From: a virus
Strand: one strand, 5' to 3'
Length of the DNA stretch: 64,000 bases
Virus record (IMG/VR): IMGVR_UViG_3300032251_000001
Coordinates: 32,001 to 96,000 of that record
Shown piece by piece: positions 1 through 64,000 of the stretch. The position numbers were made by a program, and so were the translations under genes. Below the pieces are notes generated by a model. That model was not told the DNA's origin. It was given only the letters and a program-made list of their open reading frames with translations, and ran no database searches. The stretch's first letter is position 1, and every line of letters starts with the position of its first letter.

Positions 1-88
1 TCAAGATAAATTCCTACATACACTATAGTCCGTGTCTGCGTGTAGGCATAGTTCACTCAATCTTATATAAAACTAGATTAGTGAGGTA

Positions 89-271
89 ATGAATATGACA
101 AAAAAAGAAGCAAAAGAACAGTTAAAGAATGCTAAGTTAATAGTACAAAATATGGTTGAATTAAACAGTACTTTAGACTTTACTCCAGAAAAAGAACCTG
201 TGAGAAGAGTTAGAAAACTGGAAAGTTCAAGCAATTGTATAGTTGGCATTCTTGAAGTACTTTTATACTAA
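89..271 (+). CDS. hypothetical protein (60 aa)
   Basis: ORF with SD-like GAGGT upstream. Confidence 0.55.
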   Translation: MNMTKKEAKEQLKNAKLIVQNMVELNSTLDFTPEKEPVRRVRKLESSSNCIVGILEVLLY

Positions 272-378
272 TGAAGATATATAAGAAAAAGAAATTATTG
301 GTAGATGGCGACTAGGATGAAATACTCCTAGTTGTACGGACTTACTTTATAGGTTTATTTTTTTTTGTTTACTTTAGC

Positions 379-390
379 AACAAAATATTA
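379..390 (+). promoter_or_regulatory. late-type phage promoter AACA-N6-TA
   Basis: AACA-AAATAT-TA 32 nt upstream of the 422 ATG; matches the AR9 nvRNAP late consensus. Confidence 0.6.
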
Positions 391-421
391 AACTAAATAT
401 TTAGAAAGGAGACAAATTTTC

Positions 422-1762
422 ATGTTAAGAGACGTTGTAGATTTAGTTAAAGAACTTAAAAATATAGCAGATGATATTCCTGAAGATAAAGTAGCACTTA
501 ATCGTATCCTTAAAGCAGCGACAGGTGGTAATTTATCAAAATCTGTTACTAGAAGAGCTAAGAATAATCTTTGTCAGTTCCCATTATTAATTAGTAGTGC
601 AGCTGAGAAAGAAAGTGTTCCTATGTGTACTAAAGCTTTGGAGCGTGAGTATTCAACTCTGTTAAGATTCGTTATTGGACAAGATGATATTATTGATTTA
701 AAAAACTTTGATAAGAAATCTTATATTAAAAAGTTACACCAAAATAATAATATTCATCCATCAGCAAGTTATATTTCTGACATAAACGAATTTTTAGAAA
801 GTAACATAGTTATTCTGAATAAAGAAGAACTTAGACCATTTATGGAGGACTTTAAGTCTGGTAGTATTAATGATTTAACTATCAAAAATTATGAGGTTAT
901 AAAAGAATCACTAAAGATTAATAGTGATATTAATTATTATGCTGAAGCTGATGAAGAGATGACAAAAGATGAATTAGATTATCATAATAAAGTAATGGAC
1001 ACTCAACTTAAAGCAGCTCAACTTCAAAAGACAAACGCTGAACAGCAAAAAATTAGCAGAGACATTAAAAAGTTAGACAATGAACGTTCTAAGGATTATA
1101 AAACTGGCATCACTACAAATATTGTAGATTTAGATGTTAAGAAATCTAATGAGTTAATGCCTACCGTTATGGAAGTAATGGTTGAGTATAAAGCTGGTGA
1201 TACATTTAAAACAACTAATCTTTTATTAGGTGTTAAGTGTGTAGCACATGTTATACCTACTGAAGAGATGGTTTACTTTGTAAGTAAGTCATTAAGAGAG
1301 AATAGATTTGCATTTAGAACTATTCAGTGGACTACTGGTGAAATTAAATTCTGGAAAGACTTTGTATTATCATTAGATAGAATTAAAGCTGAAGCTTCTA
1401 AGAGTAATAAATCATCTATATGGTGGTCATTCTTAAGAGGTAGAGCTAAGAATTCTAAATTCAAAGGGTTACTAGGTAAAGAAGGATTTATTCCTAATAC
1501 TACATTAGCATTAACAATGTCAGAAGTAGAATTCCTTAAGAACAATGAAGGTATTGATTTATTTAATGCAAGTACTGCACATAAGTTAATGAATATATTC
1601 TTCTTATTAAGAGTAATGATATTGGATGATATTGATGAAGTAGCTTACATGTTTGATGAAGAACAAAGAACTTGGTCTCATTACTCATACAACCAGCTTG
1701 AAAAAGAGAAGAGTTCTTCTAATAAAGACCTTAAATCTCTTGTAAGCTTAATTAATAGATAG
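422..1762 (+). CDS. probable jumbo-phage virion (head) structural protein, 446 aa
   Basis: Long ORF, SD AAGGAG, late-type promoter, first gene of an operon with internal head paralogs; function inferred from context. Confidence 0.45.
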   Translation: MLRDVVDLVKELKNIADDIPEDKVALNRILKAATGGNLSKSVTRRAKNNLCQFPLLISSAAEKESVPMCTKALEREYSTLLRFVIGQDDIIDLKNFDKKSYIKKLHQNNNIHPSASYISDINEFLESNIVILNKEELRPFMEDFKSGSINDLTIKNYEVIKESLKINSDINYYAEADEEMTKDELDYHNKVMDTQLKAAQLQKTNAEQQKISRDIKKLDNERSKDYKTGITTNIVDLDVKKSNELMPTVMEVMVEYKAGDTFKTTNLLLGVKCVAHVIPTEEMVYFVSKSLRENRFAFRTIQWTTGEIKFWKDFVLSLDRIKAEASKSNKSSIWWSFLRGRAKNSKFKGLLGKEGFIPNTTLALTMSEVEFLKNNEGIDLFNASTAHKLMNIFFLLRVMILDDIDEVAYMFDEEQRTWSHYSYNQLEKEKSSSNKDLKSLVSLINR

Positions 1763-1773
1763 GGAGGAAAATT

Positions 1774-2712
1774 ATGCAACCATTTAGAAATATTGATAGT
1801 CTTCTTAAACCTATTCTAGTTCAAGAAGGTGTAGATGTTATTAAATATAACAAGTTAACTGAAAGTGATAAAAATGAAATCTCTAAAGACTTAGTAGCGA
1901 GAGTTTACAAGTCTATTAAAGACAAAACACTTCAGATAGATTACAGCTTTATTGAAAAGTCTAAAGGAGACATTACTAAGATTCAAAATTATGCAGACCT
2001 TGAAGGTTCTATTAATTACCTACAAAACATGTATAACAATGATACAAATGCACCAAAAGAAATAAATGACTTAAAGAAGACTCTAAACAATCTTAAAAGA
2101 TATACAAGAGACTTTACGACAGGATATAAGAAGAAAAATGAACTAGTTATGTTCTACTATAACAATGTGGTAGCTTCATTAATTAGTGCAACTTCATTTA
2201 TCATAGCAACATCTGTAGATTATATTAAGGACACTATGAAAGATATGAGACCAGTTTTCAAGGCTAATCTTAGTAAGAATAAATCTGCTAATTTATTCCT
2301 AGAAAATATTCGCTCATTCAATAGTATGGTTACTAAAGGTCATTTTAAGACTTTTGTAGATAATGCTAATAATGTGGATAACCTTGTAGGTCTGGGATTA
2401 ACTGCTTTCTTAGCTATAGCAATTGCTATATTCTGTATCCGTGATGCAGTATACATTTTCTTCTATAGTAGAAATAGTGTATCTGAAAACTTATTGAACT
2501 TAGCATATTTCGTTAACCTTAACGCAAATGCAGCTTCACAAAAAAATGGAAAAGCTAAAGGTAAACAAGAGAAAATTGCTAAACAACTAATTAATCTGTC
2601 AGATAAAATATCAGTTGAGCAAAAGGTATCTACTAAAAAAGCTGAACATGATATGAAAATTGAAGAGAATGATACAGATGCATATGTTGCATCAGACGAT
2701 GATTTACTATAA
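1774..2712 (+). CDS. probable internal head/ejection protein with hydrophobic segments, 312 aa
   Basis: SD GGGAGG; hydrophobic stretches VVASLISATSFIIATSV and LVGLGLTAFLAIAIAIFCI; acidic tail SDDDLL. Confidence 0.45.
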   Translation: MQPFRNIDSLLKPILVQEGVDVIKYNKLTESDKNEISKDLVARVYKSIKDKTLQIDYSFIEKSKGDITKIQNYADLEGSINYLQNMYNNDTNAPKEINDLKKTLNNLKRYTRDFTTGYKKKNELVMFYYNNVVASLISATSFIIATSVDYIKDTMKDMRPVFKANLSKNKSANLFLENIRSFNSMVTKGHFKTFVDNANNVDNLVGLGLTAFLAIAIAIFCIRDAVYIFFYSRNSVSENLLNLAYFVNLNANAASQKNGKAKGKQEKIAKQLINLSDKISVEQKVSTKKAEHDMKIEENDTDAYVASDDDLL

Positions 2713-2730
2713 TTAAATAGGAGGATTACT

Positions 2731-3651
2731 ATGTTTTTAAATGAAAATACAGATAATTCATATTTAGAAGGTGTTAATGAATTCGAAGGTAAATATACTG
2801 GAGAATTCGAAGAAGCATTTGAAATATGTCTTGAATCTGAAAGAGAATGGCATAATCTTGAAATGAAAATGACAAGAGCAGAACATACTGCAATTGTTAA
2901 TGAAGACACTGCTTTAATGGAAGGTGCTGTAGGCGACTTCTTTGCTAAAGCTAAACAATGGTTTATTACTTTAGGTAAGAAAATTAAAGAATTCTTTAAA
3001 CGTCTTATTGAAAGAATTGGTGTATTCTTCATGAATGCTAAAAAGTTTGTTGCTAAATATGGTAAACAATTAGAGAAGTTAGGTAACAATGAGATTAAAG
3101 GTACAATTAAAATGTATCCATCTATTGTTAAAAATTCTATAGACCTTGGTGCTTTAGATAGTTTAGGTTCTGATGAACTTAAAGAAATTGAAACAAAAGC
3201 ATACAGTGTTGAAGAAATTAGAGAGGAATTAAAGATTCCTTCAACTTCTGAAATGGCAGAAATTATTCTTGGTGGAGAAAAATCTGAAGAGACTATTACT
3301 TCATCTATTGTTAAAACTGCATTAGGAATTCTTAGAGATGAAGCTGTAATTAAGAAAGAATTAGCTCAAATTAACTCTGACGCTGAAAAAGAAATTAAAA
3401 AAGGTATTAAAGAATGTGAAGCTGCATTAAAAGGCAACATCAGTGACCCAGAAAGAAGTAAATTAAATAGAGTTGTAAGTAACTCTAAGAACTGTGCTTC
3501 TTTAGTAAATACAGTATTAGGTCAACTTGGTGGACTATATTCTAAATTAGCATCAAATTCACTTTCTATTTGTAAGAAGGCTTGGACTTCTAGAAAAGGT
3601 GAAAACATTAAGCAAAAAGGATATGAAGAGTCTGTACTTGACATGTTCTAA
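2731..3651 (+). CDS. internal head (ejection) protein paralog A, 306 aa
   Basis: Acidic propeptide rich in L-x-E sites, then amphipathic helix ALME|GAVGDFFAKAKQWFITLGKKIKEFFKRL, an architecture like phiKZ-type inner-body protein families. Confidence 0.65.
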   Translation: MFLNENTDNSYLEGVNEFEGKYTGEFEEAFEICLESEREWHNLEMKMTRAEHTAIVNEDTALMEGAVGDFFAKAKQWFITLGKKIKEFFKRLIERIGVFFMNAKKFVAKYGKQLEKLGNNEIKGTIKMYPSIVKNSIDLGALDSLGSDELKEIETKAYSVEEIREELKIPSTSEMAEIILGGEKSEETITSSIVKTALGILRDEAVIKKELAQINSDAEKEIKKGIKECEAALKGNISDPERSKLNRVVSNSKNCASLVNTVLGQLGGLYSKLASNSLSICKKAWTSRKGENIKQKGYEESVLDMF

Positions 3652-3733
3652 AACAAAATATTATTGTTAGTTATATATTTGATTTACGAGTTTATTTATT
3701 AAATAAGTAAATAAACTTGTAAACAAATATTTA
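3652..3733 (+). promoter_or_regulatory. two late-type promoters (3652-3663, 3722-3733)
   Basis: AACA-AAATAT-TA and AACA-AATATT-TA between the two paralogs. Confidence 0.55.
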
Positions 3734-3778
3734 AATAGTGTATACTAAAATTATATAATTTGAAAGGAGAAATATACT

Positions 3779-4678
3779 ATGTTTTTAAACGAAAATAATG
3801 ACTCTTATCTTGAAGGAGCAAACGAGTTTGAAGGTAAATATACTGGAGAATTTGAGGAGGCTTTTGAGATTTGTTTAGAGTCAGAGAGAGAATGGCACAA
3901 TCTTGAAATGAAGATGGCAAGAGCAGAACATACTGCAATTGTTAATGAAGATACAGCTTTGATGGAAGGTGCTGTAGGCGACTTCTTTGCTAAAGCTAAA
4001 GCTTGGTTCATTGCTTTCGGTAAGAAAGTTAAAGAATTCTTCAAGAGATTAATTGAAAGAATTGGTGTATTCTTCATGAATGCAAAGAAATTCGTTGCTA
4101 AGTATGGTAAGCAATTAGAGAAGTTAGGTAACAATGAGATTAAAGGTACAATCAAAGTGTATCCTCAAGTTGAAAAAGGAACTCCTTCTTCAATCGCTGC
4201 TCCTACTACTTTAATTCCAGATGGTAAGAAAGATGCTGAGGAAATCAGAGAATATCTTAAATTACCTACATCTACTGAAATAGTAGAAGAAATGCTTGGT
4301 GGAGAAAAGTCTGATGAAAAGATTACTTCTTCTATGGTTAAAGGTGCATTAAAGATTCTTAGAGCGGAAGCTGACTTCAAAAAAGGTTTAACTGCTGTTA
4401 TGACTTCTACTGAAAAAGCTGTTGCTGCTGGTATCAAAGAATGTGATTCAGCTAAGAAATTATCATCAGGTGACCCTGAAACTTCTAAGATTAATGATTC
4501 AATCAGTAACTTAAAGACTGTATCATCTGTTCTTAATAGTGTATTAGGTCAAATGGGTGGTGCTTATTCTAAATTAGCTTCTAATGCTCTTTCTGTTTGT
4601 AAGAAAGCTTGGAACTCTAGAAAAGGCGAAAACATTAAGCAAAAAGGATATGAAGAGTCTGTACTTGACATGTTCTAA
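3779..4678 (+). CDS. internal head (ejection) protein paralog B, 299 aa
   Basis: N-terminal ~125 aa and C-terminal SRKGENIKQKGYEESVLDMF nearly identical to paralog A; middle divergent. Confidence 0.65.
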   Translation: MFLNENNDSYLEGANEFEGKYTGEFEEAFEICLESEREWHNLEMKMARAEHTAIVNEDTALMEGAVGDFFAKAKAWFIAFGKKVKEFFKRLIERIGVFFMNAKKFVAKYGKQLEKLGNNEIKGTIKVYPQVEKGTPSSIAAPTTLIPDGKKDAEEIREYLKLPTSTEIVEEMLGGEKSDEKITSSMVKGALKILRAEADFKKGLTAVMTSTEKAVAAGIKECDSAKKLSSGDPETSKINDSISNLKTVSSVLNSVLGQMGGAYSKLASNALSVCKKAWNSRKGENIKQKGYEESVLDMF

Positions 4679-4690
4679 GATTAATAAATT

Positions 4691-4723
4691 AAAGAGTATA
4701 ATACATTATGTATTATACTCTTT
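4691..4723. terminator. bidirectional terminator hairpin (AGAGTATA family)
   Basis: 15-bp inverted repeat AAAGAGTATAATACA/TGTATTATACTCTTT between convergent genes, T-run follows. Confidence 0.75.
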
Positions 4724-4732
4724 TTTATTTCT

Positions 4733-6076
4733 TTAACTTGTAACAGGTAACTTACTAAATGCACACATTCCATTCATATTAAATAACTTAACTTCATTGT
4801 TATTAGTGTTAGATTCAAGTGAATATGAATATATTATATTAGTAAGATGATAACTGCCAGTGAATAACTTGTAATCTTTATTAGTGTATTCAATGTAATA
4901 ATTTTTATTAGGAGTTATAACATCTAAATCTAATCCACTTACAGGTAATACTAATTCATGAATATTTCTAGCAGTGTCAGTAATGAATTCCTCTTCATTA
5001 TATGGATTTGAATAATTATTATAGTATAATCTTTGCTTCTTATTACCTACATTACTATTAATCCCACCTTTAGATTCACTTGTAAGACCAGCTTTCCAAC
5101 TACCATCACCAGAACGGTTCTCAGGTGTTCCACAGTTGTTAGAAAGAAATTTAATAGACTCTCCCTTTATCTCTCTACTACTTACATCTTTAACTTCATT
5201 ATTACCCACAGTTGGTAATTCTATAACATATCGGTTATTAGGTTTATCATTAGCACTACCATTTTTATTCATACTTTTATCACGTTTATCATTTAAATAA
5301 ACATAAACATTTCTATGTTCCCCAGAAACACCAACTACTTCTTTGTTATAAACATCCTTTGATAGTAGATAATATTTATTAAAGTCAAAGTATATTCTAA
5401 TACCAGAACTATAAATACCATATACTTTTTGTAAGTATTCAATAGTATTAGTTAGGTTGAGACTTGGTAGTATAACTTGTTTGTAAACTTTAACATTGTC
5501 GGGTTTGTTAAATAAAAGTTTTTTACTAGATGCTACTCTACCGTAACAATAATAAATTACATCTTCCATAGTAACATTATTTAATATAGCACCAATTAAA
5601 CTCTTATTAACTTCAAGTAATTCTTGAGGCATCATATCTAATGTTATTTTATAATCATTATCTACAGCAGTTTCTTTATTTCTAACTTGGTCTACTACAT
5701 TCATATCCATATCTATAGGTAATAATATTTTATTATTAACAAACCTTTCAGACATGCTAACTGATGGTTTATCTTCTTCAGTTGCCTTACATCTTTTAAT
5801 ATTTATCTTAAACTTAATCTCTTCAAAATTTCTTTGAATGTTTAACATATCTGGTCTATTCATTATTAATTCAGCTTGAATCACTGGATATACATATTCT
5901 TCATATAAAGAATGAATAGTTAATCTAACTATTGCGTCTTTCAATTCTAAATAACTATTATCTGAATTAAATATACATCCAAATGATATTTCATACTTAT
6001 ATTGATTTAAGTCAAAGTTAATTGTATTATCATTGGACTGTGGACTACCTATTAAATCGTTATTACTTCCAGCCAT
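4733..6076 (-). CDS. putative baseplate hub-like protein, 447 aa
   Basis: Size and beta-rich C-terminus (LDLDVITPNKNYYIEY...GSYHLTNIIYSY) recall T4 gp27/gpD-like hubs; inference. Confidence 0.4.
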   Translation of the reverse strand: MAGSNNDLIGSPQSNDNTINFDLNQYKYEISFGCIFNSDNSYLELKDAIVRLTIHSLYEEYVYPVIQAELIMNRPDMLNIQRNFEEIKFKINIKRCKATEEDKPSVSMSERFVNNKILLPIDMDMNVVDQVRNKETAVDNDYKITLDMMPQELLEVNKSLIGAILNNVTMEDVIYYCYGRVASSKKLLFNKPDNVKVYKQVILPSLNLTNTIEYLQKVYGIYSSGIRIYFDFNKYYLLSKDVYNKEVVGVSGEHRNVYVYLNDKRDKSMNKNGSANDKPNNRYVIELPTVGNNEVKDVSSREIKGESIKFLSNNCGTPENRSGDGSWKAGLTSESKGGINSNVGNKKQRLYYNNYSNPYNEEEFITDTARNIHELVLPVSGLDLDVITPNKNYYIEYTNKDYKLFTGSYHLTNIIYSYSLESNTNNNEVKLFNMNGMCAFSKLPVTS

Positions 6077-6116
6077 TTAATCATCTCCTTATCAAAAAAA
6101 AGAGGAAGAATCCTCT

Positions 6117-6365
6117 TTAAGCTAACTTCTTTAACAATTCTTCTACAAGGTTTTTAACCTTTATAATTTCAACTCTGTTAACATTACGTGGAGTACCATC
6201 AGGTTTGTCAAATACTTCTAATTGATGGTTTATTGCATTACTAATTTCATTTACATCTTTATCTATGAAATCAAGTATTCTAGTATGTTCTTTTTCATAT
6301 ACCATAGTTTCCGTATGGATATTTCTAATAGCTCTATAATCTTTTTCTATTCTACTATTACTCAT
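6117..6365 (-). CDS. hypothetical protein
   Basis: Start moved to ATG 6365 behind SD GGAGGGTG; overlaps the stop of the upstream gene. Confidence 0.6.
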   Translation of the reverse strand: MSNSRIEKDYRAIRNIHTETMVYEKEHTRILDFIDKDVNEISNAINHQLEVFDKPDGTPRNVNRVEIIKVKNLVEELLKKLA

Positions 6366-7503
6366 ATTCTTCACCCTCCATTAATTCTTCCAAATGTATT
6401 GGATATCTTGTATAATACTGGTCATTGATTTCTCTTAAAGACTTAGCATCAATAAGGTCTACAATAGTATTGTCTAATTTCAATTTATCTGCAATTGAAA
6501 GGTGTGAATATATAGTTGGTAAATCTAATAAATTATAATTCTTTCTTAAAATAACTTTATCCTCATCAGATATTAATTCTCCAATATCATCTATAAAACT
6601 CTCTATATCATAATTGATATTTGATAAAGTTCCATCATTGATATGTTTTTGAATGAAGGTAGCTGCTCTTACAATACCCATTCCTTTAATACCATCCATG
6701 TCGTATTTCTTAATACCAGACATAGCTAATATAATTGTAATGAATGAAGGTAACAATCTTATCTCATCAATCTTCTTTGATTTAGAAAATTTCTTTAGTA
6801 AGTTATCGTTATCAGCTACAGTACTCTTATCACTTTTTGCAGACATAACGAACGTATCTTCAAAAGCTAAAGTATTTAGTAATTGTACATCATCATTAGT
6901 ATAAATAATAGAAAACTCATCTGGGTCTTGTTTCATTATAAAATGATATGGTACAATGTTAGGGTCAATCTTTCCAGTATTAAAGAAATGAGCATGTGGA
7001 ATGTACTTAGTTATCATTTCAGCAACTTCAAGATTCTTTCTAAGAACTCTATTAAGAGTCTTAAATTCAACAGTATCATCTACACGCTTAGTATAGAATG
7101 AGTGTTTATAATCTGGATGAAGGTCTACATGGTACTCACTTTTATCATGTGAATAATAGAAAAAGAAGTTAGTATACATTCCTTTCCTTGAATAAAAATA
7201 ATGTCTATAGTGTGCTATAAGATTAATTAGTTCACTTGATATCATAAACTTCTCATGAGCATTTATTGATGAAAACTGTTCCATAACTGTTGGTGTATAA
7301 AGGTTATTTAACATTGAATATACGTCAATAAATATATTAACAATTTCTTTATTCGGTGGTATAACGTGATTTAATAATTTATTCAGAGTTTCATACTTTA
7401 TTTTTTTACTTATCATTATCTTCTCTATATCACTTCCACCTCTATGAATGTCATCACGTTGTACATTCTTTTGTGGTGTCCTTGATAGTTTACGTATTCC
7501 CAT
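6358..7503 (-). CDS. flap endonuclease / 5'-3' exonuclease-like (PIN-type fold with HhH), 381 aa
   Basis: IFIDVYS acidic motif, YTND-D, helix-hairpin-helix DGIKGMGIVRA. Confidence 0.6.
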   Translation of the reverse strand: MGIRKLSRTPQKNVQRDDIHRGGSDIEKIMISKKIKYETLNKLLNHVIPPNKEIVNIFIDVYSMLNNLYTPTVMEQFSSINAHEKFMISSELINLIAHYRHYFYSRKGMYTNFFFYYSHDKSEYHVDLHPDYKHSFYTKRVDDTVEFKTLNRVLRKNLEVAEMITKYIPHAHFFNTGKIDPNIVPYHFIMKQDPDEFSIIYTNDDVQLLNTLAFEDTFVMSAKSDKSTVADNDNLLKKFSKSKKIDEIRLLPSFITIILAMSGIKKYDMDGIKGMGIVRAATFIQKHINDGTLSNINYDIESFIDDIGELISDEDKVILRKNYNLLDLPTIYSHLSIADKLKLDNTIVDLIDAKSLREINDQYYTRYPIHLEELMEGEEYE

Positions 7504-7511
7504 AATTCCTC

Positions 7512-7865
7512 CTAATATCTTATTACTTTATATGGTAATTTAAATCTATTTGCTACTTTAATCATATGTTTACTGCCATCACTTTTACCATCCCAGAATA
7601 TTATAACACCATCAGCAATTTTACCCATTTCTATATTTCTAGAATAACCAGCTCCATCACCAAATCTATTCCAATCTGCTGGAAATCTTTGCACTTCTAA
7701 ACCATACTCATCTGCAAAGTCTTCACCTAGAGAATCAGCACCTTCAGCACATCCAGATATTATAATTAAATCGCTACCAAATGCTTCATAAAATGGTATA
7801 ATCTTATTTTTTAGAAGGATATAATCATTAAATTCTCTTCCACCTGCAATAACTAGTTTAAACAT
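7512..7865 (-). CDS. SLOG-superfamily (YspA/DUF2493-like) nucleotide-binding protein
   Basis: VIAGGREFND, ISGCAEGADSLG, AGYSRNIEM, FWDGKSDGSKHMI; start moved to ATG 7865 (TAATG coupling). Confidence 0.85.
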   Translation of the reverse strand: MFKLVIAGGREFNDYILLKNKIIPFYEAFGSDLIIISGCAEGADSLGEDFADEYGLEVQRFPADWNRFGDGAGYSRNIEMGKIADGVIIFWDGKSDGSKHMIKVANRFKLPYKVIRY

Positions 7866-8020
7866 TAATCCATGAACTGGAAATAGAAAGCACATAAATC
7901 ATTCTTATGACATCTATGACAAAACTTAGGGTCAGTCTTTGGTTGGAAACCATCACATTTATCAAACATTTCTTTTAACTCTTCATCTGTTAATTTTACA
8001 TTTACATTATTTAAACTCAT
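7865..8020 (-). CDS. small Cys-rich protein (51 aa), absent from the ORF track
   Basis: MSLNNVNVKLTDEELKEMFDKCDGFQPKTDPKFCHRCHKNDLCAFYFQFMD; stop overlaps the next ATG. Confidence 0.6.
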   Translation of the reverse strand: MSLNNVNVKLTDEELKEMFDKCDGFQPKTDPKFCHRCHKNDLCAFYFQFMD

Positions 8021-8321
8021 AATCCTTCTCCTTTACACTATCATAATATGAATTATGGATATTTATAAAATCATCTTTAAGTAACCCATAAAAAGCTCCT
8101 CGTTGTTTATTTGTTAAGTAAATATTGTGACGACAGTCTAAATCAAATATGATTCTTTTACATACATTTTCATATCTATCATTATGTAATTTCTTATTTA
8201 TAGCAAACTTAGCTATTTTTAATATCTCTTCAGCTGAATATTTATATATAAACCTTGATGTAACAATTTTTAATTTACTAATTGGCATACTATATAAATC
8301 AACACACCTTAAATCTAACAT
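8007..8321 (-). CDS. hypothetical protein (104 aa)
   Basis: ORF coupled to both neighbours. Confidence 0.55.
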   Translation of the reverse strand: MLDLRCVDLYSMPISKLKIVTSRFIYKYSAEEILKIAKFAINKKLHNDRYENVCKRIIFDLDCRHNIYLTNKQRGAFYGLLKDDFINIHNSYYDSVKEKDYEFK

Positions 8322-8530
8322 CTTTCCTCCAGTCCATGTTCTTTAAACATCCTTCGAATTAATGGTCTTGATACTTCACCAGCTCTATTAGGTAATATAA
8401 ATGCTTTTTTAATATTATCTTTCTTATATTTAACATGTGTACCTGTTTGACTAACTTTTTCATATCCATTTTGAGTTAGTATTTTAACAACTTCTCGGTA
8501 TTTATAACCTTTCATCCTATCACTTGCCAT
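8315..8530 (-). CDS. hicA: HicA-family toxin-like protein
   Basis: YREVVKILTQNGYEKVSQTGTHVKYK...ILP...GEVSRPLIRRMFKEHGL matches the HicA G[S/T]H motif and size. Confidence 0.8.
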   Translation of the reverse strand: MASDRMKGYKYREVVKILTQNGYEKVSQTGTHVKYKKDNIKKAFILPNRAGEVSRPLIRRMFKEHGLEERC

Positions 8531-8548
8531 TATTCCTCCTAATAGTTT

Positions 8549-8812
8549 TTAACATAGTACCTCCAAATCCATTTGATTTAATTCTTGACATACATAGAAG
8601 TTCTTTGCAGGTCTAACTGCAAAAGTTGTAAATGTATATCTAGCACTATTAGGTAAAATTATTCCTAATATATTACACCTACATGCATGACATCCAATCC
8701 CACTTACACTAGTTACTTTAAATAGTCTACCAATATCGTCAAGTACTATCATACCTTCTTTAATTTCTAATTCGTTTGGTAAATATTCCATTTTATAATA
8801 TTCTCCTTTCAA
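8549..8812 (-). CDS. hypothetical protein
   Basis: ORF behind an early-type motif; true start probably MEYLPN behind SD GGAG. Confidence 0.55.
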   Translation of the reverse strand: MKGEYYKMEYLPNELEIKEGMIVLDDIGRLFKVTSVSGIGCHACRCNILGIILPNSARYTFTTFAVRPAKNFYVCQELNQMDLEVLC

Positions 8813-8851
8813 AAGTATAATATATGTTTAAAAGAAGAATAGACACAAGGT

Positions 8852-9106
8852 CTATTCTTCCATTGACGCTTCTAGAGCGTTTATAATACTTTCTAAACCT
8901 ATATCATGTAGGTCTTTTAATTTAGCTAGATTAAGAGTAGTTCCTTTACCCATTCTATCTTCATCTCTATTCCAATCACGAATATCAATAACAGGTGTCT
9001 TACTATTTCCCCAAGTCATAATATTAACTTCTTTTTGCCATCCTTTATTACTCTCACCAAGAGTTCCTAGTTGGTCTATAATTGTATATTTTACTTCTTT
9101 AGCCAT
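8852..9106 (-). CDS. YdbC/PC4-like ssDNA-binding protein
   Basis: LGTLGESNKGWQKEVNIMTWG...IDIRDW...RMGKGTTL is the YdbC signature. Confidence 0.85.
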   Translation of the reverse strand: MAKEVKYTIIDQLGTLGESNKGWQKEVNIMTWGNSKTPVIDIRDWNRDEDRMGKGTTLNLAKLKDLHDIGLESIINALEASMEE

Positions 9107-9182
9107 AATTATCTTCCTTTCAATTTTCAGTAATTTGTATTATTTTATTGTTGCATCAATAATTAAAAGTTAAAAAATAAAA

Positions 9183-9210
9183 AAGGTATACTAAATTAAT
9201 AGTATACCTT
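9183..9210 (-). terminator. terminator hairpin downstream of tRNA
   Basis: 11-bp stem AAGGTATACTA/TAGTATACCTT followed by a T-run on the minus strand. Confidence 0.7.
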
Positions 9211-9221
9211 ATAAAGATTAA

Positions 9222-9298
9222 TGGCTCTCCCAACAGGATTTGAACCTATGACACATCGGTTAACAGCCGATTGCTCTACCGAACTGAGCTATGGGAGA
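9222..9298 (-). tRNA. trnN: tRNA-Asn(GTT) with encoded CCA
   Basis: Cloverleaf: TCTCCCA/TGGGAGA acceptor, GCTC/GAGC D-stem, ATCGG-CTGTTAA-CCGAT anticodon arm, TTCAAAT T-loop, G73, CCA. Confidence 0.97.
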
Positions 9299-9305
9299 AT
9301 ATATA

Positions 9306-9486
9306 ATGAATGTCCTTAGATACAATAGTTTCTAAGATATTGATAGGTGTACCTTTCACTCAATTAAAAGTAGAGTTACTTAGCTATCTCTTAGTACTTA
9401 ACTATACACTTAACGTTAAGAACTTTAATAGAACACTCTAGACGAGGTTACTTACTAAAGTAACTATAATATCTAAGGACATTCAT
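9306..9486 (-). ncRNA. candidate 181-nt structured RNA (6S-like size and architecture)
   Basis: Perfect 17-bp terminal inverted repeat (9306-9322/9470-9486) extended by G.U, one mismatch and 6 bp; no ORF; 7 nt upstream of the tRNA. Confidence 0.65.
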
Positions 9487-9493
9487 AAAATAA

Positions 9494-9540
9494 ATATACT
9501 TGGACTCTCATGTCCATAAAAACTCTCATGTTAAGTATAT
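9494..9540 (-). ncRNA. candidate three-way-junction RNA with twin AUGAGA loops
   Basis: AUAUACU/AGUAUAU closing stem enclosing AAC-AUGAGA-GUU and UGGAC-AUGAGA-GUCCA. Confidence 0.45.
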
Positions 9541-9548
9541 TATATGAA

Positions 9549-9621
9549 AGGATGTGATGAGGAAGCTCTTATAACTCTACATTAAATGTAAGTCCCTAAC
9601 TATCCAACATCACATCCCAAC
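9549..9621 (-). ncRNA. candidate 5' hairpin RNA at the predicted transcription start
   Basis: 11-bp stem GGGAUGUGAUG/CAUCACAUCCU with nested helices; starts 3 nt after the predicted +1. Confidence 0.45.
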
Positions 9622-9632
9622 AATTACTTGTT
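9621..9632 (-). promoter_or_regulatory. late-type promoter for the ncRNA/tRNA unit
   Basis: AACA-AGTAAT-TG on the minus strand, +1 G at 9621. Confidence 0.5.
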
Positions 9633-9658
9633 ATAAATATATTTTTAAAACAAAAAAA

Positions 9659-10231
9659 TTACTTCTTCACTCTGTCTGGATGATAATTCTTTACTTTACC
9701 ACGATATATAAATTGGAAATTTTTATTCGTTGCAAAGTCATAAGGACTAACCTTCCAAGCAGGTTTTTTGAATATCTTTATACCATTGGATTCAAATAAC
9801 CAAGTTACAAATTGAGAACAAAAGAACTCTTTATTACTTTTAGTTATTTGCTTACCTGTAAGATAACTAATTAATCCTTTAAAACTATATTTGTACTCAT
9901 CTCTATGAGAATACATAGCTTCAGCTTTTTGTTTCATACTTTGGAAGTGAACAATAGGTACATTAATTCTATATAATGAGAACGTAGCATCTGGTGCATA
10001 ATTCTCATATAAGTTTTCAATATTAATTCCACCATTCATATTGAAACCATACATATTATTTAAATTTTTATCAAATGATATTGATGCATGATTGTATGGT
10101 GTATTAGTTACATTAGTTATAACCTTAGCAACTCTAGATTTTGTATTAGATACAAGAACATATATTGGTTGCATATCTCTTACATCTTCATAAAAAACGT
10201 CTACACCAGATTCTAATAATAATCCAGTCAT
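9659..10231 (-). CDS. permuted papain-like (YiiX/YebB, NlpC/P60-like) cysteine hydrolase, probably virion-associated
   Basis: His before Cys: YNHASIS ... EFFCSQFV; N-terminal LLLE|S resembles a head-protease site. Confidence 0.75.
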   Translation of the reverse strand: MTGLLLESGVDVFYEDVRDMQPIYVLVSNTKSRVAKVITNVTNTPYNHASISFDKNLNNMYGFNMNGGINIENLYENYAPDATFSLYRINVPIVHFQSMKQKAEAMYSHRDEYKYSFKGLISYLTGKQITKSNKEFFCSQFVTWLFESNGIKIFKKPAWKVSPYDFATNKNFQFIYRGKVKNYHPDRVKK

Positions 10232-10243
10232 ATAATAATCCCC

Positions 10244-11221
10244 TTATCTACCCTTCAATTGCTTTTTAAACCAAGGGTCATTCTCCATTCTTTCTCTAGC
10301 TTCATCAAACCAAGGGTCATTCTCCATTTCTTTATGAGCTTTGTTAAACCAAGGATTAGCATCAAAATACATAGAGACAATAGATAATCTTTCATCACTA
10401 CATTTGTTTGAAATTTTCTTATAAGCAACTAACTGTTTGTTAGATATAACTATTCTACCTTGAATTAAAGACAATTTTTGTTGTAATCTTTTTGCAGTTT
10501 CAGTGTCATTTTCTTTTTCAGCTTTTGATATTTTAGAGTTATACATCTTTAAGTATTTCTCCCATTGACTTAATCTTTTTAAAACACGTTCAGTTCCAGT
10601 TTCAATAGCTTCATCAATTTTATCTAACTCTTTTGTAATTTCAAATACACTTGCATCTTCGTTTCCTTCTTTTTCAACTTGAAGTAAGTCTTCCATAGCC
10701 TTTTCTAAAGCTATACTTTGTTCTTCAATTATTTCTTTTTCATCAATAAAATCTTCAATAAAATCTTCACTTTCAGCATATAATCCTTTATCAACTTTAT
10801 CAACAGTTACATTACTAACAGCTTCTACTGATTTTGATAGTTCTGAAACTGAAGTCTGTTTAGTATCATTTTTATTCTTTTCAGCTACAGTGTTAGAAGT
10901 TTCTTTCAATGTCTTAGTTTCTTTAGAAGATTTTTTAAATAAGTTAAAGAATTTTTTAATAAGTCCTATAATCCAATTGATAAACCTTTTAATAAGTTCT
11001 TTAATTTTTCTAAAGAAATCTCCAACAATATTTTCATAAAGTAATGTATCTTCATTAACTATAGATTTATACTCACCAACTATTGTAGCTTCAGTTAACT
11101 CAAGAATATCTTGTTGAAATCTGTACATAAAGTTTAATTGTTCTGTCAATATTTCTGCAAGCAAAATGTCACTAGTTAGTTCAACACTACTTTCATTGTA
11201 ATAATTATTATCTAAAAACAT
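10244..11221 (-). CDS. internal head protein family member with C-terminal PWF repeats, 325 aa
   Basis: MFLDN start and IVNEDTLLYE|NIVGDFFRKIKELIKRF match paralogs A/B. Confidence 0.65.
   Translation of the reverse strand: MFLDNNYYNESSVELTSDILLAEILTEQLNFMYRFQQDILELTEATIVGEYKSIVNEDTLLYENIVGDFFRKIKELIKRFINWIIGLIKKFFNLFKKSSKETKTLKETSNTVAEKNKNDTKQTSVSELSKSVEAVSNVTVDKVDKGLYAESEDFIEDFIDEKEIIEEQSIALEKAMEDLLQVEKEGNEDASVFEITKELDKIDEAIETGTERVLKRLSQWEKYLKMYNSKISKAEKENDTETAKRLQQKLSLIQGRIVISNKQLVAYKKISNKCSDERLSIVSMYFDANPWFNKAHKEMENDPWFDEARERMENDPWFKKQLKGR
10268..10354 (-). repeat. 39-nt-period coding repeat (NPWF/MENDPWF x3)
   Basis: AAACCAAGGGTCATTCTCCATT at 10268 and 10307; AAACCAAGG at 10346. Confidence 0.85.
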
Positions 11222-11226
11222 TTTTA

Positions 11227-12015
11227 TTAATCCTCCTTATTCTTTCTTTCCATAAGATATTTAATAAATGTAGTATAGTTCTTATCAACAATCTTAATAT
11301 AATCTATTTTAGATTTCTTTAATATCTTATCTTTAATAACTTCTTTTTCTTTTTCTCTTTTTCGCCATTCATGTTTATTACTATTTTTATTACCTGTATC
11401 ATCAAAGTCAGAACCTTTAATTTCAATAATTAAATCTAGACTAGTAATGTATACATCTGGTATATAAAATCTAACTCGACCATCCTTATCTTTATAATCA
11501 AAGATTTGAGGTGCTGGCATCATGATGTCTTCAGGATTTTCCCAATTCATAAAGTGTTCCATGAAACCTAGGAAGTCTTCTTCATAACTGCCAGTATATG
11601 TAACTTCATGACCATTATCCCATTTGTATGTTCCAGAGATACTTCTATTAGCTAACATTTCTTTTTGTTTCTCAGGGTCATCTAATAAATGTTCTTTACC
11701 ATACTTATTTTTCATTCTTTTTTTAAATTGCTCTCTGTACTCAAGTCTTTCTTTTTCACTATGGAAACGTTCATAACGTTCAGTTTTTTCATTCCATTCA
11801 GTGGGTTTACCACTCATGACACATCTTCCACCAGTCTTCTTATTTCTATGATTGAAATATACTTGTGATGCAGACATATTACCCATAGCTTCTTTATGTT
11901 CTTCTTCCATATGTTGATATAAAGCTTGTTTAGCATCTTTAACTTGGTCTTTATTTTTAGCTATATATTTTTTATCACATAATGGACATTTAATAACTAT
12001 CTTATCACTAGCCAT
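11227..12015 (-). CDS. C2H2 zinc finger + PD-(D/E)XK (TnsA-like) nuclease
   Basis: CPLC...HMEEEH; YTGSYEEDF; FYIPDVY...IIEIKG catalytic motif intact. Confidence 0.7.
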   Translation of the reverse strand: MASDKIVIKCPLCDKKYIAKNKDQVKDAKQALYQHMEEEHKEAMGNMSASQVYFNHRNKKTGGRCVMSGKPTEWNEKTERYERFHSEKERLEYREQFKKRMKNKYGKEHLLDDPEKQKEMLANRSISGTYKWDNGHEVTYTGSYEEDFLGFMEHFMNWENPEDIMMPAPQIFDYKDKDGRVRFYIPDVYITSLDLIIEIKGSDFDDTGNKNSNKHEWRKREKEKEVIKDKILKKSKIDYIKIVDKNYTTFIKYLMERKNKED

Positions 12016-12044
12016 TGAAATACCTCCTTATTGTAGTAATATCT

Positions 12045-12056
12045 TAATAGTATGTT
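12045..12056 (-). promoter_or_regulatory. late-type promoter
   Basis: AACA-TACTAT-TA upstream of the 12015 operon. Confidence 0.55.
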
Positions 12057-12098
12057 AAAAAAAAATAAGCACCTGTAAAGATGCTTATTTAATATTAA

Positions 12099-12953
12099 TT
12101 AACCATTATAGTTAACTTGTGTAAATATTTGGTCAGATAACTGTGACTTACCTTTTTTCTTTAACTCTTTGTTAATTGTAGATAAGATTGCATAAGCCAT
12201 ATAGTGGTCAGTTGGAATACGACTATTATATTTGATATTCTTAAAATCAGACTGTGTCTTATTACACTTTAACATTAAGTTTTCCATATCAGCATTATAT
12301 AATGCTTCCTTAACATCTGCATAATTTTCTTTAACAAAGTCTTTATAAGTTTTAACAAATACAGACATTCCACCAATATACTTTCCTAATGCAGCTTCTC
12401 TTCTACCTTTCCATGCGTCTTTTAATAATTTGAAAACATTATTAAGATGTCTTTCACCTTCGATACTATAAATATCATAAGGTTTAATTAATGCATAGAT
12501 TGAGTTCACTTCTTTATTAGATTTGTCTTCATCCCAATTTAAAGTGAATCCATACTTTTGAACTATGTCATTGAACTTAACTAAGTATGGGTCGCCAGCT
12601 CTATATCTTGCTTTAAGTTTAGCTCTGTTAGATGGTTGCTTTTGCTCTTCATTTAAGTAAACGAATAAGAATGCTTCTTCATTAACTGTAAGACTTTCAT
12701 TAAGTACTTTACATAACATTTCAGTTTTCTCTAAATAAAGGTTAGCAGCTACAGTATGTTGCCCATCCACTATTGCAATATCTCCATTAGCTCTAACATT
12801 TAGAACTGGTGGATTCTCAGCAATAGTTAAGTAATTCTTTGCAATCCTCTCAACTCTAGCCATATCCAATGGACGTTGGTAAAGTTTGTCAGATGTTAGA
12901 TTAGTGATATCCATTAATTTTACTTCAAATTCTGTGTTAAATTTTGTTTTCAT
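12099..12953 (-). CDS. ParB/Srx-like (DGQH, DUF6551-type) protein
   Basis: YQRPLD...RIAKNY...PPVLNVR...AIVDGQHTV, later EAFLFVYLN. Confidence 0.75.
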   Translation of the reverse strand: MKTKFNTEFEVKLMDITNLTSDKLYQRPLDMARVERIAKNYLTIAENPPVLNVRANGDIAIVDGQHTVAANLYLEKTEMLCKVLNESLTVNEEAFLFVYLNEEQKQPSNRAKLKARYRAGDPYLVKFNDIVQKYGFTLNWDEDKSNKEVNSIYALIKPYDIYSIEGERHLNNVFKLLKDAWKGRREAALGKYIGGMSVFVKTYKDFVKENYADVKEALYNADMENLMLKCNKTQSDFKNIKYNSRIPTDHYMAYAILSTINKELKKKGKSQLSDQIFTQVNYNG

Positions 12954-12985
12954 AAAGCCCTCCTCAAGGTTTTAGTTTATTATTA

Positions 12986-13002
12986 TCAGTTATATAATAT
13001 AT
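12986..13002 (-). promoter_or_regulatory. early-type promoter ATATATTATA-N4-TGA
   Basis: ATATATTATA-TAAC-TGA upstream of 12953; one of at least 13 copies. Confidence 0.65.
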
Positions 13003-13052
13003 GTATGATTTTCATTTATTTACAAAAAAATTTATATGTTTCAAAAAGGACT

Positions 13053-13064
13053 AACAATAACATA
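13053..13064 (+). promoter_or_regulatory. late-type promoter
   Basis: AACA-ATAACA-TA upstream of the baseplate wedge gene. Confidence 0.55.
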
Positions 13065-13088
13065 AATTATACTTTTATTGAAAGGAAG

Positions 13089-13526
13089 GTGATTGTCATA
13101 GATGCATTTGTTCAAATTCTAAAGAAAGAATATTCATTAAATGTTGATGATTTTAATGAAACTGAATCTTCTACAGACTTAATAGCATTCGCTAGGTTGA
13201 TACAAACTCTTATAATATTAGAACCTTATACATATCCTAATATGCCAGATATGGGAGTTGGTATTGCTGATTATCAGTTTGAGTTTTTAGATGAAGTTAC
13301 TTTAAATAGACTCAAAGTGAGTATCAATCAGCAAATAGAAGAATATCTACCAAATAATATAATAAAGGATACTGTAATTGAAAAGTTACAAAGTAAAGAT
13401 AATAAAACTAATACTATAGGTATAATGTTTACTCTTACAAAAAGTATCAAAGGTAAAGATGAAATAATATTATTAATGAATAAAAAAATAGAATCTTCTA
13501 AAGTAATATCTGAAATAATATTTTAA
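13089..13526 (+). CDS. gp25/gpW-like baseplate wedge protein
   Basis: RLIQTLIILEPYTYPNMPDMGVGI...LKVSINQQIEEYLP; start is uncertain and non-ATG. Confidence 0.6.
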   Translation: MIVIDAFVQILKKEYSLNVDDFNETESSTDLIAFARLIQTLIILEPYTYPNMPDMGVGIADYQFEFLDEVTLNRLKVSINQQIEEYLPNNIIKDTVIEKLQSKDNKTNTIGIMFTLTKSIKGKDEIILLMNKKIESSKVISEIIF

Positions 13527-13607
13527 TAAAAAAATTAGTTTAATAACTATATATTAAATTTGTATTATTAATACTAATAATAAAAACCACTAAAAAGGAG
13601 AATTAAG

Positions 13608-14831
13608 ATGTCTGAAAATAATAACCAAGAGAAATCAATCCAAGATAAGATTCCATCAAGTCTTCATGACAAATTCAATATTAATCCAGCACAAGGGAAT
13701 GAGGAAGTTGTAGTTCAAGCTCCTAACACATCTGATGCTGTTATTACACAACCTGATATTGAAGTTGAGGAGCATATTACTAATGTTGATTTAGATAGTA
13801 AATTAGATACAATGATAAATTCTAATGAGACTTCAAAGATTGAAACTGTTGCTGCAACTGTTAAAGTTAAATCATATAACCCATTAGATAATATTGTAGT
13901 TGACCTTAACAACCTTGAGTTTGTTGAAAAGACTGCATTCAATCAACAAGATGATTATGATGAATTATTTAATAAGAAGTCTGTATTTGATGTAGTTGCC
14001 TGTCAATCTGCATATTCAGCTTCAATGAGTGCATTCAACATGAATGACATTAACTCTATCACTAATTCAAATGTAGATAGATATAAGTCTCGTCAAAGAA
14101 TGTACAAAGCTGTTTATAACCATATTGAAGCTATGTCTATTCCAAAGCCAGGATTTAATGAATGGTTATCTATTACATCATTTGGTGACTGGGATACATT
14201 GTTATTTGGTATCTACGCTCAAACATTCCCAGAAGATAATGATTTTGATATCAAGTGTGGTCACTGTGGAAAAGAAACACCAGTTACTATTGATAACAAT
14301 ACTCTTATCACTGTTAAAGATGAAAAAGTTTATGGTAAAATTAAAGAAGTTGTTAGTGGACTTAAAGACCCTGCAATGTTAGTAAACAATTCACAAGTAC
14401 ATAAGTATGAGAGAGTTATGTTGAAAGATAGTAAGTGTGTTGTAGAAATTCAAACACCTTCATTGTATGATTATTTATCACTTATTAAGAACACTGATGA
14501 AAAAGTTTTAGAAAACTATGCTGAAACAGTTAGTATCATGATGTTCATTAAGAACTTCTATATCCTAGATGTTGCTGCAACTAAAGCTACAGGTAAAGCA
14601 AGATTCTCACCAATCAGCACTACTGGTACAGAGATGTTAAATACTCTTACTAAGTTATCTGTTGTAGATGGTAAGCAATTAGAGAAAGCTATTGAAGCTA
14701 GAATTGAAAAGTTTGCTATTAACTACTCAATTAATAATGCTACTTGTAACCATTGTAAGGATACTTTAGAACCTATCGCAGTTGACTTAGAAACGTTGCT
14801 TTTTACACGAATCAACAAGGACCAACAATAA
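13608..14831 (+). CDS. baseplate hub/tail assembly chaperone-like protein (T4 gp26/51-like), 407 aa
   Basis: Two CxxC pairs (CGHC, CNHC), VEIQTPSLYDYL, acidic N-terminal extension. Confidence 0.55.
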   Translation: MSENNNQEKSIQDKIPSSLHDKFNINPAQGNEEVVVQAPNTSDAVITQPDIEVEEHITNVDLDSKLDTMINSNETSKIETVAATVKVKSYNPLDNIVVDLNNLEFVEKTAFNQQDDYDELFNKKSVFDVVACQSAYSASMSAFNMNDINSITNSNVDRYKSRQRMYKAVYNHIEAMSIPKPGFNEWLSITSFGDWDTLLFGIYAQTFPEDNDFDIKCGHCGKETPVTIDNNTLITVKDEKVYGKIKEVVSGLKDPAMLVNNSQVHKYERVMLKDSKCVVEIQTPSLYDYLSLIKNTDEKVLENYAETVSIMMFIKNFYILDVAATKATGKARFSPISTTGTEMLNTLTKLSVVDGKQLEKAIEARIEKFAINYSINNATCNHCKDTLEPIAVDLETLLFTRINKDQQ

Positions 14832-14872
14832 AAGACAAAAGAAAGTCTAATGCTGAATTTATAGTGTCAGTT

Positions 14873-15037
14873 ATGGAACTATTTGCTGGACAGCTTGATA
14901 TTGATGATATCCTTCAAAAAGACTTACCACTTATTAATGAAATGATAGTTGCTAAACAAAAGCAATTAGCTGAGAAAGAAAAACTTAGAAAAGAAATGGA
15001 AGCCAAGGCTACTAGAGATAGCAGTGGTAGAAAATAA
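14873..15037 (+). CDS. 54-aa ORF in the -1 frame, candidate frameshift extension of the chaperone
   Basis: MELFAGQLDIDDILQKDLPLINEMIVAKQKQLAEKEKLRKEMEAKATRDSSGRK; no SD; -1 frame is open back to the T5 run at 14800. Confidence 0.6.
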   Translation: MELFAGQLDIDDILQKDLPLINEMIVAKQKQLAEKEKLRKEMEAKATRDSSGRK

Positions 15038-15092
15038 TGATAACTCCTTTTTAGATTGTAAAAATGGATGACGGTCTATCAAGGAGGTACTT

Positions 15093-15476
15093 ATGTCAAT
15101 TGAAATTTATAATATGTTGGTGGATTTAGACGATAATTGTCTATCCAACCGAAATTTTATCTTTAGCTTGCAATATAGTCATAACGGTTTATTGTTAACC
15201 CGATTAATTGAAAATATAGAAAATGAAATTGAGAAAAATGTTATCATTCTAAGTGGATTTAAAAGTAGTCATATAAGTGGAATAGATTTTTTAAATGAGC
15301 AAGAACAGTATTTTGAATCCTGTACTATATCTTTTGAAGATTGCCTTGTTGAGGATGTTTTAAAGGAAATAAATGAATTAGAGTTGGTTAAGAAACTATG
15401 TCATACAGTTGTAATTAATGATGACAATTCTATATCACTTTTTCTAGATACTGAGAGAAGTAAAGAAGAAAATTAA
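15093..15476 (+). CDS. hypothetical protein
   Basis: SD AAGGAGG. Confidence 0.65.
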   Translation: MSIEIYNMLVDLDDNCLSNRNFIFSLQYSHNGLLLTRLIENIENEIEKNVIILSGFKSSHISGIDFLNEQEQYFESCTISFEDCLVEDVLKEINELELVKKLCHTVVINDDNSISLFLDTERSKEEN

Positions 15477-15533
15477 TATATGGTGGTAGAACTTATTATA
15501 GGTTCTACCACTTTATTATTTAAAGATTATTTG

Positions 15534-15545
15534 AACATTAAGATA
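15534..15545 (+). promoter_or_regulatory. late-type promoter
   Basis: AACA-TTAAGA-TA upstream of the chaperonin. Confidence 0.55.
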
Positions 15546-15565
15546 ATACAACTTAGGAGGATAAC

Positions 15566-17266
15566 ATGGAAGATTATTTAAAATCAAATATAGTGGGTAA
15601 AGAAACCACTAAAGAACAAATATCAAAATCACTATCATTTATTAGTGATAGACTAGCTAGTACTCTTGGACCATATGGTGGACCAACTATAATTCAAGAT
15701 AGACACTTACAACATTTTATGTCAAAAGATGGATACACTGTTTTAAAGAATATGTATTTTGATGATGACATCCCAAGAACTGTTCTTGATATTATTAAAA
15801 GAATTAGTAAGACTTTAGTTAGAACTGTTGGTGACGGTTCAACTTCATCTGTAATAATTGCAGACAATCTTTTTACAACTATTAATGATATATTGGATGA
15901 ATATAGTTTAGCTGCTAAAGATATGGAAAATGTACTAGATATTGTATGTGTAGAATTATCTACAATGATTTCAAACTTAAGCACACATATTACATCTGAT
16001 AACCAAGATGAAATACTTACTAAAATAGCTTCAATCTCAACAAATAATGATAATGAGAGTGGTAAATTCATATGTAAGTTATTTAATGAAATTGGTGTTC
16101 ATGGTAAAGTAAGTATCGAGAAGAGTAAAAGAGAAGAAACGTATTACAACTTAACATCAGGTACAGAGATTAAGCGTGGTTATATTGAACCAGTTTATGC
16201 CACTGAAGCTGATAAAACTACATGTAAGTATGAAAATGTAAATATATTTATGTGTAATGATACAATGCAAGATGATGATATGGATATGGTTGCAGATTTA
16301 TTAAATGATGTTTGCATCCAAAAAGATGAACCATTAATATTCATTGCTAAAGATTATTCACATTCAATGAAATCACTATTCTTTGCTAACAAGATGAGAT
16401 ATAAAAAACTACCTTTAGTGGTTATTGATATTTCGTTAGCAAGTAATGATTCTAGAAATAGATTTGATGATATAGCTTTCTTAACTAGTTCAGTACCTTT
16501 TAATAAAAGAGAAGGTGAAGAGCTTGAAAATGGTAAGTTTGATATCAATAGATTGGGTTATTGTGCTAAGATAGAAGTAAATGAAACTACATCTAAGTTA
16601 ATTGATGGTGATGTAGATGAAAAATCTGTAACTGAAAGAACTGATAGTTTGATTAAGTTACTTAGAGAATTAGAAGTTAGAAATGACCATATTGATAGAG
16701 AAAATCAAATTTATGAACTAAAGAGAAGAATTGCAGTTCTTAGTGGTTCTATGGCTGTAGTTTATGTAGGTGGTAATACTGAAGCTGAAAAAGAAACAAA
16801 GAAATTCTTAGTAGAAGATGCAGTATATGCATGTCAATCTGCTTTAGAATATGGATATGTAGTAGGTGGTAACTTATCAATACCTAGAATATTATCTGAT
16901 GATAAAAACTTTAATAGTATTATTAATACTCTTAAAGAAGAATTATCTTATATGTCAAACCGTAAAAACTTTGATATAAATAAGTTTTGTAATGGTGTAC
17001 TATCAAGTATTAAACATTCATTTGAGTATGCATACTCAAAAGTACTTAGTAATGCTAACTTATCTGAAGATGACATAGTTGAGATTATAGAAGGTTGCAC
17101 TAATAATGACTTTATCTATAACTTAAAGATGCACAAGTATGAGAATGATGATGTTACTATGGTAATAAATTCAGTTCAGACAGATATAGAGATACTTAAG
17201 GCAACATTTTCATTAATAGGACTTCTTGCAACTAGTAATCAATTTCTTACTATAAATACTAATTAG
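15566..17266 (+). CDS. groEL: phage-encoded GroEL-like chaperonin, 566 aa
   Basis: STLGPYGG, SKDGYTVL, VGDGSTSS (ATP-binding), RRIAVLSG...YVGGNTEAE, DAVYACQSALEYGYVVGG. Confidence 0.92.
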   Translation: MEDYLKSNIVGKETTKEQISKSLSFISDRLASTLGPYGGPTIIQDRHLQHFMSKDGYTVLKNMYFDDDIPRTVLDIIKRISKTLVRTVGDGSTSSVIIADNLFTTINDILDEYSLAAKDMENVLDIVCVELSTMISNLSTHITSDNQDEILTKIASISTNNDNESGKFICKLFNEIGVHGKVSIEKSKREETYYNLTSGTEIKRGYIEPVYATEADKTTCKYENVNIFMCNDTMQDDDMDMVADLLNDVCIQKDEPLIFIAKDYSHSMKSLFFANKMRYKKLPLVVIDISLASNDSRNRFDDIAFLTSSVPFNKREGEELENGKFDINRLGYCAKIEVNETTSKLIDGDVDEKSVTERTDSLIKLLRELEVRNDHIDRENQIYELKRRIAVLSGSMAVVYVGGNTEAEKETKKFLVEDAVYACQSALEYGYVVGGNLSIPRILSDDKNFNSIINTLKEELSYMSNRKNFDINKFCNGVLSSIKHSFEYAYSKVLSNANLSEDDIVEIIEGCTNNDFIYNLKMHKYENDDVTMVINSVQTDIEILKATFSLIGLLATSNQFLTINTN

Positions 17267-17269
17267 AGT

Positions 17270-17295
17270 ATGGAAGACTTCGGTCTTCCATCTTT
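17270..17295 (+). terminator. intrinsic terminator
   Basis: TGGAAGAC-TTCG-GTCTTCCA followed by TCTTTT. Confidence 0.75.
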
Positions 17296-17310
17296 TAATT
17301 TGGATGGAGG

Positions 17311-17505
17311 ATGAAGATGTTAGATAATGAAAAGTTACTTAGAAAGATTGAAGAATACTTATTAAATGTTGAGAAACTAGATTGGACTTTTGCACTATGT
17401 TCAAGTACTGAATGTAAACTTGATTATATGAAAGACCAATGCCCTGAAGAATATGAAAGGATGGTTGAGGTTATCAATGAGGAAAATAAACTTACCAAAG
17501 TTTAA
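17311..17505 (+). CDS. hypothetical protein
   Basis: SD GGAGG. Confidence 0.55.
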   Translation: MKMLDNEKLLRKIEEYLLNVEKLDWTFALCSSTECKLDYMKDQCPEEYERMVEVINEENKLTKV

Positions 17506-18205
17506 GAACGATACTGTATTTACAATGGGTCAATTACTTCAAAACCCTACTGGAAAAGGCTCATCAAATATGGCTTCAAGAGCAAGAATTATAGAAACTT
17601 TAGAACACAAGTATTATATGTTGCTTCGAAAGAATAATTCCTTTGATTATAAGGTTTACTCTGAAGAAGAGAACTATATCTTTGTATTCAAAATACCATC
17701 AGAGAGTAATAGTGAATTATTTTATGATGTAGTAATTGAATTAAAACCATTAACTGATGATGCTAAAAATGGTAGAAATGTAACTGACTACAATATTTCA
17801 GTATTTAGTAATTCACCTCATTTTACATTTACATATACTTATGTAATGAATGATAACGGATTATTAGTTGATTGGTGTAAATCTAAGTGTCATGATATGG
17901 CATTGACTGTTAAACCAAATACTAAGAACCCAGTAGAACAATATGGTTTCGAAAAGAGTATTTATTACGCTTGCTTGTTTATACGAGAAAATAAACTATA
18001 CAGTAAAGCTACTCTTAAGAAAATAGCAAGTAAATTCCATAAAGCTAAAGTGCTTAAGGATATAGCTTCAGATACTGCTAAAAAGAAAGAATATGATTCA
18101 CTAAAGAAATCTAGCAAGAAGAAAGGGTCTTCAAAGAAAAAACCTATTAAAGAAACAAAACCAAGACGAAGACCTAATTTTAAGAATATCCCTACTGAAA
18201 AGTAG
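17477..18205 (+). CDS. unknown jumbo-phage-type protein with basic C-terminal tail
   Basis: Start moved to ATG 17477; KIPSE...YDVV, FSNSPHFTFTY, GFEKSIYY; Lys/Arg-rich tail. Confidence 0.55.
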   Translation: MRKINLPKFKNDTVFTMGQLLQNPTGKGSSNMASRARIIETLEHKYYMLLRKNNSFDYKVYSEEENYIFVFKIPSESNSELFYDVVIELKPLTDDAKNGRNVTDYNISVFSNSPHFTFTYTYVMNDNGLLVDWCKSKCHDMALTVKPNTKNPVEQYGFEKSIYYACLFIRENKLYSKATLKKIASKFHKAKVLKDIASDTAKKKEYDSLKKSSKKKGSSKKKPIKETKPRRRPNFKNIPTEK

Positions 18206-18363
18206 GGGTGTTTTTTATCCCATTTTTTAAATATATATTATGATAGTGAACTTTAATTTTATAACTATCTAAGGAGGGCTTAATGGATACAGTAGTAGGA
18301 GATTAATTAGGCATTATCAAAAACGACAACTATATATTTAAAAAACAAGGAGGAACTAAATTT

Positions 18364-20568
18364 ATGAACAGTACTTTATACAAGAGCAGAGTATTAATTG
18401 GTAACAAGGAGCATGTTGTAGTAAATGTTAATTACAAGCAAGAAGAACAAATGAAAGAAACAACGGTGGATAGATTACATCATATTCACATGTTAGACCG
18501 TTCATGGTCAATGAGTAGAGATATTGATAAACTTATTGATAACGTTCAAGAGACATTTGATATGATGGCTGATAATGATATCATTTCAGTAATTTGGTTC
18601 TCTGGTGCTGACGAATGTAAAACATTACTTAAAGGTGCATCAAAGTCTATGGCAGAAGATGTTAAAACTTTATTAGACACTATTAGAAGTTGTGTTGGAA
18701 TTACTTGTTTCTCAGAGCCACTTAAAGAAGCATCTACAATCGTTGACGAGCTATCAATGATGTGTTCAAACTTCAGTGTTACATTATTTACTGATGGTTG
18801 TGCTGTAGTACCTTGGTCTTACGAAGAAGAGAAAAGAAGAATTGTTGAGCAATTAGATATTCTTAGTGACAAGGTAATGGCAGTAAATACTATCGGATAT
18901 GGCTACTACTATGATGAAGAATTACTAAAAATGATTGCTGATAGCAGTATGTTTGGTAAATTCATTCACTCTAATAAGATTGCTGATTATACTGAAATCT
19001 TCAGTCATAACTATGAGATACTATCTGATATGGTATCTGAATGTGTTGAAATTGGAACTCAACTTAATGATGTTCTTTACTTAACACCTAACAACACTAC
19101 TCTTAAGAATGGTGACGTTCAGTTAAGATTCTTAAACAAAACTAAGAATCAGTTCTTTATTATTTGTGATTCAGAGTTTGTATTCTCAATTAATGGAGAG
19201 TCAGTTAGCTCAGAAACAATCACTAAGAAAATTCCTAAAGCATCATTAAGAAACTTCTACTATGCTTATGCTTATGAAAAGTATTATGCTGGTGAAAGTG
19301 ATGTTGCATTAGATTGTTTAATTCAAACAGGAGATAAAGGTCTTATTGATAGACTACTAAATGCTTTCACATCAGATGAGAGAGCAGATTACCAAAAGTC
19401 TCTTAGAGAAGCAGTATTCAAGAATAGAAGAAGATATAAAGATGGTGAAGTGGATGCTTCTTACGTTCCAGCTAAGGATGCATTCTGTATCATGGATTTA
19501 TTCAGAATCCTTTCAACAGGTGAAAACTTCTATGTTCCAAATGAATCTAACTATAAAAGAGTTGGATTAAAAGTTGATGATAAGTTTAACTTATTCACTG
19601 CAACTAAAGACCAAGTTATTGAAGCACCTCTTGATGATTTAGTATTTAATACTAAGCATTTGAACTTATCTATTAGAATGATGATTAATGGTACAGTTCA
19701 ACTTAATCCAAGAGAAGCTAAGAAAGTAGATTTACCATTGAATGTTCCAGCTAGAAGTTACAAAACTCATACAATCATCAATGATGGAAATCTTAATGTT
19801 GAGAAACTTACAGTTAGAGTTGATGATGAAACTCAACAAAAACTATTAGGTCTTAAGACTCTTCCAGAAGATTTATACATTACAACTCTTGAGAACGGAA
19901 ATGTTTATTTAGAGTTTGATTTAAAGAAACTTCCTTTAATCAATAGAATGTATGCTGAAATTGATGATGTTGAAGACGTTTTAAGAATGTCAACAAGAAT
20001 TGAAACACTTAAGGCTAAGCAAAAAGTTCTTAGATATTATGAAAGTGATATTAAAGCTCATTCAGCTGCTGCAAACAAAACAGGTGAATTTAAGTCTTAT
20101 AATAAAGACCAAATCAATGTTCTTAAAGACCACGGAATCAACTACAAAGGAGATTACCAAGGTGGAAGTAGACAAGTAGCTGATAGAGTTCAAGAAGATT
20201 TCTATGAAGTAAGATTGTTAGAATTCACTCTTAAAGGATGGTCAGCTCTTCCTAAAGTTGATGATGTACTTTCTAAGAAGAAAAAGAATGCTCCAGCAAT
20301 GGCAATGCTTACTGAATGTAATACTCTTATGGATGGAGACCTAATCAAAGCTAATAAAGCTAATAGTCTTGCAATTGATAAGAGACTTTCTGAAACGAAA
20401 GATGAATTAAAGAAACTTAGAATGGACTTAGACATTGTTAAAATGGCTAAAGTTCTTACTGGTGGCTGGTGGAAAGGTCTTGAAGTAGATACTAAAGGAA
20501 ACTTTACTTATACTGATGGTATTAATACACTAGTTATTAAAAGTGATAGAATTAAGAAATTCTATTAA
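18364..20568 (+). CDS. von Willebrand factor A (MIDAS) domain protein, 734 aa
   Basis: MLDRSWSM (DxSxS), GITCF, LFTDG, NTIGYG; long unknown C-terminal region. Confidence 0.85.
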   Translation: MNSTLYKSRVLIGNKEHVVVNVNYKQEEQMKETTVDRLHHIHMLDRSWSMSRDIDKLIDNVQETFDMMADNDIISVIWFSGADECKTLLKGASKSMAEDVKTLLDTIRSCVGITCFSEPLKEASTIVDELSMMCSNFSVTLFTDGCAVVPWSYEEEKRRIVEQLDILSDKVMAVNTIGYGYYYDEELLKMIADSSMFGKFIHSNKIADYTEIFSHNYEILSDMVSECVEIGTQLNDVLYLTPNNTTLKNGDVQLRFLNKTKNQFFIICDSEFVFSINGESVSSETITKKIPKASLRNFYYAYAYEKYYAGESDVALDCLIQTGDKGLIDRLLNAFTSDERADYQKSLREAVFKNRRRYKDGEVDASYVPAKDAFCIMDLFRILSTGENFYVPNESNYKRVGLKVDDKFNLFTATKDQVIEAPLDDLVFNTKHLNLSIRMMINGTVQLNPREAKKVDLPLNVPARSYKTHTIINDGNLNVEKLTVRVDDETQQKLLGLKTLPEDLYITTLENGNVYLEFDLKKLPLINRMYAEIDDVEDVLRMSTRIETLKAKQKVLRYYESDIKAHSAAANKTGEFKSYNKDQINVLKDHGINYKGDYQGGSRQVADRVQEDFYEVRLLEFTLKGWSALPKVDDVLSKKKKNAPAMAMLTECNTLMDGDLIKANKANSLAIDKRLSETKDELKKLRMDLDIVKMAKVLTGGWWKGLEVDTKGNFTYTDGINTLVIKSDRIKKFY

Positions 20569-20861
20569 TGTCGTCTTATCCATTAAGACATTCTGTAGAG
20601 GAGATGAAGGAGATGATTACAGACCATCCTCCTTCGACTTTTGCAGGAAGTAGAGAGCAATGGAGAGTTTATCAAATGGATATATTCACCACACAAGAAC
20701 TTGTAAGACTATTTGATAGTGTTACTGAAGATGACAATCCTTTCATATTTATATCCCTTATGAGATATAGAAAGACATGTAAGGAACTTTTAGAATTATT
20801 TGAAAGTGGTGAACATAATAACCTTTACATTAAACGAAAGTATATTGAATGTAGTCTTTAA
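20568..20861 (+). CDS. hypothetical protein
   Basis: TAATG translational coupling. Confidence 0.55.
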   Translation: MSSYPLRHSVEEMKEMITDHPPSTFAGSREQWRVYQMDIFTTQELVRLFDSVTEDDNPFIFISLMRYRKTCKELLELFESGEHNNLYIKRKYIECSL

Positions 20862-20866
20862 GGGAG

Positions 20867-21322
20867 GTGAAGGTTATTAATAATAATAACTATTTAGGAA
20901 TAAGTCACTCTCAATTATGTGACTTGGAAAATGATGTATTGAATGGAGTACTTCCAATCAAAAGTATGTTTGAATTACTTAAAGAAACAATAAACAATGT
21001 TGAATCTATTCAAGACAACATGATAGAAATAAACAATAGAGTGTCTATGAACGAAGCAAATATATTTGAAGTTCAAAGAAGTGTTATAGAACGTGTTATA
21101 TATGACCATGTAATGACATGTATAAGTAAAAGTGAAGAATTAGAAGTACTTGAAGAATTTTTAAATGAAATAAATGATATAGTTAGTGCAACTATTATTA
21201 TGCAACCATATGTATTTAATTTAGAAAGTGTGGAAAAATTAATACATGATGGTAGATGTAGTGACCTACTCAAGAAATTATATCTTGAAGTAGAACTTAA
21301 AAAAGTAACAAAAGGAGACTAG
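20867..21322 (+). CDS. hypothetical protein
   Basis: ORF in operon; start uncertain. Confidence 0.55.
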   Translation: MKVINNNNYLGISHSQLCDLENDVLNGVLPIKSMFELLKETINNVESIQDNMIEINNRVSMNEANIFEVQRSVIERVIYDHVMTCISKSEELEVLEEFLNEINDIVSATIIMQPYVFNLESVEKLIHDGRCSDLLKKLYLEVELKKVTKGD

Positions 21323-21323
21323 T

Positions 21324-21479
21324 ATGACAGAAAGTGAAGTCCGAAAAGAAAAAATAACACTTCTTAAAGCAATGGAAGATTGTTGCCAAAGAATGCTTTC
21401 AAATCCAGAGGATTCAAATTATGTCAAGATGCAATCTGATAAACTTGATGAGTACTTTAATAAGTTTAAAAGTCTATAG
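21324..21479 (+). CDS. small protein, weakly Spo0E-like (51 aa), absent from the ORF track
   Basis: SD AAAGGAG; MTESEVRKEKITLLKAMEDCCQRMLSNPEDSNYVKMQSDKLDEYFNKFKSL. Confidence 0.5.
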   Translation: MTESEVRKEKITLLKAMEDCCQRMLSNPEDSNYVKMQSDKLDEYFNKFKSL

Positions 21480-21563
21480 TCATTTAAATTAAACAAAAAA
21501 AGTTAGACCTAACACAATATTAGGTCTAACTATTATTTTTTTCTTTAAACATATATAATATAA

Positions 21564-23069
21564 ATGACAAAAATAGAGAAAGGGTGTTGCAAATTGGCGT
21601 TAAAGACTATGACAAGCTGTAGAAACGGTGGTAAAGAAATATTTATTGACTTCGAAGAAATTTTTCAACGTGAAGTAGAGGATAAAGATTTATGTACATT
21701 CTCACTATCGAAGAGACGTACTTATGTAAATATAAGTAGTTCAATAAATACAACATTAAATGAGATATTCACCTCATGTAAAGATGAAATCGCAATCCCA
21801 TATCTGTCAATCAAGTATAAGATGTTAGATAGTTCAATTGAATTTGATGAGGAAGATATTATTAATGATATCTTCACAGACCTACTTAATCAAACAGTGT
21901 TGAATGAAATTGACAACTATGTAGAAACTAACTATTCAGTTAATCTTGATGGTGACAGTAATCGTTCCAAGACAGTAAATGAAGAGCTTCAGTTTACTGA
22001 TGAACATGCAAAGATTATATTAAAAGCTTCGAGAGCTATGAAACTTTTAATACCAGTAATGTCTGATTTTGTTGATATAACTGGTAACAGTAAGAGTGAT
22101 AACTTCTTCTTAGACGTATTCACTAGACTATTTGATTTATTCATTGATAGGGAGATTAATATAACTAACAAGTTGTATAAGTTAATTGATTCAAGAATAG
22201 TTCAAACGCAATACAGTGATAAAGTAATGTGGTCGTACCTTAAAAATATGGCTATTGATACTCACATATTGACTAGAAACTTTTATAAGAAAGTTATAGT
22301 TAATATATTACCAAAGCTTGAGCCTGATAAAAGTATTGTAAGTTATTTACATGCAGTAATAAAGAACTTTATTACTTATCAGTTTAGAGTTAATTACAAA
22401 TTATCTTTTAAACCTATGAATTTAAATCAAACAGATAGTGAAGGTCTTACAGACTTTGATAAACTTGAAGTTAATATGATTCGTATTGATGAAGGTAAAT
22501 CAATCATTAATAAACTATCAATAACTACTCAAATTAGAAATCTAATAGATGTCTTTGAGATGGAATTATCTCAAGATGAAATAGATTATTATAAGGAGTT
22601 TGTACACATTAATAAAGTACAGACAAACTTGTTATTCTTATTCTTTGCAAGATATATGGGTAGTTACAACACAATTTATGGTTGTTCACATGATGAGTAT
22701 ATAGTATTACTTATTATGATGAGAAAGTGGTTGATTGAGAACAACTTCCCTGTACTGGCTGAATATCTAACTGCCATACCAGAGAAATTGAATGAAAAGA
22801 AATCTATCAATAAAAATAAGTTCTTGAAGAGACTTATGGAAAGTAAGAAATATAAATACTTGTATGAAGGTAAATATAAGTTTATTCTTAGTAATCTTGT
22901 TGATAGTGGTGTAATAATTAAAACAATCTCTAATCTGAAATCTAATAAGTTCCATTGCTTACCAACCTATGAAGAATCTATAGATATGGAAGTAGTTGAA
23001 CTACATGAAATAGAAAAGAAGATAGAAGAGATATCTGATGAAGTATTAAGTTTAATAGAATTAATCTAG
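21564..23069 (+). CDS. probable promoter-specificity (sigma-like) subunit of non-virion RNA polymerase (AR9 gp226/phiKZ gp68-like)
   Basis: ~500 aa helical protein; QFTDEHAKIILKASRAMKLLIP and NKLYKLI segments recall that family; near chaperonin and primase; start may be TTG 21594. Confidence 0.5.
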   Translation: MTKIEKGCCKLALKTMTSCRNGGKEIFIDFEEIFQREVEDKDLCTFSLSKRRTYVNISSSINTTLNEIFTSCKDEIAIPYLSIKYKMLDSSIEFDEEDIINDIFTDLLNQTVLNEIDNYVETNYSVNLDGDSNRSKTVNEELQFTDEHAKIILKASRAMKLLIPVMSDFVDITGNSKSDNFFLDVFTRLFDLFIDREINITNKLYKLIDSRIVQTQYSDKVMWSYLKNMAIDTHILTRNFYKKVIVNILPKLEPDKSIVSYLHAVIKNFITYQFRVNYKLSFKPMNLNQTDSEGLTDFDKLEVNMIRIDEGKSIINKLSITTQIRNLIDVFEMELSQDEIDYYKEFVHINKVQTNLLFLFFARYMGSYNTIYGCSHDEYIVLLIMMRKWLIENNFPVLAEYLTAIPEKLNEKKSINKNKFLKRLMESKKYKYLYEGKYKFILSNLVDSGVIIKTISNLKSNKFHCLPTYEESIDMEVVELHEIEKKIEEISDEVLSLIELI

Positions 23070-23109
23070 GAGTTTTTCTCCTAGATTTTCTTTTTTAAGG
23101 AGGAATTCA

Positions 23110-23703
23110 ATGCCAAAAATAGGTAAACGAAAAGTAACAGATGAACCTGTTAAAAAGAATGAAACTAGAAGCTTTGAAGACCAATTAGACCAAGGAAAAG
23201 AATTTGAGGAGAAACTTCTTGATATATTTAAGAAAACTTTTAAAACAGTTCAAACAGCTGATGACATCCATATGTGTAAGTTCCCAAGAAAGCTTAAAAT
23301 TAAAATTGGAGACTACGAATTTTATAAGAGTACACCTGACTTAATTATTAATGATAATGGGGAAGGAGTGTTTGTAGAGTTAAAGTCTTTCAATAGTGAA
23401 TTACTAAATGATAAGTATAAAGGTAATAGTAAAGCTATAGCCTTGAGGGAAGACCAATTAGAAGAGTATTATACTATACAGCGAAGTACAGGTTTAAATG
23501 TGTGCTTAGTAGTTATAGTAATGCAGCCTAAAATAACATTATATGGTATAACTATAGAAGATTTTCTTGAACATCATTATGAAGAATACTATTCAAACAA
23601 AAATCACAAAATTTACTTTAAAACTTTAGAGAAACATTTTATTGAATTGAAGAAAGAAAGTGAGATGGTAGATTGGATAATTCAACACTTACAAAGCAGT
23701 TAA
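23110..23703 (+). CDS. Holliday junction resolvase-like PD-(D/E)XK nuclease
   Basis: GKEFEEKL, TPDLII, FVELKS, LREDQLE. Confidence 0.7.
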   Translation: MPKIGKRKVTDEPVKKNETRSFEDQLDQGKEFEEKLLDIFKKTFKTVQTADDIHMCKFPRKLKIKIGDYEFYKSTPDLIINDNGEGVFVELKSFNSELLNDKYKGNSKAIALREDQLEEYYTIQRSTGLNVCLVVIVMQPKITLYGITIEDFLEHHYEEYYSNKNHKIYFKTLEKHFIELKKESEMVDWIIQHLQSS

Positions 23704-24707
23704 CAACAGAAATAGAAACTCATATATATCCTTATTACTATAACACTGCAAAGACTGAAATTAGTATAAGATGTCCTTATTGTGGTGATAGTTTAAAGAG
23801 TAGTAAGTCAGCTCATTTATATATTGAACTTCGAAATGAAGACATGCATAGGTGGTATTGTCAAAGATGTAGTGAAGGTGGGATAGTTACACCTAACTTT
23901 TTAAAGGATATTAAGATACACAACAGTGATTTAACATTGAACTTCTTTACACAAAACTCTAAGATTAAATATACTAAGGGTAAGAAGAAAAGTATGACAA
24001 TGTTTGCAAAAAAAGAATTAACATTTCCACAATTGAAATCGACTGATAAAGTCGTAAAACATTTATTATATCTGAATGATAGAATAGGAGTTCCTATAAG
24101 TGAAAAGGAAGCTAGGGAGAAGTATCGAGTAATACTAAGTTTCAAGGATTTTATTTTACACAATGATATTTCTACTTTTACAGTTGACAAGAAAATGTTG
24201 AGACTTATCGATAGACATTGTATAGGATTTTTATCTTATGACCAGTCACATATTGTGTTCAGAAGTCTTGACCCTAAGAAAACTTATTTTAGATATCACA
24301 TTTATAATGTATTCGGAAACTATAATGATACAAAGAGATTCTACTCAATCAATTCAGATATTGATGTGCTTAAATTGAAACTTAATGTAGTTATAGCTGA
24401 AGGTACATTTGATATTATAGGTGTATATGAACATTTCTACAAAGGTACTGAACTAGATAATCACTTATTCCTGTCAGTTAATGGTAAAGGATATAATCTA
24501 ATATTTCTACATTTAGCAAGATTAGGATTTTTAGATATGAATATAGAAATATATTCTGATAAGGATGTTAATTTAAATTTCTATAAGAATATGAAAAAAT
24601 ATAGTGATATACTAAAGAACATGAAAGTTAAAATTTACTACAATAAAATAGGTAAAGACTATGGTGTTACTAGAGAAGAGATAGATTTAAAATATTCAAT
24701 TATCTAG
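23673..24707 (+). CDS. DNA primase (zinc finger + TOPRIM)
   Basis: RCPYCGDS...HLY...YCQRC; IAEGTFDIIG; IYSDKD. Confidence 0.85.
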   Translation: MDNSTLTKQLTTEIETHIYPYYYNTAKTEISIRCPYCGDSLKSSKSAHLYIELRNEDMHRWYCQRCSEGGIVTPNFLKDIKIHNSDLTLNFFTQNSKIKYTKGKKKSMTMFAKKELTFPQLKSTDKVVKHLLYLNDRIGVPISEKEAREKYRVILSFKDFILHNDISTFTVDKKMLRLIDRHCIGFLSYDQSHIVFRSLDPKKTYFRYHIYNVFGNYNDTKRFYSINSDIDVLKLKLNVVIAEGTFDIIGVYEHFYKGTELDNHLFLSVNGKGYNLIFLHLARLGFLDMNIEIYSDKDVNLNFYKNMKKYSDILKNMKVKIYYNKIGKDYGVTREEIDLKYSII

Positions 24708-24743
24708 TAAGACCTTTGGTCTTTTTTTTTTTTAGGAGGATAT

Positions 24744-25238
24744 ATGACTACTATACTTGAGTTTATATTTGTGGAACATACAAATGAACTGATATACTTA
24801 TTACTAGTTGCATTTATGTCACTAGTATATACTAAAAGATTTAAAAATAAAACTTTAAAGATGATGAAGAACAATCAATCAACTTTAATTGCTAACAACA
24901 CTAAGCTTAATTTTGATAAAGATATTGAATTCTTATTGTATCTAATATCATACAAGTGTGAACATACAAAAAAATTTATGCTTGATGCAAAAAATGTTAC
25001 TAGTACTTCAATACTTAATGATGGTGACTTATCTAATAATGTAGATTTAGTTGTTATTAATGTAACCAAAATGATTAACAATAACTATAGAATTATATTA
25101 TATAGATATTTTACCCCAGAAGGACTAGTTGAATTTATAACTGAAAACGTACTATATACTTTAACATCAGATATTGTTAAATTAAATCATCATAAAATAT
25201 CTAAACTTCATACTACAGTAAAGACCGAAAAAAAATAA
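24744..25238 (+). CDS. hypothetical membrane-anchored protein
   Basis: N-terminal hydrophobic segment LIYLLLVAFMSLVY then basic residues. Confidence 0.55.
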   Translation: MTTILEFIFVEHTNELIYLLLVAFMSLVYTKRFKNKTLKMMKNNQSTLIANNTKLNFDKDIEFLLYLISYKCEHTKKFMLDAKNVTSTSILNDGDLSNNVDLVVINVTKMINNNYRIILYRYFTPEGLVEFITENVLYTLTSDIVKLNHHKISKLHTTVKTEKK

Positions 25239-25275
25239 GAATAGCTAACCCATATAACGTGGGTTAGCTTTTTAT

Positions 25276-26199
25276 TTATGCTTTGAAAGAATTGATAATG
25301 TCATTAATAATAACTTTAATCTCATCTTCAGTCTTACCTTCTTTAATAGCTTTGTTCTTAGCTTTGGTAATCTTTGTTTTTTGAGCTTTTGTGAAAGCAT
25401 CAGCCATGTCAGTATTAGGTGTTTCTTTAACATCAGTAGACTCACCATCAAAAGATTCAGTTTTTTTACTTAATTCTTCTTTTAAAAATTCTTCAATGAA
25501 TGGTTTAACAATACTTAATTCACCAAAGTCTACAGATGCTAACTGTTCAAGTGAATTGAACATACCAGATTCTTTAAGTGGTAAAAGAACATTGTTTAAG
25601 ATTGATGTTAGAGCAGGTTTAACGAATTCAAGTTCACCAAAGTTCTTAGAATTGATTTCATTGATAATTTCATCAAGTAAATCTTCTTTAGATTCTTGCT
25701 CTTCTTGTTCTTCTTTTTCTAAACCTAAGTATTGATTGATTGCTTTGACAACATTTTTATTTGCCCAATCAATATCTTCTTTAGAGAAGTTCTTTCCATA
25801 AAGTTCCATCATCTCATTGTAAGTACAATGTTTAGCAACTAATGCAACTAAAAACCTACTGTCTGTGAAAGTACGACTTTTAATTACTTCAACAAATTGT
25901 TCTTCACTTAGAATACCAACTGGTCTTTTTGATACTTCCCTAACACTTTCATTTTCTAGAATGAGTGTTGAAACTACTTTTTTATTAGGAACAAACTTAA
26001 TGAACTTTTCTGATGTTGGGACTGAAGAAGTTCTTTCTAAATCTTTTGAACTGATAGTCTTATGCATCTTGTTTCCTAATACTCTTGAACATTTTCCCAT
26101 ACCTGTAAAGCTGTTGTACCCGATAATTTCATGAATTCCGTTTAACATAATATTGTCCTCCTTAAGAACTGTTAGTTTACAATGAACGATATTGTCCAT
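25276..26199 (-). CDS. hypothetical protein (307 aa), early-type promoter
   Basis: Long ORF; ATATATTATA-ATCT-TGA at 26234-26218. Confidence 0.65.
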   Translation of the reverse strand: MDNIVHCKLTVLKEDNIMLNGIHEIIGYNSFTGMGKCSRVLGNKMHKTISSKDLERTSSVPTSEKFIKFVPNKKVVSTLILENESVREVSKRPVGILSEEQFVEVIKSRTFTDSRFLVALVAKHCTYNEMMELYGKNFSKEDIDWANKNVVKAINQYLGLEKEEQEEQESKEDLLDEIINEINSKNFGELEFVKPALTSILNNVLLPLKESGMFNSLEQLASVDFGELSIVKPFIEEFLKEELSKKTESFDGESTDVKETPNTDMADAFTKAQKTKITKAKNKAIKEGKTEDEIKVIINDIINSFKA

Positions 26200-26285
26200 T
26201 GCTTTAATTTATTATTATCAAGATTATAATATATGATTAAACTATACATTATTACGTTTTTTTAGAAACAATAAATTAATATAAT

Positions 26286-26993
26286 ATGAAAGAAGGTGAG
26301 TATATGAAAATGCCAAAAGTTATTCCTTCTGACGGGAACATAGACTTTTCTATCAAAAATAAAGATATTGGTGAACTAGTTCCTAGACAGTTTGGATTTA
26401 CAGAGGTAAGTGATTCAAAAGCTTTTAACAAGTTTATTAAAGAAATTGAGAAGTTTGTAAGAGGTAGTGTTGAGTATAGAGGATATATTGGTTATCTTAA
26501 AGAAGAACTAGATATAACTACATGTACTTTTTTACCTAATGTAGATATTAGTGAAATTAAAGGAGTAGGTATTGAATTTCATCATTACCCATTTACTCTA
26601 TATGATATATGTTCGACTGTAGTTATGAAACGTGCAAATATGGGTGAACATTGCTTAAGTGCTTTTGTTATAGCTGATGAAGTTATGAAATTACATTATG
26701 AGAACAAAGTGGGATTAGTTCCGTTGTCTCAAACAGTTCATGAATTAGCACATAGTGGTGAAGTATTTATTAGTATCGATAAAGTCTTTGGTGATATTAA
26801 ATCATTCGTCCAAGAATATAAAAATGGTATTGAAGATGAATTAAAAACTCAATTAAAACATCTTATCACTTTAAGTAAAAAGACTGCTGAAGATTACAGA
26901 CCTGAAGTTCTTGAAAAGAAAGCAACATATCTAGAAATGGATAATATTGATAATGTAGTTAAAAGAAAAGTTAGAAAAATTAAGTTAGCATAG
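26286..26993 (+). CDS. HNH-like protein, paralog 1
   Basis: EFHHYPFTLYDIC ... VGLVPLSQTVHELAH; late motif AACA-ATAAAT-TA at 26267-26278. Confidence 0.55.
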   Translation: MKEGEYMKMPKVIPSDGNIDFSIKNKDIGELVPRQFGFTEVSDSKAFNKFIKEIEKFVRGSVEYRGYIGYLKEELDITTCTFLPNVDISEIKGVGIEFHHYPFTLYDICSTVVMKRANMGEHCLSAFVIADEVMKLHYENKVGLVPLSQTVHELAHSGEVFISIDKVFGDIKSFVQEYKNGIEDELKTQLKHLITLSKKTAEDYRPEVLEKKATYLEMDNIDNVVKRKVRKIKLA

Positions 26994-27101
26994 GAGTTAA
27001 TACCGAAAGGTATTAACTCTATTTCTATTTATAAATATATATTATAGTATTGAGATTAATGGTTAAAATATGTGAATAACATTATTATAGGAGGATTTAA
27101 T

Positions 27102-27863
27102 ATGGAAAAAATGGTAGAAGGTCTAGTAGTAGTTAAAGCAGCACCTATTAACTACATAGAAGAAATGGGTATTCCTTATAAGAAGAAAACTATCAATTAT
27201 AAGGTAAAGTATGATGATGGTAAGTTAAAAGACATTCAATATGAAGGTTGTTTAATTACTAAAGAACAAGCATTACATTTAGATGTATGTGGATACGTTC
27301 ATCATACAGATTTAAAGTTGAAAAAGATTGAAGAGAGAATTATTCTTTATTCAGATGGTGGTTCATTTAATAATGGTAATAAAAATCCAGACTTACCTAC
27401 ATTTGGAAGTTATGCTTCATTTATAACAATGGATGGTGAGCTCATTCATGAAGAACCTATAGTTGGTGGTGAAGAAGAATGGACTAATAATATAGGCGAG
27501 CTAACAGGTGCTATTAAAGCATTAGATACGTTATTTGAGTACTTCGATATTGAAAAAGGTACTGAAATAACTCTTATAACTGATAGTCAATATGTTACTA
27601 AAGGTATTTCTGAATACATGCATGGTTGGAAGAAAAACAAATGGAAAAACAATCAAAAGAAAGTTGTAGCTAATCTTGAATTATGGAAATATTTAGATAG
27701 TCATTATTTAGGTAGAGACGATGAATTTAATCTTAGAGTTCAATGGACTAGAGGGCATACTGATGGAAGTGATATTCATAGTAAGTTCAATCAAATGTGT
27801 GATGATGGTTGTGGTGAAGTTATTAATGAATGGTTAGAGTCTAAAGGACTACCAACAAGATAG
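27102..27863 (+). CDS. rnhA: ribonuclease HI with N-terminal extension
   Basis: LYSDGG, TNNIGELTG, TDSQYV, WKKNKW, NLELWK, WTRGH, NQMCD; start moved to ATG behind SD GGAGG. Confidence 0.9.
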   Translation: MEKMVEGLVVVKAAPINYIEEMGIPYKKKTINYKVKYDDGKLKDIQYEGCLITKEQALHLDVCGYVHHTDLKLKKIEERIILYSDGGSFNNGNKNPDLPTFGSYASFITMDGELIHEEPIVGGEEEWTNNIGELTGAIKALDTLFEYFDIEKGTEITLITDSQYVTKGISEYMHGWKKNKWKNNQKKVVANLELWKYLDSHYLGRDDEFNLRVQWTRGHTDGSDIHSKFNQMCDDGCGEVINEWLESKGLPTR

Positions 27864-27872
27864 GAGGTAATT

Positions 27873-28589
27873 ATGAAATCAAACTGGCAAGAGTTAGTAG
27901 CTTATGAAATTCCTTTATCATTAGAAGAAATTTCTGAAGAGATTGAGAGTAATAAAAGTGAAATAGGTCATATAACTTATGAACTTAAACATGGTAAGAA
28001 AACAAGTAATATAGTGCAAGAAAGAAAAGAAGCAAGAATTGAAACATTAATTGAAGAGATAAGTTCTTTAAATGAATTAACTATAAAAACTGAAAGAAAG
28101 ATTGTAGTTTTATGTGGTCCACCAGATATTGGTAAGTCTAGCTTAGAAGAAAAACTTATTGAAGAAAGATATGGTGAGATTCATAAATTACCTCAATTAA
28201 CAACTAGAAAACAAAAAACATTATCTGATAACAAGTATTTGTTTATAGAAGACCATACCTTTGAAACTTTAATTCAGAAAGATGCACTTATTGGTGTTGC
28301 ATATGATTCATCTGCTAAATATGGAACTATACCAGATTTCAAAAACAATTGTATTAATACTGTTATATTATCTCATAGAGGACTTCAACATTTATTTGAT
28401 AGTATGGCTGATGGCGATTTAATTGCAACTGTGGTAGTTCTAGGTATAACTAACAGTTCAAAGGATTATGATGATGGAGAGATTTTAGCATTCTCTAATT
28501 ATATTTATGATATGGATGCTAATGAAGATTCATCACTTCCATCAATTAATGGCATTATGGAACTATTAAGAGAAATTAGATTTATTTAA
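27873..28589 (+). CDS. guanylate-kinase-like P-loop NMP kinase, divergent
   Basis: LCGPPDIGKS, LTTRK, KYLFI, KYGT; N-terminal coiled coil. Confidence 0.65.
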   Translation: MKSNWQELVAYEIPLSLEEISEEIESNKSEIGHITYELKHGKKTSNIVQERKEARIETLIEEISSLNELTIKTERKIVVLCGPPDIGKSSLEEKLIEERYGEIHKLPQLTTRKQKTLSDNKYLFIEDHTFETLIQKDALIGVAYDSSAKYGTIPDFKNNCINTVILSHRGLQHLFDSMADGDLIATVVVLGITNSSKDYDDGEILAFSNYIYDMDANEDSSLPSINGIMELLREIRFI

Positions 28590-28602
28590 GAGTGAGTATG
28601 CA

Positions 28603-29442
28603 ATGCCACTCAAGAGGAGAAACTTTATGAAAATGAATATGCTGAAAGTTGTATTAGTAGTATTGTTTGCATTATTTGTTATGAATAGCGTGGTTATTGT
28701 GTACTTAGCTTTACAATTTAAATCAGATATCAGAGTTGCAGAATATGTACATGATATGGAAACATCTGAACATGATGAACGAATAACTGCAATATTAAGT
28801 AATATTGAAGAACATGAGAAAGACTTTGATAGACAATTTGAAGAAACTAAAAAAGAATTGCAAGATATTGAATTTAAAATAGAAGAACTTAGAAGAGGAT
28901 ATGAATTGATATATGATACTAAAGGTAGATTATTCTTAGAACATGTTGATGATGATAAAATTATAGAATTAACTAATATAACTACATCTTTTAATGTACT
29001 TCAACCTTCGTCTATTACAGCATATGAATTAGATATGATACTTGAAGGTTCTGGTCTTGAAGGGTTAGGGAAAGAATATATTGCAGTTGAAATGAACTAT
29101 GGCATCAATGCATTGTTTATGGTGTGTAAGGATATACATGAATCAAGTTGGGGTAATTCAGATTTAGCTAAATATAAAGATAATATATCTGGTTATAAAG
29201 CATATGACCATGACCCATATAATAGTGCAACTGACTTTACAGATATTGGTGGGAAACCTGCATGTATAAGAACTGTTGCAAACTCATTATTAAAAAATTA
29301 CTTAACTGAAGGTGGAGATTATCATTATGGATATACCATACAAAGTATAAATAGAAGCTATGCATCAGATAATAATTGGGGTAATTCCATAGCTAGATTA
29401 ATGAGAGATTTAAATGAAAAAATTATAGAATCAACAAATTGA
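28603..29442 (+). CDS. membrane-anchored GH73 glucosaminidase
   Basis: N-terminal TM helix, coiled coil, YGINALF...HESSWG...KDNISGYKAYD...YASD..W. Confidence 0.85.
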   Translation: MPLKRRNFMKMNMLKVVLVVLFALFVMNSVVIVYLALQFKSDIRVAEYVHDMETSEHDERITAILSNIEEHEKDFDRQFEETKKELQDIEFKIEELRRGYELIYDTKGRLFLEHVDDDKIIELTNITTSFNVLQPSSITAYELDMILEGSGLEGLGKEYIAVEMNYGINALFMVCKDIHESSWGNSDLAKYKDNISGYKAYDHDPYNSATDFTDIGGKPACIRTVANSLLKNYLTEGGDYHYGYTIQSINRSYASDNNWGNSIARLMRDLNEKIIESTN

Positions 29443-29469
29443 TAATGTTAAAAGTATTGGAGGTATTTA

Positions 29470-30246
29470 ATGACATTTAATTTTGAGAAACATAATTATT
29501 TGAACACATCTATATTGAATCTTAAAAATGTTGTTATACGAGAGTACGATATGAGTGATGGAGGCTTTTCAATAATTAAGGCTAAGCAACTATTACCAGA
29601 GAGTACTATAAAGTACTTATCAAACTTATCTAAACTTGATAGACATATTCAGATAGGTAAAATATCCAAACATGATAAAGACTTATCAAAAGCTTTACTT
29701 GATGGATTTACTGAAGCTAGAAAAAAATTTATAGATAAGAATAACATAGATACAAGCATCATTTTAAGTGTTAAGAAGGATGCAATATATCTAGTAAATA
29801 AATTAGCTAAAGTAACTGAATTTGATGGAATTAAATTTAGTCTAAAGAATCAATATTCATCTTATTATTATATCAATGGTAAAGAGTTTTATTACTCATC
29901 ATGGAGAAATGAACTAGATGTAAAAGGACTAGGTAAAGAAGTAGTAGCATCTCAAAAGGATTACTTACTCTATACAATTAAAGAGATAATGCGTCTAAAT
30001 GAGAAGAAAGATAAATGTTATATGGTTAAAATACTTAAGGATGTTCGCAAAGAATATTTAAATCTTGAATTGGACTTTGAATACTACAGAGAAATGAATC
30101 CAGAAAATTCTTTTAAACTTAAGGAATCTATAGGTGAAAATATCTGTGGCTTAGAAAGTCTTAAAGATGGAAGAATACTTGATGATATCAATATAGTATT
30201 TAACTATATTAACTATATAATACCGTTAATCGGTTTAATAATCTAG
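29470..30246 (+). CDS. minimal family-B-like polymerase palm protein, 258 aa
   Basis: IREYDMSDGGFSI (motif A-like) and ILSVKKDAIYL (motif C-like); inference. Confidence 0.45.
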   Translation: MTFNFEKHNYLNTSILNLKNVVIREYDMSDGGFSIIKAKQLLPESTIKYLSNLSKLDRHIQIGKISKHDKDLSKALLDGFTEARKKFIDKNNIDTSIILSVKKDAIYLVNKLAKVTEFDGIKFSLKNQYSSYYYINGKEFYYSSWRNELDVKGLGKEVVASQKDYLLYTIKEIMRLNEKKDKCYMVKILKDVRKEYLNLELDFEYYREMNPENSFKLKESIGENICGLESLKDGRILDDINIVFNYINYIIPLIGLII

Positions 30247-30259
30247 GAGGATTAAGACA

Positions 30260-30700
30260 ATGGCTAAAAAGGTAATTGATTTACAAGAAAAGAAACAAGA
30301 GAATGAAACAGTAGAATTAAATGAGCAAATGTCTCCAGAGCAAGCACAAGCTGCTTTCTTAGCAGAGTTAAAGCAATTTGAAGGAACTGAAGTTCCTAAG
30401 TTATCTTTAACTACACCAGAAGGACACAAGGTAGTATTTGTTAACCCAGATGAAGCAATCATTTATGGTTCAGAATATCAAAAGCAAAATCCAGAAGTAA
30501 TTGGGTTTACTCTTGAAAGTATCTTCTCTGTTCATACAGGTATGGCAATTACTATCAATCCAATCATTAGAGATAATGAAGAACAGGCATTAGATTTTGT
30601 TAAGCCAGAATTATTAAAAATCATCTTTGCTCAAACAATGCAAGCAAAAGAAATGATTGAAAATGGTTTAGCCAACTTAACAAAAGGTCAACCACAATAA
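30260..30700 (+). CDS. hypothetical protein
   Basis: SD GGGAGG; terminator follows. Confidence 0.65.
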   Translation: MAKKVIDLQEKKQENETVELNEQMSPEQAQAAFLAELKQFEGTEVPKLSLTTPEGHKVVFVNPDEAIIYGSEYQKQNPEVIGFTLESIFSVHTGMAITINPIIRDNEEQALDFVKPELLKIIFAQTMQAKEMIENGLANLTKGQPQ

Positions 30701-30824
30701 TATAAAATTAAAGTATAACCTTCATTGGTTATACTTTTTTTGTTTTCGTAACTAAGTTTATTTCAATTATATATTATAATTTTGATAACATAATCTAAAC
30801 TATTTTTATTGGAGGGCTTAAACA

Positions 30825-31580
30825 ATGAAAGAAAACAAAAACTTATCAAATCAAAATGTAGTACTAAGAGTTATGGAAAGACAAGCAAAAAGAAGGAAGT
30901 TATTAGTTTCAGTGTTCCTTATCGGTTGTATTACTGGAGTTATACTTACTTCAATAGTTGTAATTATTTTAGCATCAATATTTAGTAACAATCATCAAGA
31001 ACAATTGTCTGAAGAAGTATTAGATAAACCTGTAGTTATTCAATTAGCAATTAAAACTGCTGCAGAGGAAGTTAATATAATAGACTCAATTGAAGTTGTT
31101 GATGAAACACCATATTACATAAGCTATATAGAATCAAAAGGTGTTGAAAAAGAACGTGCAACACTTATTGTTGAATCTATCCTAAATGTTGGTGAGGAAG
31201 TTCCATTATCACTAATCATTGCAATGATAGAAAAAGAAACAGATTTTAGAAATATTCCAGCATATGACCCTAACGAAGATAGTATGGGTTATGTTCAAAT
31301 GCAATCTTCTACAATTAAATGGTTGAAAAATTTATATCCTGAATTACCTAAGATTAATTCTCAAGAAGAGTTTCAAGCAACACCATCAGCACAAATGAAA
31401 TATATGGCAAAGTACATTGAATATGCAACAGAAAAGTTTGATAACAATTTTACGTGGGTGGTATCAAGCTATAACATGGGAGTTAACAACGATAAAATTA
31501 ATAAGAGTTATGTAGACGAAGTATTGTCTCATAAAATTAATTTAGAAACGTATGTAGCTTCAGAACAAGACATTAAATAA
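30825..31580 (+). CDS. membrane-anchored SLT lytic transglycosylase
   Basis: TM helix, AMIEKETDF, SMGYVQM, SSYNMG, YVDEV; early-type promoter at 30769-30785. Confidence 0.8.
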   Translation: MKENKNLSNQNVVLRVMERQAKRRKLLVSVFLIGCITGVILTSIVVIILASIFSNNHQEQLSEEVLDKPVVIQLAIKTAAEEVNIIDSIEVVDETPYYISYIESKGVEKERATLIVESILNVGEEVPLSLIIAMIEKETDFRNIPAYDPNEDSMGYVQMQSSTIKWLKNLYPELPKINSQEEFQATPSAQMKYMAKYIEYATEKFDNNFTWVVSSYNMGVNNDKINKSYVDEVLSHKINLETYVASEQDIK

Positions 31581-31622
31581 TGACACTATGAAACTAAAAC
31601 TAATCCACGGAGGGCTTAAAGA

Positions 31623-31937
31623 ATGAAGATTGGAACTAACAAAGAATGTAATGATAAAGATAGGATGAAGTGTACTAATTCAGTATTTATAAATTGTGAC
31701 TTAATGGTTGATGCGTATATCAAACAATGTTGTGATACAATTGTTATTGGAAGTAATAACCCAGATTTTGAAACACTTGAATTTATGAATGCAATAAGAG
31801 AATCATTACTAGGTATACCTAATCTAGATGTAAGTAATATCTTAGAATGTTTTAATAATGATGTATATTTTACATGTGATATGGAATATGACTTTTTAGA
31901 ATCAGTTATTGAAAAAGTAACTAAAGAATTAAGTTAA
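31623..31937 (+). CDS. hypothetical protein
   Basis: GGAGGGCTTA leader. Confidence 0.55.
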   Translation: MKIGTNKECNDKDRMKCTNSVFINCDLMVDAYIKQCCDTIVIGSNNPDFETLEFMNAIRESLLGIPNLDVSNILECFNNDVYFTCDMEYDFLESVIEKVTKELS

Positions 31938-31942
31938 AATAA

Positions 31943-31970
31943 AGAGTATAACCAATTAAGGTTATACTCT
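31943..31970. terminator. bidirectional terminator (AGAGTATA family)
   Basis: AGAGTATAACC/GGTTATACTCT between convergent genes. Confidence 0.75.
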
Positions 31971-31979
31971 ATTTTTTTT

Positions 31980-32684
31980 TTAAACATCATCTTCATCCAT
32001 CTCTATTTTTTGTATGTTCCAAGATGTAAATCCAATATTTAACATACCACCGTCGTCAACATCAGAAGTTAATGACCTTTCAACTAATAGATTAAACTTT
32101 GAAATGTATTCATCATTTATACCTAATTCATAACGTGTAATAAACAATCCAACATTTCCAAATACTTGCTTAAGGTTTATAAATAGTTTACCAGCATGAG
32201 TTAATTTATGTGGAGTCTTACTTAAAGGAACTAAACCTACAATATGTTGATAATGACATTTCATTACTTCCTGTGCCAATGTTAAAGTACTTAAGTCTCT
32301 CTTCTCTATTAACATACATTCTAAGACTATTGCACATATATCATATAATGTAAATGGGTAGTGGTGAAATTCAATAGTTGCCATATCATCATCCTTTATA
32401 TTTCCAAATACAGCACAGTTATTTAAACCATATTCATGTCTAAGTATTCCTAAATATTCTTTGTATGATGTAGATGTTCTAATATGTTTCTCAGTATTTT
32501 TAACTAATTTTATAAATTCTTTAGCTTCAAATATAGATGTGGTATAATAAGGTTTTTCAAATGGTGAAGTGGATGAGACTATAGTTGGATTGTTATTCTT
32601 TTTAACTGACCCAATATTAACTACTTTGTTATTAGTCTCTGGGAATTCTTCATCATCATCAAACAATTTTGATATTTCTGACAT
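31980..32684 (-). CDS. HNH-like protein, paralog 2
   Basis: IEFHHYPFTLYDIC ... IVGLVPLSKTPHKLTH; same late motif AACA-ATAAAT-TA at 32719-32708. Confidence 0.55.
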   Translation of the reverse strand: MSEISKLFDDDEEFPETNNKVVNIGSVKKNNNPTIVSSTSPFEKPYYTTSIFEAKEFIKLVKNTEKHIRTSTSYKEYLGILRHEYGLNNCAVFGNIKDDDMATIEFHHYPFTLYDICAIVLECMLIEKRDLSTLTLAQEVMKCHYQHIVGLVPLSKTPHKLTHAGKLFINLKQVFGNVGLFITRYELGINDEYISKFNLLVERSLTSDVDDGGMLNIGFTSWNIQKIEMDEDDV

Positions 32685-32767
32685 ATAATCATCCTTTCTT
32701 TATTTTTTAATTTATTGTTCAATAATATATTATATAAATGACAAACTAAAATTAAGGAGAGTGTAAT

Positions 32768-33244
32768 ATGAGTATTAGTGCAAGCGATGTAATAAATATG
32801 TTAATGCCATTAACAAGTTTTGGTAATAGAAAGGATGATTGTACTGCATTTAAAAATATGATAAAGAATACACCTAATAAATTAGCTATACAAGTATCTG
32901 ATGAGTTATTATTGAATGTTAGTAAATATAAAAAATTTATATCTATAACTAAAGCTAAATCAATATTAACTGAAGTATATTTAATAGCAACAGGACTCAC
33001 TGAAGGACAGTATATATTACTTAGAGCATCTATATTCTTGGCTTTAAAGAATGCATCAAAGAAAAATAGAGATGAATTATATAAAACTATTGACTTACTA
33101 GAGGAAGGTAAGAATTATCAAGCTAAATTATTATATGGTGTTAATAAAAGAGGAGTTATGAAACTTGGTGAAGAATTAAAAGAAATGATAAAGAATGATA
33201 AAAAACTTAGAGAAGACTATGTTAGATATGGAATAGGAGGTTAA
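32768..33244 (+). CDS. hypothetical protein
   Basis: Early-type promoter 32725-32741; SD AAGGAG. Confidence 0.6.
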   Translation: MSISASDVINMLMPLTSFGNRKDDCTAFKNMIKNTPNKLAIQVSDELLLNVSKYKKFISITKAKSILTEVYLIATGLTEGQYILLRASIFLALKNASKKNRDELYKTIDLLEEGKNYQAKLLYGVNKRGVMKLGEELKEMIKNDKKLREDYVRYGIGG

Positions 33245-33246
33245 TT

Positions 33247-33741
33247 ATGAAAGTAGATGAAGTTATAAGTTTATTAATTAATATGAAGTCAACATCTAGA
33301 CAACATAATGAAGTTTGTTTAAACTTTATTAAAGGAATGCACATTACAGATATAACTGAATTATTAAATATAACTAAAGGTTATGATATAAATAATTCTA
33401 GGTTAATTAATTCATCAATAATTAATTCATTTGTAACTAATGATATTATATATGCAAATGGATTTGTTAATCTAGAATGTTCATATGTTTCTACTGAAGT
33501 TATAGCTAATTTAACATGTAGCTACTTACTTGCAATAGACGTTGATTGTCGAAATACTTTATTTGAAAATATATTAATGCACTTAGGTTTTATAATAAAA
33601 ACTGAACATAGTCAAACACCTGTAGCTCAAAAAAGAGCTAAAATATTTTTAAATTGTATAGAAGACTTTATAAATAATATGAAGGTAAATGAATTAAGAA
33701 AAAGATATATGGAATTTATAATGATTTATAAAGAAGATTAA
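33247..33741 (+). CDS. hypothetical protein
   Basis: SD AGGAGG. Confidence 0.6.
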   Translation: MKVDEVISLLINMKSTSRQHNEVCLNFIKGMHITDITELLNITKGYDINNSRLINSSIINSFVTNDIIYANGFVNLECSYVSTEVIANLTCSYLLAIDVDCRNTLFENILMHLGFIIKTEHSQTPVAQKRAKIFLNCIEDFINNMKVNELRKRYMEFIMIYKED

Positions 33742-33809
33742 TATTCTTCTTTTTTTTTATTACTTAATCACATACTAACAATATTATAAGGAAGGATGGT
33801 GAAAAGAAA

Positions 33810-36692
33810 TTGAGTGAGTATAAAATAAATGATAAACGAACTAAACTTGAGATAGATAAACTTATTAACTTCTGTAAAGACCTTGTAATTAAGGATGAAG
33901 AGTTAGCTGATGAACTTGAAACAATAGATAGTTCAAAGAAAGGATATGCTTTAGTATCTGCAATATTAAAAACTGATAAGATAACTGACTATGTTATAAC
34001 TCAAAAAGATTTAGACTCAGTAGAGTTAAACTCAGGTTTAATATTTAATAATAAGTATGTAACATTATCCTTCTCAAAATATAATCCACAATTTATACCT
34101 GAAGAACTTCAAGAGTTCGTACTTGATTACAAACGATATAAACTATATCGTGAATACATGGCTATAGGAGACTTGAATCCATATTATGAAGGTTTATACC
34201 AAGATTATGAGAAAGCCTATGAGAGAGTATATCAAACTTATGAAGAATTTATTAACAGTGAAAGAAAATGCTTTTATGTAATTGCTAGAAGAGCTGCAGA
34301 TTATTCTATATTATCTTATCCAGATAAAATATTTTCTGTAGATGAACTTAGTGAGTATAGAAACATATACTATGAATGTCAAAACTACTTTACAACTGTA
34401 TTATACAATGAAGCTTATAAGATTGGTAATAAGAAGTATAACAATTTTGCAAGATTACTTATTGTATTTATGTCTATGCAACGATTTATGAATGCTAGAA
34501 TAGAAAACATTACTAATATAGATTTTTATGATAACTATTCTATACGTAATATGTTTATATCATATGGACTAGATTACTTCTCAGATATGCCACAAACGTA
34601 TCAGAGACGTATATTAAAGAACATTAATGATTTATTAGCTACTAAAGGTACAACTAAAGCTATTGTAAGTGTTCTTCAATTGTTTGGATATCAAAACATC
34701 AATGTATTTAAATACATTTTAGCAAAAGATTATAAACGTGATGAGTTTGATAAACCAATATTAAGTGAACCAGATTTAAAGTTTTTAAAGATACCTCATG
34801 ATACAAATAGAATCGAAAAAGAAATACTTAATGCAACATCATATTCGTATGATTCATTTATTGCAGACGACCCTTTATGGCAAGTTAGTGATAGAGACAA
34901 ACAGGATTTAATAAATAACTCATTTAACTATGTTGAAACAAAGTATATTGGTATAAATAGTACCATGAATTTACTTAAACAAACGTTAGATTTATCATAT
35001 TTCTATAGTTTAATATTAGACATAGAGAAGACCCATGATGATTCATTTAATTTATTAAGTTATTATAACATAGATATATCTAAATCTAAAATAGGTGTTG
35101 TTGAGACTGTTATTGCTTTACAAAGTTTAGTTCTTCGTAGAATGGGATATAAAGATAATATCTTAACAGGATTAAACTCAACTGCATATGTTAATGGATG
35201 CAACTATGATGAAATTCTTGAAAAAGTTAAGTTCAGAGAGACTTCAATATCACATGGTATGAATGAATCTGATGAAGCAATGGAGCATTACAAATATTTA
35301 AGTCCCGAATTTATCAATAGATATAAAGGGCAAACATTATCCAGTATAGTTCAAGATGGTACAATGACTAAAGATAAGTTAGTTGAAATATATTTAAACA
35401 ATCAGTCTATGAGAGAAGATATGGAAAAACAAATCTTAGAAGCTGAAGACTATCATACCTACAAGAAACTTCTTAAGTTATATGAAGTTAACTTTGTAAC
35501 AAACATTCGTGATGAAATATTCATGAAAGAAGATGGAACGTATTATGAAACATATAGAGATTTTGTAAAGAGTAGAAGTGAAGACTTGTATGATTTTATT
35601 AATATTGAAGTTGATGGTGATATTACATCAACTGAGAATACTATGAAGTTTGAAGACCTTATACTTACATTGTGTAACTCTTTAGATGTTTTTTTAAATG
35701 ACGATAATATGGATTTCTTCCTAACGAATAATATACTATCTGTCAACTATATTAAGACATTCATGTACAGACTTATAAATGTAATTAAGTCATACACTAT
35801 TGATATTAAGGAACTATCAGTTGTATATGTACTTGATAGTAAGTTTCTTAGTGCTATACATTACTTTGATGAGACAACATTTAAAGTAGAATTTAAACAA
35901 ACAGAATTAGTTAATCTAAGTCATATACAAGAGTATCATAACAATAATTCTTATGGTGATAGATTATTTGAAGAATTCGAATATAAATTGGTATCTAAAA
36001 CATTCTTAAGTTTATTTGAAGGAATACCATTTGAAGATTTGAAAGTAATAACCAATGAGAGTAAGTTTAGTGAATTTTTAGAAGCATTTGAAGACCAAAT
36101 TAATGTTAACAATGTTCAAAGTTTAGGTGAAGCATTACTAATGTTTAACTTATTTGATGAAATTGGTATCATAACCAAGACTATGTTTATAGATGGTCTT
36201 ACTAAATTATTTGATAAGAAAGAAATCATGTCACAGCATAGAATTGTTGAATTCATGGAATATTTCTTAGATAAATTTTATGTAACTGAAACTAGCCAGA
36301 GATATGGAGAAATATTCGTTCCCAAAGAACATAATGTTTTATATATGGAAATGGTTAATGATGAGAATTTAAATTTAAACGAACTGATGGACTTTATACA
36401 CATTATAATCCGTAAAGATAGTCTAAAGATATTAGAGTATGTCTTAGGTAATAAAAATATATTTAGTTTTAAAGGTTCAATTAATTTATCTTATCAAACA
36501 TTATATTATATGTTAAATATTGTAAATAATTTAAATCTTGAGTTAGAACATAAAGTAATAACTAAAGCTCTAACTTTTGATGCAGACCTTGTTAATTTCA
36601 ATGATGAATTAAACACTCTCAATAAAGAGGTATATCTTGGTAGTAAACTTGATATGAGGGAAAACTTTACAATTACAATAACAGACAATTAA
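33810..36692 (+). CDS. baseplate wedge subunit (gp7/gpI-like), 960 aa
   Basis: RNMFISYGLDY...RRILKNINDLLATKGTTKAIVSVLQLFGY; late motif at 33777-33788; TTG start. Confidence 0.65.
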   Translation: MSEYKINDKRTKLEIDKLINFCKDLVIKDEELADELETIDSSKKGYALVSAILKTDKITDYVITQKDLDSVELNSGLIFNNKYVTLSFSKYNPQFIPEELQEFVLDYKRYKLYREYMAIGDLNPYYEGLYQDYEKAYERVYQTYEEFINSERKCFYVIARRAADYSILSYPDKIFSVDELSEYRNIYYECQNYFTTVLYNEAYKIGNKKYNNFARLLIVFMSMQRFMNARIENITNIDFYDNYSIRNMFISYGLDYFSDMPQTYQRRILKNINDLLATKGTTKAIVSVLQLFGYQNINVFKYILAKDYKRDEFDKPILSEPDLKFLKIPHDTNRIEKEILNATSYSYDSFIADDPLWQVSDRDKQDLINNSFNYVETKYIGINSTMNLLKQTLDLSYFYSLILDIEKTHDDSFNLLSYYNIDISKSKIGVVETVIALQSLVLRRMGYKDNILTGLNSTAYVNGCNYDEILEKVKFRETSISHGMNESDEAMEHYKYLSPEFINRYKGQTLSSIVQDGTMTKDKLVEIYLNNQSMREDMEKQILEAEDYHTYKKLLKLYEVNFVTNIRDEIFMKEDGTYYETYRDFVKSRSEDLYDFINIEVDGDITSTENTMKFEDLILTLCNSLDVFLNDDNMDFFLTNNILSVNYIKTFMYRLINVIKSYTIDIKELSVVYVLDSKFLSAIHYFDETTFKVEFKQTELVNLSHIQEYHNNNSYGDRLFEEFEYKLVSKTFLSLFEGIPFEDLKVITNESKFSEFLEAFEDQINVNNVQSLGEALLMFNLFDEIGIITKTMFIDGLTKLFDKKEIMSQHRIVEFMEYFLDKFYVTETSQRYGEIFVPKEHNVLYMEMVNDENLNLNELMDFIHIIIRKDSLKILEYVLGNKNIFSFKGSINLSYQTLYYMLNIVNNLNLELEHKVITKALTFDADLVNFNDELNTLNKEVYLGSKLDMRENFTITITDN

Positions 36693-36718
36693 TACTATAA
36701 AAGGAAGGTGTAAAAGAA

Positions 36719-37465
36719 ATGAAAAATGAAAATAAAGTTCTTAAATTTAATGATGGTTCAAACTTGGAAGATAGTTTTGTAATGAACAACGCTCCTACAA
36801 TGAGAGGTAGAGTTGTATTTAAAGATGATATGGGAAATATTCTTCTTGAGAAAGATAATCTTATTGTTCTTAGAGGTAGAGTGTATGCATTAGAGAAATT
36901 ATTTGCTGACTTCAATACAAATGATAATTATGCAAAGAATCTTAACAGAATTATCAGTTTATTTAAATGTGGAGAGGGTGGAACACCTGAAGATAAACCT
37001 TTCCAACCATATGTTCCAGTATTTAGTGATTTAGACCTTGCTAAAGAAATTCCATTTAGAATTGTAGATGCTAATGACCCTACAACTTTCTTATCAACTG
37101 AAGAAAAGCAGTTATATTATGATGGAAGAGTTAGTGCATTAGATTCTAACCTTACAGAGTACTTCTGTAAAAGATTTGATAATGTTGACCCAGAATGGCA
37201 CATTGATTCAGTAAACAATGAAGTATATAAGAAAATTATTCTTAGAATTAGTACTTTAGATTTTAGAACTGTTCCAACTGGTGACCCTGAACAACCTTAT
37301 GGTAGAGATGCAAAAATTAATGAACTTTCTCTATGTTTAGCTTACTACAACCAAGTAGCTAATGTTATGGAAGATATTGAGTTATTCTCAAGAATTTGCT
37401 TTGATACGGAAAGTCTTTCTAACCTTACAAAGCAAATTACAGTTGAGTATTACATTTATGCTTAA
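36719..37465 (+). CDS. baseplate/tail structural protein, 248 aa
   Basis: RGRVVFKD...KDNLIVLRGR, INELSL, LFSRICF...ITVEYYIY; late motif at 36680-36691. Confidence 0.55.
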   Translation: MKNENKVLKFNDGSNLEDSFVMNNAPTMRGRVVFKDDMGNILLEKDNLIVLRGRVYALEKLFADFNTNDNYAKNLNRIISLFKCGEGGTPEDKPFQPYVPVFSDLDLAKEIPFRIVDANDPTTFLSTEEKQLYYDGRVSALDSNLTEYFCKRFDNVDPEWHIDSVNNEVYKKIILRISTLDFRTVPTGDPEQPYGRDAKINELSLCLAYYNQVANVMEDIELFSRICFDTESLSNLTKQITVEYYIYA

Positions 37466-37484
37466 AAGAATTTTATAGGAGATT

Positions 37485-37565
37485 ATGAATCAAGAAGTTT
37501 TTATAGAACAATATATTGAACTGTTTTTGTTCATAATTCTCCTTAGTTATTGTCCCTTCTCCTAA
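37485..37565 (+). CDS. 26-aa hydrophobic peptide with hairpin-occluded RBS
   Basis: AGGAG SD; MNQEVFIEQYIELFLFIILLSYCPFS; SD and ATG pair with 37530-37543. Confidence 0.35.
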   Translation: MNQEVFIEQYIELFLFIILLSYCPFS

Positions 37566-37616
37566 TACCCCAAGGAGAAGGGGCATTACACATCAAAAAT
37601 AGGAGGAAACATATAT

Positions 37617-37814
37617 ATGCGTACTAGAGAAAAATATTGTAGTAACTGTTCTGGTAATATGTATATGAGTGCAATGTCACAGGATAATTGTAAAATTTGT
37701 GGAACACCTGTAATTTGTGGTCATTTACCATGTTATGAGATATGTAAAGAATGTTCAGATGAGCTTGATAAATGTATCCAATGTGGAAAAGATTTGAAAA
37801 GTGAGGAAAACTAA
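37617..37814 (+). CDS. Cys-rich zinc-binding protein
   Basis: Four CxxC-type pairs. Confidence 0.7.
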   Translation: MRTREKYCSNCSGNMYMSAMSQDNCKICGTPVICGHLPCYEICKECSDELDKCIQCGKDLKSEEN

Positions 37815-38206
37815 TGAAACCTATAGATATTAAGAATATAAATGTTGGAGATGTTAACTGTGACTGTTTCAGAGCATGTGTCTGTTCAATATTAGAGATT
37901 AGTGATGAAGGTGTTCCTAACTTTGTTGAACTTGGAGATAATTATTTAAACATTCTAGATGAATTCTTAAGTAGTTATAATATGATATCATCATCATATA
38001 AATTTAATAGAGATTATATGTTATCAAAACCATATAATTATTTTATAGTAACTGGTAAGAGTCCTAATAGTGATTCAACTAGAGCTGTGATTTATAAAAA
38101 TGGTGAATTAGTTCATGACCCACATCCAGATAAATTAGGTATAGAAGATGAACAATTCTTCTGTATGATATCTAATAAGTCCATGTTTAGCTTTAAAATT
38201 TATTAA
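37814..38206 (+). CDS. papain-like phage protein
   Basis: CDCFRACVCSILE...VPNF...GKSP...AVIYKNGELVHDPHP. Confidence 0.55.
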   Translation: MKPIDIKNINVGDVNCDCFRACVCSILEISDEGVPNFVELGDNYLNILDEFLSSYNMISSSYKFNRDYMLSKPYNYFIVTGKSPNSDSTRAVIYKNGELVHDPHPDKLGIEDEQFFCMISNKSMFSFKIY

Positions 38207-38222
38207 ATAGGAGGTAAGTTAT

Positions 38223-38693
38223 ATGATTATGAATGAAAGTAAATGTACTCAAGAGTCTATACTTTTACTTGAGAACGCTCTTCTTGGAGAATTTGAACAT
38301 ATTATAGATGAATTAAAGAAGATATGTGTAAAACCTGAGTATGAAGAATATGTTGAGTCGTTTGTTATAGTTGAAAACACTGTGGAAGCATTCAAATTTA
38401 TGAATGAAGCTATTGAGTTATTTGACCAAACAGGTGATTTCTTTGAAGCTAGAATGTATATAAAGGTATTCAAAGTAAATTATAATGAATTTGATGAAAG
38501 ATTTAAAGGTAAATATAAAGAAGAACTTGATAAAGTTGTCCTTGAAATATTTAACTTTATGCAGTTACAAATAATAAATCCTAAACTTGAATTAACATAT
38601 GGATTAGCTTCTGGCAATTATGGTAGAATGGTTATTAGACCTATAAGTGTAGAAGTTTTTGCTGAATCAGTTTCAACTGAAGATATCCTTTAA
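38223..38693 (+). CDS. hypothetical protein
   Basis: SD AGGAGG. Confidence 0.6.
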   Translation: MIMNESKCTQESILLLENALLGEFEHIIDELKKICVKPEYEEYVESFVIVENTVEAFKFMNEAIELFDQTGDFFEARMYIKVFKVNYNEFDERFKGKYKEELDKVVLEIFNFMQLQIINPKLELTYGLASGNYGRMVIRPISVEVFAESVSTEDIL

Positions 38694-38704
38694 GGAGGTA
38701 TACT

Positions 38705-38911
38705 ATGAGCTTAATTCATATGAGTCAAATAGATTGGGGTGAAGGAAGATTAAGTGATTTAGAAGACCCAAATCATAGACATATATTTTTATATGCAGAC
38801 CATCCAGACCATTTTGCTACAGAACCTTATTTACCTTACTATGGAGACTGTCCAACATGTAAGGAAATTTCAGAATTAAATAAGAAGTGGGTAGAGGAAA
38901 GAGGTTTATAA
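38705..38911 (+). CDS. hypothetical protein
   Basis: SD AAGGAGG; hairpin terminator follows. Confidence 0.6.
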   Translation: MSLIHMSQIDWGEGRLSDLEDPNHRHIFLYADHPDHFATEPYLPYYGDCPTCKEISELNKKWVEERGL

Positions 38912-39021
38912 CAAATATAGAGATAATACGGTTAATCGTATTATCTCTATATTTATACATATATTATAAATATGGAGCGATAAAACCTATTTATTATGTT
39001 CCCAGATGAAAGGAGGTCTTC

Positions 39022-39372
39022 ATGAATGAATGTATTATAGAATTCAATTTTATGGATGCTGAAACTTTTGCAACAACACATGACAGAATATGTTATTGTG
39101 AAGCACTAATTAAACCTAATGGTATGGTAACTTATGCAGTTCCTTCTCATCAACAAGCTTTATTAAGATTATATATGGAAAAATATAACCTTACTGAAGA
39201 TGATGTATGGAATGAATTAAATGTAGAAGACTCTCCTAATGAAATTATGGCAGAGGATTTAAACATTGTCCAAGTGTGGTACGATTTCTATGTTCCAACA
39301 CAAAATATGACACCAGAACAAGTGTCATCAATAAATATACTTAAAAAATATAAGTGTATTATAAGGGGGTAA
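39022..39372 (+). CDS. hypothetical phage protein
   Basis: SD AAGGAGG; YCEALIKPNG...AVPSHQ. Confidence 0.6.
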   Translation: MNECIIEFNFMDAETFATTHDRICYCEALIKPNGMVTYAVPSHQQALLRLYMEKYNLTEDDVWNELNVEDSPNEIMAEDLNIVQVWYDFYVPTQNMTPEQVSSINILKKYKCIIRG

Positions 39373-39375
39373 GAT

Positions 39376-39681
39376 ATGTCAACAGTACATGAAGTAGGAT
39401 TATTAATGGCACTAACAGGTAAAAGTAAAGAAGAAGCTTTAAAAGAAGTAACTTATGATGAAATGTTTAAAGCTAAATGTGATTATGCTAGAAAAGCATT
39501 TGGTATGAGACATGATGATGTTACAATAACTCAAGAAGAAGCAGATGAGTTAAATAAACAATTTCAAGAAATAATAAACTATCTTGAGTGTAATGGAAGT
39601 TATGATTACATGGAAGATTATATAATTGATTTTGATTCATTCGTTAAGGATAATGAATCATTTAGAAGATTTTGTTGGTAG
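39376..39681 (+). CDS. hypothetical protein
   Basis: ORF in operon. Confidence 0.6.
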   Translation: MSTVHEVGLLMALTGKSKEEALKEVTYDEMFKAKCDYARKAFGMRHDDVTITQEEADELNKQFQEIINYLECNGSYDYMEDYIIDFDSFVKDNESFRRFCW

Positions 39682-39693
39682 GAGGTCATAATT

Positions 39694-40290
39694 ATGAATA
39701 AAACTGAATATAATAAAGCTACCGAATATGCTTTAGCATTGCATAATATTGATACTGTAATATTTGATTATAATTTATCATACACTGAAGTTGAATATCT
39801 TAATACAGCTAAAAAATGCATTCATGAAGCATGTAACTTAAACTTAAAAGATATAGACTTATGGAATAATTTCATTAAACATAATGGAGTTTTAAACCAT
39901 TTAAATACAACATATTTACTTGCAGCATTTGAATATTTTAATGTAGGTAGCTATGATGAGTTTGCAGAAGAGTTTGATATAGCTGTAATATGTCAAACTT
40001 ACAAAGATTTTATAAAGTATGATTTAATTGATTGTAATGAGAGTCTTACTATTAAAGAATTCATCTTGAAAGGATTTATTGTCGAATTGATAACTGATAT
40101 TAAAGATGGTAATTCATTATACTCTATAAAATATAAAGCACAATTAGATTATCTTATGGCAAGTGAAGACTTTGATTTAGGTAATCTAACTGAAGAAATG
40201 TGTATATCACGAGCTGTCTTTGAAGCTGCTAATGATTTCTTAGAGGATGCTTTTGTACATTATGCAAATGAGTTTTTCAGTGATTTTTAA
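39694..40290 (+). CDS. hypothetical protein
   Basis: SD AGGAGG. Confidence 0.6.
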   Translation: MNKTEYNKATEYALALHNIDTVIFDYNLSYTEVEYLNTAKKCIHEACNLNLKDIDLWNNFIKHNGVLNHLNTTYLLAAFEYFNVGSYDEFAEEFDIAVICQTYKDFIKYDLIDCNESLTIKEFILKGFIVELITDIKDGNSLYSIKYKAQLDYLMASEDFDLGNLTEEMCISRAVFEAANDFLEDAFVHYANEFFSDF

Positions 40291-40422
40291 GAATTAAAAA
40301 ATTAAGTAACATCAATATAATACTGAAAATTATTTGGTATTATAGTAAAATTTACATTATTATAATAGTGTAAACTAAATGTATCTTCTTACTAATTAGG
40401 TAAGGAAGAAAAGGAGGACTAT

Positions 40423-40962
40423 ATGTCTGAACAAATGCAAATTAATTTTGAAACACTTAAGGTAGAAGCAGTACCTACAACTAAGTTGAGCGTTAAAGAT
40501 GGATTTAACAATCAAGTAGTTGAATTATTTAATGACCTTCAAATTAAGATTGGTTATTTTCCAAATTTACCTTCAAAGTTTATTGACAAGGTTACATTCT
40601 GTATAAGTGACAATCAGAAGGGATTGTTCTTTAAACTTATGAAAGACCGAATTATTAAAGCATTAGATAAAGATTTTATCACTAAAGGTTATAGAACTGA
40701 GTTTGTAGACGAGAGAGAAGAGTATCTTAAATCTTCTTTATTTACATTAGTTACTCATGTAAAAGAAAATACTATAGGTATCGTATTTGATATTGGTTAT
40801 TCTGATAGAAAAAATATATCTAGTACTCACTACAATGTAATAGTTGTAGATAATGATTTAAGTAAAATGTCTACTACAACATGGTCAATAAAGAATACAA
40901 AAACTTTAGGAGTTCCATCTGTTAAAGAGTTGATTTATATTATGATGGATAAACAACAATAA
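40423..40962 (+). CDS. hypothetical protein, paralog of 42783..43334
   Basis: Shared GIVFDIGY/GVVFDCGY and STTTWS/YSTTWS. Confidence 0.65.
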   Translation: MSEQMQINFETLKVEAVPTTKLSVKDGFNNQVVELFNDLQIKIGYFPNLPSKFIDKVTFCISDNQKGLFFKLMKDRIIKALDKDFITKGYRTEFVDEREEYLKSSLFTLVTHVKENTIGIVFDIGYSDRKNISSTHYNVIVVDNDLSKMSTTTWSIKNTKTLGVPSVKELIYIMMDKQQ

Positions 40963-40977
40963 GGAGGAACACTATTT

Positions 40978-41190
40978 ATGGATTTAAACACACCAGTTAT
41001 ATCCTTAAAGAAGTTCATGACCTTGAAAGAAGAATCAAAAGATAAAACAAAGCCACTAATATCCTCTGCGATATTAGTGGCTATTGATATTGATTCAGTC
41101 ATGGCATTCTCAGATTGTTGCTTTAATGGAGTAATATCTAGTAATGGATTAGTTATTTGCAGTAAATGTAATAGTGAAGTGAAACTATAA
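40978..41190 (+). CDS. small zinc-ribbon protein
   Basis: SDCC...VICSKC. Confidence 0.55.
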   Translation: MDLNTPVISLKKFMTLKEESKDKTKPLISSAILVAIDIDSVMAFSDCCFNGVISSNGLVICSKCNSEVKL

Positions 41191-41200
41191 TGGAAAATAT

Positions 41201-42280
41201 TTGGAGGAAACTATAATGGAAAATAATATGAATTTAATGATAATGGATAAAAGCATGTCAGCAGAGCAATTAATTAAAATGATTAAACCTTTGGATGATA
41301 GTGTAAATGATACTCTAGTTTCAGTAACACATGTATCTGACCTTGACGGTCTATTCAGTAGTATTTGTACTGTAGCTCATTTTAATGAGAACAGAGATAA
41401 TACAACAAATGTCATTGTTATCCCTTTACATAATAATGACGATATGTATCTACGTACATGTCTTGGTATATTGCATGAATTTGAAATAAAAGTTTCAGAA
41501 ATATATGTAACTGATATTGGTCTAAGTAAAGTCGGTCATGAAGCAATTCATGATATGAAAGCTGATTATAAAATGTACATTGACCATCATGAATCTGCAA
41601 TTGATATGTTAAAGGAAATGGACTACGTTTACAATCAAGTGGTTATTGATGTTGAAAAGTGTGCAGCAATGTTATGCTATGAAAATTTAGATGTAAACTC
41701 TAATCTTAAAAAGTATGTTGAGGTTACTAATGATAGAGACTTATGGTTAAAAGAAATTGAAGTATCAGATAGCTTTGCAAGTCTATTTAAACTAATGGGA
41801 TTCAAAGACATGTATACTGATTTTATTAATGGTAAACATTATTTATCTGGTATGTTCCCAGCAACCTATGTTCTTTCACCAGAGTATGCTTTGGTAATTG
41901 AATTTCATAATAAAGTAGTTATGAATGAAGCTGTTAGATTTGTACAAGGTATGATGTACACTGAAATTGAAGGTATTAGTGTAGGATACAATCTATATAA
42001 TGGGTTGAACGCTTCAGATATGTCTGATATTGTATTTGAAAGTAGTCCCGAAATTAGTATTATTGCATACATCTTTACAGATGGAGTATCTTTAAGAGTA
42101 AGAAAAGATTGCGATTTTAATGCATCAGAGTTTTCTAAAGAACGTGGTGGTGGAGGTCATATTAAAGCATCTGGATATCCATTAGTTATGAATACTCTAC
42201 TAATTCAAAACTTCTTAAGAGATTTCCTTCAAGATGATAGAGAATTATCAATACCAACTATGGAGCTAGGAAGAATCTAG
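41201..42280 (+). CDS. DHH/DHHA1 phosphoesterase (NrnB/oligoribonuclease-like)
   Basis: THVSDLDG, VTDIG, IDHH, NDRDLW, SLR, GGGGHIKASG. Confidence 0.9.
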   Translation: MEETIMENNMNLMIMDKSMSAEQLIKMIKPLDDSVNDTLVSVTHVSDLDGLFSSICTVAHFNENRDNTTNVIVIPLHNNDDMYLRTCLGILHEFEIKVSEIYVTDIGLSKVGHEAIHDMKADYKMYIDHHESAIDMLKEMDYVYNQVVIDVEKCAAMLCYENLDVNSNLKKYVEVTNDRDLWLKEIEVSDSFASLFKLMGFKDMYTDFINGKHYLSGMFPATYVLSPEYALVIEFHNKVVMNEAVRFVQGMMYTEIEGISVGYNLYNGLNASDMSDIVFESSPEISIIAYIFTDGVSLRVRKDCDFNASEFSKERGGGGHIKASGYPLVMNTLLIQNFLRDFLQDDRELSIPTMELGRI

Positions 42281-42288
42281 GAGGGTGT

Positions 42289-42636
42289 ATGGAATATTTA
42301 TTTATTTTACTATGTGTATTATTAATTGTCATAATTAAAGTTGTTAAAACCTTTAGTGACAATATGAAAGATAGACTAATTAATGATGTTATTGAATCTG
42401 AATTGATTAACATTAGTTGTGACTTAGATGGTTTAGAATATTCAAGCTATGGTGAATTTGAAGACGAAGTTGCAAAACTAGTTTACTTAAAATGTCCAAC
42501 AGCACAAAAGACGTTAGATGATTTACACTCAATGTTTCGCTCAGAACAATGGAGAAATTACCGAAATTTTATAAGAGAAAATGCTACTATTACATTTAAC
42601 GATATAGCTATGGCTGTACCTGATGACATCTTATAA
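42289..42636 (+). CDS. hypothetical membrane-anchored protein
   Basis: N-terminal TM segment. Confidence 0.6.
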   Translation: MEYLFILLCVLLIVIIKVVKTFSDNMKDRLINDVIESELINISCDLDGLEYSSYGEFEDEVAKLVYLKCPTAQKTLDDLHSMFRSEQWRNYRNFIRENATITFNDIAMAVPDDIL

Positions 42637-42782
42637 ATTGTTTAAAATTGTATTAAAGTTAGATTAGGTGTATTATCATAATACCCTGTTTATAAATGTT
42701 ACAAGAACATGGATGATGGATTCATGTTCAAAATTATTTAACTTATGAGTGTAGACTTATAAGTACAAGGAGAATAAAGCTT

Positions 42783-43334
42783 ATGAACAAAAGAGTTAAT
42801 GAACTTAGAACCATGATTCCACTTAGAGATTACACTGCTTTTGATAAATTTATCAAATTCATTATGGAAGTTGATTTATCAAATGTTCCTTTTGATAAGG
42901 ATTTACCAGACTCATTTATTGGTAAATTAAAGCAGTGTATTGTGAATAACGATTACAATAAATTCCTCAAGGTATTGCATGATAGAATTTACAAATCTCT
43001 TAACGCAGACTATACTGCTGATAATCACAAGTCTCATAAATCAAATCCGTATGATATGCATTTTCATATCCATATGCATGAAGAAATACTTCCTAAATAT
43101 TTAGGTAAGATTGTAGTGCATAGAAATAGAAAAGACTTAACTAAGTTAGAAGTTGGAGTGGTGTTTGATTGTGGATATAACTCACATGATTATTTACACA
43201 ACACTAATTTAGGAGTAATTGTATTTACGGAAAAGATTGAGGACTTGTATAGTACTACATGGTCTACTAATACAGTGATGGTTCATGAGAACAATAACAA
43301 TTTAAACAGTATCTATTTAGACTATATTAAGTAG
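42783..43334 (+). CDS. hypothetical protein, paralog of 40423..40962
   Basis: See paralog. Confidence 0.65.
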   Translation: MNKRVNELRTMIPLRDYTAFDKFIKFIMEVDLSNVPFDKDLPDSFIGKLKQCIVNNDYNKFLKVLHDRIYKSLNADYTADNHKSHKSNPYDMHFHIHMHEEILPKYLGKIVVHRNRKDLTKLEVGVVFDCGYNSHDYLHNTNLGVIVFTEKIEDLYSTTWSTNTVMVHENNNNLNSIYLDYIK

Positions 43335-43431
43335 ATGCATGAGTGTGGAGATTAAATATGTCCACACTTTTTCCTTTTAATGTGTATAAAACATTATATT
43401 AAATAATTATATGTATTAAGGAGGATTAGAC

Positions 43432-43809
43432 ATGGAAGTAGTATTACTATATAATTTAAGACCAGGAGTAAGAAACTATAACGGAACTGTATACTCAGGT
43501 GCAGCAGTTCAAAAAGTAGTCGATTTACTTAGGGATAAGATTGCAAGAAAAGAAATAAAAATAGTTAACTTTGGTGGTGCTGAATTGAATGGTATTGAGT
43601 TAGTTAGTGTGAATAGTAAACTGTTTACATTTAATGTACATACCCCAGAAGACTGGAACTTTGACAATATGAAAGTTACAGCTGAGATTTTTACTGCTAA
43701 TGGGTTCAAGAATGTTACAGATGCACATATACTTGATGTATCTGGTAAAATTGTATTAGTTACAAATTCAGAATATGCAAGACGAAATGAGATATCTATT
43801 TCTCAATAA
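43432..43809 (+). CDS. hypothetical protein, late-type promoter
   Basis: AACA-TTATAT-TA at 43390-43401; SD AAGGAGG. Confidence 0.6.
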   Translation: MEVVLLYNLRPGVRNYNGTVYSGAAVQKVVDLLRDKIARKEIKIVNFGGAELNGIELVSVNSKLFTFNVHTPEDWNFDNMKVTAEIFTANGFKNVTDAHILDVSGKIVLVTNSEYARRNEISISQ

Positions 43810-43822
43810 AGAAATAAAATCA

Positions 43823-43855
43823 TAAGAGTATAACCTATAATGGGTTATACTCTTA
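43823..43855. terminator. terminator hairpin (AGAGTATA family)
   Basis: TAAGAGTATAACCT/GGGTTATACTCTTA. Confidence 0.7.
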
Positions 43856-43925
43856 TTTACATTTTCAAATATATATTATATATTTGAAATAACAATAATA
43901 AAATATAACGGAGGGCTTAAAAATT

Positions 43926-46025
43926 ATGTCAGATTTTCAATTATTAAAGAGTAAAGTTCAAGAGAGATTTTTAGAATTAACTAAGGAAGCAACTCATCTA
44001 TTTGAAGTAGAAGTAGATAAAGATGTAATGTGGAATGACATTTATCTTGGTAGTTTCCCAGAAGGTACTAATGAAATATTTAGAGAAAAGGGTGAGTATG
44101 ATTGTTCTTGCTGCAAGCAATTCATTAGAGCAATTGGTAATGTTGTAGTTATCATTGATAATAAACTGCATACTATGTGGGATTTCGAAATTGATAGTAC
44201 TAAATATCAACCTGTAGTAAATGCTCTTAGAGACTTTATCTTATCTAAAGCAGTTACAAATATCTACTTCTCTGAATCTAAAAAAGTAGGTACTGATAAG
44301 AATTACGAAGAAATGGAAGATGGACATATTCATACATGGGAACACTTTTTCTTAGAGATACCTAAGAGATTCGTTAATACATCTGAACTTTCAAGAGGTA
44401 CAGTTCAAAATGATTTTAGAACAGCTAAAACAGCGTTCAAACGTTCATTAGATGAAATAACTGATGAAGCTGTTACAGATGTACTTGAGTTAATTCAAGC
44501 TGGTGAACTACATAGAGGAGAAGAATTTGAAGAGAAACAAATGAAAATCTTCCTTGATTATAAAAAGAAGTATGCTGAAGTTCCAGAAGAAGATAAAGAC
44601 AACTATGCATGGATTACTTCTATTGAAGTTGGTGGTGCTATGGCTAGACTTAGAAACAGTGCATTAGGAACTTTATTAGTTAACTTATGTGGAACTGAAA
44701 CTAAAGAAGCTATTAATTTACCAACAGCAGTTGCAAAGTATGATAGTATGGTAGCTGGTCCAAACTTCAAGAGAAGTAAAACTATTTACACTCCAAGACA
44801 ATTAGCTGCTTTCAAAGAAGACCTTGTAAAAGGCGGATACATGGAATCTCTTCAAAGAGAATACGGTTCTATTGATGATATTACTTACGCTGATATTCTT
44901 TATGCAAATAAAGATACTGTTAGTAGAATGGAAAGTAGTGTATTTGAAGAAGCATTTGAAGACTTATCAAATGAGGTTAAACCATTAGTTAATCCAGACT
45001 CATTTGAAGATGTAGAGACTATTAACTATAAAGAATTTGTAGAAAATATTCTACCAAATTCTACATCAGTTGAAGCATTATTTGAAAACAAGCACATGGG
45101 TAATATGGTATCACTTACTGCACCAGTGAACAAAGATGCTAAAAGCTTGTTCAATTGGAGTAATGGTATGGGTTATGCTTATACTGGTAACATGGCTGAT
45201 AGTTCAATGAAGCAAAGAGTTAAAGCTGCTGGTGGTAAAGTAGATGGTGATTTAAGATTCTCTATTCAATGGAATGAAAAAGGTCGTGAAAACTTTAATG
45301 ACTTTGATGCTCATTGTAACGAAGTAGCAAGTAACTTTAGAATCTATTACAGAAATAAAGGTAAACTTTCACCAAATGGTGGAATGCTAGATGTAGATAT
45401 CATTGAACCAGAAAATGATGAAGTAGCTGTAGAAAACATTATCTATGGTAATAGAAAAGATATGAGAGATGGTGATTATACATTTATGATACATTGCTTT
45501 ACTCATAGAGGTGGTAAGAATGGTTTGGAAGCTGAACTAGAATTTGATGGTAAAATTCATAAGTTTGATATAGATATTGATATTCCAAATAAGAAAGCTC
45601 TTGTTGTAGTTGTAGTTAATCTTAAAGATGGTGTATTCACTATAAAAGATTCAATTGAGAGCTCATCAAGAATTAAGTCTACAGAAATGTGGAAGATTAA
45701 AACTAGTCAATTTATCCCAGTGACAGCTATTATGTACTCACCAAACTGTTGGGAAGAAGAAAACAAAGTAGGTCTTAGACATTTATTCTTCATGCTTAAA
45801 GATTGTGTGAATACAGAATCTCCAAATGGATTCTATAGTGAATTCTTACACAAGGATTTATCTAGAACTCATAGAAAGGCTGCTGAAGCTCTAGGTGCTA
45901 AGTTAGCAATAAAAGACAATCCAGACCAATTAAGTGGTGTAGGTTTCCCTGTTACTAAGCGTGCAGATATTATTGTAAAGCTTACTAAGCAAGGTAAGGA
46001 TAAAGTGTACAGAGTAACATTTTAA
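43926..46025 (+). CDS. 699-aa phage protein with N-terminal CxCC motif and C-terminal YfaP/DUF2135-like domain
   Basis: YDCSCCKQFI; GDLRFSIQW...DFDAHC...GGMLDVD...AVENI; early promoter 43871-43887. Confidence 0.6.
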   Translation: MSDFQLLKSKVQERFLELTKEATHLFEVEVDKDVMWNDIYLGSFPEGTNEIFREKGEYDCSCCKQFIRAIGNVVVIIDNKLHTMWDFEIDSTKYQPVVNALRDFILSKAVTNIYFSESKKVGTDKNYEEMEDGHIHTWEHFFLEIPKRFVNTSELSRGTVQNDFRTAKTAFKRSLDEITDEAVTDVLELIQAGELHRGEEFEEKQMKIFLDYKKKYAEVPEEDKDNYAWITSIEVGGAMARLRNSALGTLLVNLCGTETKEAINLPTAVAKYDSMVAGPNFKRSKTIYTPRQLAAFKEDLVKGGYMESLQREYGSIDDITYADILYANKDTVSRMESSVFEEAFEDLSNEVKPLVNPDSFEDVETINYKEFVENILPNSTSVEALFENKHMGNMVSLTAPVNKDAKSLFNWSNGMGYAYTGNMADSSMKQRVKAAGGKVDGDLRFSIQWNEKGRENFNDFDAHCNEVASNFRIYYRNKGKLSPNGGMLDVDIIEPENDEVAVENIIYGNRKDMRDGDYTFMIHCFTHRGGKNGLEAELEFDGKIHKFDIDIDIPNKKALVVVVVNLKDGVFTIKDSIESSSRIKSTEMWKIKTSQFIPVTAIMYSPNCWEEENKVGLRHLFFMLKDCVNTESPNGFYSEFLHKDLSRTHRKAAEALGAKLAIKDNPDQLSGVGFPVTKRADIIVKLTKQGKDKVYRVTF

Positions 46026-46074
46026 ACTGTTGATAATGTAATTAAACATAACTATGAAAAGGAGAACAACTATT

Positions 46075-46464
46075 ATGGAAAGAAATTTATTTGAGTACGC
46101 ATCAAGAACAAAATTAAGAATTGAAACACCAAAAGGTGTAGCTAGTACTGAAGAACTTTGGGGTATGGGTTTAATTGAATTGAATGAACTCTTTAAAGTT
46201 TTAAACAAAGTAAAGAAAGAACAAGATGAAACTGAAAGCCTTCTTGACGAGGAAACTAAAGAAGATATCGATTTATTAGTTTCTATTGGTCTGTTAAAGC
46301 ATATTGTAGGAGTTAAGAAAGCTGAAGTTAAAGCTACTCTTGACGCTCAAGCAAATGCTGCTAAGAAGCAAAAAATCATGGAAGCAATTGCTAAGAAAGA
46401 AGAAGTTGACTATGATGATGCTGAACTTGATGACCTTAAGAAAATGTTAGATGAATTAAATTAA
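46075..46464 (+). CDS. helical partner protein of the 699-aa gene
   Basis: NLFEYASRTKLRIETPKG...EELWGM; start moved to ATG behind AAAGGAG. Confidence 0.65.
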   Translation: MERNLFEYASRTKLRIETPKGVASTEELWGMGLIELNELFKVLNKVKKEQDETESLLDEETKEDIDLLVSIGLLKHIVGVKKAEVKATLDAQANAAKKQKIMEAIAKKEEVDYDDAELDDLKKMLDELN

Positions 46465-46522
46465 GTTTAAACTAAATATAGGGTTTCTTTATGAGACCCT
46501 ATATTTTTTATAAGGAGGAATT

Positions 46523-47089
46523 ATGTACATACCATATGTAGCAGAAACATCAGAACAGCTTGAGAAGTACTTATTTCTTAGAAGGGGTGTTGAATATAAA
46601 GTATTAGATGGTTTTGAGTTTGAAGACATGGATACTGAAATGACTTTTCTACATGAAAAACCTCTTAAAAAAGGTTTGATGCATGAATTCAGAGCAACAC
46701 CTAACGAGATGTTAAATACATCTTTCCAATGTACAATATGTGATAAACATAATTTACAGCTAGGACTTAAAAAGATTAAAGATGATTTAAATGATTATGA
46801 AGGTTTAACTTTTGATGAAAATTCTTCTATAGACTTTGATGAAGAAGGATATGTAATTGATTATGATTTCTATGTTCCCGACTTTGATTTATATATTATA
46901 TACCTAAGCACTGGTAGATGTAATAATGTCATGACTAGAAGTGAAGATTATAAAATGATATCTAAACTTACAAATGATTATGATTTTAGATTACTTGAAA
47001 TAATCCATGCTGATTTTGATAAGATAGAAGATATTATAGAAAAAGCTTTTCATGGAAAAGATTTAAAGAAGTTATATGGGGGTAAGTAA
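46523..47089 (+). CDS. degenerate DUF559/Vsr-like nuclease
   Basis: HEFRATPNEML..FQCTIC, YDFYVPDFDLYIIY, RLLEIIHADFDKIEDII; usual IEYDG glutamate missing. Confidence 0.45.
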   Translation: MYIPYVAETSEQLEKYLFLRRGVEYKVLDGFEFEDMDTEMTFLHEKPLKKGLMHEFRATPNEMLNTSFQCTICDKHNLQLGLKKIKDDLNDYEGLTFDENSSIDFDEEGYVIDYDFYVPDFDLYIIYLSTGRCNNVMTRSEDYKMISKLTNDYDFRLLEIIHADFDKIEDIIEKAFHGKDLKKLYGGK

Positions 47090-47310
47090 TGGTTAAAAAA
47101 TTAGAAAATTTTTCATTTGGCATAGTAGTAATAACCGTAATAGTATGGATACTAAAAGGATTTATTTATTTTTGGGATAAGCCTCAAACTGTAAAAAATG
47201 TTTTAACTTTCTTTATTACAAACTGGTACATGGTAATAATATTAATAATAGTTGGATTTATTTCCTTTCAGCTTGAAGATTATAATAAAAGAATAAAAGG
47301 AGATAAGTAA
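47089..47310 (+). CDS. small two-TM membrane protein
   Basis: Two hydrophobic helices; TAATG coupling. Confidence 0.6.
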   Translation: MVKKLENFSFGIVVITVIVWILKGFIYFWDKPQTVKNVLTFFITNWYMVIILIIVGFISFQLEDYNKRIKGDK

Positions 47311-47558
47311 TGTCTAAGAAAGATAAAAAGAAATCAGCACTATTTATGAATCCTAATAATATTTTTGGTCGAGCTATAATATCTGACCCTAAAGATGATT
47401 TCAATAGGGATGATTATGAATGGGTTATAACAAAATTAGATTGGAGATATCAAGAGGTAGAACTATCTAATGATTGTATATCAATAACTCGTAAACTAAA
47501 AGAAGTTGTAGTTAGAATGGATGTAACTAGTGATATAAAATGGATTGGGGGTCAATAA
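47310..47558 (+). CDS. hypothetical protein
   Basis: TAATG coupling. Confidence 0.55.
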   Translation: MSKKDKKKSALFMNPNNIFGRAIISDPKDDFNRDDYEWVITKLDWRYQEVELSNDCISITRKLKEVVVRMDVTSDIKWIGGQ

Positions 47559-47836
47559 TGAAAATAATAGATGAACAAGAACCATTTCAAGATTGGGAAA
47601 AAGAAGTAGAATGTAATGGTGTAGGTTGGAGACAAGGTGACAAAGTTCCATGTGGTTCTAAACTTATCATTGATAGGGATGATTTAAAACTTAGAAAATG
47701 GTTTAAGTATCCAGATTCAGAAGGGGTTAATTATGGTTTCATTTGTCCTAATTGTAACTGCTTTACTGAAATTCCTACTGATGAACTAGATAAAAATTTA
47801 AGAAAACTCGCAGTAGAATGGAGGGATAATTGTTAG
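47558..47836 (+). CDS. zinc-ribbon protein
   Basis: VEC...VPC...FICPNC; TAATG coupling. Confidence 0.6.
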   Translation: MKIIDEQEPFQDWEKEVECNGVGWRQGDKVPCGSKLIIDRDDLKLRKWFKYPDSEGVNYGFICPNCNCFTEIPTDELDKNLRKLAVEWRDNC

Positions 47837-48096
47837 ACAGTACATCAGATTTTTACATAATTCCCACAAGTCAGGGAACTTACGTCATATATAAGGCAAA
47901 CTATTATAGTACACAATCTTACCAACCTTTTAAAAATCTTGAAGATGCTAAAGATTGGATTAAATGTGTATCTAAAAAAATTATACCGAAGCATATAAAA
48001 GGTATAGAGAACAAAGGAGAAAAAGGATTATTTAATGCAAAGACTTCTGAAGTAAGTATAGAAGGTCTAGTAATTAATCCGTGGGATTTAACCTAA
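47830..48096 (+). CDS. hypothetical protein
   Basis: TTG start behind GGAGGG. Confidence 0.5.
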   Translation: MLDSTSDFYIIPTSQGTYVIYKANYYSTQSYQPFKNLEDAKDWIKCVSKKIIPKHIKGIENKGEKGLFNAKTSEVSIEGLVINPWDLT

Positions 48097-48113
48097 TTTA
48101 ATATGGAGGGCTT

Positions 48114-48710
48114 ATGAACAACAAACCTTATGGTAAAGGATATACCGTTGAGGATAAATTAAGTATTATAGATGATTACTATATTAATACTATAGATAAA
48201 GATTTAGAATATAATTTATTTAGACAAAACCTTAGTAATCAATTAAGTACTAAAGGATATGTAGATTGTTTTGATAACATGTACACTGAAGAAAAATTTA
48301 ATTATTTTGAAACTAAAATAAGTTCAATGATGGATGAATGTGATAAAGTAAATCAACAATATATAAAACAAAGATTAGTAAGAGCTTTAGCTAATGAGAA
48401 GTTAATTAATGGTAGTCATACCTTGATTACATATAAACGTCATATTAAACAAAACTTGTACCCTGAAAATTCATGGGTATATTGTGATACTGACATTGTT
48501 AAGTATAAAGCTAGACTTAAAGGATTACCTAATGAAGAACATAGAGATTTTATGCGTTCAAAGATAAGAACCAAACGTGCAGGAGTTAAATCTATTCCTA
48601 AAAAGAAGTCATTAGTTAATGCTAAAAGAAAAATAAATGCTAAAAAAATAAAATTTGCATATGATGTATTAGTTCCATTAGTTCAAAGACCAACTCCTTT
48701 TGAGGGATAA
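48114..48710 (+). CDS. hypothetical protein with basic C-terminus
   Basis: GGAGGGCTTATG leader. Confidence 0.6.
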   Translation: MNNKPYGKGYTVEDKLSIIDDYYINTIDKDLEYNLFRQNLSNQLSTKGYVDCFDNMYTEEKFNYFETKISSMMDECDKVNQQYIKQRLVRALANEKLINGSHTLITYKRHIKQNLYPENSWVYCDTDIVKYKARLKGLPNEEHRDFMRSKIRTKRAGVKSIPKKKSLVNAKRKINAKKIKFAYDVLVPLVQRPTPFEG

Positions 48711-48750
48711 AAACAGAGTATATCCTTAAAGGATATACTCTTTATTTTTT

Positions 48751-49017
48751 TTAGTTATATATTTGCTTCATAGTAAGTATGTAAGAACCTAACTTAGCTT
48801 TACAACATGTATCTCGTCTAACTCCATCTATAATAAATCTACCATCTTTAGGTAAATCATCCTCAATAATTATTATCCTTTTTCCTATGTAATCTTCTAA
48901 TACAGATAAATCTGTCATCTGTTTTACATTACAGAATCTAGCTATAACTAAATTATGCTCTCTTATTTTCTCAATCTTATATGTTCCTTGATTGGTTGTT
49001 GCTTCTAAATAAATCAT
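48751..49017 (-). CDS. hypothetical protein, late-type promoter
   Basis: AACA-TTATAT-TA at 49065-49054; SD GGAGGG. Confidence 0.55.
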   Translation of the reverse strand: MIYLEATTNQGTYKIEKIREHNLVIARFCNVKQMTDLSVLEDYIGKRIIIIEDDLPKDGRFIIDGVRRDTCCKAKLGSYILTMKQIYN

Positions 49018-49150
49018 ATACCCTCCATCTCCCCTGCTGTCGTTATTAATATTTAATATAATGTTTTATAAATCGTATATACTTATAATATAATTATATA
49101 TTATAAACTTGATAATGATAATAAACTACTATATACTTAGGAGGTATAAC

Positions 49151-49462
49151 ATGTTAAAAGAATTATTAGGAATGGGAAGATTAATTACAAGAGAAGAACT
49201 TAATGAAAAGTTGAATGAAGCTAAACTTGAGTATGGCATTAAGCGTGAAAGAGATAGAGCTGATTTTGAAGCAAAAATCAAAAGAATGAAATTTGATTTT
49301 GATACCGAAGAACAACGTGACCTTGAAGACTTTGAGAAATTCAATGATAGAATTCTTGAAGACTATGAAGCTGCTGTTGTTAAAAAAGAAATTAAATGTA
49401 GCTCATGTGATGAAGAAGATTGTGATTCAAGAGTAACATCAGAAGAAACACTTAAGAACTAA
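49151..49462 (+). CDS. coiled-coil protein with C-terminal CxxC
   Basis: Early promoter 49096-49112; SD AGGAGG; start moved to ATG. Confidence 0.6.
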   Translation: MLKELLGMGRLITREELNEKLNEAKLEYGIKRERDRADFEAKIKRMKFDFDTEEQRDLEDFEKFNDRILEDYEAAVVKKEIKCSSCDEEDCDSRVTSEETLKN

Positions 49463-49469
49463 GTTATAT

Positions 49470-49640
49470 CACTCGCATAGAGTGTTTATAATGTGAGATA
49501 GGAGAAGACGAATTTATGAGGTTCGTTTCAGTAGGGAGAAAGTTACATCATGCTTATAGCAGAGTTGATTTAATGATTCTCTTATCTTACAGATAACATG
49601 TGGAAGTCTTGAGACCATTTTCTTAAGACTTCCTCTCTTT
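49470..49640 (+). ncRNA. candidate structured RNA followed by a strong terminator
   Basis: 14-bp closing stem with 2 G.U (49493-49506/49577-49590), inner 9-bp hairpin, 13-bp terminator 49602-49633. Confidence 0.55.
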
Positions 49641-49668
49641 TATATTTTTTGCAAGGAGGGCTTAATTA

Positions 49669-49968
49669 ATGGAAAGTAATCAACTATTACGGACAAGTAA
49701 GCAACACTTTTTCTCATTTAGAAAAGAACTTATAAAGTGTCTAAATGATAAGAATGAAGAGGGTTTAAAAGAAATATTATGTAAAGCATTTACTAAGTTT
49801 AATCCAGTTAATAAAGATAAACATCCTCTTATTCTGGATATTAACATGGCAATCATATTATTGGAAAATAATGGTTGGAAAGTAAATGTAACAACTGTAA
49901 AGAACAAGGGTAAACAAATTGTTCTAACAAAAGGTAATACTAATTATAACAGTAACTACAAACATTAA
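49669..49968 (+). CDS. hypothetical protein
   Basis: GGAGGGCTTA leader. Confidence 0.55.
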   Translation: MESNQLLRTSKQHFFSFRKELIKCLNDKNEEGLKEILCKAFTKFNPVNKDKHPLILDINMAIILLENNGWKVNVTTVKNKGKQIVLTKGNTNYNSNYKH

Positions 49969-49990
49969 ATCTTTATAGGGGGATATCAAG

Positions 49991-50140
49991 ATGAGTAATT
50001 TAACACCAATGGAAATGTTTAATCGAGTACAAGACTTTAAAACTAAAGCACAAAACTTTACAATGACTATATCACAGGAAGGTGATATGAAGTCAACTAT
50101 TGAAAGGATTTTTGGTCTAAAAGGACTACCTTCTAAATAG
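49991..50140 (+). CDS. small protein (49 aa), absent from the ORF track
   Basis: MSNLTPMEMFNRVQDFKTKAQNFTMTISQEGDMKSTIERIFGLKGLPSK; G-rich SD. Confidence 0.5.
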   Translation: MSNLTPMEMFNRVQDFKTKAQNFTMTISQEGDMKSTIERIFGLKGLPSK

Positions 50141-50184
50141 TAATTTCTATGTTCCATAACTAAATTAATTGGAGAGGTAAATAA

Positions 50185-50370
50185 ATGAGTAAATTAATTA
50201 AGTATTTAATTATAGATGCACTTGTATATGGATTAGTATATTGTGGTTATAGAATAATTCAAAATGTAACTATAGCATTTATATTTACTGCATTATGCAT
50301 GATGATTATGACATTTGTAACAGTATTTGCTAACTATGAAGAAATAAGAAATCTAATAGAAGACAAATAG
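50185..50370 (+). CDS. small two-TM membrane protein
   Basis: SD GGAGAGG; hydrophobic. Confidence 0.6.
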   Translation: MSKLIKYLIIDALVYGLVYCGYRIIQNVTIAFIFTALCMMIMTFVTVFANYEEIRNLIEDK

Positions 50371-50474
50371 GAGCATTACATAATAGAATTGTAAATAAAC
50401 TTAGGCGAACCATATAATCAAATTAATCATATCAAATAGTTGATATGACAATAAATTATCCAAGGAGGATTATC

Positions 50475-50624
50475 ATGGCAATTCCTAAGAAATCAGTACC
50501 ATTTGGTAAGATTAAGAATGAAAAGACTAGAAAGTTTGTTAAGAACTCATTCTTTATAGTAACAGTTTTAGGTGCATTAGTTGGTGAAAGTATACCAATA
50601 TTTGACCCTGATTTACTGAAATAA
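50475..50624 (+). CDS. small membrane peptide (49 aa), absent from the ORF track
   Basis: SD AAGGAGG; MAIPKKSVPFGKIKNEKTRKFVKNSFFIVTVLGALVGESIPIFDPDLLK. Confidence 0.6.
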   Translation: MAIPKKSVPFGKIKNEKTRKFVKNSFFIVTVLGALVGESIPIFDPDLLK

Positions 50625-50676
50625 CTAAATAAGACTCATAGAGTCTTATTTTTTTCATAATAAAGGAGAAATAAAA

Positions 50677-51168
50677 ATGACAGGAAATAAGAACTTAAAC
50701 CCAACAGCACCATTTGATAGTAGTGAGTTATTGAAGAAGATAATTCTAAAAGAAATAAAAAATATAAACTCTAAAGCTACTATCTATGAAGGTAATGAAA
50801 TACCTTTCACCGATAACAAAGGTAAACTAAAAGGTAAGAAAAACTCAGCATACATTGGCTTTAAACCTTCAATGTCTAAAGATATCATTAGAATTCACTT
50901 CAGATATTTAGGTGCTACTAAAGGTACAGTTGTAGAGAAGTTCGATTACTTTGTAAATAACTTTATCAATGTTCCAGAGAAATGCCACATATTAATCTTT
51001 GAAGGTGATGGATTCCCACCAAACAGTATTGAGATGGATTGGTTGAAGAAAAAGACTGAAGAATTTAACGAAACTAGTGAGAAATATAATGGAAATAAAA
51101 AGGTACATTTAATGACTCTTAAACAATTTTCAACATGGCTTAAAGCACACGGTCATTACAATATATAA
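50677..51168 (+). CDS. PD-(D/E)XK-fold protein with apparently lost catalytic residues
   Basis: IRIHFRYL...GTVVEKFDY...ILIFEGDGF...DWLKK. Confidence 0.45.
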   Translation: MTGNKNLNPTAPFDSSELLKKIILKEIKNINSKATIYEGNEIPFTDNKGKLKGKKNSAYIGFKPSMSKDIIRIHFRYLGATKGTVVEKFDYFVNNFINVPEKCHILIFEGDGFPPNSIEMDWLKKKTEEFNETSEKYNGNKKVHLMTLKQFSTWLKAHGHYNI

Positions 51169-51305
51169 AAATAAAATAAGACTCTACATGGGTCTTATTT
51201 TTTTAATTCGTATTTAGTAGATAAATAGATATATATTATAATATTGAATACATTCGATATAAATTTATTATATTGAAATCTAACATATATACTAGGAGGT
51301 ATATT

Positions 51306-51830
51306 ATGACTGCAAGAAGAGAATTTACAGCAGAACAAGTTTTAGAAGCTTTCACAATCCAAGATAAAACAATTCAAGTTGTTTATGATAAAACTTATCT
51401 TTATGAATTAGGATTGGAAGTAGCTGGTGCAACTGCAACTGAACAGGAAGATTTATATTTAATTATTGTAGATGATATTTTTAAAAAATATATCTCTCCA
51501 GAATCTCAAGTATTTTTCTTACTACATGAATTATCACATATTCTTAATGGTGATGTTGAATTGAATCGTAATGATACTACATCAGAATTAATTTCAAATA
51601 GAATGGAATTAATTGAGGTAGGAAAAGTACAACCATCTGAATTATTAGCTGATGAAGGAGCTTTTAATTTATGTGAGGATAAGAACCTTCCAGTTAAAGC
51701 TTTAACTGAGTTAAAAGATTTTTATGCTTCAGCACCTACTAAGTGGGAGCAAGTAACTGAAGAATTAGTTACATGCAGTATTAATGAACTAAATCTAAGA
51801 ATTAAACACATTGAATCTCTTAATGTATAA
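51306..51830 (+). CDS. HExxH zinc metallopeptidase-like (ImmA/IrrE-type)
   Basis: FFLLHELSHILNGD ... SELLADEGA; start moved to ATG behind AGGAGG. Confidence 0.7.
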   Translation: MTARREFTAEQVLEAFTIQDKTIQVVYDKTYLYELGLEVAGATATEQEDLYLIIVDDIFKKYISPESQVFFLLHELSHILNGDVELNRNDTTSELISNRMELIEVGKVQPSELLADEGAFNLCEDKNLPVKALTELKDFYASAPTKWEQVTEELVTCSINELNLRIKHIESLNV

Positions 51831-51890
51831 GGGGTTCATCATTCGATATAAATCTATTATATTGAAATAATATTATAAGGAGGTACACAT

Positions 51891-52283
51891 ATGAAAGAAT
51901 TATTTACAGTAACAAAATTACAAGCATCACAATTATTTATGTTAATACTTACACCAGTATTCTTATTCTTAATGGGATTATCTGGAGTAGAGAGTTTACT
52001 ATATTGGATGTCAGTTTTAACATTATTAGCATATAAAGTAAGATTATATTATTTACTTAGAGAAGATATGCAAGCCATCAGAATGTTAATATTGTCAACT
52101 ATCTTAATGATAATTGGATTGATAATAGCTGGAGATGGAATAACATTTGCTGAAGGACTAGCAATAGAAGGAACATCAGCATGGAAATTAATGATGGGTA
52201 TATCAATTGAATTTGCAGCATTAATAATTCTAACAAATATTAATCATTTCCATAAACATACAAGAAAAAGAAGTAGAGCCTAA
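51891..52283 (+). CDS. four-TM membrane protein
   Basis: Four hydrophobic helices, basic tail. Confidence 0.7.
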   Translation: MKELFTVTKLQASQLFMLILTPVFLFLMGLSGVESLLYWMSVLTLLAYKVRLYYLLREDMQAIRMLILSTILMIIGLIIAGDGITFAEGLAIEGTSAWKLMMGISIEFAALIILTNINHFHKHTRKRSRA

Positions 52284-53069
52284 CAACCTCTATTTTTTTT
52301 AGCCAGTGTCTTAATTCAGAGAAAATAAAAGGGCAGCACTAATCTTAAAGAAATATATTATTCACTACAGTGGTAAGTCCGTCCAAAAATTTCAAAGTAA
52401 ACTTTCATAGACTTTTATAATGAAGGTATAAACTAATTCTACAAACATTATTCTTTTAAGTATATATAGTCTTATTTCTTTCTAATCTTTATAAAGATAA
52501 TATAAAGATTCATTCAACTACGTTATATCTACATCTCCACTCCTTACCTCTGGGGGAGGTCGGGAGCTACGATTTGCTATACTTCGTCTCATTCTTCTTT
52601 TTTTACTTGAATAAGGGATTCATATATAAGATACTGAATATTTACCATGTATATAAAAACTCGTGGGATATCGTGTCACTCTAAATTGAATATAATCCCT
52701 ATATACCCACTCTCTAGAAATCGCCCTATAAGGAGTAAAAAAATTAAAAAATTTTTTTCGTGGTATAGAGCCTTATAAAAAAACCATTTTTATTTTTTTC
52801 GAACTTCTTAGATATAGTATATATCCGTTTATAAAAGTGAGGGCATTACAATTCTCAAAAATCATCCATACCACCTAGACGGCACTTTTCAAGATTAGAA
52901 AACAATATCTCTCTCAGGAAAATTCCAATTTTGGTTTCAAACGCATTTTTTCTAAGGATATATAGACCCCATTTCAAGTGACTCGCCTCCTCATATAAAT
53001 ATCCATTTATCACCTGTCAAATCCCTTATATATAACCTATAGGAGAGATAAATTAAAATGAATATAAGT
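52284..53069. other. long non-coding locus A (candidate terminus/origin)
   Basis: ~790 nt without a credible ORF; G/C-rich islands; motifs shared with locus B. Confidence 0.45.
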
Positions 53070-53134
53070 ATATATTATAACCATGATAAAGTGAAATGGA
53101 TATTAACTATTATATATGAAAGGATTATTTACCT

Positions 53135-53485
53135 ATGAGCAGTCTATTAGGTTTAGACAGTGTAAGTCAAAAGATACTTGAAATGAAAAGGACTGAGTGT
53201 GAATATAAGTTAAACAGTAGAAATGAATTAGATTATATTAAAGATTATATTACTAATTTAATTGAAAGAGAAGCTGATGTGACACTTGGTAAGGTTATGA
53301 TACTTAGGATTGGTACTGATAGGGTTAGATTTATATTTAGAGTTAAAGATGAATCATTATCTATGTGGAGAGGTACTGGTTATTTACCAGATGAATTTGA
53401 AGAGGTAATTGATATTACCGATATGGATACTATAGATAAAAGTTTAAAGTATACAATTATTAAATGTCAAATATCTAAATTATAA
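53135..53485 (+). CDS. hypothetical protein (C-terminal-helix family)
   Basis: Early promoter 53070-53086. Confidence 0.6.
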   Translation: MSSLLGLDSVSQKILEMKRTECEYKLNSRNELDYIKDYITNLIEREADVTLGKVMILRIGTDRVRFIFRVKDESLSMWRGTGYLPDEFEEVIDITDMDTIDKSLKYTIIKCQISKL

Positions 53486-53502
53486 AATAGAAAGGGTTAT
53501 AT

Positions 53503-53874
53503 ATGACTAATTATGAGCAGCATTTATTTAATTTAGTATATCCTAAGAAAGAATTATGGGATAATAATTTTATACACCGTAGGAAGATTAGTATGTTTAT
53601 TACTAAGAATTTCATTCCAGATTTAGATATAGTTAAGGGTAGGACTATGCAAATGAGTTATGATATTAATTTATCTACAGGTAGGGTTGAGATATTAGTT
53701 ATGTATTATCCTCCCTCTAAGTTCTATGACTATGTTTTTAATAAGGGTAATACTGATAAAGTGTTTACAAAAGGTAGAAAGATATATAAGAGTGAATTTA
53801 GTTTTAGAGACCCATATAAATTATTAACATCTCTAAAGTATTTCGCTACTAAAATTAATATAAATAATCTATAG
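53503..53874 (+). CDS. hypothetical protein (C-terminal-helix family)
   Basis: ORF in operon. Confidence 0.6.
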   Translation: MTNYEQHLFNLVYPKKELWDNNFIHRRKISMFITKNFIPDLDIVKGRTMQMSYDINLSTGRVEILVMYYPPSKFYDYVFNKGNTDKVFTKGRKIYKSEFSFRDPYKLLTSLKYFATKININNL

Positions 53875-53887
53875 GAAGGAAATAAAT

Positions 53888-54310
53888 ATGAGTGAAGAAA
53901 TAGAACTATTACAAGCTAAGATAGATGAGATTAATGTTGAATTATCTAATGCTACAGATTATAAAGAACGTAAACGTTTATATTCTAAAAGAGCTTATTT
54001 AACTTTTAGAAATGATTTAAAGAATAATTTATATGACCCTAAGACTATTATTCGTTATATATCTTCAGTATTTGAATATGAGTGTAGTGCATCTCAAGTT
54101 AGAATTAATCCTTACGCTAAATGGAGTCATAAGAAACAGATAGTAAAGATTAGAGTAGGTGTTAATTATGACTATAAATATAAGAGAAGTAGTGTTCAAT
54201 CATGTGAGTTTGATACTGGTTATACTCTTAAATATAATACTATAGAAGAGTTAGATGTAGCATTAAGAGTTCCTATCACCGAAACATTAATACTATCAGT
54301 AAGGAGTTAA
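53888..54310 (+). CDS. hypothetical protein (C-terminal-helix family)
   Basis: ORF in operon. Confidence 0.6.
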   Translation: MSEEIELLQAKIDEINVELSNATDYKERKRLYSKRAYLTFRNDLKNNLYDPKTIIRYISSVFEYECSASQVRINPYAKWSHKKQIVKIRVGVNYDYKYKRSSVQSCEFDTGYTLKYNTIEELDVALRVPITETLILSVRS

Positions 54311-54314
54311 TCAT

Positions 54315-54665
54315 ATGCCAGTAAGACGTTCAGACCCTTATAAGAGAAAATTATATAACACAGCTAGAAGAGACCTTATTAAAATGATAGATGAGAAAGA
54401 TTTCTATTCGAGTAGTAAAGTAAAGACTTATGTGATGAGAAGATTAAGCTATGAGTTAGGTATGGAAAGTGAAGTTATAGTTAAATCTATATATGGAGGT
54501 TATTATAATACATTTGATGTTAAAGTTGTGTTAGATTATAATACATATCATGGTGTATATGACCCAACTAATAAAGAGGTATATGAACACATATTTCAAA
54601 CACTAGAAGGATTAGATGAATTCTTAAAGAAAGCTATAGTAGAAACTGAGTTAAGAAGACTGTAA
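54315..54665 (+). CDS. hypothetical protein (C-terminal-helix family)
   Basis: SD AAGGAG. Confidence 0.6.
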   Translation: MPVRRSDPYKRKLYNTARRDLIKMIDEKDFYSSSKVKTYVMRRLSYELGMESEVIVKSIYGGYYNTFDVKVVLDYNTYHGVYDPTNKEVYEHIFQTLEGLDEFLKKAIVETELRRL

Positions 54666-54781
54666 TATAAAGCGTATTTACTATGTTCCTAAGTATATAT
54701 CATAATATTGATAATAATAATTAAACACTTAATATAGACATACTATGTTAAGACTAAACCATATATACTAGGAGGTATATT

Positions 54782-55015
54782 ATGTCTAACTTAACTGAAA
54801 GAGAACAAAAGGAAAAAATCATTAGAGCATATCTTACATATCATTATGCTCGTAAAATTGTATTCTTCAGTGATAGAGTTGAATATACATTTGATGAAGC
54901 ATTTCCTAAGACTAGAGTAGAAACTTTAGATAAAGCTTATAGAGCTGCTACTACTTGCCCTAGCTTTAAAGAGAAGCTTAATGTTATGAAACTTAAAAGT
55001 TTTCCAACTAACTAA
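54782..55015 (+). CDS. hypothetical protein
   Basis: Early-like motif 54695-54711; leader TACTAGGAGGTATATTATG. Confidence 0.6.
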   Translation: MSNLTEREQKEKIIRAYLTYHYARKIVFFSDRVEYTFDEAFPKTRVETLDKAYRAATTCPSFKEKLNVMKLKSFPTN

Positions 55016-55070
55016 TTCCGTATATATCTAATATAGGGAAACCCTTACATAATACCATAGGAGGTATATT

Positions 55071-55577
55071 ATGACAAACTTAACTAACAATGAAAAAGTA
55101 GAAAGACTTATTAATAGAGCTGACGTTAAATCAGTACTAGTAAGAACAGTAGTAGAGTACACAGGTAAAGCAATTGGATTCGTAGTAGGAGAATCTGATA
55201 TTGAAAGAGTTTTAGATTTACATGTAAACCAAGAGTTTGGTTCTAACTGTTCGGATAGTATTACATTTGATTATAATAACTATTCAGGTTCAATTGAAAA
55301 CATGGGACAAGTATCTCATACAAGAGGAACATTAGCTGAATTCGTATTCGGTAGTGGTTCTCAATGTTTAACAAGAAGTTCTAAATATAAAGATATATTA
55401 AGAATCTTATCATCAAGAGTAAGTGAAAGATTAACATTACTAGGTTTAAATGAATCTCAAATTACAGAGATTACTAAAAGAATCTCATGGGAAACTATAT
55501 TATACTCTATCATGTTAATCAGAGGAACTAGAGTTGAGCTAAGAGTTTATGACTCATGGTTAGAATTCCTAGGATAA
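55071..55577 (+). CDS. hypothetical protein
   Basis: SD TAGGAGGTATATTATG. Confidence 0.65.
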   Translation: MTNLTNNEKVERLINRADVKSVLVRTVVEYTGKAIGFVVGESDIERVLDLHVNQEFGSNCSDSITFDYNNYSGSIENMGQVSHTRGTLAEFVFGSGSQCLTRSSKYKDILRILSSRVSERLTLLGLNESQITEITKRISWETILYSIMLIRGTRVELRVYDSWLEFLG

Positions 55578-55597
55578 AAAATATAGGAGGAATGCAC

Positions 55598-55759
55598 ATG
55601 GCAATTAAAATAGTTAAGAGTACTAAGACTAGAGATAAAGTTATAAATAATCTAGTTTATACAGGTGCAGTTGTCTGTAAATGTATATATGCTCTAGGTC
55701 TATGGGTAGAAAGTGATAATGCTCTACGTTACTTAGGTAGCGATGTATCAAAGAAATAA
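55598..55759 (+). CDS. small protein
   Basis: Start moved to ATG behind AGGAGG; terminator follows. Confidence 0.55.
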   Translation: MAIKIVKSTKTRDKVINNLVYTGAVVCKCIYALGLWVESDNALRYLGSDVSKK

Positions 55760-56504
55760 ACTCTTCATGGGTTTATTTTTTTTATATGTATTTAATATAT
55801 AGACATCCATTTTATCAAGTATAGAATCCCCTATATATAGGTGAGGGAGAGTTCTAGATGAAATTAATAGGGGTTTATATATGGGTCACTCTAGATAGGG
55901 TTTAAGGTAAGAAGTCTATTTTTTTGTATGTTCCTGAATGAACCTGCATTGATGGGACAGTGTTTAAACGTTAAAAAATATAGCTAATGTGAGTTATTTT
56001 GCACGAGTTGAGCCTTTGACCACTTCTTCCACACGCACACACCAAGCGACAGACGGAGGGTACAATAACAAATTCTAGTAGTATGAACCTTCAATATAAA
56101 ACAAACTATCAAATTTTCAAGTGACACGCCCAAACCATATAGACTATATATACTCCTTTTTCTATATTTTATATATTTTACTCTATTTATCTCTATGATT
56201 TTTATATAGATATGATTAACCTAATGAATGGATAGTTATATATTAAATATACATTATGATTTTCTAGTATAGGTTATCTATCTTTTTATCTATATTTACT
56301 CTTATCATTTAGTAGTTATGCTATTGATTTCTATATGTAGTATTACCTTTAGTAGTGAATAGAGAGGTTTATTTAGGTTAGTATGTTTCTAATTTGAAAG
56401 AGTGGTTAGATTTTTATGCTTAGAAATAAAAAAAATAATATACTGGGTATATTATTTCTCTTTAAATTCTTTTTTCCTTTAAAAATAGTGAGTTAGATTC
56501 TGAT
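55760..56504. other. long non-coding locus B at a convergent strand switch (candidate terminus/origin)
   Basis: ~740 nt; G/C-rich island 56000-56060; motifs shared with locus A. Confidence 0.45.
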
Positions 56505-56930
56505 TTATTTATAACTGTTAGAATCATTTTTCAACATAGCATTCATAAACATGTCTCTAATAATGTTAAAAACTTCTTCTTCACTACATTCATTTGAAAT
56601 TTGTCTATTAAGTATTTCTACTGAAATTTCATTTGTATAACTATCTGGTATATTAATATCACTGAATGGATTATTAGTTAAGTGTGAACTCTTCAGTATA
56701 TCATTATTAAATGTATGATTATATACATTTGAATTCTCTGGTAAGATAGGTGTTATATAAATTACTCTATGGTGTCCAAAGAATTCAGATTCACATGAGA
56801 ACTTATATTTATCACTTACTAGAGTTGCTACTATTAATTCTTGTTCTTTAATACATATTGCTTCACTTCCTTCTGTTTCTTTTACAAATCTAACAACTGC
56901 TCGTTTAAAGTTATCATTTAGCATATGCAC
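56505..56930 (-). CDS. hypothetical protein, DNF..A..RF.KE family
   Basis: NDNFKRAVVRFVKETE. Confidence 0.65.
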   Translation of the reverse strand: MHMLNDNFKRAVVRFVKETEGSEAICIKEQELIVATLVSDKYKFSCESEFFGHHRVIYITPILPENSNVYNHTFNNDILKSSHLTNNPFSDINIPDSYTNEISVEILNRQISNECSEEEVFNIIRDMFMNAMLKNDSNSYK

Positions 56931-57107
56931 CTACTTTACTATAATCTTTTTCATATTCTTCATCTTGTTTAGTTCAAACTCTAATTCTTCTATGTGATGA
57001 TTAATATTACATCCATATCTAACTGGTCTTGGGTCATCTTTATTTAACATACATAGGTTGTCATCACCTACATAGAAATAACTACAATATTCTTCTATAC
57101 ATTTCAT
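56931..57107 (-). CDS. small Cys-containing protein (58 aa), absent from the ORF track
   Basis: SD AGGAG; MKCIEEYCSYFYVGDDNLCMLNKDDPRPVRYGCNINHHIEELEFELNKMKNMKKIIVK. Confidence 0.6.
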   Translation of the reverse strand: MKCIEEYCSYFYVGDDNLCMLNKDDPRPVRYGCNINHHIEELEFELNKMKNMKKIIVK

Positions 57108-57124
57108 TATTTATACTCCTTTAA

Positions 57125-57445
57125 TTAAATTATCATATTCATAATCATCCTTCTAACACTGTCATATAGAAATACTTCAGTAGTAATCATTGGTATTGTC
57201 ATTATTGACTGGTATGAGTTTAATATACCATATAAATCTTCATCATCTCTTGATGCAGGTATATCCATTATCATTATTACACATTCGTCACTGTTTGCTG
57301 CATTTATCTTATATGTAAAATGATAATTATTACTAACCATTATTATAACTTCATGTTTTTGATATACTAAAATTGATGGTATTCTTTCTTCCGTTTCTTT
57401 AACGAATCTTTCTACTGCTTGTTTAAAATTATCAATTAGTATCAT
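57125..57445 (-). CDS. hypothetical protein, DNF..A..RF.KE family
   Basis: IDNFKQAVERFVKETE. Confidence 0.65.
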   Translation of the reverse strand: MILIDNFKQAVERFVKETEERIPSILVYQKHEVIIMVSNNYHFTYKINAANSDECVIMIMDIPASRDDEDLYGILNSYQSIMTIPMITTEVFLYDSVRRMIMNMII

Positions 57446-57869
57446 ATTCTTTAATATCCTTAATACTTATTTGTGATATTGGTGGTAAGAACTCAGCATA
57501 ATTTCTTCTAGTAGCCATGATTTTTGGTAAAGGTTGTATTAGATTACCTGGATTTAAATCTGCTGCCATAGTTAATTCTCTAATTTTAGTATATAGATAA
57601 TCTACAGTATTATCTGTTAGATTATAATCAACTTCTAGATTATTGAAGTGAGCTACATCATTAGGGTCTAAGTTTCTACTTCTAACTATTACATATGATT
57701 CATTGTAATGTCCAGTTTCATTATATGCGAACACATAACTATTACTTTGTAAAGTCACCCTATTATTATGTGTCATAAGAATATTTTGCATCTCTTCTAT
57801 ACATATTAATTTACCATCATCTATTTCTTTTATAAACCTTTCTAATGCTTTTACAAAGTTATCTATCAT
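57432..57869 (-). CDS. hypothetical protein, DNF..A..RF.KE family
   Basis: IDNFVKALERFIKEID. Confidence 0.65.
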   Translation of the reverse strand: MIDNFVKALERFIKEIDDGKLICIEEMQNILMTHNNRVTLQSNSYVFAYNETGHYNESYVIVRSRNLDPNDVAHFNNLEVDYNLTDNTVDYLYTKIRELTMAADLNPGNLIQPLPKIMATRRNYAEFLPPISQISIKDIKEYDTN

Positions 57870-58464
57870 ACTTTATCTTCAATTCTATATCTATATCATA
57901 TGCTCTTGTGATGGCTGATAAGTCATTTTTAATAATGTATAAAGGATTAGACATCTTATTAATTTTGAATAAGAATAACGATACATAATCACGTTCTAAT
58001 ATCAAAATATCTTCATCTGGATAATTCTTTAGCTCTTCCATTACCTTTCCAGCATCTTTATAGAATAATGTTACATTTATTTCCTTATTGAAGAAATCTT
58101 TTAAATATTCAAGGTTATTTAACTTATTCAGTGTTGTTTTAGATATCTTAGACTCTCTACTAATGACAACATTTAACATGTTCTCTTCAAAATAATCTTC
58201 TGAGAAGTCATCTCCCATTCTTCTATTACATGTAGGACATTTGAATCCATAAATACCATCATCATCTAATTCTTCATCATCAAAGGTCATGTTAGGATGT
58301 ATCTTTAATAAACCATCACAGTCATTAAAGATACATTCAACATATGTTTCAATTAATTCACTAACTCTGTATGACTTATCAATCTTGTCTTCAGCTTTAA
58401 TTAAATTATAACCTTTATTTACACCTGTACCTTCAAGTTTTCTTCTAACTATATATCTACTCAT
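57859..58464 (-). CDS. zinc-ribbon-containing protein
   Basis: ECIFNDC ... KCPTC. Confidence 0.6.
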   Translation of the reverse strand: MSRYIVRRKLEGTGVNKGYNLIKAEDKIDKSYRVSELIETYVECIFNDCDGLLKIHPNMTFDDEELDDDGIYGFKCPTCNRRMGDDFSEDYFEENMLNVVISRESKISKTTLNKLNNLEYLKDFFNKEINVTLFYKDAGKVMEELKNYPDEDILILERDYVSLFLFKINKMSNPLYIIKNDLSAITRAYDIDIELKIKYDR

Positions 58465-58475
58465 TCATAGTCTCC

Positions 58476-58697
58476 TTATTCTACATCATCTCCATAGATT
58501 TCTAATATTCTATCAAATAGATTATTAACTTCCTCCAATGATTCTGGGTCACTTACTATATCTATGAAATCTTCTTCAGTTGGCTCATCAGGAACAAACA
58601 AAATCCATAACATGTATGCATTTTCATCATTAACTTTTCTTATTACATCATGCTTACGCTTTAATTCTTCTACTGCTGCTTTAATTACATCTTTCAT
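58476..58697 (-). CDS. hypothetical acidic protein
   Basis: SD AAAGGAG. Confidence 0.6.
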   Translation of the reverse strand: MKDVIKAAVEELKRKHDVIRKVNDENAYMLWILFVPDEPTEEDFIDIVSDPESLEEVNNLFDRILEIYGDDVE

Positions 58698-58710
58698 AAT
58701 ATCTCCTTTT

Positions 58711-59310
58711 CTAGGTTATAGTTATCTTATGTGATATAGCTACTTGAGGGTCTATAAATGTACGTCTCTCCATCATGGTATTAAACTTAGGTTGAGGTAT
58801 CATCTCTACAGGCGTTACAATTGCATGATTTTTCATCATATGTGATTTAAACTGTTTTCTCATTAAATTAAATGAATTTAATACAGAATCAAATGATTTA
58901 TCAGCAGTTAATTCTTGATTAAGTTCTAACTCCATTACAAATGCTTTTAGCTCGTTTATCAACTCTTTTTCAGAATTGAAATGTAAATAAAATAGATGTA
59001 CATCGTCATTATAAAATGGTGAGTACATATCAGATAATGTTACATTCATGATTATAGAGTTAGTACAATTAGCTAATGATGGGTAATATTCAATAGTCTT
59101 AAATATAAAGCTTTCATAATTACGATAATAATCAACTAAAAAGTTAGTAATTACACTTAATAAATGGTCTAAAGGGTCTTCAGAACTTACTGAAGGTGTA
59201 AAAGTTGGATAAGTTAATTCTTGTATCATTCCATCATCTGAACTCATATCTCTAACTTCTTTAACTTTTATATAGCGTCCTCTACCACTATCTATCTTTC
59301 GATATTCCAT
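58711..59310 (-). CDS. hypothetical protein, paralog of 62426..62869
   Basis: LFYLHFNSEKELINELKAFVMELELNQEL vs LFYITFNNHGELVQELRECMIQLELNREL. Confidence 0.65.
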   Translation of the reverse strand: MEYRKIDSGRGRYIKVKEVRDMSSDDGMIQELTYPTFTPSVSSEDPLDHLLSVITNFLVDYYRNYESFIFKTIEYYPSLANCTNSIIMNVTLSDMYSPFYNDDVHLFYLHFNSEKELINELKAFVMELELNQELTADKSFDSVLNSFNLMRKQFKSHMMKNHAIVTPVEMIPQPKFNTMMERRTFIDPQVAISHKITIT

Positions 59311-59321
59311 TATACCTCCTA

Positions 59322-59516
59322 CTAATCAATTCCATTTTTTAATAGAATTTCTACTCTAGCTTGTTGTTCCCAAGTCTTAAAGTGAAGTTCACATCCACAG
59401 CCATCACATAGTAGTTTTTTAATACCATCATGACTAGCAGATACCATTGACATATCATCCTCACATAGAGGACATTGAATACATTTCTTTGTAACTGTTC
59501 GTTGATTTACCTTCAT
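59322..59516 (-). CDS. small zinc-ribbon protein
   Basis: QCPLC ... LCDGC. Confidence 0.65.
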   Translation of the reverse strand: MKVNQRTVTKKCIQCPLCEDDMSMVSASHDGIKKLLCDGCGCELHFKTWEQQARVEILLKNGID

Positions 59517-59525
59517 TCAGTCCTC

Positions 59526-59804
59526 CTACTCAAATTCAAATCCAGCTATTGCTGATGCTAATCTACCTTGTGTTGTTTCTATTGTACCAAATCTATTGTG
59601 CTTAACAGTGTATTCAGCTGCTTTCTTAGTATTTATAAACTCCAACTTAGTACTGATTATAAGGGTATCACCTACTTTACATTCTTTAAGAAGTTTAGGT
59701 GTAAAGTTATTAAATCTACACTTATCTTTATCTATTGATTTAATAGTTAATACTCTACTTTCTAATGGTATTGATACTTCATACTTTGCAACATAATGAC
59801 TCAT
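59526..59804 (-). CDS. hypothetical protein
   Basis: SD AGGAGG. Confidence 0.6.
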   Translation of the reverse strand: MSHYVAKYEVSIPLESRVLTIKSIDKDKCRFNNFTPKLLKECKVGDTLIISTKLEFINTKKAAEYTVKHNRFGTIETTQGRLASAIAGFEFE

Positions 59805-59806
59805 AA

Positions 59807-60226
59807 TTAATTTACCCTTTCTACTATCTTTGCGAATTCAGATATTATTGCACATATAATTTCTCCAGGCTTTTGGACTCTGGCTGAATAATCATTGTAC
59901 AATACCTCAATGTTAAAACCATTTATTCCTAACTTAACAACTCTACCTATAGTAGAATTTGGTTTTAGTACTGTAGGGTTATGATATGTATGCATATCCC
60001 TAACAGTGACTAAATCACCAACAATAATATCATTTCTACGACCTTCAATTATATTATCTATCATCATACATCTTACTTGTTCTGATACGTAAGTTCTATT
60101 AGCATAATTGTGACCGTCCATATGTAATTTATGGTCTTTCCAACCTTTAATATCAGGTGTCATCTTAAGCTCTTCATAATCTTGAAGTTTATATGTTTTA
60201 CCATTAAATTCAATAACTTTAAGCAT
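59807..60226 (-). CDS. hypothetical protein
   Basis: ORF in operon. Confidence 0.6.
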   Translation of the reverse strand: MLKVIEFNGKTYKLQDYEELKMTPDIKGWKDHKLHMDGHNYANRTYVSEQVRCMMIDNIIEGRRNDIIVGDLVTVRDMHTYHNPTVLKPNSTIGRVVKLGINGFNIEVLYNDYSARVQKPGEIICAIISEFAKIVERVN

Positions 60227-60228
60227 GT

Positions 60229-60546
60229 CTACTCTCCTCTTAAATAGTTTACTTTCTTATAGAATACATGGAATACTAACTCATGTAAGTGTGAATGTCC
60301 TTGTCTAATCTGAACTGTACCTAAAAATGTATAATCAGATATGTTATAATCTAATAAGTGTCCAGTTCCTACCATCTTAATACTAAATCGATTAGGTCTT
60401 TCCATTGAATCATCATTGATAAAGTAAGCTTTTATTTCATCATTCTGATTGATTACGCTTAGGAATTCATTAGACTTACAATATACTTCTTGTTTACCTA
60501 TAATATCTAATGACTCTTTAAATATTTTCTTCATAATAACCTCCAA
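60229..60546 (-). CDS. hypothetical phage protein
   Basis: ORF in operon; GTG..LD...YLGTVQ-like segment. Confidence 0.6.
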   Translation of the reverse strand: MEVIMKKIFKESLDIIGKQEVYCKSNEFLSVINQNDEIKAYFINDDSMERPNRFSIKMVGTGHLLDYNISDYTFLGTVQIRQGHSHLHELVFHVFYKKVNYLRGE

Positions 60547-60548
60547 TG

Positions 60549-61439
60549 TTATATTACTTCAATTATTACATCATTTGTACGTGTGTACAAATCATCATAT
60601 TCATCAATAACAGTTATAATTTTAAATACCTGAATTCCATTAAGTTTTTCAATCTTAGTCAGTATTACTGAATAATCACCACTTTTTACTTTAATGATAA
60701 GTGTTTCATTTATATCAACTGAATTGATTTTCTTTTGATGAATTCTAAACGTAGGAATAAATTTTTTCAGTATTGATGTCATACCAATGTTTCGTAAAGT
60801 TAGTCTTTCAATTATTGCATGTTTCGTAAATTTAATAGTGTACTCTGTTGATTTAATACTAAATATTAGTGTATCATTACTCATCATGGCTGTTTGTTTA
60901 TCTTTGTAACTATCAGGTTTAGGTTTACTTAACTTATCATTCATTACTGAACTTTTACTAAATGATAGTTCGTCAAACATAGATACTATTTTAGTGTTAC
61001 TTAATTTAATAAAAATCCCTAACGTAGTATTATTAAATTGCAATCTAAGATATTCATCCATAGCTAAAATTGTTAAAAGATTTATATCCATTTTATTTTT
61101 ACTTAAAAATGGACGTCCATCTGATGTACGATTAGTCTTTGCAAGTTTAAATACATATGACGCAATTCTAGCATTAACTTCACCAACAGGTATGCCACAA
61201 TTCTTTAGAATTTCATCACTAAATGTCTCATCAGTATTATATCTTTCTATAAATTCTCTATTGATATCTATATAAAATAATGTATACTCTTTAATGATAT
61301 TAGATTTCTTTAATTCAATGTAATAATGTACTTTATTATTTTCAATATCCAACTTGTTGCGTAAATAACCTCTCTTATATTTTTTCCCCCAACTTGTTTT
61401 TAACCTATTATCTTTAAACTTTTTCTCTAAACTATTCAT
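60549..61439 (-). CDS. protein with C-terminal RelE/DUF4258-like RNase-fold domain
   Basis: IKFTKHAIIERLTLRNI ... FKIITVID; early promoter 61469-61453. Confidence 0.45.
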   Translation of the reverse strand: MNSLEKKFKDNRLKTSWGKKYKRGYLRNKLDIENNKVHYYIELKKSNIIKEYTLFYIDINREFIERYNTDETFSDEILKNCGIPVGEVNARIASYVFKLAKTNRTSDGRPFLSKNKMDINLLTILAMDEYLRLQFNNTTLGIFIKLSNTKIVSMFDELSFSKSSVMNDKLSKPKPDSYKDKQTAMMSNDTLIFSIKSTEYTIKFTKHAIIERLTLRNIGMTSILKKFIPTFRIHQKKINSVDINETLIIKVKSGDYSVILTKIEKLNGIQVFKIITVIDEYDDLYTRTNDVIIEVI

Positions 61440-61555
61440 AATACCCTCCTATTCACTATTATAATATATGTTTTATTTATATTTTGAATCAATATATAGA
61501 TATATATTATAGAACTAGACAAAGGATAAAACTATATTAATAAAAGGAGATTATT

Positions 61556-62089
61556 ATGACAACATTAAAGACAGAACAGATTCTACAAGAGAAATTAAAG
61601 AAATATTGGATGTTTAAAGAACTAAATCACCATATACCTGAACTACAAGGTAATACCTTAGATTATTTAAAGGGAGAAAAGACTAGATTTTCATCTAAAT
61701 ATACTAACTGTTTAGCTATTAATCTAAGTGGGAAAGGTCATCATGATATTGGTATTATAAATTCATGCAATTTAAACAATGATAAGTCTACTCTTAGATT
61801 TGAAATTATTTATAAGATGGGTAAGAAGACAACTAATTGGAACTGTAGTAATACTTTAGTATTTCCTAATAAACATATAGCTATTATGGAATTACTAAAC
61901 ACTTTAGATGATGAGATGGAAGAAGTTGAAGAACCTTCTAAAACATTTATGTTATCTTGCATTAAGTGCTTCTATGGTGCTGATATTGATTCATGCTTAG
62001 AGATTAGAGATGGAAAGATTATGGTAGTATGTGGAAATTGTGGAAACGTTCATGAAACTAATGTAGGATTAGCTTTTGTTCAGAAATAA
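61556..62089 (+). CDS. hypothetical protein with C-terminal zinc ribbon
   Basis: SCIKC ... VCGNC; SD AAAGGAG. Confidence 0.6.
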   Translation: MTTLKTEQILQEKLKKYWMFKELNHHIPELQGNTLDYLKGEKTRFSSKYTNCLAINLSGKGHHDIGIINSCNLNNDKSTLRFEIIYKMGKKTTNWNCSNTLVFPNKHIAIMELLNTLDDEMEEVEEPSKTFMLSCIKCFYGADIDSCLEIRDGKIMVVCGNCGNVHETNVGLAFVQK

Positions 62090-62106
62090 TTAAGAGGAGA
62101 TTTAAT

Positions 62107-62442
62107 ATGTATGACATCCAAGTAAAGAATATGAAAGTATATAAGGGGAATGAACCTTATGACTTGAAAGTTGACAGAAGTAGTGTACTCGGTAATAAAT
62201 TCTTCATGAATAATGAGAGTGAACGTGACAGAGTGTGTGAGAAATACGCAGAATGGTTGGAAACTAAGATTATTAGTAAAGATGAAAACATTATGAATGA
62301 ACTGTATAAACTTTATGATACTTATCAAATGTACAATCAGCTGAACTTACTATGTTGGTGTAGTCCTAAAAGATGTCATGCAGATTATATCAAGAAAGTT
62401 ATAATTAGAGCCTTAGAATGTGTAGATGGAGGAAAGATTTAA
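62107..62442 (+). CDS. DUF4326-family protein
   Basis: VDRSSVLGNKF...RDRVCEKYAEWL...LLCWCSPKRCHADYI. Confidence 0.85.
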   Translation: MYDIQVKNMKVYKGNEPYDLKVDRSSVLGNKFFMNNESERDRVCEKYAEWLETKIISKDENIMNELYKLYDTYQMYNQLNLLCWCSPKRCHADYIKKVIIRALECVDGGKI

Positions 62443-62869
62443 CATGGAATATAGAGTTATTAAAAATGTTGTAGATAAATTTGTAGAAGGTGGGTATACA
62501 AGAGATGAAGGAGATTCAATTGAAAACATATCTATACCTGATGACTATTTATTTAATGACTTAGAAGATGCTATGAATTACATTAATAATTATTTAGAAA
62601 TATATTTACATGAAAGTAATATATACGTGCATGAAATTCAAATATATCCTTTATCTAAACTAGGTAGAAATCCTTTAATGCTTAGAGTTATGCTTGATGA
62701 ATATGAAGATGATTTAATGTTATTCTATATAACATTTAATAATCATGGAGAGTTAGTACAAGAACTAAGAGAGTGTATGATTCAGCTAGAGTTGAATAGA
62801 GAACTAAATGTACCTACTAAAAAAGAACAACATGATAAAGAATTGCATGATAGATTAATGAACCAATAG
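62426..62869 (+). CDS. hypothetical protein, paralog of 58711..59310
   Basis: See paralog; start probably MEYRVIK (MEYRKID in the paralog). Confidence 0.65.
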   Translation: MEERFNMEYRVIKNVVDKFVEGGYTRDEGDSIENISIPDDYLFNDLEDAMNYINNYLEIYLHESNIYVHEIQIYPLSKLGRNPLMLRVMLDEYEDDLMLFYITFNNHGELVQELRECMIQLELNRELNVPTKKEQHDKELHDRLMNQ

Positions 62870-62877
62870 GAGGAATT

Positions 62878-63183
62878 ATGAAGAAATTTAGAAGAAGTTT
62901 TGATGAAGTAAGATACTATATTAAGTTACTATCTGAAAATGGAACACCTGCATTAGATATATTGGAATACATTAAGAAAAAGACATCTGACATCAAGGTA
63001 TCTAATCAAAGATTGCAGCAATATCTAATACTATCTCAATATTTATATGGTAAGATAGATGTTGCTGAAATAACACAAGATGATATCAGTGAACAGATAA
63101 ATATTATCACTATTAATGATGCCATGTTCTATAAACTTTGCGATATACTTGAGAGCATGTGTGAAAATCTTAAATTAATCTAA
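62878..63183 (+). CDS. hypothetical protein
   Basis: SD AGGAGG. Confidence 0.6.
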   Translation: MKKFRRSFDEVRYYIKLLSENGTPALDILEYIKKKTSDIKVSNQRLQQYLILSQYLYGKIDVAEITQDDISEQINIITINDAMFYKLCDILESMCENLKLI

Positions 63184-63192
63184 GGAGAGTTT

Positions 63193-63453
63193 ATGAGAAA
63201 GAAATTAACATGGTTAGTTATAATACTAACAACATTATCAACTATTGAAGCTATAAAATATATTTATTTTAGAAAATATATAGATAGTTTTGAGTTGTGG
63301 ACGATATTACTTACTGTACCTTATTTAATATCAATATTAATACTAAGAGCTAAATACAGTGACCCAGGATACATTAACCATAGGGTATATAAATTTAACT
63401 TTATATGTAGTATACTTATCATAGGTACAATTATATTTAGAAACTGTATATAA
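63193..63453 (+). CDS. three-TM membrane protein
   Basis: Three hydrophobic helices; SD AAGGAG. Confidence 0.65.
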   Translation: MRKKLTWLVIILTTLSTIEAIKYIYFRKYIDSFELWTILLTVPYLISILILRAKYSDPGYINHRVYKFNFICSILIIGTIIFRNCI

Positions 63454-63471
63454 CATATTATTAACTAAATA

Positions 63472-63858
63472 ATGAAAGAAGGGATAATTATGATAGAACA
63501 CTTATCTGAAGCTATGAGAGTTCCAGATGCTATTGAAGATGAAGCAACTAAAATTGTAAGAGAGATGGTTATTTTAGTTGAGAATAATGACGAAAAGTAT
63601 GCTGACTTTATTATTCACTTCAAAAACATTACTAAGAATAAGTTAATGTATGCTACACAATACATCATTGAAGTATATTTATATGGTGTTAAAGAAGGTT
63701 ATGTTAGTGGAGTACCTTTCCACAATCAACAATCTGTTGTAGATAGACTGTATTCAGTTAATACTAAACCATCAATTAAATCATATAATTCTTATTATCG
63801 TGATGCTATTAAAGCTGATGCTGTTATTGGAAAGTATATGGTAAAAACTATTATCTAA
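63472..63858 (+). CDS. hypothetical protein, late-type promoter
   Basis: AACA-TATTAT-TA at 63452-63463. Confidence 0.55.
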   Translation: MKEGIIMIEHLSEAMRVPDAIEDEATKIVREMVILVENNDEKYADFIIHFKNITKNKLMYATQYIIEVYLYGVKEGYVSGVPFHNQQSVVDRLYSVNTKPSIKSYNSYYRDAIKADAVIGKYMVKTII

Positions 63859-63868
63859 GGAGATAATT

Positions 63869-64000
63869 ATGAAAGAATCAGTCAAGTTATTTTTCAAACA
63901 GTTATTTTGTAAACACTCTTGGGACAATATGGGTACTCATATGATTCATGGGGGTATGAATAAAGCAACTGAATACCACTGTTCTAAGTGTAAGAAGGAA
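63869..64000 (+). CDS. small zinc-binding protein, truncated by the window end
   Basis: SD AAGGAG; MKESVKLFFKQLFCKHSW...YHCSKCKKE. Confidence 0.6.
   Translation, partial: MKESVKLFFKQLFCKHSWDNMGTHMIHGGMNKATEYHCSKCKKE

Follow-up and report, generated by a model that had tools for sequence, protein, structure and literature searches.

A position-specific AR9-type late promoter motif and AR9-type RNA polymerase genes on a contig of an uncultivated jumbo phage

Genes and promoter motifs in the window

The 64-kb stretch of DNA analysed here (the window) belongs to a 135.8-kb contig, which is about half (~53%) of the genome of an uncultivated AR9/PBS1-like jumbo phage and encodes proteins that share 25-54% identity with those of AR9. 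The window contains genes for virion structural proteins and for a homologue of the baseplate wedge and lacks those for major capsid, portal, sheath and terminase, so that a preliminary description which had assigned the motif AACA-N6-T(A/G) to most head and baseplate operons was overstated in this respect. The AR9 late consensus had been quoted there correctly as AACA-(6N)-TA/G, in which transcription starts at the last base (PMC5312081), and all fourteen 12-mers listed were found at the coordinates and on the strands given. Twelve of them are followed at 32-57 nt by a start codon with a Shine-Dalgarno sequence, two (3652 and 9632(-)) are doubtful, and three well-placed sites (9152(-), 29433 and 46045) had been missed. 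The AR9 early promoter ATATATTAT-N6-G, which is read by the virion RNA polymerase (vRNAP), is conserved on the contig as well. The late motif sites are:

379..390, plus strand, late motif AACAAAATATTA, 43 nt upstream of gene 422-1762 (virion structural protein, AR9 gp214 homologue)
3652..3663, plus strand, doubtful motif with the same sequence as the 379 copy, the next gene starting 127 nt downstream
3722..3733, plus strand, late motif, 57 nt upstream of gene 3779-4678 (virion structural protein, AR9 gp216-like)
9141..9152, minus strand, late motif (newly listed), 46 nt upstream of gene 8852-9106(-) (PC4-like DNA-binding protein, 54% identity to AR9 gp093)
9621..9632, minus strand, doubtful motif AACAAGTAATTG without a downstream open reading frame, followed by ~330 nt of non-coding DNA
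9222-9298, minus strand, tRNA-Asn, 3' of the preceding motif and its non-coding stretch
12045..12056, minus strand, late motif, 41 nt upstream of gene 11227-12015(-) (endonuclease, 49% identity to AR9 gp233; motif also at the AR9 orthologue)
13053..13064, plus strand, late motif, 36 nt upstream of gene 13089-13526 (baseplate-wedge homologue of AR9 gp232; motif also at the AR9 orthologue)
15534..15545, plus strand, late motif, 32 nt upstream of gene 15566-17266 (GroEL-like, AR9 gp228 homologue)
26267..26278, plus strand, late motif, 37 nt upstream of gene 26304-26993 (AR9 gp242 homologue; motif also at the AR9 orthologue)
29433..29444, plus strand, late motif (newly listed), 37 nt upstream of gene 29470-30246 (AR9 gp239 homologue)
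32708..32719, minus strand, late motif, 35 nt upstream of gene 31980-32684(-) (AR9 gp261 homologue)
33777..33788, plus strand, late motif, 33 nt upstream of gene 33810-36692 (virion structural protein, AR9 gp260 homologue; motif also at the AR9 orthologue)
36680..36691, plus strand, late motif, 39 nt upstream of gene 36719-37465 (virion structural protein, AR9 gp259 homologue; motif also at the AR9 orthologue) and within the 3' end of the gene before it
43390..43401, plus strand, late motif, 42 nt upstream of gene 43432-43809
46045..46056, plus strand, weaker candidate AACATAACTATG with G at +1 (newly listed), 30 nt upstream of gene 46075-46464
49054..49065, minus strand, late motif, 48 nt upstream of gene 48751-49017(-)
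63452..63463, plus strand, late motif, 38 nt upstream of gene 63490-63858 and overlapping the stop codon of the gene before it

The early promoters, and the gene ahead of which one of them lies, are:

18233..18249, plus strand, perfect early promoter ATATATTAT-N5-TGA
8825(-), 13002(-), 26234(-), 27037, 30769, 32725, 38959, 43871, 49096, 51231, 53070 and 61469(-), starts of further perfect early promoters
21551, early promoter with one mismatch, ahead of the gp226 homologue
21594-23069, plus strand, full-length gp226 homologue (g49), 32% identity, E 2e-54 against AR9 and 5e-55 against PDB 7S01 chain A

The doubtful motif at 3652 lies directly 3' of the stop codon of gene 2731-3651, has a better site at 3722 and may be the upstream half of a tandem promoter pair, while that at 9632(-) is a possible candidate promoter for the tRNA-Asn or a non-coding transcript. 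Late motif 32719(-) shares a divergent region with early promoter 32725(+), and late motif 49065(-) is arranged back to back with early promoter 49096(+).

Positional enrichment of the late motif

The motif AACA-N6-T(A/G) was scored at positions -60 to -14 of the sense strand, counted from the start codons of our own gene calls (100 in the window, 168 on the contig). As its count in the whole window is not enriched (120 matches versus 150.6±10.4 expected from dinucleotide shuffles), the signal is purely positional, as had been proposed in the preliminary description. The motif occurs at 18 of the 100 window genes versus 5.17±2.18 in shuffles (maximum 14 in 3000), so about 5 of these 18 sites are expected by chance, and at 32 of the 168 contig genes versus 8.6±2.8 (maximum 20 in 2000). 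On the antisense strand the corresponding figures were 3 and 5 genes. Replacing the spacer N6 by N3 to N9 gave 8-19 genes and permuting the AACA tetramer 2-17. Among the 54 sense matches within 150 nt of a start, 24 lie 30-49 nt upstream of it. The extended form AACA-N6-TAA occurs in 63 copies on both strands of the contig, 26 of which fall inside the upstream windows making up about 2-3% of its positions, with no antisense copy in such windows. Inside coding sequence no significant avoidance of the motif was found.

That all matches simply reflect a short A/T-rich pattern arising by chance in AT-rich intergenic DNA, a reading compatible with a whole-window count below expectation and with the ~5% of 47-nt upstream windows that match after shuffling, is extremely improbable and as a full explanation refuted by counts 3.5-4 times those of composition-matched shuffles of the same windows (none of which reached the observed count), by antisense, spacer and tetramer controls at background, by the concentration of AACA-N6-TAA in upstream windows and by the sharp distance distribution, although chance still applies to the individual weak sites 3652, 31564, 46045 and 62826. 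AACA-N6-TA is thus confirmed as a real position-specific promoter signal in the contig.

The same pipeline was applied to AR9, the late promoters of which have been mapped experimentally, and detected the motif at 65 of 298 genes versus 14.2±3.6 expected. In 13 loci from uncultivated relatives, each with a gp226 homologue, 42 of 284 genes carried it versus 10.8±3.2 expected. The core is identical in AR9/PBS1 and on the contig, and contig and AR9 agree in the median distance from motif to start codon (41 and 40 nt, respectively), in about 90% A at +1 and in a preference for A at -3. They differ at +2, which is A in 84% of the contig sites and in 39% of those of AR9, and at -7, which is more often A on the contig. 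For the Staphylococcus jumbo phage MarsHill an early motif TATATTAT was reported upstream of 29 genes, and MEME failed to recover its late promoter, which the authors described as hard to predict de novo, whereas on the contig the known late motif was recovered through its positional enrichment. For the Yersinia phage phiR1-37 a late consensus was not found in the literature, and in one 21-kb locus of this phage the motif was not enriched (2 of 25 genes versus 1.0 expected). The phiKZ late promoter is likewise a very short element near the transcription start site, but reads TATG with G at +1.

Polymerase genes and the late transcription programme

The five-subunit non-virion RNA polymerase (nvRNAP) of AR9/PBS1 consists of gp270, gp154, gp105, gp089 and gp226. 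An nvRNAP had been predicted from the motif, and homologues of three of its five subunits are indeed encoded on the contig together with two vRNAP subunits. The sigma-like promoter-specificity subunit gp226 is the only nvRNAP subunit with its gene inside the window; the others lie outside:

g2, nvRNAP β'C (gp154) homologue, 39% identity, Pfam Rpb1_5
g132, nvRNAP β'N (gp270) homologue, 39% identity
g11, vRNAP subunit gp189 homologue, aligned segments 37-42% identical, Rpb2_6 domain
g128, vRNAP subunit gp264 homologue, 48% identity

The nvRNAP βN and βC subunits were not found on the 135.8 kb available. The vRNAP β gene is one uninterrupted open reading frame of 1385 codons, whereas in AR9 introns and homing endonucleases interrupt the gene. 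phiKZ, too, has a homologous nvRNAP with split β/β' and a fifth subunit of the gp226/gp68 type. In the Staphylococcus jumbo phages S6, MarsHill, Madawaska and Machias, which belong to the AR9 clade, have both polymerase sets and are reported or presumed to contain uracil DNA, the subunits are 29-40% identical to those of the contig and thus more distant than those of AR9. As in AR9, the gp226 homologue has Val206 and Tyr210, and Ser245, Tyr246 and Tyr263 are also identical; Ile207 is replaced by Met and Phe261, which in AR9 contacts DNA via its main chain, by Val. The 2.1bis helix around Val206, YSDxVxWxYLKNM, is strongly conserved.

An early motif precedes each of the three nvRNAP genes, none of which has a properly placed late motif. 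Conversely, a late motif of their own was seen at 10 of the 15 genes orthologous to those for AR9 virion or vRNAP proteins and an early motif at none of the 15, most of those without a late motif being located inside operons; a Fisher test against other orthologues gave p = 0.02. This partition, with nvRNAP genes early and virion and vRNAP genes late, is the regulatory logic of AR9. Gene by gene, concordance of the late motif with AR9 orthologues is only modest (11 both, 18 neither, 15 discordant; p = 0.066).

A short -10-like element without a -35 superficially resembles sigma-dependent phage late promoters, and host RNA polymerase with a phage or host sigma factor or activator might read the motif with the phage nvRNAP uninvolved, as T4 gp55 does with TATAAATA. 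We regard this as very unlikely, as motif, spacing and gene distance are identical to the AR9 promoter, which is read in vitro by nvRNAP with gp226, and this specificity subunit is conserved on the contig with its DNA-contact residues. In addition the -35 region has no information content, and no Pfam sigma-factor match was obtained among the ~40 proteins scanned.

In all probability the phage therefore uses an AR9-like two-polymerase programme, in which nvRNAP with a gp226-like subunit reads AACA-N6-TA late promoters. The virion-packaged polymerase would initiate early genes, among them those for nvRNAP subunits, at ATATATTAT-N6-G promoters, and the assembled nvRNAP, carrying the sigma-like subunit, would then initiate at the minimal promoter 5'-AACA-N6-TA-3' the late genes for virion proteins, vRNAP subunits, tape measure and baseplate wedge. 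By homology to AR9 the terminal A of the motif is probably +1, which would leave a 5'UTR of about 20-35 nt before a strong Shine-Dalgarno sequence, and recognition presumably involves 3'-UUGU-5' on the template strand.

Uracil in the DNA and relation to known phages

AR9 nvRNAP depends on uracils of the template strand at -11 and -10, as the preliminary description had stated (PMC5449584). A similar deoxyuridine requirement of the late promoters, suggested by homology, would imply a genome in which deoxyuridine replaces thymidine and late promoters work only in this form. This we consider somewhat favoured, and uracil-containing DNA is plausible for the phage. Val206 is conserved in the gp226 homologue, and in AR9 its side chain keeps out the methyl group of thymine at -10, the V206G mutant accepting T. 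Glycine, however, occurs at this position in none of 36 homologues examined, so that the residue discriminates poorly. A tree of nvRNAP β'C places the contig in a 100/100-supported clade with AR9, BpSp, phiR1-37, S6 and MarsHill, all reported or presumed dU phages, with the phiKZ-like outgroups Psa21 and D6 outside, but gives no resolved branching within the clade.

ThyA, ThyX, dUTPase and dCTP deaminase were not found on the contig. ThyA and ThyX are also missing from AR9, S6, LPJP1, phiR1-37 and four complete uncultivated relatives, and dUTPase, searched for only in phiR1-37 and these four relatives, from all five; phiR1-37, likewise a jumbo phage, has dU-DNA and encodes a gp226 homologue. 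The thymine-DNA phage phiKZ does encode ThyA. On the other hand, thymidylate synthase is also absent from many thymine-DNA phages, and these searches cover only ~53% of the genome. The contig came from a metagenome assembly, though standard PCR-based libraries under-represent dU-DNA. Of the genes which the preliminary description had named as informative, thymidylate synthase was missing from the contig in line with its proposal of dU-DNA, and the uracil-DNA glycosylase inhibitor (UGI) was not found there. At the AR9-syntenic position the contig has no dCMP deaminase and ribonucleotide reductase genes, the slot beside the gp220 homologue being occupied by a YspA/SLOG protein, and dCMP deaminase was not found elsewhere on the contig. 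The βN pocket residues R363 and K375 lie on a subunit absent from the contig. Val206, the clade and the missing thymidylate synthase and dUTPase thus speak for the proposal, whereas the failure to find UGI, dCMP deaminase and the βN pocket residues on this half-genome speaks against a firm call.

With a late motif that is a real position-specific signal and an AR9-type RNA polymerase of its own, the phage belongs to the known AR9 system; it is a further uncultivated phage with the promoter and polymerase system already known from AR9.

The late promoter motif and its placement

In AR9 the late promoter is AACA-(6N)-TA/G, whose last base is the transcription start site, and 94 of 118 non-early start sites carry it (PMC5312081). 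The non-virion RNA polymerase (nvRNAP) of AR9, which uses this promoter, reads the template strand and requires deoxyuridine at -11 and -10 (PMC5449584). The preliminary description had cited these properties correctly, and had named 14 copies of the motif as possible promoters. Across the window AACA-N6-TR is not enriched, with 120 matches against 150.6±10.4 expected, so that only positional tests are meaningful. The motif was therefore sought in sense orientation in the region between -60 and -14 of each start codon, and shuffles of the same upstream regions served as controls. On the whole IMG/VR contig (135,788 bp, 29% GC, the window being its bases 32001-96000) it was present at 32 of 168 genes as compared to 8.6±2.8 in the shuffles (maximum 20 in 2000), which bears out the positional enrichment that had been suspected, and at 5 on the antisense strand of the same regions. 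The window alone yielded 18 of 100 genes versus 5.2±2.2 in shuffles and 3 on the antisense strand. Spacers of N3-N5 and N7-N9 gave 8-19 genes compared with the 32 found for N6, and permuted tetramer cores 2-17 genes on the contig. Among the 54 matches within 150 nt of a start codon, 24 fall at 30-49 nt; AACA stands a median of 41 nt from the start codon, and position +2 is A in 27 of 32 aligned sites. The stricter form AACA-N6-TAA occurs 63 times on the contig, 26 of these inside the upstream regions, and never antisense there. Avoidance of the motif inside genes was dropped as evidence, as the depletion relative to synonymous-codon shuffles was marginal (sense 117 vs 133±9, p≈0.06; antisense 78 vs 86±6).

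The same pipeline applied to AR9 as a positive control found the motif at 65 of 298 genes versus 14.2±3.6. Both phages share the specificity for N6, a preference for A at -3, roughly 90% A at +1, and a nearly equal median distance to the start codon (40 nt in AR9), whereas A at +2 is found in 84% of sites on the contig but in 39% in AR9, and the A at -7 is stronger on the contig. Agreement between orthologues is only modest, the motif being present in both members of 11 pairs, in neither member of 18, and in one member of 15 (p = 0.066).

All 14 copies that had been named are present as written. For twelve of them a start codon with a Shine-Dalgarno sequence in front follows at 32-57 nt; the remaining two are doubtful, and three well-placed sites had been missed.

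Late motif sites in the window that amend the original list
3652, plus strand: doubtful, 127 nt upstream; a better site is at 3722
9632, minus strand: doubtful, precedes a non-coding stretch and then tRNA-Asn
9152, minus strand: good site, not listed before
29433, plus strand: good site, not listed before
46045, plus strand: well-placed but weaker candidate, not listed before

At the second of these (region 9183-9632, minus strand), about 330 nt of DNA free of open reading frames separate an AACA-N6-TG motif from tRNA-Asn(GTT), and Rfam at gathering thresholds matched only the tRNA there. The single tRNA gene of AR9 is a late gene. Two further matches were rejected as promoters. The one at 37507 is poorly placed, 110 nt upstream. 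The other, a perfect AACA-N6-TA at 21511 in the intergenic region 83 nt upstream of the gp226 homologue, lies in the loop, 13 nt long, of a hairpin with a 9-bp stem (AGTTAGACC / GGTCTAACT; 21500-21545) followed by a T-run, and is read as part of a terminator-like structure. This hairpin resembles a terminator that separates the upstream operon from the gp226 homologue, which appears to be transcribed early.

The early promoter and the division of the genes

The k-mers that an unbiased search found enriched in intergenic DNA were the Shine-Dalgarno sequence and ATATATTATA. The 9-mer ATATATTAT has 35 copies on the contig, most of them intergenic, close to genes and followed by N5-TGA. The early promoter of AR9, used by the virion-packaged RNA polymerase (vRNAP), is AAATATATATTAT-(6N)-G (PMC5312081), and as judged from this match ATATATTAT-N5-TGA is the predicted AR9-type early promoter, with T at -1 and A at +2 extending the published consensus. 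It is highly conserved and stands ahead of early gene blocks and of nvRNAP subunit genes.

Predicted early promoters in the window
8825, 13002, 26234, 61469, minus strand: ATATATTAT-N5-TGA
18233, 27037, 30769, 32725, 38959, 43871, 49096, 51231, 53070, plus strand: ATATATTAT-N5-TGA
21551, 12992, 54695, plus strand, and 32735, minus strand: copies with one mismatch

All three nvRNAP genes of the contig, coding for β'C, β'N, and the gp226 homologue, are preceded by the early motif, the last of them by a copy with one mismatch. Of 15 genes whose AR9 orthologues code for virion or vRNAP proteins, ten have a late motif of their own and none an early motif, and most of the rest lie inside operons; comparison of this group with the other orthologues gives a Fisher p of 0.02. 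This partition of early and late genes reproduces the programme of AR9: vRNAP would first transcribe the early genes, those of the nvRNAP among them, and nvRNAP would then transcribe the late genes, including those of the vRNAP and of the virion.

An identical, unusual ribosome-binding sequence, GGAGGGCTT, was observed 1-7 nt before the ATG of seven genes. Early promoters lie immediately upstream of four of its copies (12963 on the minus strand, 18273, 30811, and 43910). At 18273, the ATG that follows the sequence at about 18283 suggests an unannotated small open reading frame or an earlier start upstream of the gene at 18364-20568.

Copies of the ribosome-binding sequence
18273, 30811, 31609, 43910, 48105, 49655, plus strand: GGAGGGCTT
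12963, minus strand: GGAGGGCTT

An early promoter also precedes a 699-amino-acid protein (43926-46025, plus strand) which matches phrog_1735, a family of unknown function, with an E of 2e-215 and has neither an AR9 homologue nor a Pfam match. It was considered as a shell protein of the phage nucleus and rejected, no match being found among PDB sequences; it is a large, conserved early protein.

Lineage, specificity subunit, and relatives

The phage has no close cultured relative: when the first 20 kb were compared with GenBank phages by megablast, only a tRNA matched. By protein similarity the contig belongs firmly to the AR9/PBS1 lineage. AR9 gp154, the C-terminal β' subunit of nvRNAP, has a counterpart of 623 amino acids with 39% identity and an RNA_pol_Rpb1_5 domain, and AR9 gp189, the β subunit of the virion polymerase, has one of 1385 amino acids with an Rpb2_6 domain and 37-42% identity over aligned segments. 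The next-best matches of the polymerase proteins were from BpSp, Goe21, PBS1, Listeria LPJP1, Yersinia phiR1-37, and the Staphylococcus S6/MarsHill group. Searched by tblastn against AR9, 44 of the 168 gene calls have a homologue, arranged in long syntenic runs. These include gp270 (nvRNAP β'N), gp264 (a vRNAP subunit), GroEL, primase, RNase H, tape measure, and baseplate wedge, and several annotated as virion protein, which PHROGs confirms as virion structural proteins. CheckV estimates the contig to be 53% complete, implying a genome of about 250 kb. This part holds no homologues of nvRNAP βN (gp105) and βC (gp089) and no UGI, dCMP deaminase, ribonucleotide reductase (RNR), DNA polymerase, major capsid, portal, sheath, or terminase. 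The AR9 counterparts of most of the absent genes map to regions without an equivalent on the contig; the exceptions are dCMP deaminase and RNR, which are absent from a stretch otherwise syntenic with AR9. Among about 30 further window proteins scanned against Pfam there was no enzyme of nucleotide metabolism; the matches were to YspA/SLOG, DUF6551, SLT, and, weakly, DHH.

Two genes of the contig outside the window deserve mention. The vRNAP β-like gene (contig 8925-13082, minus strand) is a single uninterrupted reading frame of 1385 codons, in contrast to its orthologues in AR9, PBS1, BpSp, and several Staphylococcus phages, which are split by introns and homing endonucleases and yield tblastn matches in 3-5 pieces with HNH genes underneath. 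The tape-measure homologue (contig 15334-23811, plus strand; 2825 amino acids) has an N-terminus like AR9 gp204, an M23 peptidase domain at the C-terminus, and a late motif 43 nt upstream.

The subunit that confers promoter specificity in AR9, gp226, has a homologue at 21594-23069 in the window, with 32% identity to the AR9 protein (E 2e-54) and a full-length match to its structure, PDB 7S01 chain A (E 5e-55); an identical protein is on record from a 233-kb contig (P0001). Exact-match scans of metagenome and viral contig collections, from which records near the window may be missing, gave no match to the other half of the genome. As the present contig codes for counterparts of gp226, of β'N (gp270), and of β'C (gp154), the earlier proposal of an nvRNAP is supported. 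DNA-contacting residues were taken from the structure paper (PMC9209446) and compared one by one. In AR9 the side chain of V206 clashes with the thymine methyl group at -10 and a V206G mutant accepts T, I207 wedges the base, Y210 stacks on -9G, F261 and Y263 form main-chain hydrogen bonds to -9G, and S245 and Y246 lie in the non-template groove (PMC9209446). V206, Y210, S245, Y246, and Y263 are identical here, and I207 is changed to methionine and F261 to valine; the 2.1bis helix reads YSDKVMWSYLKNM as compared to YSDVVIWTYLKNM in AR9. The five identical residues are indirect evidence that the polymerase may recognise template-strand 3'-UUGU-5' and depend on dU at -11 and -10. Position 206 in 36 homologues from a large protein database is occupied by V (18), T (7), I (5), S (3), R (2), and one other residue, and never by glycine. 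Given this spread, V206 in the present protein is consistent with selectivity for uracil but does not discriminate sharply.

Fourteen IMG/VR loci that encode gp226 homologues of 30-45% identity emerged from an alignment-based search, one of them the phiR1-37 genome. In the 13 uncultivated loci pooled, which include contigs of 57-62% GC, the late motif occurs at 42 of 284 genes versus 10.8±3.2 expected and 8 in antisense orientation, and the N6 spacer is clearly preferred. No enrichment is seen at the phiR1-37 locus, which agrees with published work, and the genome paper of MarsHill reports an early motif and no late motif recovered by MEME. One of the uncultivated relatives (L013; IMGVR_UViG_3300042922_001182) is a complete jumbo phage of 238,984 bp with direct terminal repeats and 62% GC, with a gp226 homologue of 42% identity. 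In a sampled 21 kb, AACA-N6-TR stands upstream of 4 of 28 genes against 0.2 expected, so the AR9 promoter grammar appears to persist at very different base composition. The complete genome contains no ThyA, ThyX, dUTPase, or dCMP deaminase.

Possible uracil in the DNA and the breadth of the clade

The preliminary description had also raised the possibility that deoxyuridine replaces thymidine in the DNA of this phage (dU-DNA). On balance this is somewhat more likely than not. Besides the conserved Val206, it is favoured by a tree of nvRNAP β'C in which the contig, AR9, BpSp, phiR1-37, LPJP1, S6, and MarsHill form a clade with 100/100 support, the phiKZ-like phages Psa21 and D6 being outgroups; the support covers the clade and not its inner branching order. 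All characterised members of this clade are reported or presumed to have dU-DNA. It is further favoured by the lack of matches to ThyA, ThyX, dUTPase, and dCTP deaminase on the 136 kb that form the available half of the genome, the missing thymidylate synthase being what had been anticipated for a dU-DNA phage. The relatives point in the same direction: eight complete clade members (AR9, S6, LPJP1, phiR1-37, and four uncultivated relatives) lack both ThyA and ThyX, dUTPase is missing from all five checked (phiR1-37 and the four uncultivated ones), and phiKZ, which has thymine-DNA, encodes ThyA.

Several points are neutral or speak against dU-DNA. Half of the genome is missing, and with it the βN pocket residues R363 and K375. 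AR9 gp104 as a query for UGI, a small and poorly conserved protein, found no match on the contig at E ≤ 10; the gene adjoins gp105 in AR9, a region not covered by the contig. The dCMP deaminase found in seven of eight complete clade members is likewise not on the contig, and the missing half may hold the gene. A protein of the YspA/cpYpsA-related SLOG family (7512-7895, minus strand; Pfam PF10686, E 7e-13) adjoins the gp220 homologue in an AR9-syntenic slot where AR9 has dCMP deaminase followed by NrdF/E/I, and neither RNR genes nor the deaminase are found at this position. The contig also came from a metagenome despite the poor amplification of dU-DNA by common library polymerases (MarsHill genome paper).

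The phage joins the AR9-type two-polymerase system as a new, uncultivated member in which early and late promoters are both conserved, and for the window the result is confirmatory rather than surprising. The two kinds of promoter, the specificity subunit, and the wiring of early and late genes have been retained although protein identity is only 25-54%, and metagenomic relatives likewise show enrichment of the late motif. Published genome analyses had found the late promoter not predictable bioinformatically in relatives such as MarsHill and phiR1-37. That it is detectable by simple positional enrichment in metagenomic contigs of the AR9 clade is a small added value; late operons in such contigs can thus be annotated, and the test is a candidate in silico flag for uracil-DNA phages. 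The DNA of such phages escapes restriction systems and is under-represented in libraries prepared by standard methods. It is conceivable, if tentative, that positional enrichment of AACA-N6-TA together with a gp226 carrying a Val206-type 2.1bis helix marks dU-DNA genomes. Jumbo phages with such DNA would then form a much broader and environmentally widespread clade than the few cultured isolates suggest, taking in the present low-GC phage and even the 239-kb relative with 62% GC.

Follow-up and report, generated by a model that had tools for sequence, protein, structure and literature searches.

We propose that positions 9183-9632 (minus strand) of the window, by which we mean the whole 64,000-nt stretch of the virus record IMGVR_UViG_3300032251_000001 that was analysed, form a stand-alone, RNA-only late transcription unit of an AR9-like jumbo phage, punctuated by a tRNA; we put the probability of this reading at about 0.6. 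As far as can be judged from the sequence, a genuine late non-coding unit is probably present here. The minus strand is free of ORFs here, a promoter motif stands at one end and a terminator at the other, and in this sense the unit is self-contained, as a preliminary description had held. Every element named in that description lies where it had been placed or a few bases away, which confirms the observation as such.

The AR9 group of jumbo phages carries out its own transcription, yet hardly any work has been done on what its non-coding RNAs do. A compact unit that extends from promoter to terminator is a convenient test case for the idea of phages maturing other RNAs by means of tRNA processing. 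The structured RNA in front of the tRNA (the leader, 323 nt, positions 9621-9299) is best read as a new, orphan example of the tRNA-linked non-coding RNAs of phages. The features of the unit are the following.

9621-9632, minus strand: AR9-type late (non-virion RNA polymerase) promoter motif AACA-N6-TG, predicted start at G9621
9549-9618, minus strand: module A, irregular 70-nt hairpin with an 11-bp outer stem (MFE -27.8 kcal/mol, z -4.85)
9493-9541, minus strand: module B, 8-bp closing stem around two small hairpins, with a direct repeat (z -1.65)
9306-9486, minus strand: module C, 181-nt closed RNA with a three-way junction, formed by an inverted repeat (MFE -58.4 kcal/mol, z -6.28)
9222-9298, minus strand: tRNA-Asn, anticodon GTT, encoded CCA (ARAGORN; Rfam RF00005, 67 bits)
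9173-9210, minus strand: intrinsic terminator (hairpin 9210-9183) with an 11-bp stem, a 6-nt loop and a U-run (terminator scan; inverted repeat; pair probability 0.97)

Layout of the unit and its genomic context

The parent IMG/VR virus record comprises 135,788 bp and is estimated to be ~53% complete. Its proteins share ~50% identity with their counterparts in Bacillus phage AR9/PBS1 and have a resemblance to those of Staphylococcus jumbo phages as well; by its proteins, the source genome is that of an uncultured AR9/PBS1-like jumbo phage. The region is also present on a 233-kb ENA contig, but the two copies are identical over the region and the second one therefore gives no variation.

On the minus strand, no ORF of at least 28 aa is found between 9299 and 9658, in line with the claim that this strand is non-coding, and the upstream gene (190 aa) has its stop at 9659. 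The promoter motif for which a start at 9621 had been suggested is present as AACAAGTAATTG at 9632-9621(-), an exact fit to AACA-(6N)-TA/G. The tRNA-Asn(GTT) with its CCA, also part of the preliminary description, is placed at 9222-9298(-) by ARAGORN and scores 67 bits with the Rfam tRNA model, whose cut-off is 29 bits; it is the sole tRNA detected in the 135.8-kb record. The leader is joined to it by a linker of 7 nt, and the unit has no other product. The terminator is likewise in place, as an 11-bp stem at 9210-9183 that is followed by a T-run, and the region as a whole holds two terminator-like sites where 0.4 would be expected.

The neighbours of the unit are a PC4-like ssDNA-binding protein and a weak C92-amidase-like protein. 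The gene of the former lies downstream, past the terminator, and has a late motif of its own at 9152-9141. Since the unit has a sole late motif and no early-type promoter, and since the PC4-like gene has its own motif beyond the terminator, the unit is bounded.

The late promoter motif

In AR9 the late promoter has the form AACA-(6N)-TA/G, and its last base is the transcription start site (Lavysh et al. 2017, PMC5312081). In the genome studied here, 45 gene starts have AACA-N6-T(A/G) on the same strand at most 100 nt before them, while the control tetramers (six tetramers in place of AACA, four also ending in T (AG)) give 13-23, and the spacer of the motif instances is A/T-rich, as in AR9. By these counts the late motif is clearly in use in this genome. 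The motif at 9632-9621 is the only one of the late type on the minus strand from the stop of the upstream gene (9659) to the tRNA, and no early-type promoter was found near the unit within 2 mismatches. If the tRNA is a late RNA, as it is in AR9, it must therefore be co-transcribed with the leader from this only late motif.

The motif sits in a short palindrome at 9619-9632, AACAA-N4-TTGTT, and AACA-N6-TG can consequently also be read on the plus strand, at 9619-9630. This second copy faces, in antisense direction, into the upstream gene and is probably incidental.

The plus strand also offers a potential small protein, a hydrophobic 43-aa ORF at 9310-9441, which was listed and translated in the ORF list and which has GGGAGA, a purine-rich stretch, 11 nt before its ATG. 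That a small protein is encoded here is extremely improbable. The would-be ribosome binding site simply complements the tRNA acceptor stem, every gene around the ORF runs antisense to it, and no relative of it was found among 1.84 billion protein representatives; moreover, the two plus-strand late motifs are misplaced, one lying in the tRNA gene (9262-9273) and the other downstream of the ORF.

Fold of the leader

The leader folds with an MFE of -96.9 kcal/mol, compared with -66.7 +/- 3.9 kcal/mol in dinucleotide shuffles (z -7.8). Its 113 base pairs are arranged in three modules, and the fold signal comes from modules A and C. Module A (9618-9549) answers to the 73-nt hairpin of the preliminary description, although it measures 70 nt; it has a z score of -4.85 and contains 4 G.U pairs, its energy is -27.8 kcal/mol on the minus strand versus -20.0 kcal/mol on the plus strand, and its pair probabilities are ~0.92 in the full transcript. 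The 181-nt closed RNA was also recovered, as module C (9486-9306; 69 pairs, z -6.28), which is closed by an 18-bp perfect stem and 6 further base pairs that lead into the three-way junction; it has 4 G.U pairs and a mean pair probability of 0.93.

The 47-nt twin-loop junction, module B (9541-9493), stood up in part. Its 10-nt repeat, ACAUGAGAGU, is real, with copies 18 nt apart, and both of its hairpins display the same AUGAGA loop, but on energy the module is weak when taken alone and not significant (z -1.65). The 8-mer CATGAGAG occurs at only these two module B sites in 2 x 135.8 kb. When the full transcript is folded, the modules, the tRNA cloverleaf and the terminator remain separate from one another, with a mean pair probability of ~0.9.

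The plus strand of the leader folds well too (-84.6 kcal/mol, z -6.0), and module C reaches a z score of -6.28 on both strands, as inverted repeats necessarily fold on both strands. Considering that much of the signal is plain inverted repeats, it could equally come from a feature at the level of DNA. Module C would then be a miniature inverted-repeat element or a palindromic site for replication, recombination or protein binding. The inverted repeats are indeed present (34 nt, 85% complementary, with an 18-bp perfect core, flanking 125 nt), the plus strand folds beyond chance, and relatives lack the cassette at this position, which would be expected of an insertion. We nevertheless hold this explanation to be improbable, because the nested hairpins and the separate upstream hairpin lie on the strand that has the promoter, the tRNA and the terminator, because the element is single-copy in the 135.8-kb record (about half of the genome) and because neither a transposase nor a clear target-site duplication is evident.

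The imperfections of the helices also speak against a DNA feature. All 8 of those that are of the transition type are G.U pairs on the transcribed strand and none is an A.C mismatch, whereas the plus strand has 1 G.U pair (one-sided binomial p ~0.02), so that the claim of wobbles favouring the minus strand holds. This one-sidedness is modest evidence for selection on the minus-strand RNA.

Among the ORF-free gaps of at least 200 nt in the 135.8-kb genome, 2 of 11 reach z < -6, that of the leader included. The other one (431 nt, genome positions 111448-111878, outside the window) has a z score of about -6.5 on both strands; it holds a strong terminator behind the upstream minus-strand gene, then several hairpins, and is unlike the tRNA leader. 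Two longer gaps inside the window, 52284-52854 (571 nt) and 55760-56504 (745 nt), have a GC content near the genomic one, contain no ORF of at least 50 aa according to a simple caller and show no excess structure (z -1.4 to +3.7).

Comparison with known RNA families

The view that the leader matches no known RNA family is borne out by Rfam: only the tRNA reaches threshold in the whole window, and a permissive scan of 9000-9800 returned, besides the tRNA, only chance-level snoRNA and miRNA matches. Several identities were considered individually. For 6S RNA (RF00013 and relatives) there is no match at E up to 10; 6S RNA is a rod of ~180-200 nt with a large central bubble, and module C is a three-way junction. 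GOLLD (RF02032) and ROOL (RF03087), with a size of ~500-800 nt, do not match either, and the placement beside a tRNA is all that the 323-nt leader has in common with them. Bacterial Y RNAs of the YrlA type combine a long 5'/3' stem with a tRNA-like domain, and a Ro60/Rsr (TROVE) protein is encoded nearby; here there is no Rfam match, and no TROVE domain was found in the 135.8-kb record (~53% complete).

Similarly, a retron msr/msd is rejected, with no RVT_1 match in the record and with PC4-like and weak C92-like proteins as neighbours. Type III antitoxins of the ToxI kind consist of tandem ~36-nt repeats beside the gene of an endoribonuclease toxin; the leader has just two 10-nt repeats, and no ToxN-type gene adjoins it. 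A pRNA was dismissed for want of an Rfam match and of partner genes. As an antisense regulator the leader does no better than chance, the best duplex at phage translation starts having -17.9 kcal/mol while shuffles reach -18.1 kcal/mol. The display of an anti-Shine-Dalgarno sequence was rejected as well: the leader has no CCUCC core, and its CCUC stretches are buried in stems.

Related jumbo phages have arrays of 4 to 11 tRNAs, and ~320 nt corresponds to roughly four tRNA lengths, which raises the question of whether the stretch is the decayed remnant of a tRNA array or of a lost gene, with a fold that is residual or accidental and with no homologue to show selection. We regard such decay as hardly probable. 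Nothing tRNA-like was detected in 9299-9621 either with the Rfam tRNA model (E up to 10) or with ARAGORN, an 18-bp perfect stem and a z score of -7.8 are unexpected of decaying sequence, and ORF-free gaps of comparable size elsewhere in the genome do not fold.

Search for relatives of the leader

Homologous loci from related jumbo phages, the collection of which the preliminary description had proposed, were found neither in the sequence collections nor by flanking-gene look-ups nor by model searches of eight phages. By blastn against 50,697 phage records only the tRNA was matched; five related jumbo phage records compared by DNA likewise gave only tRNAs, and in its own genome the leader finds itself only. 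Single-sequence covariance models (R1 for modules A and B, R2 for module C) were run against the whole records of AR9, S6, BpSp, SA1, LPJP1, phiR1-37 and two complete IMG/VR jumbo phages, where the best score was 18 bits and only short hairpins were hit. The pattern of the twin loops gave chance matches only, both in genome contigs and, among the matches listed and checked by blastn, in viral and metagenome contigs. In the collections, the arms of hairpin A were matched by only two unrelated high-GC sequences, the arms of module C by none, and the scans with tRNA patterns had no match. The k-mers that the leader has in common with the tRNA flanks of AR9, S6, SA1 and LPJP1 are at chance level.

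The flanking genes lead to the same picture. Searches with the flanking proteins in viral contigs gave nothing close. Homologues of the upstream 190-aa gene are present on four metagenome phage contigs (44 to 51% identity), but in all four the next gene follows directly, with no gap and no tRNA; hence the cassette is not a conserved feature of this position. For the PC4 gene the homologues are bacterial, except that of AR9, which is located elsewhere and has no tRNA with it. By all these searches the RNA is an orphan, and that no homologue of the leader was found counts against its reading as a late non-coding RNA.

Structured RNAs beside the tRNA-Asn of related phages

The sole tRNA of AR9 is also a tRNA-Asn, and it is a very abundant late RNA (PMC5312081). 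A late transcription start site at 207979 is listed under 'tRNA' in the AR9 data (Table S3 of Lavysh et al. 2017, PMC5312081). This start lies ~0.9 kb upstream of the tRNA and opens an ORF-free stretch of ~490 nt with a z score of -6.4, which is followed by a 119-aa ORF (g243) and by another, stronger late start 31 nt ahead of the tRNA. The two phages belong to the same group, use the same late consensus and have a structured ORF-free RNA upstream of a sole tRNA-Asn. However, g243 and the second promoter intervene in AR9, whereas in the present phage the RNA is fused to the tRNA behind one common promoter, and this makes the parallel a loose one; nor does the AR9 stretch resemble the leader in sequence or by covariance model.

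One short motif is common to both. UGAGAG, which is rare in either genome, is present twice in the loops of module B (9504-9531) and three times among the 300 nt that begin the AR9 207979 transcript (KU878088.1 207984-208180), where ~0.09 occurrences are expected; two copies no more than 60 nt apart exist at just two places in the AR9 genome. As the motif was spotted by eye before it was counted and is absent in the Staphylococcus and Listeria phages (it was not seen near the tRNAs of S6, SA1 and LPJP1), it is to be taken as a lead only.

In the Staphylococcus phages S6 and SA1, which are AR9-like as well, the sole tRNA-Asn lies amid long ORF-free and strongly folded flanks. When the stretch downstream of the tRNA-Asn is compared between S6 and SA1, 10 of the 81 predicted pairs show double compensatory changes and none is broken; this stretch appears to be a structured RNA of Staphylococcus jumbo phages that has so far gone undescribed. 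The stretches that were aligned are 2576-3135 of the S6 locus and 1577-2110 of the SA1 locus. The likeness to the present unit is that of a sole tRNA-Asn inside an ORF-free folded stretch, but the conserved RNA of S6 and SA1 lies downstream of the tRNA and the one described here upstream, and there is no similarity between the RNAs. A degenerate tRNA-like element right after the tRNA-Asn is peculiar to S6, being absent from SA1 and from the present phage. The tRNA flanks of SA1 and LPJP1 (in LPJP1, those of a tRNA cluster) have z scores of -4.6 to -6.5.

A single tRNA was detected in AR9, in S6, in SA1 and in the 135.8 kb of this phage, and in each case it is tRNA-Asn(GTT); BpSp lacks tRNAs, and phages that are more distantly related carry 4 to 11. 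A long structured RNA accompanies the sole tRNA-Asn here as well as in AR9 and the Staphylococcus phages, and this recurrence suggests a trait that is general in the group.

These comparisons also bear on the more modest idea that the folded stretch is a cis-acting 5' leader of the tRNA precursor, which protects the precursor or guides its processing and is degraded after RNase P has acted. The linker of 7 nt that leads straight to the tRNA in a unit without other product is what such a leader would have, no partner protein gene is apparent nearby (the neighbours being the PC4-like and the weak C92-amidase-like genes), and no antisense target rises above shuffled controls. On the other hand, 320 nt, 113 bp and three modules far exceed what a stabilising 5' hairpin would need, the AR9 tRNA is served by a strong late promoter of its own, 31 nt upstream, and can do without the structured stretch farther away, and in S6 and SA1 the conserved RNA follows the tRNA, where no role as a 5' leader is possible. 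A purely cis-acting role is therefore rather unlikely; the size and modularity of the leader, the AR9 tRNA's own promoter and the downstream RNA of S6 and SA1 point to something more than a passive leader.

Non-coding transcripts that adjoin tRNA genes are familiar from other phages and prophages. In phage K (Kayvirus), lnc001 and lnc002 are abundant non-coding transcripts beside tRNA genes, and the authors liken these lncRNAs to GOLLD and ROOL by position (PMC9241854). The unit described here shares this position, but the RNAs in question are ~500 to 1150 nt long, whereas the leader is modular and has ~320 nt.

As regards the mechanism, two further systems offer a likeness. The small stable RNAs C and D of phage T4 (species 1 and 2) lie in a tRNA cluster, are co-transcribed with it and are matured by tRNA-processing enzymes, and in MALAT1-mascRNA the upstream RNA receives its 3' end from the cut that RNase P makes at a tRNA-like element. 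The resemblance of both to the leader is one of mechanism only, between an unrelated phage or organism and ours.

Proposed processing and possible roles

According to the stand-alone late unit that we propose, the non-virion RNA polymerase would start at G9621 and transcribe ~320 nt of folded RNA (the hairpin, the twin-loop element and the 181-nt closed RNA) followed by the tRNA-Asn, and transcription would stop at the hairpin and U-run of 9210-9183. Host RNase P would cut at the 5' end of the tRNA, 9298/9299, and this single cut would both mature the tRNA and fix the 3' end of the RNA in front of it. Further cuts by single-strand endonucleases are likely in the single-stranded, A/U-rich linkers, and the near-perfect helix of ~25 bp in module C is a likely RNase III site; no phage RNase III gene was found in the record. 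Such further cutting would release one or more stable folded RNAs. We infer this course of transcription and processing, including the release by RNase P and the separate lives of the modules, from the arrangement of the elements.

Whether a released RNA acts independently in trans is close to an even question, and we lean slightly towards the negative. If it does, it might, as a guess, be a protein-binding or decoy RNA, to which the twin identical loops, suited to a dimeric binder, would lend themselves. The more specific proposal is tentative and in our view rather doubtful: the 181-nt RNA and the twin-loop element may be stable trans-acting RNAs that sequester a protein by way of the (A/G)UGAGAG loops shared with the AR9 transcript, as part of a wider repertoire of late non-coding RNAs riding on tRNA processing in AR9-like jumbo phages. 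The sequestered protein would be either a phage regulator or a factor of the host, for instance a defence nuclease or RNA polymerase.

As a separate observation on the genes that follow the unit, a gene of the HicA toxin family (Pfam, 46 bits) is located just downstream of the PC4-like gene, at window positions 8315-8530 (-), and the operon to which it belongs begins at an early-type promoter, AAACATATATTAT-N6-G, at 8810-8829 (-).
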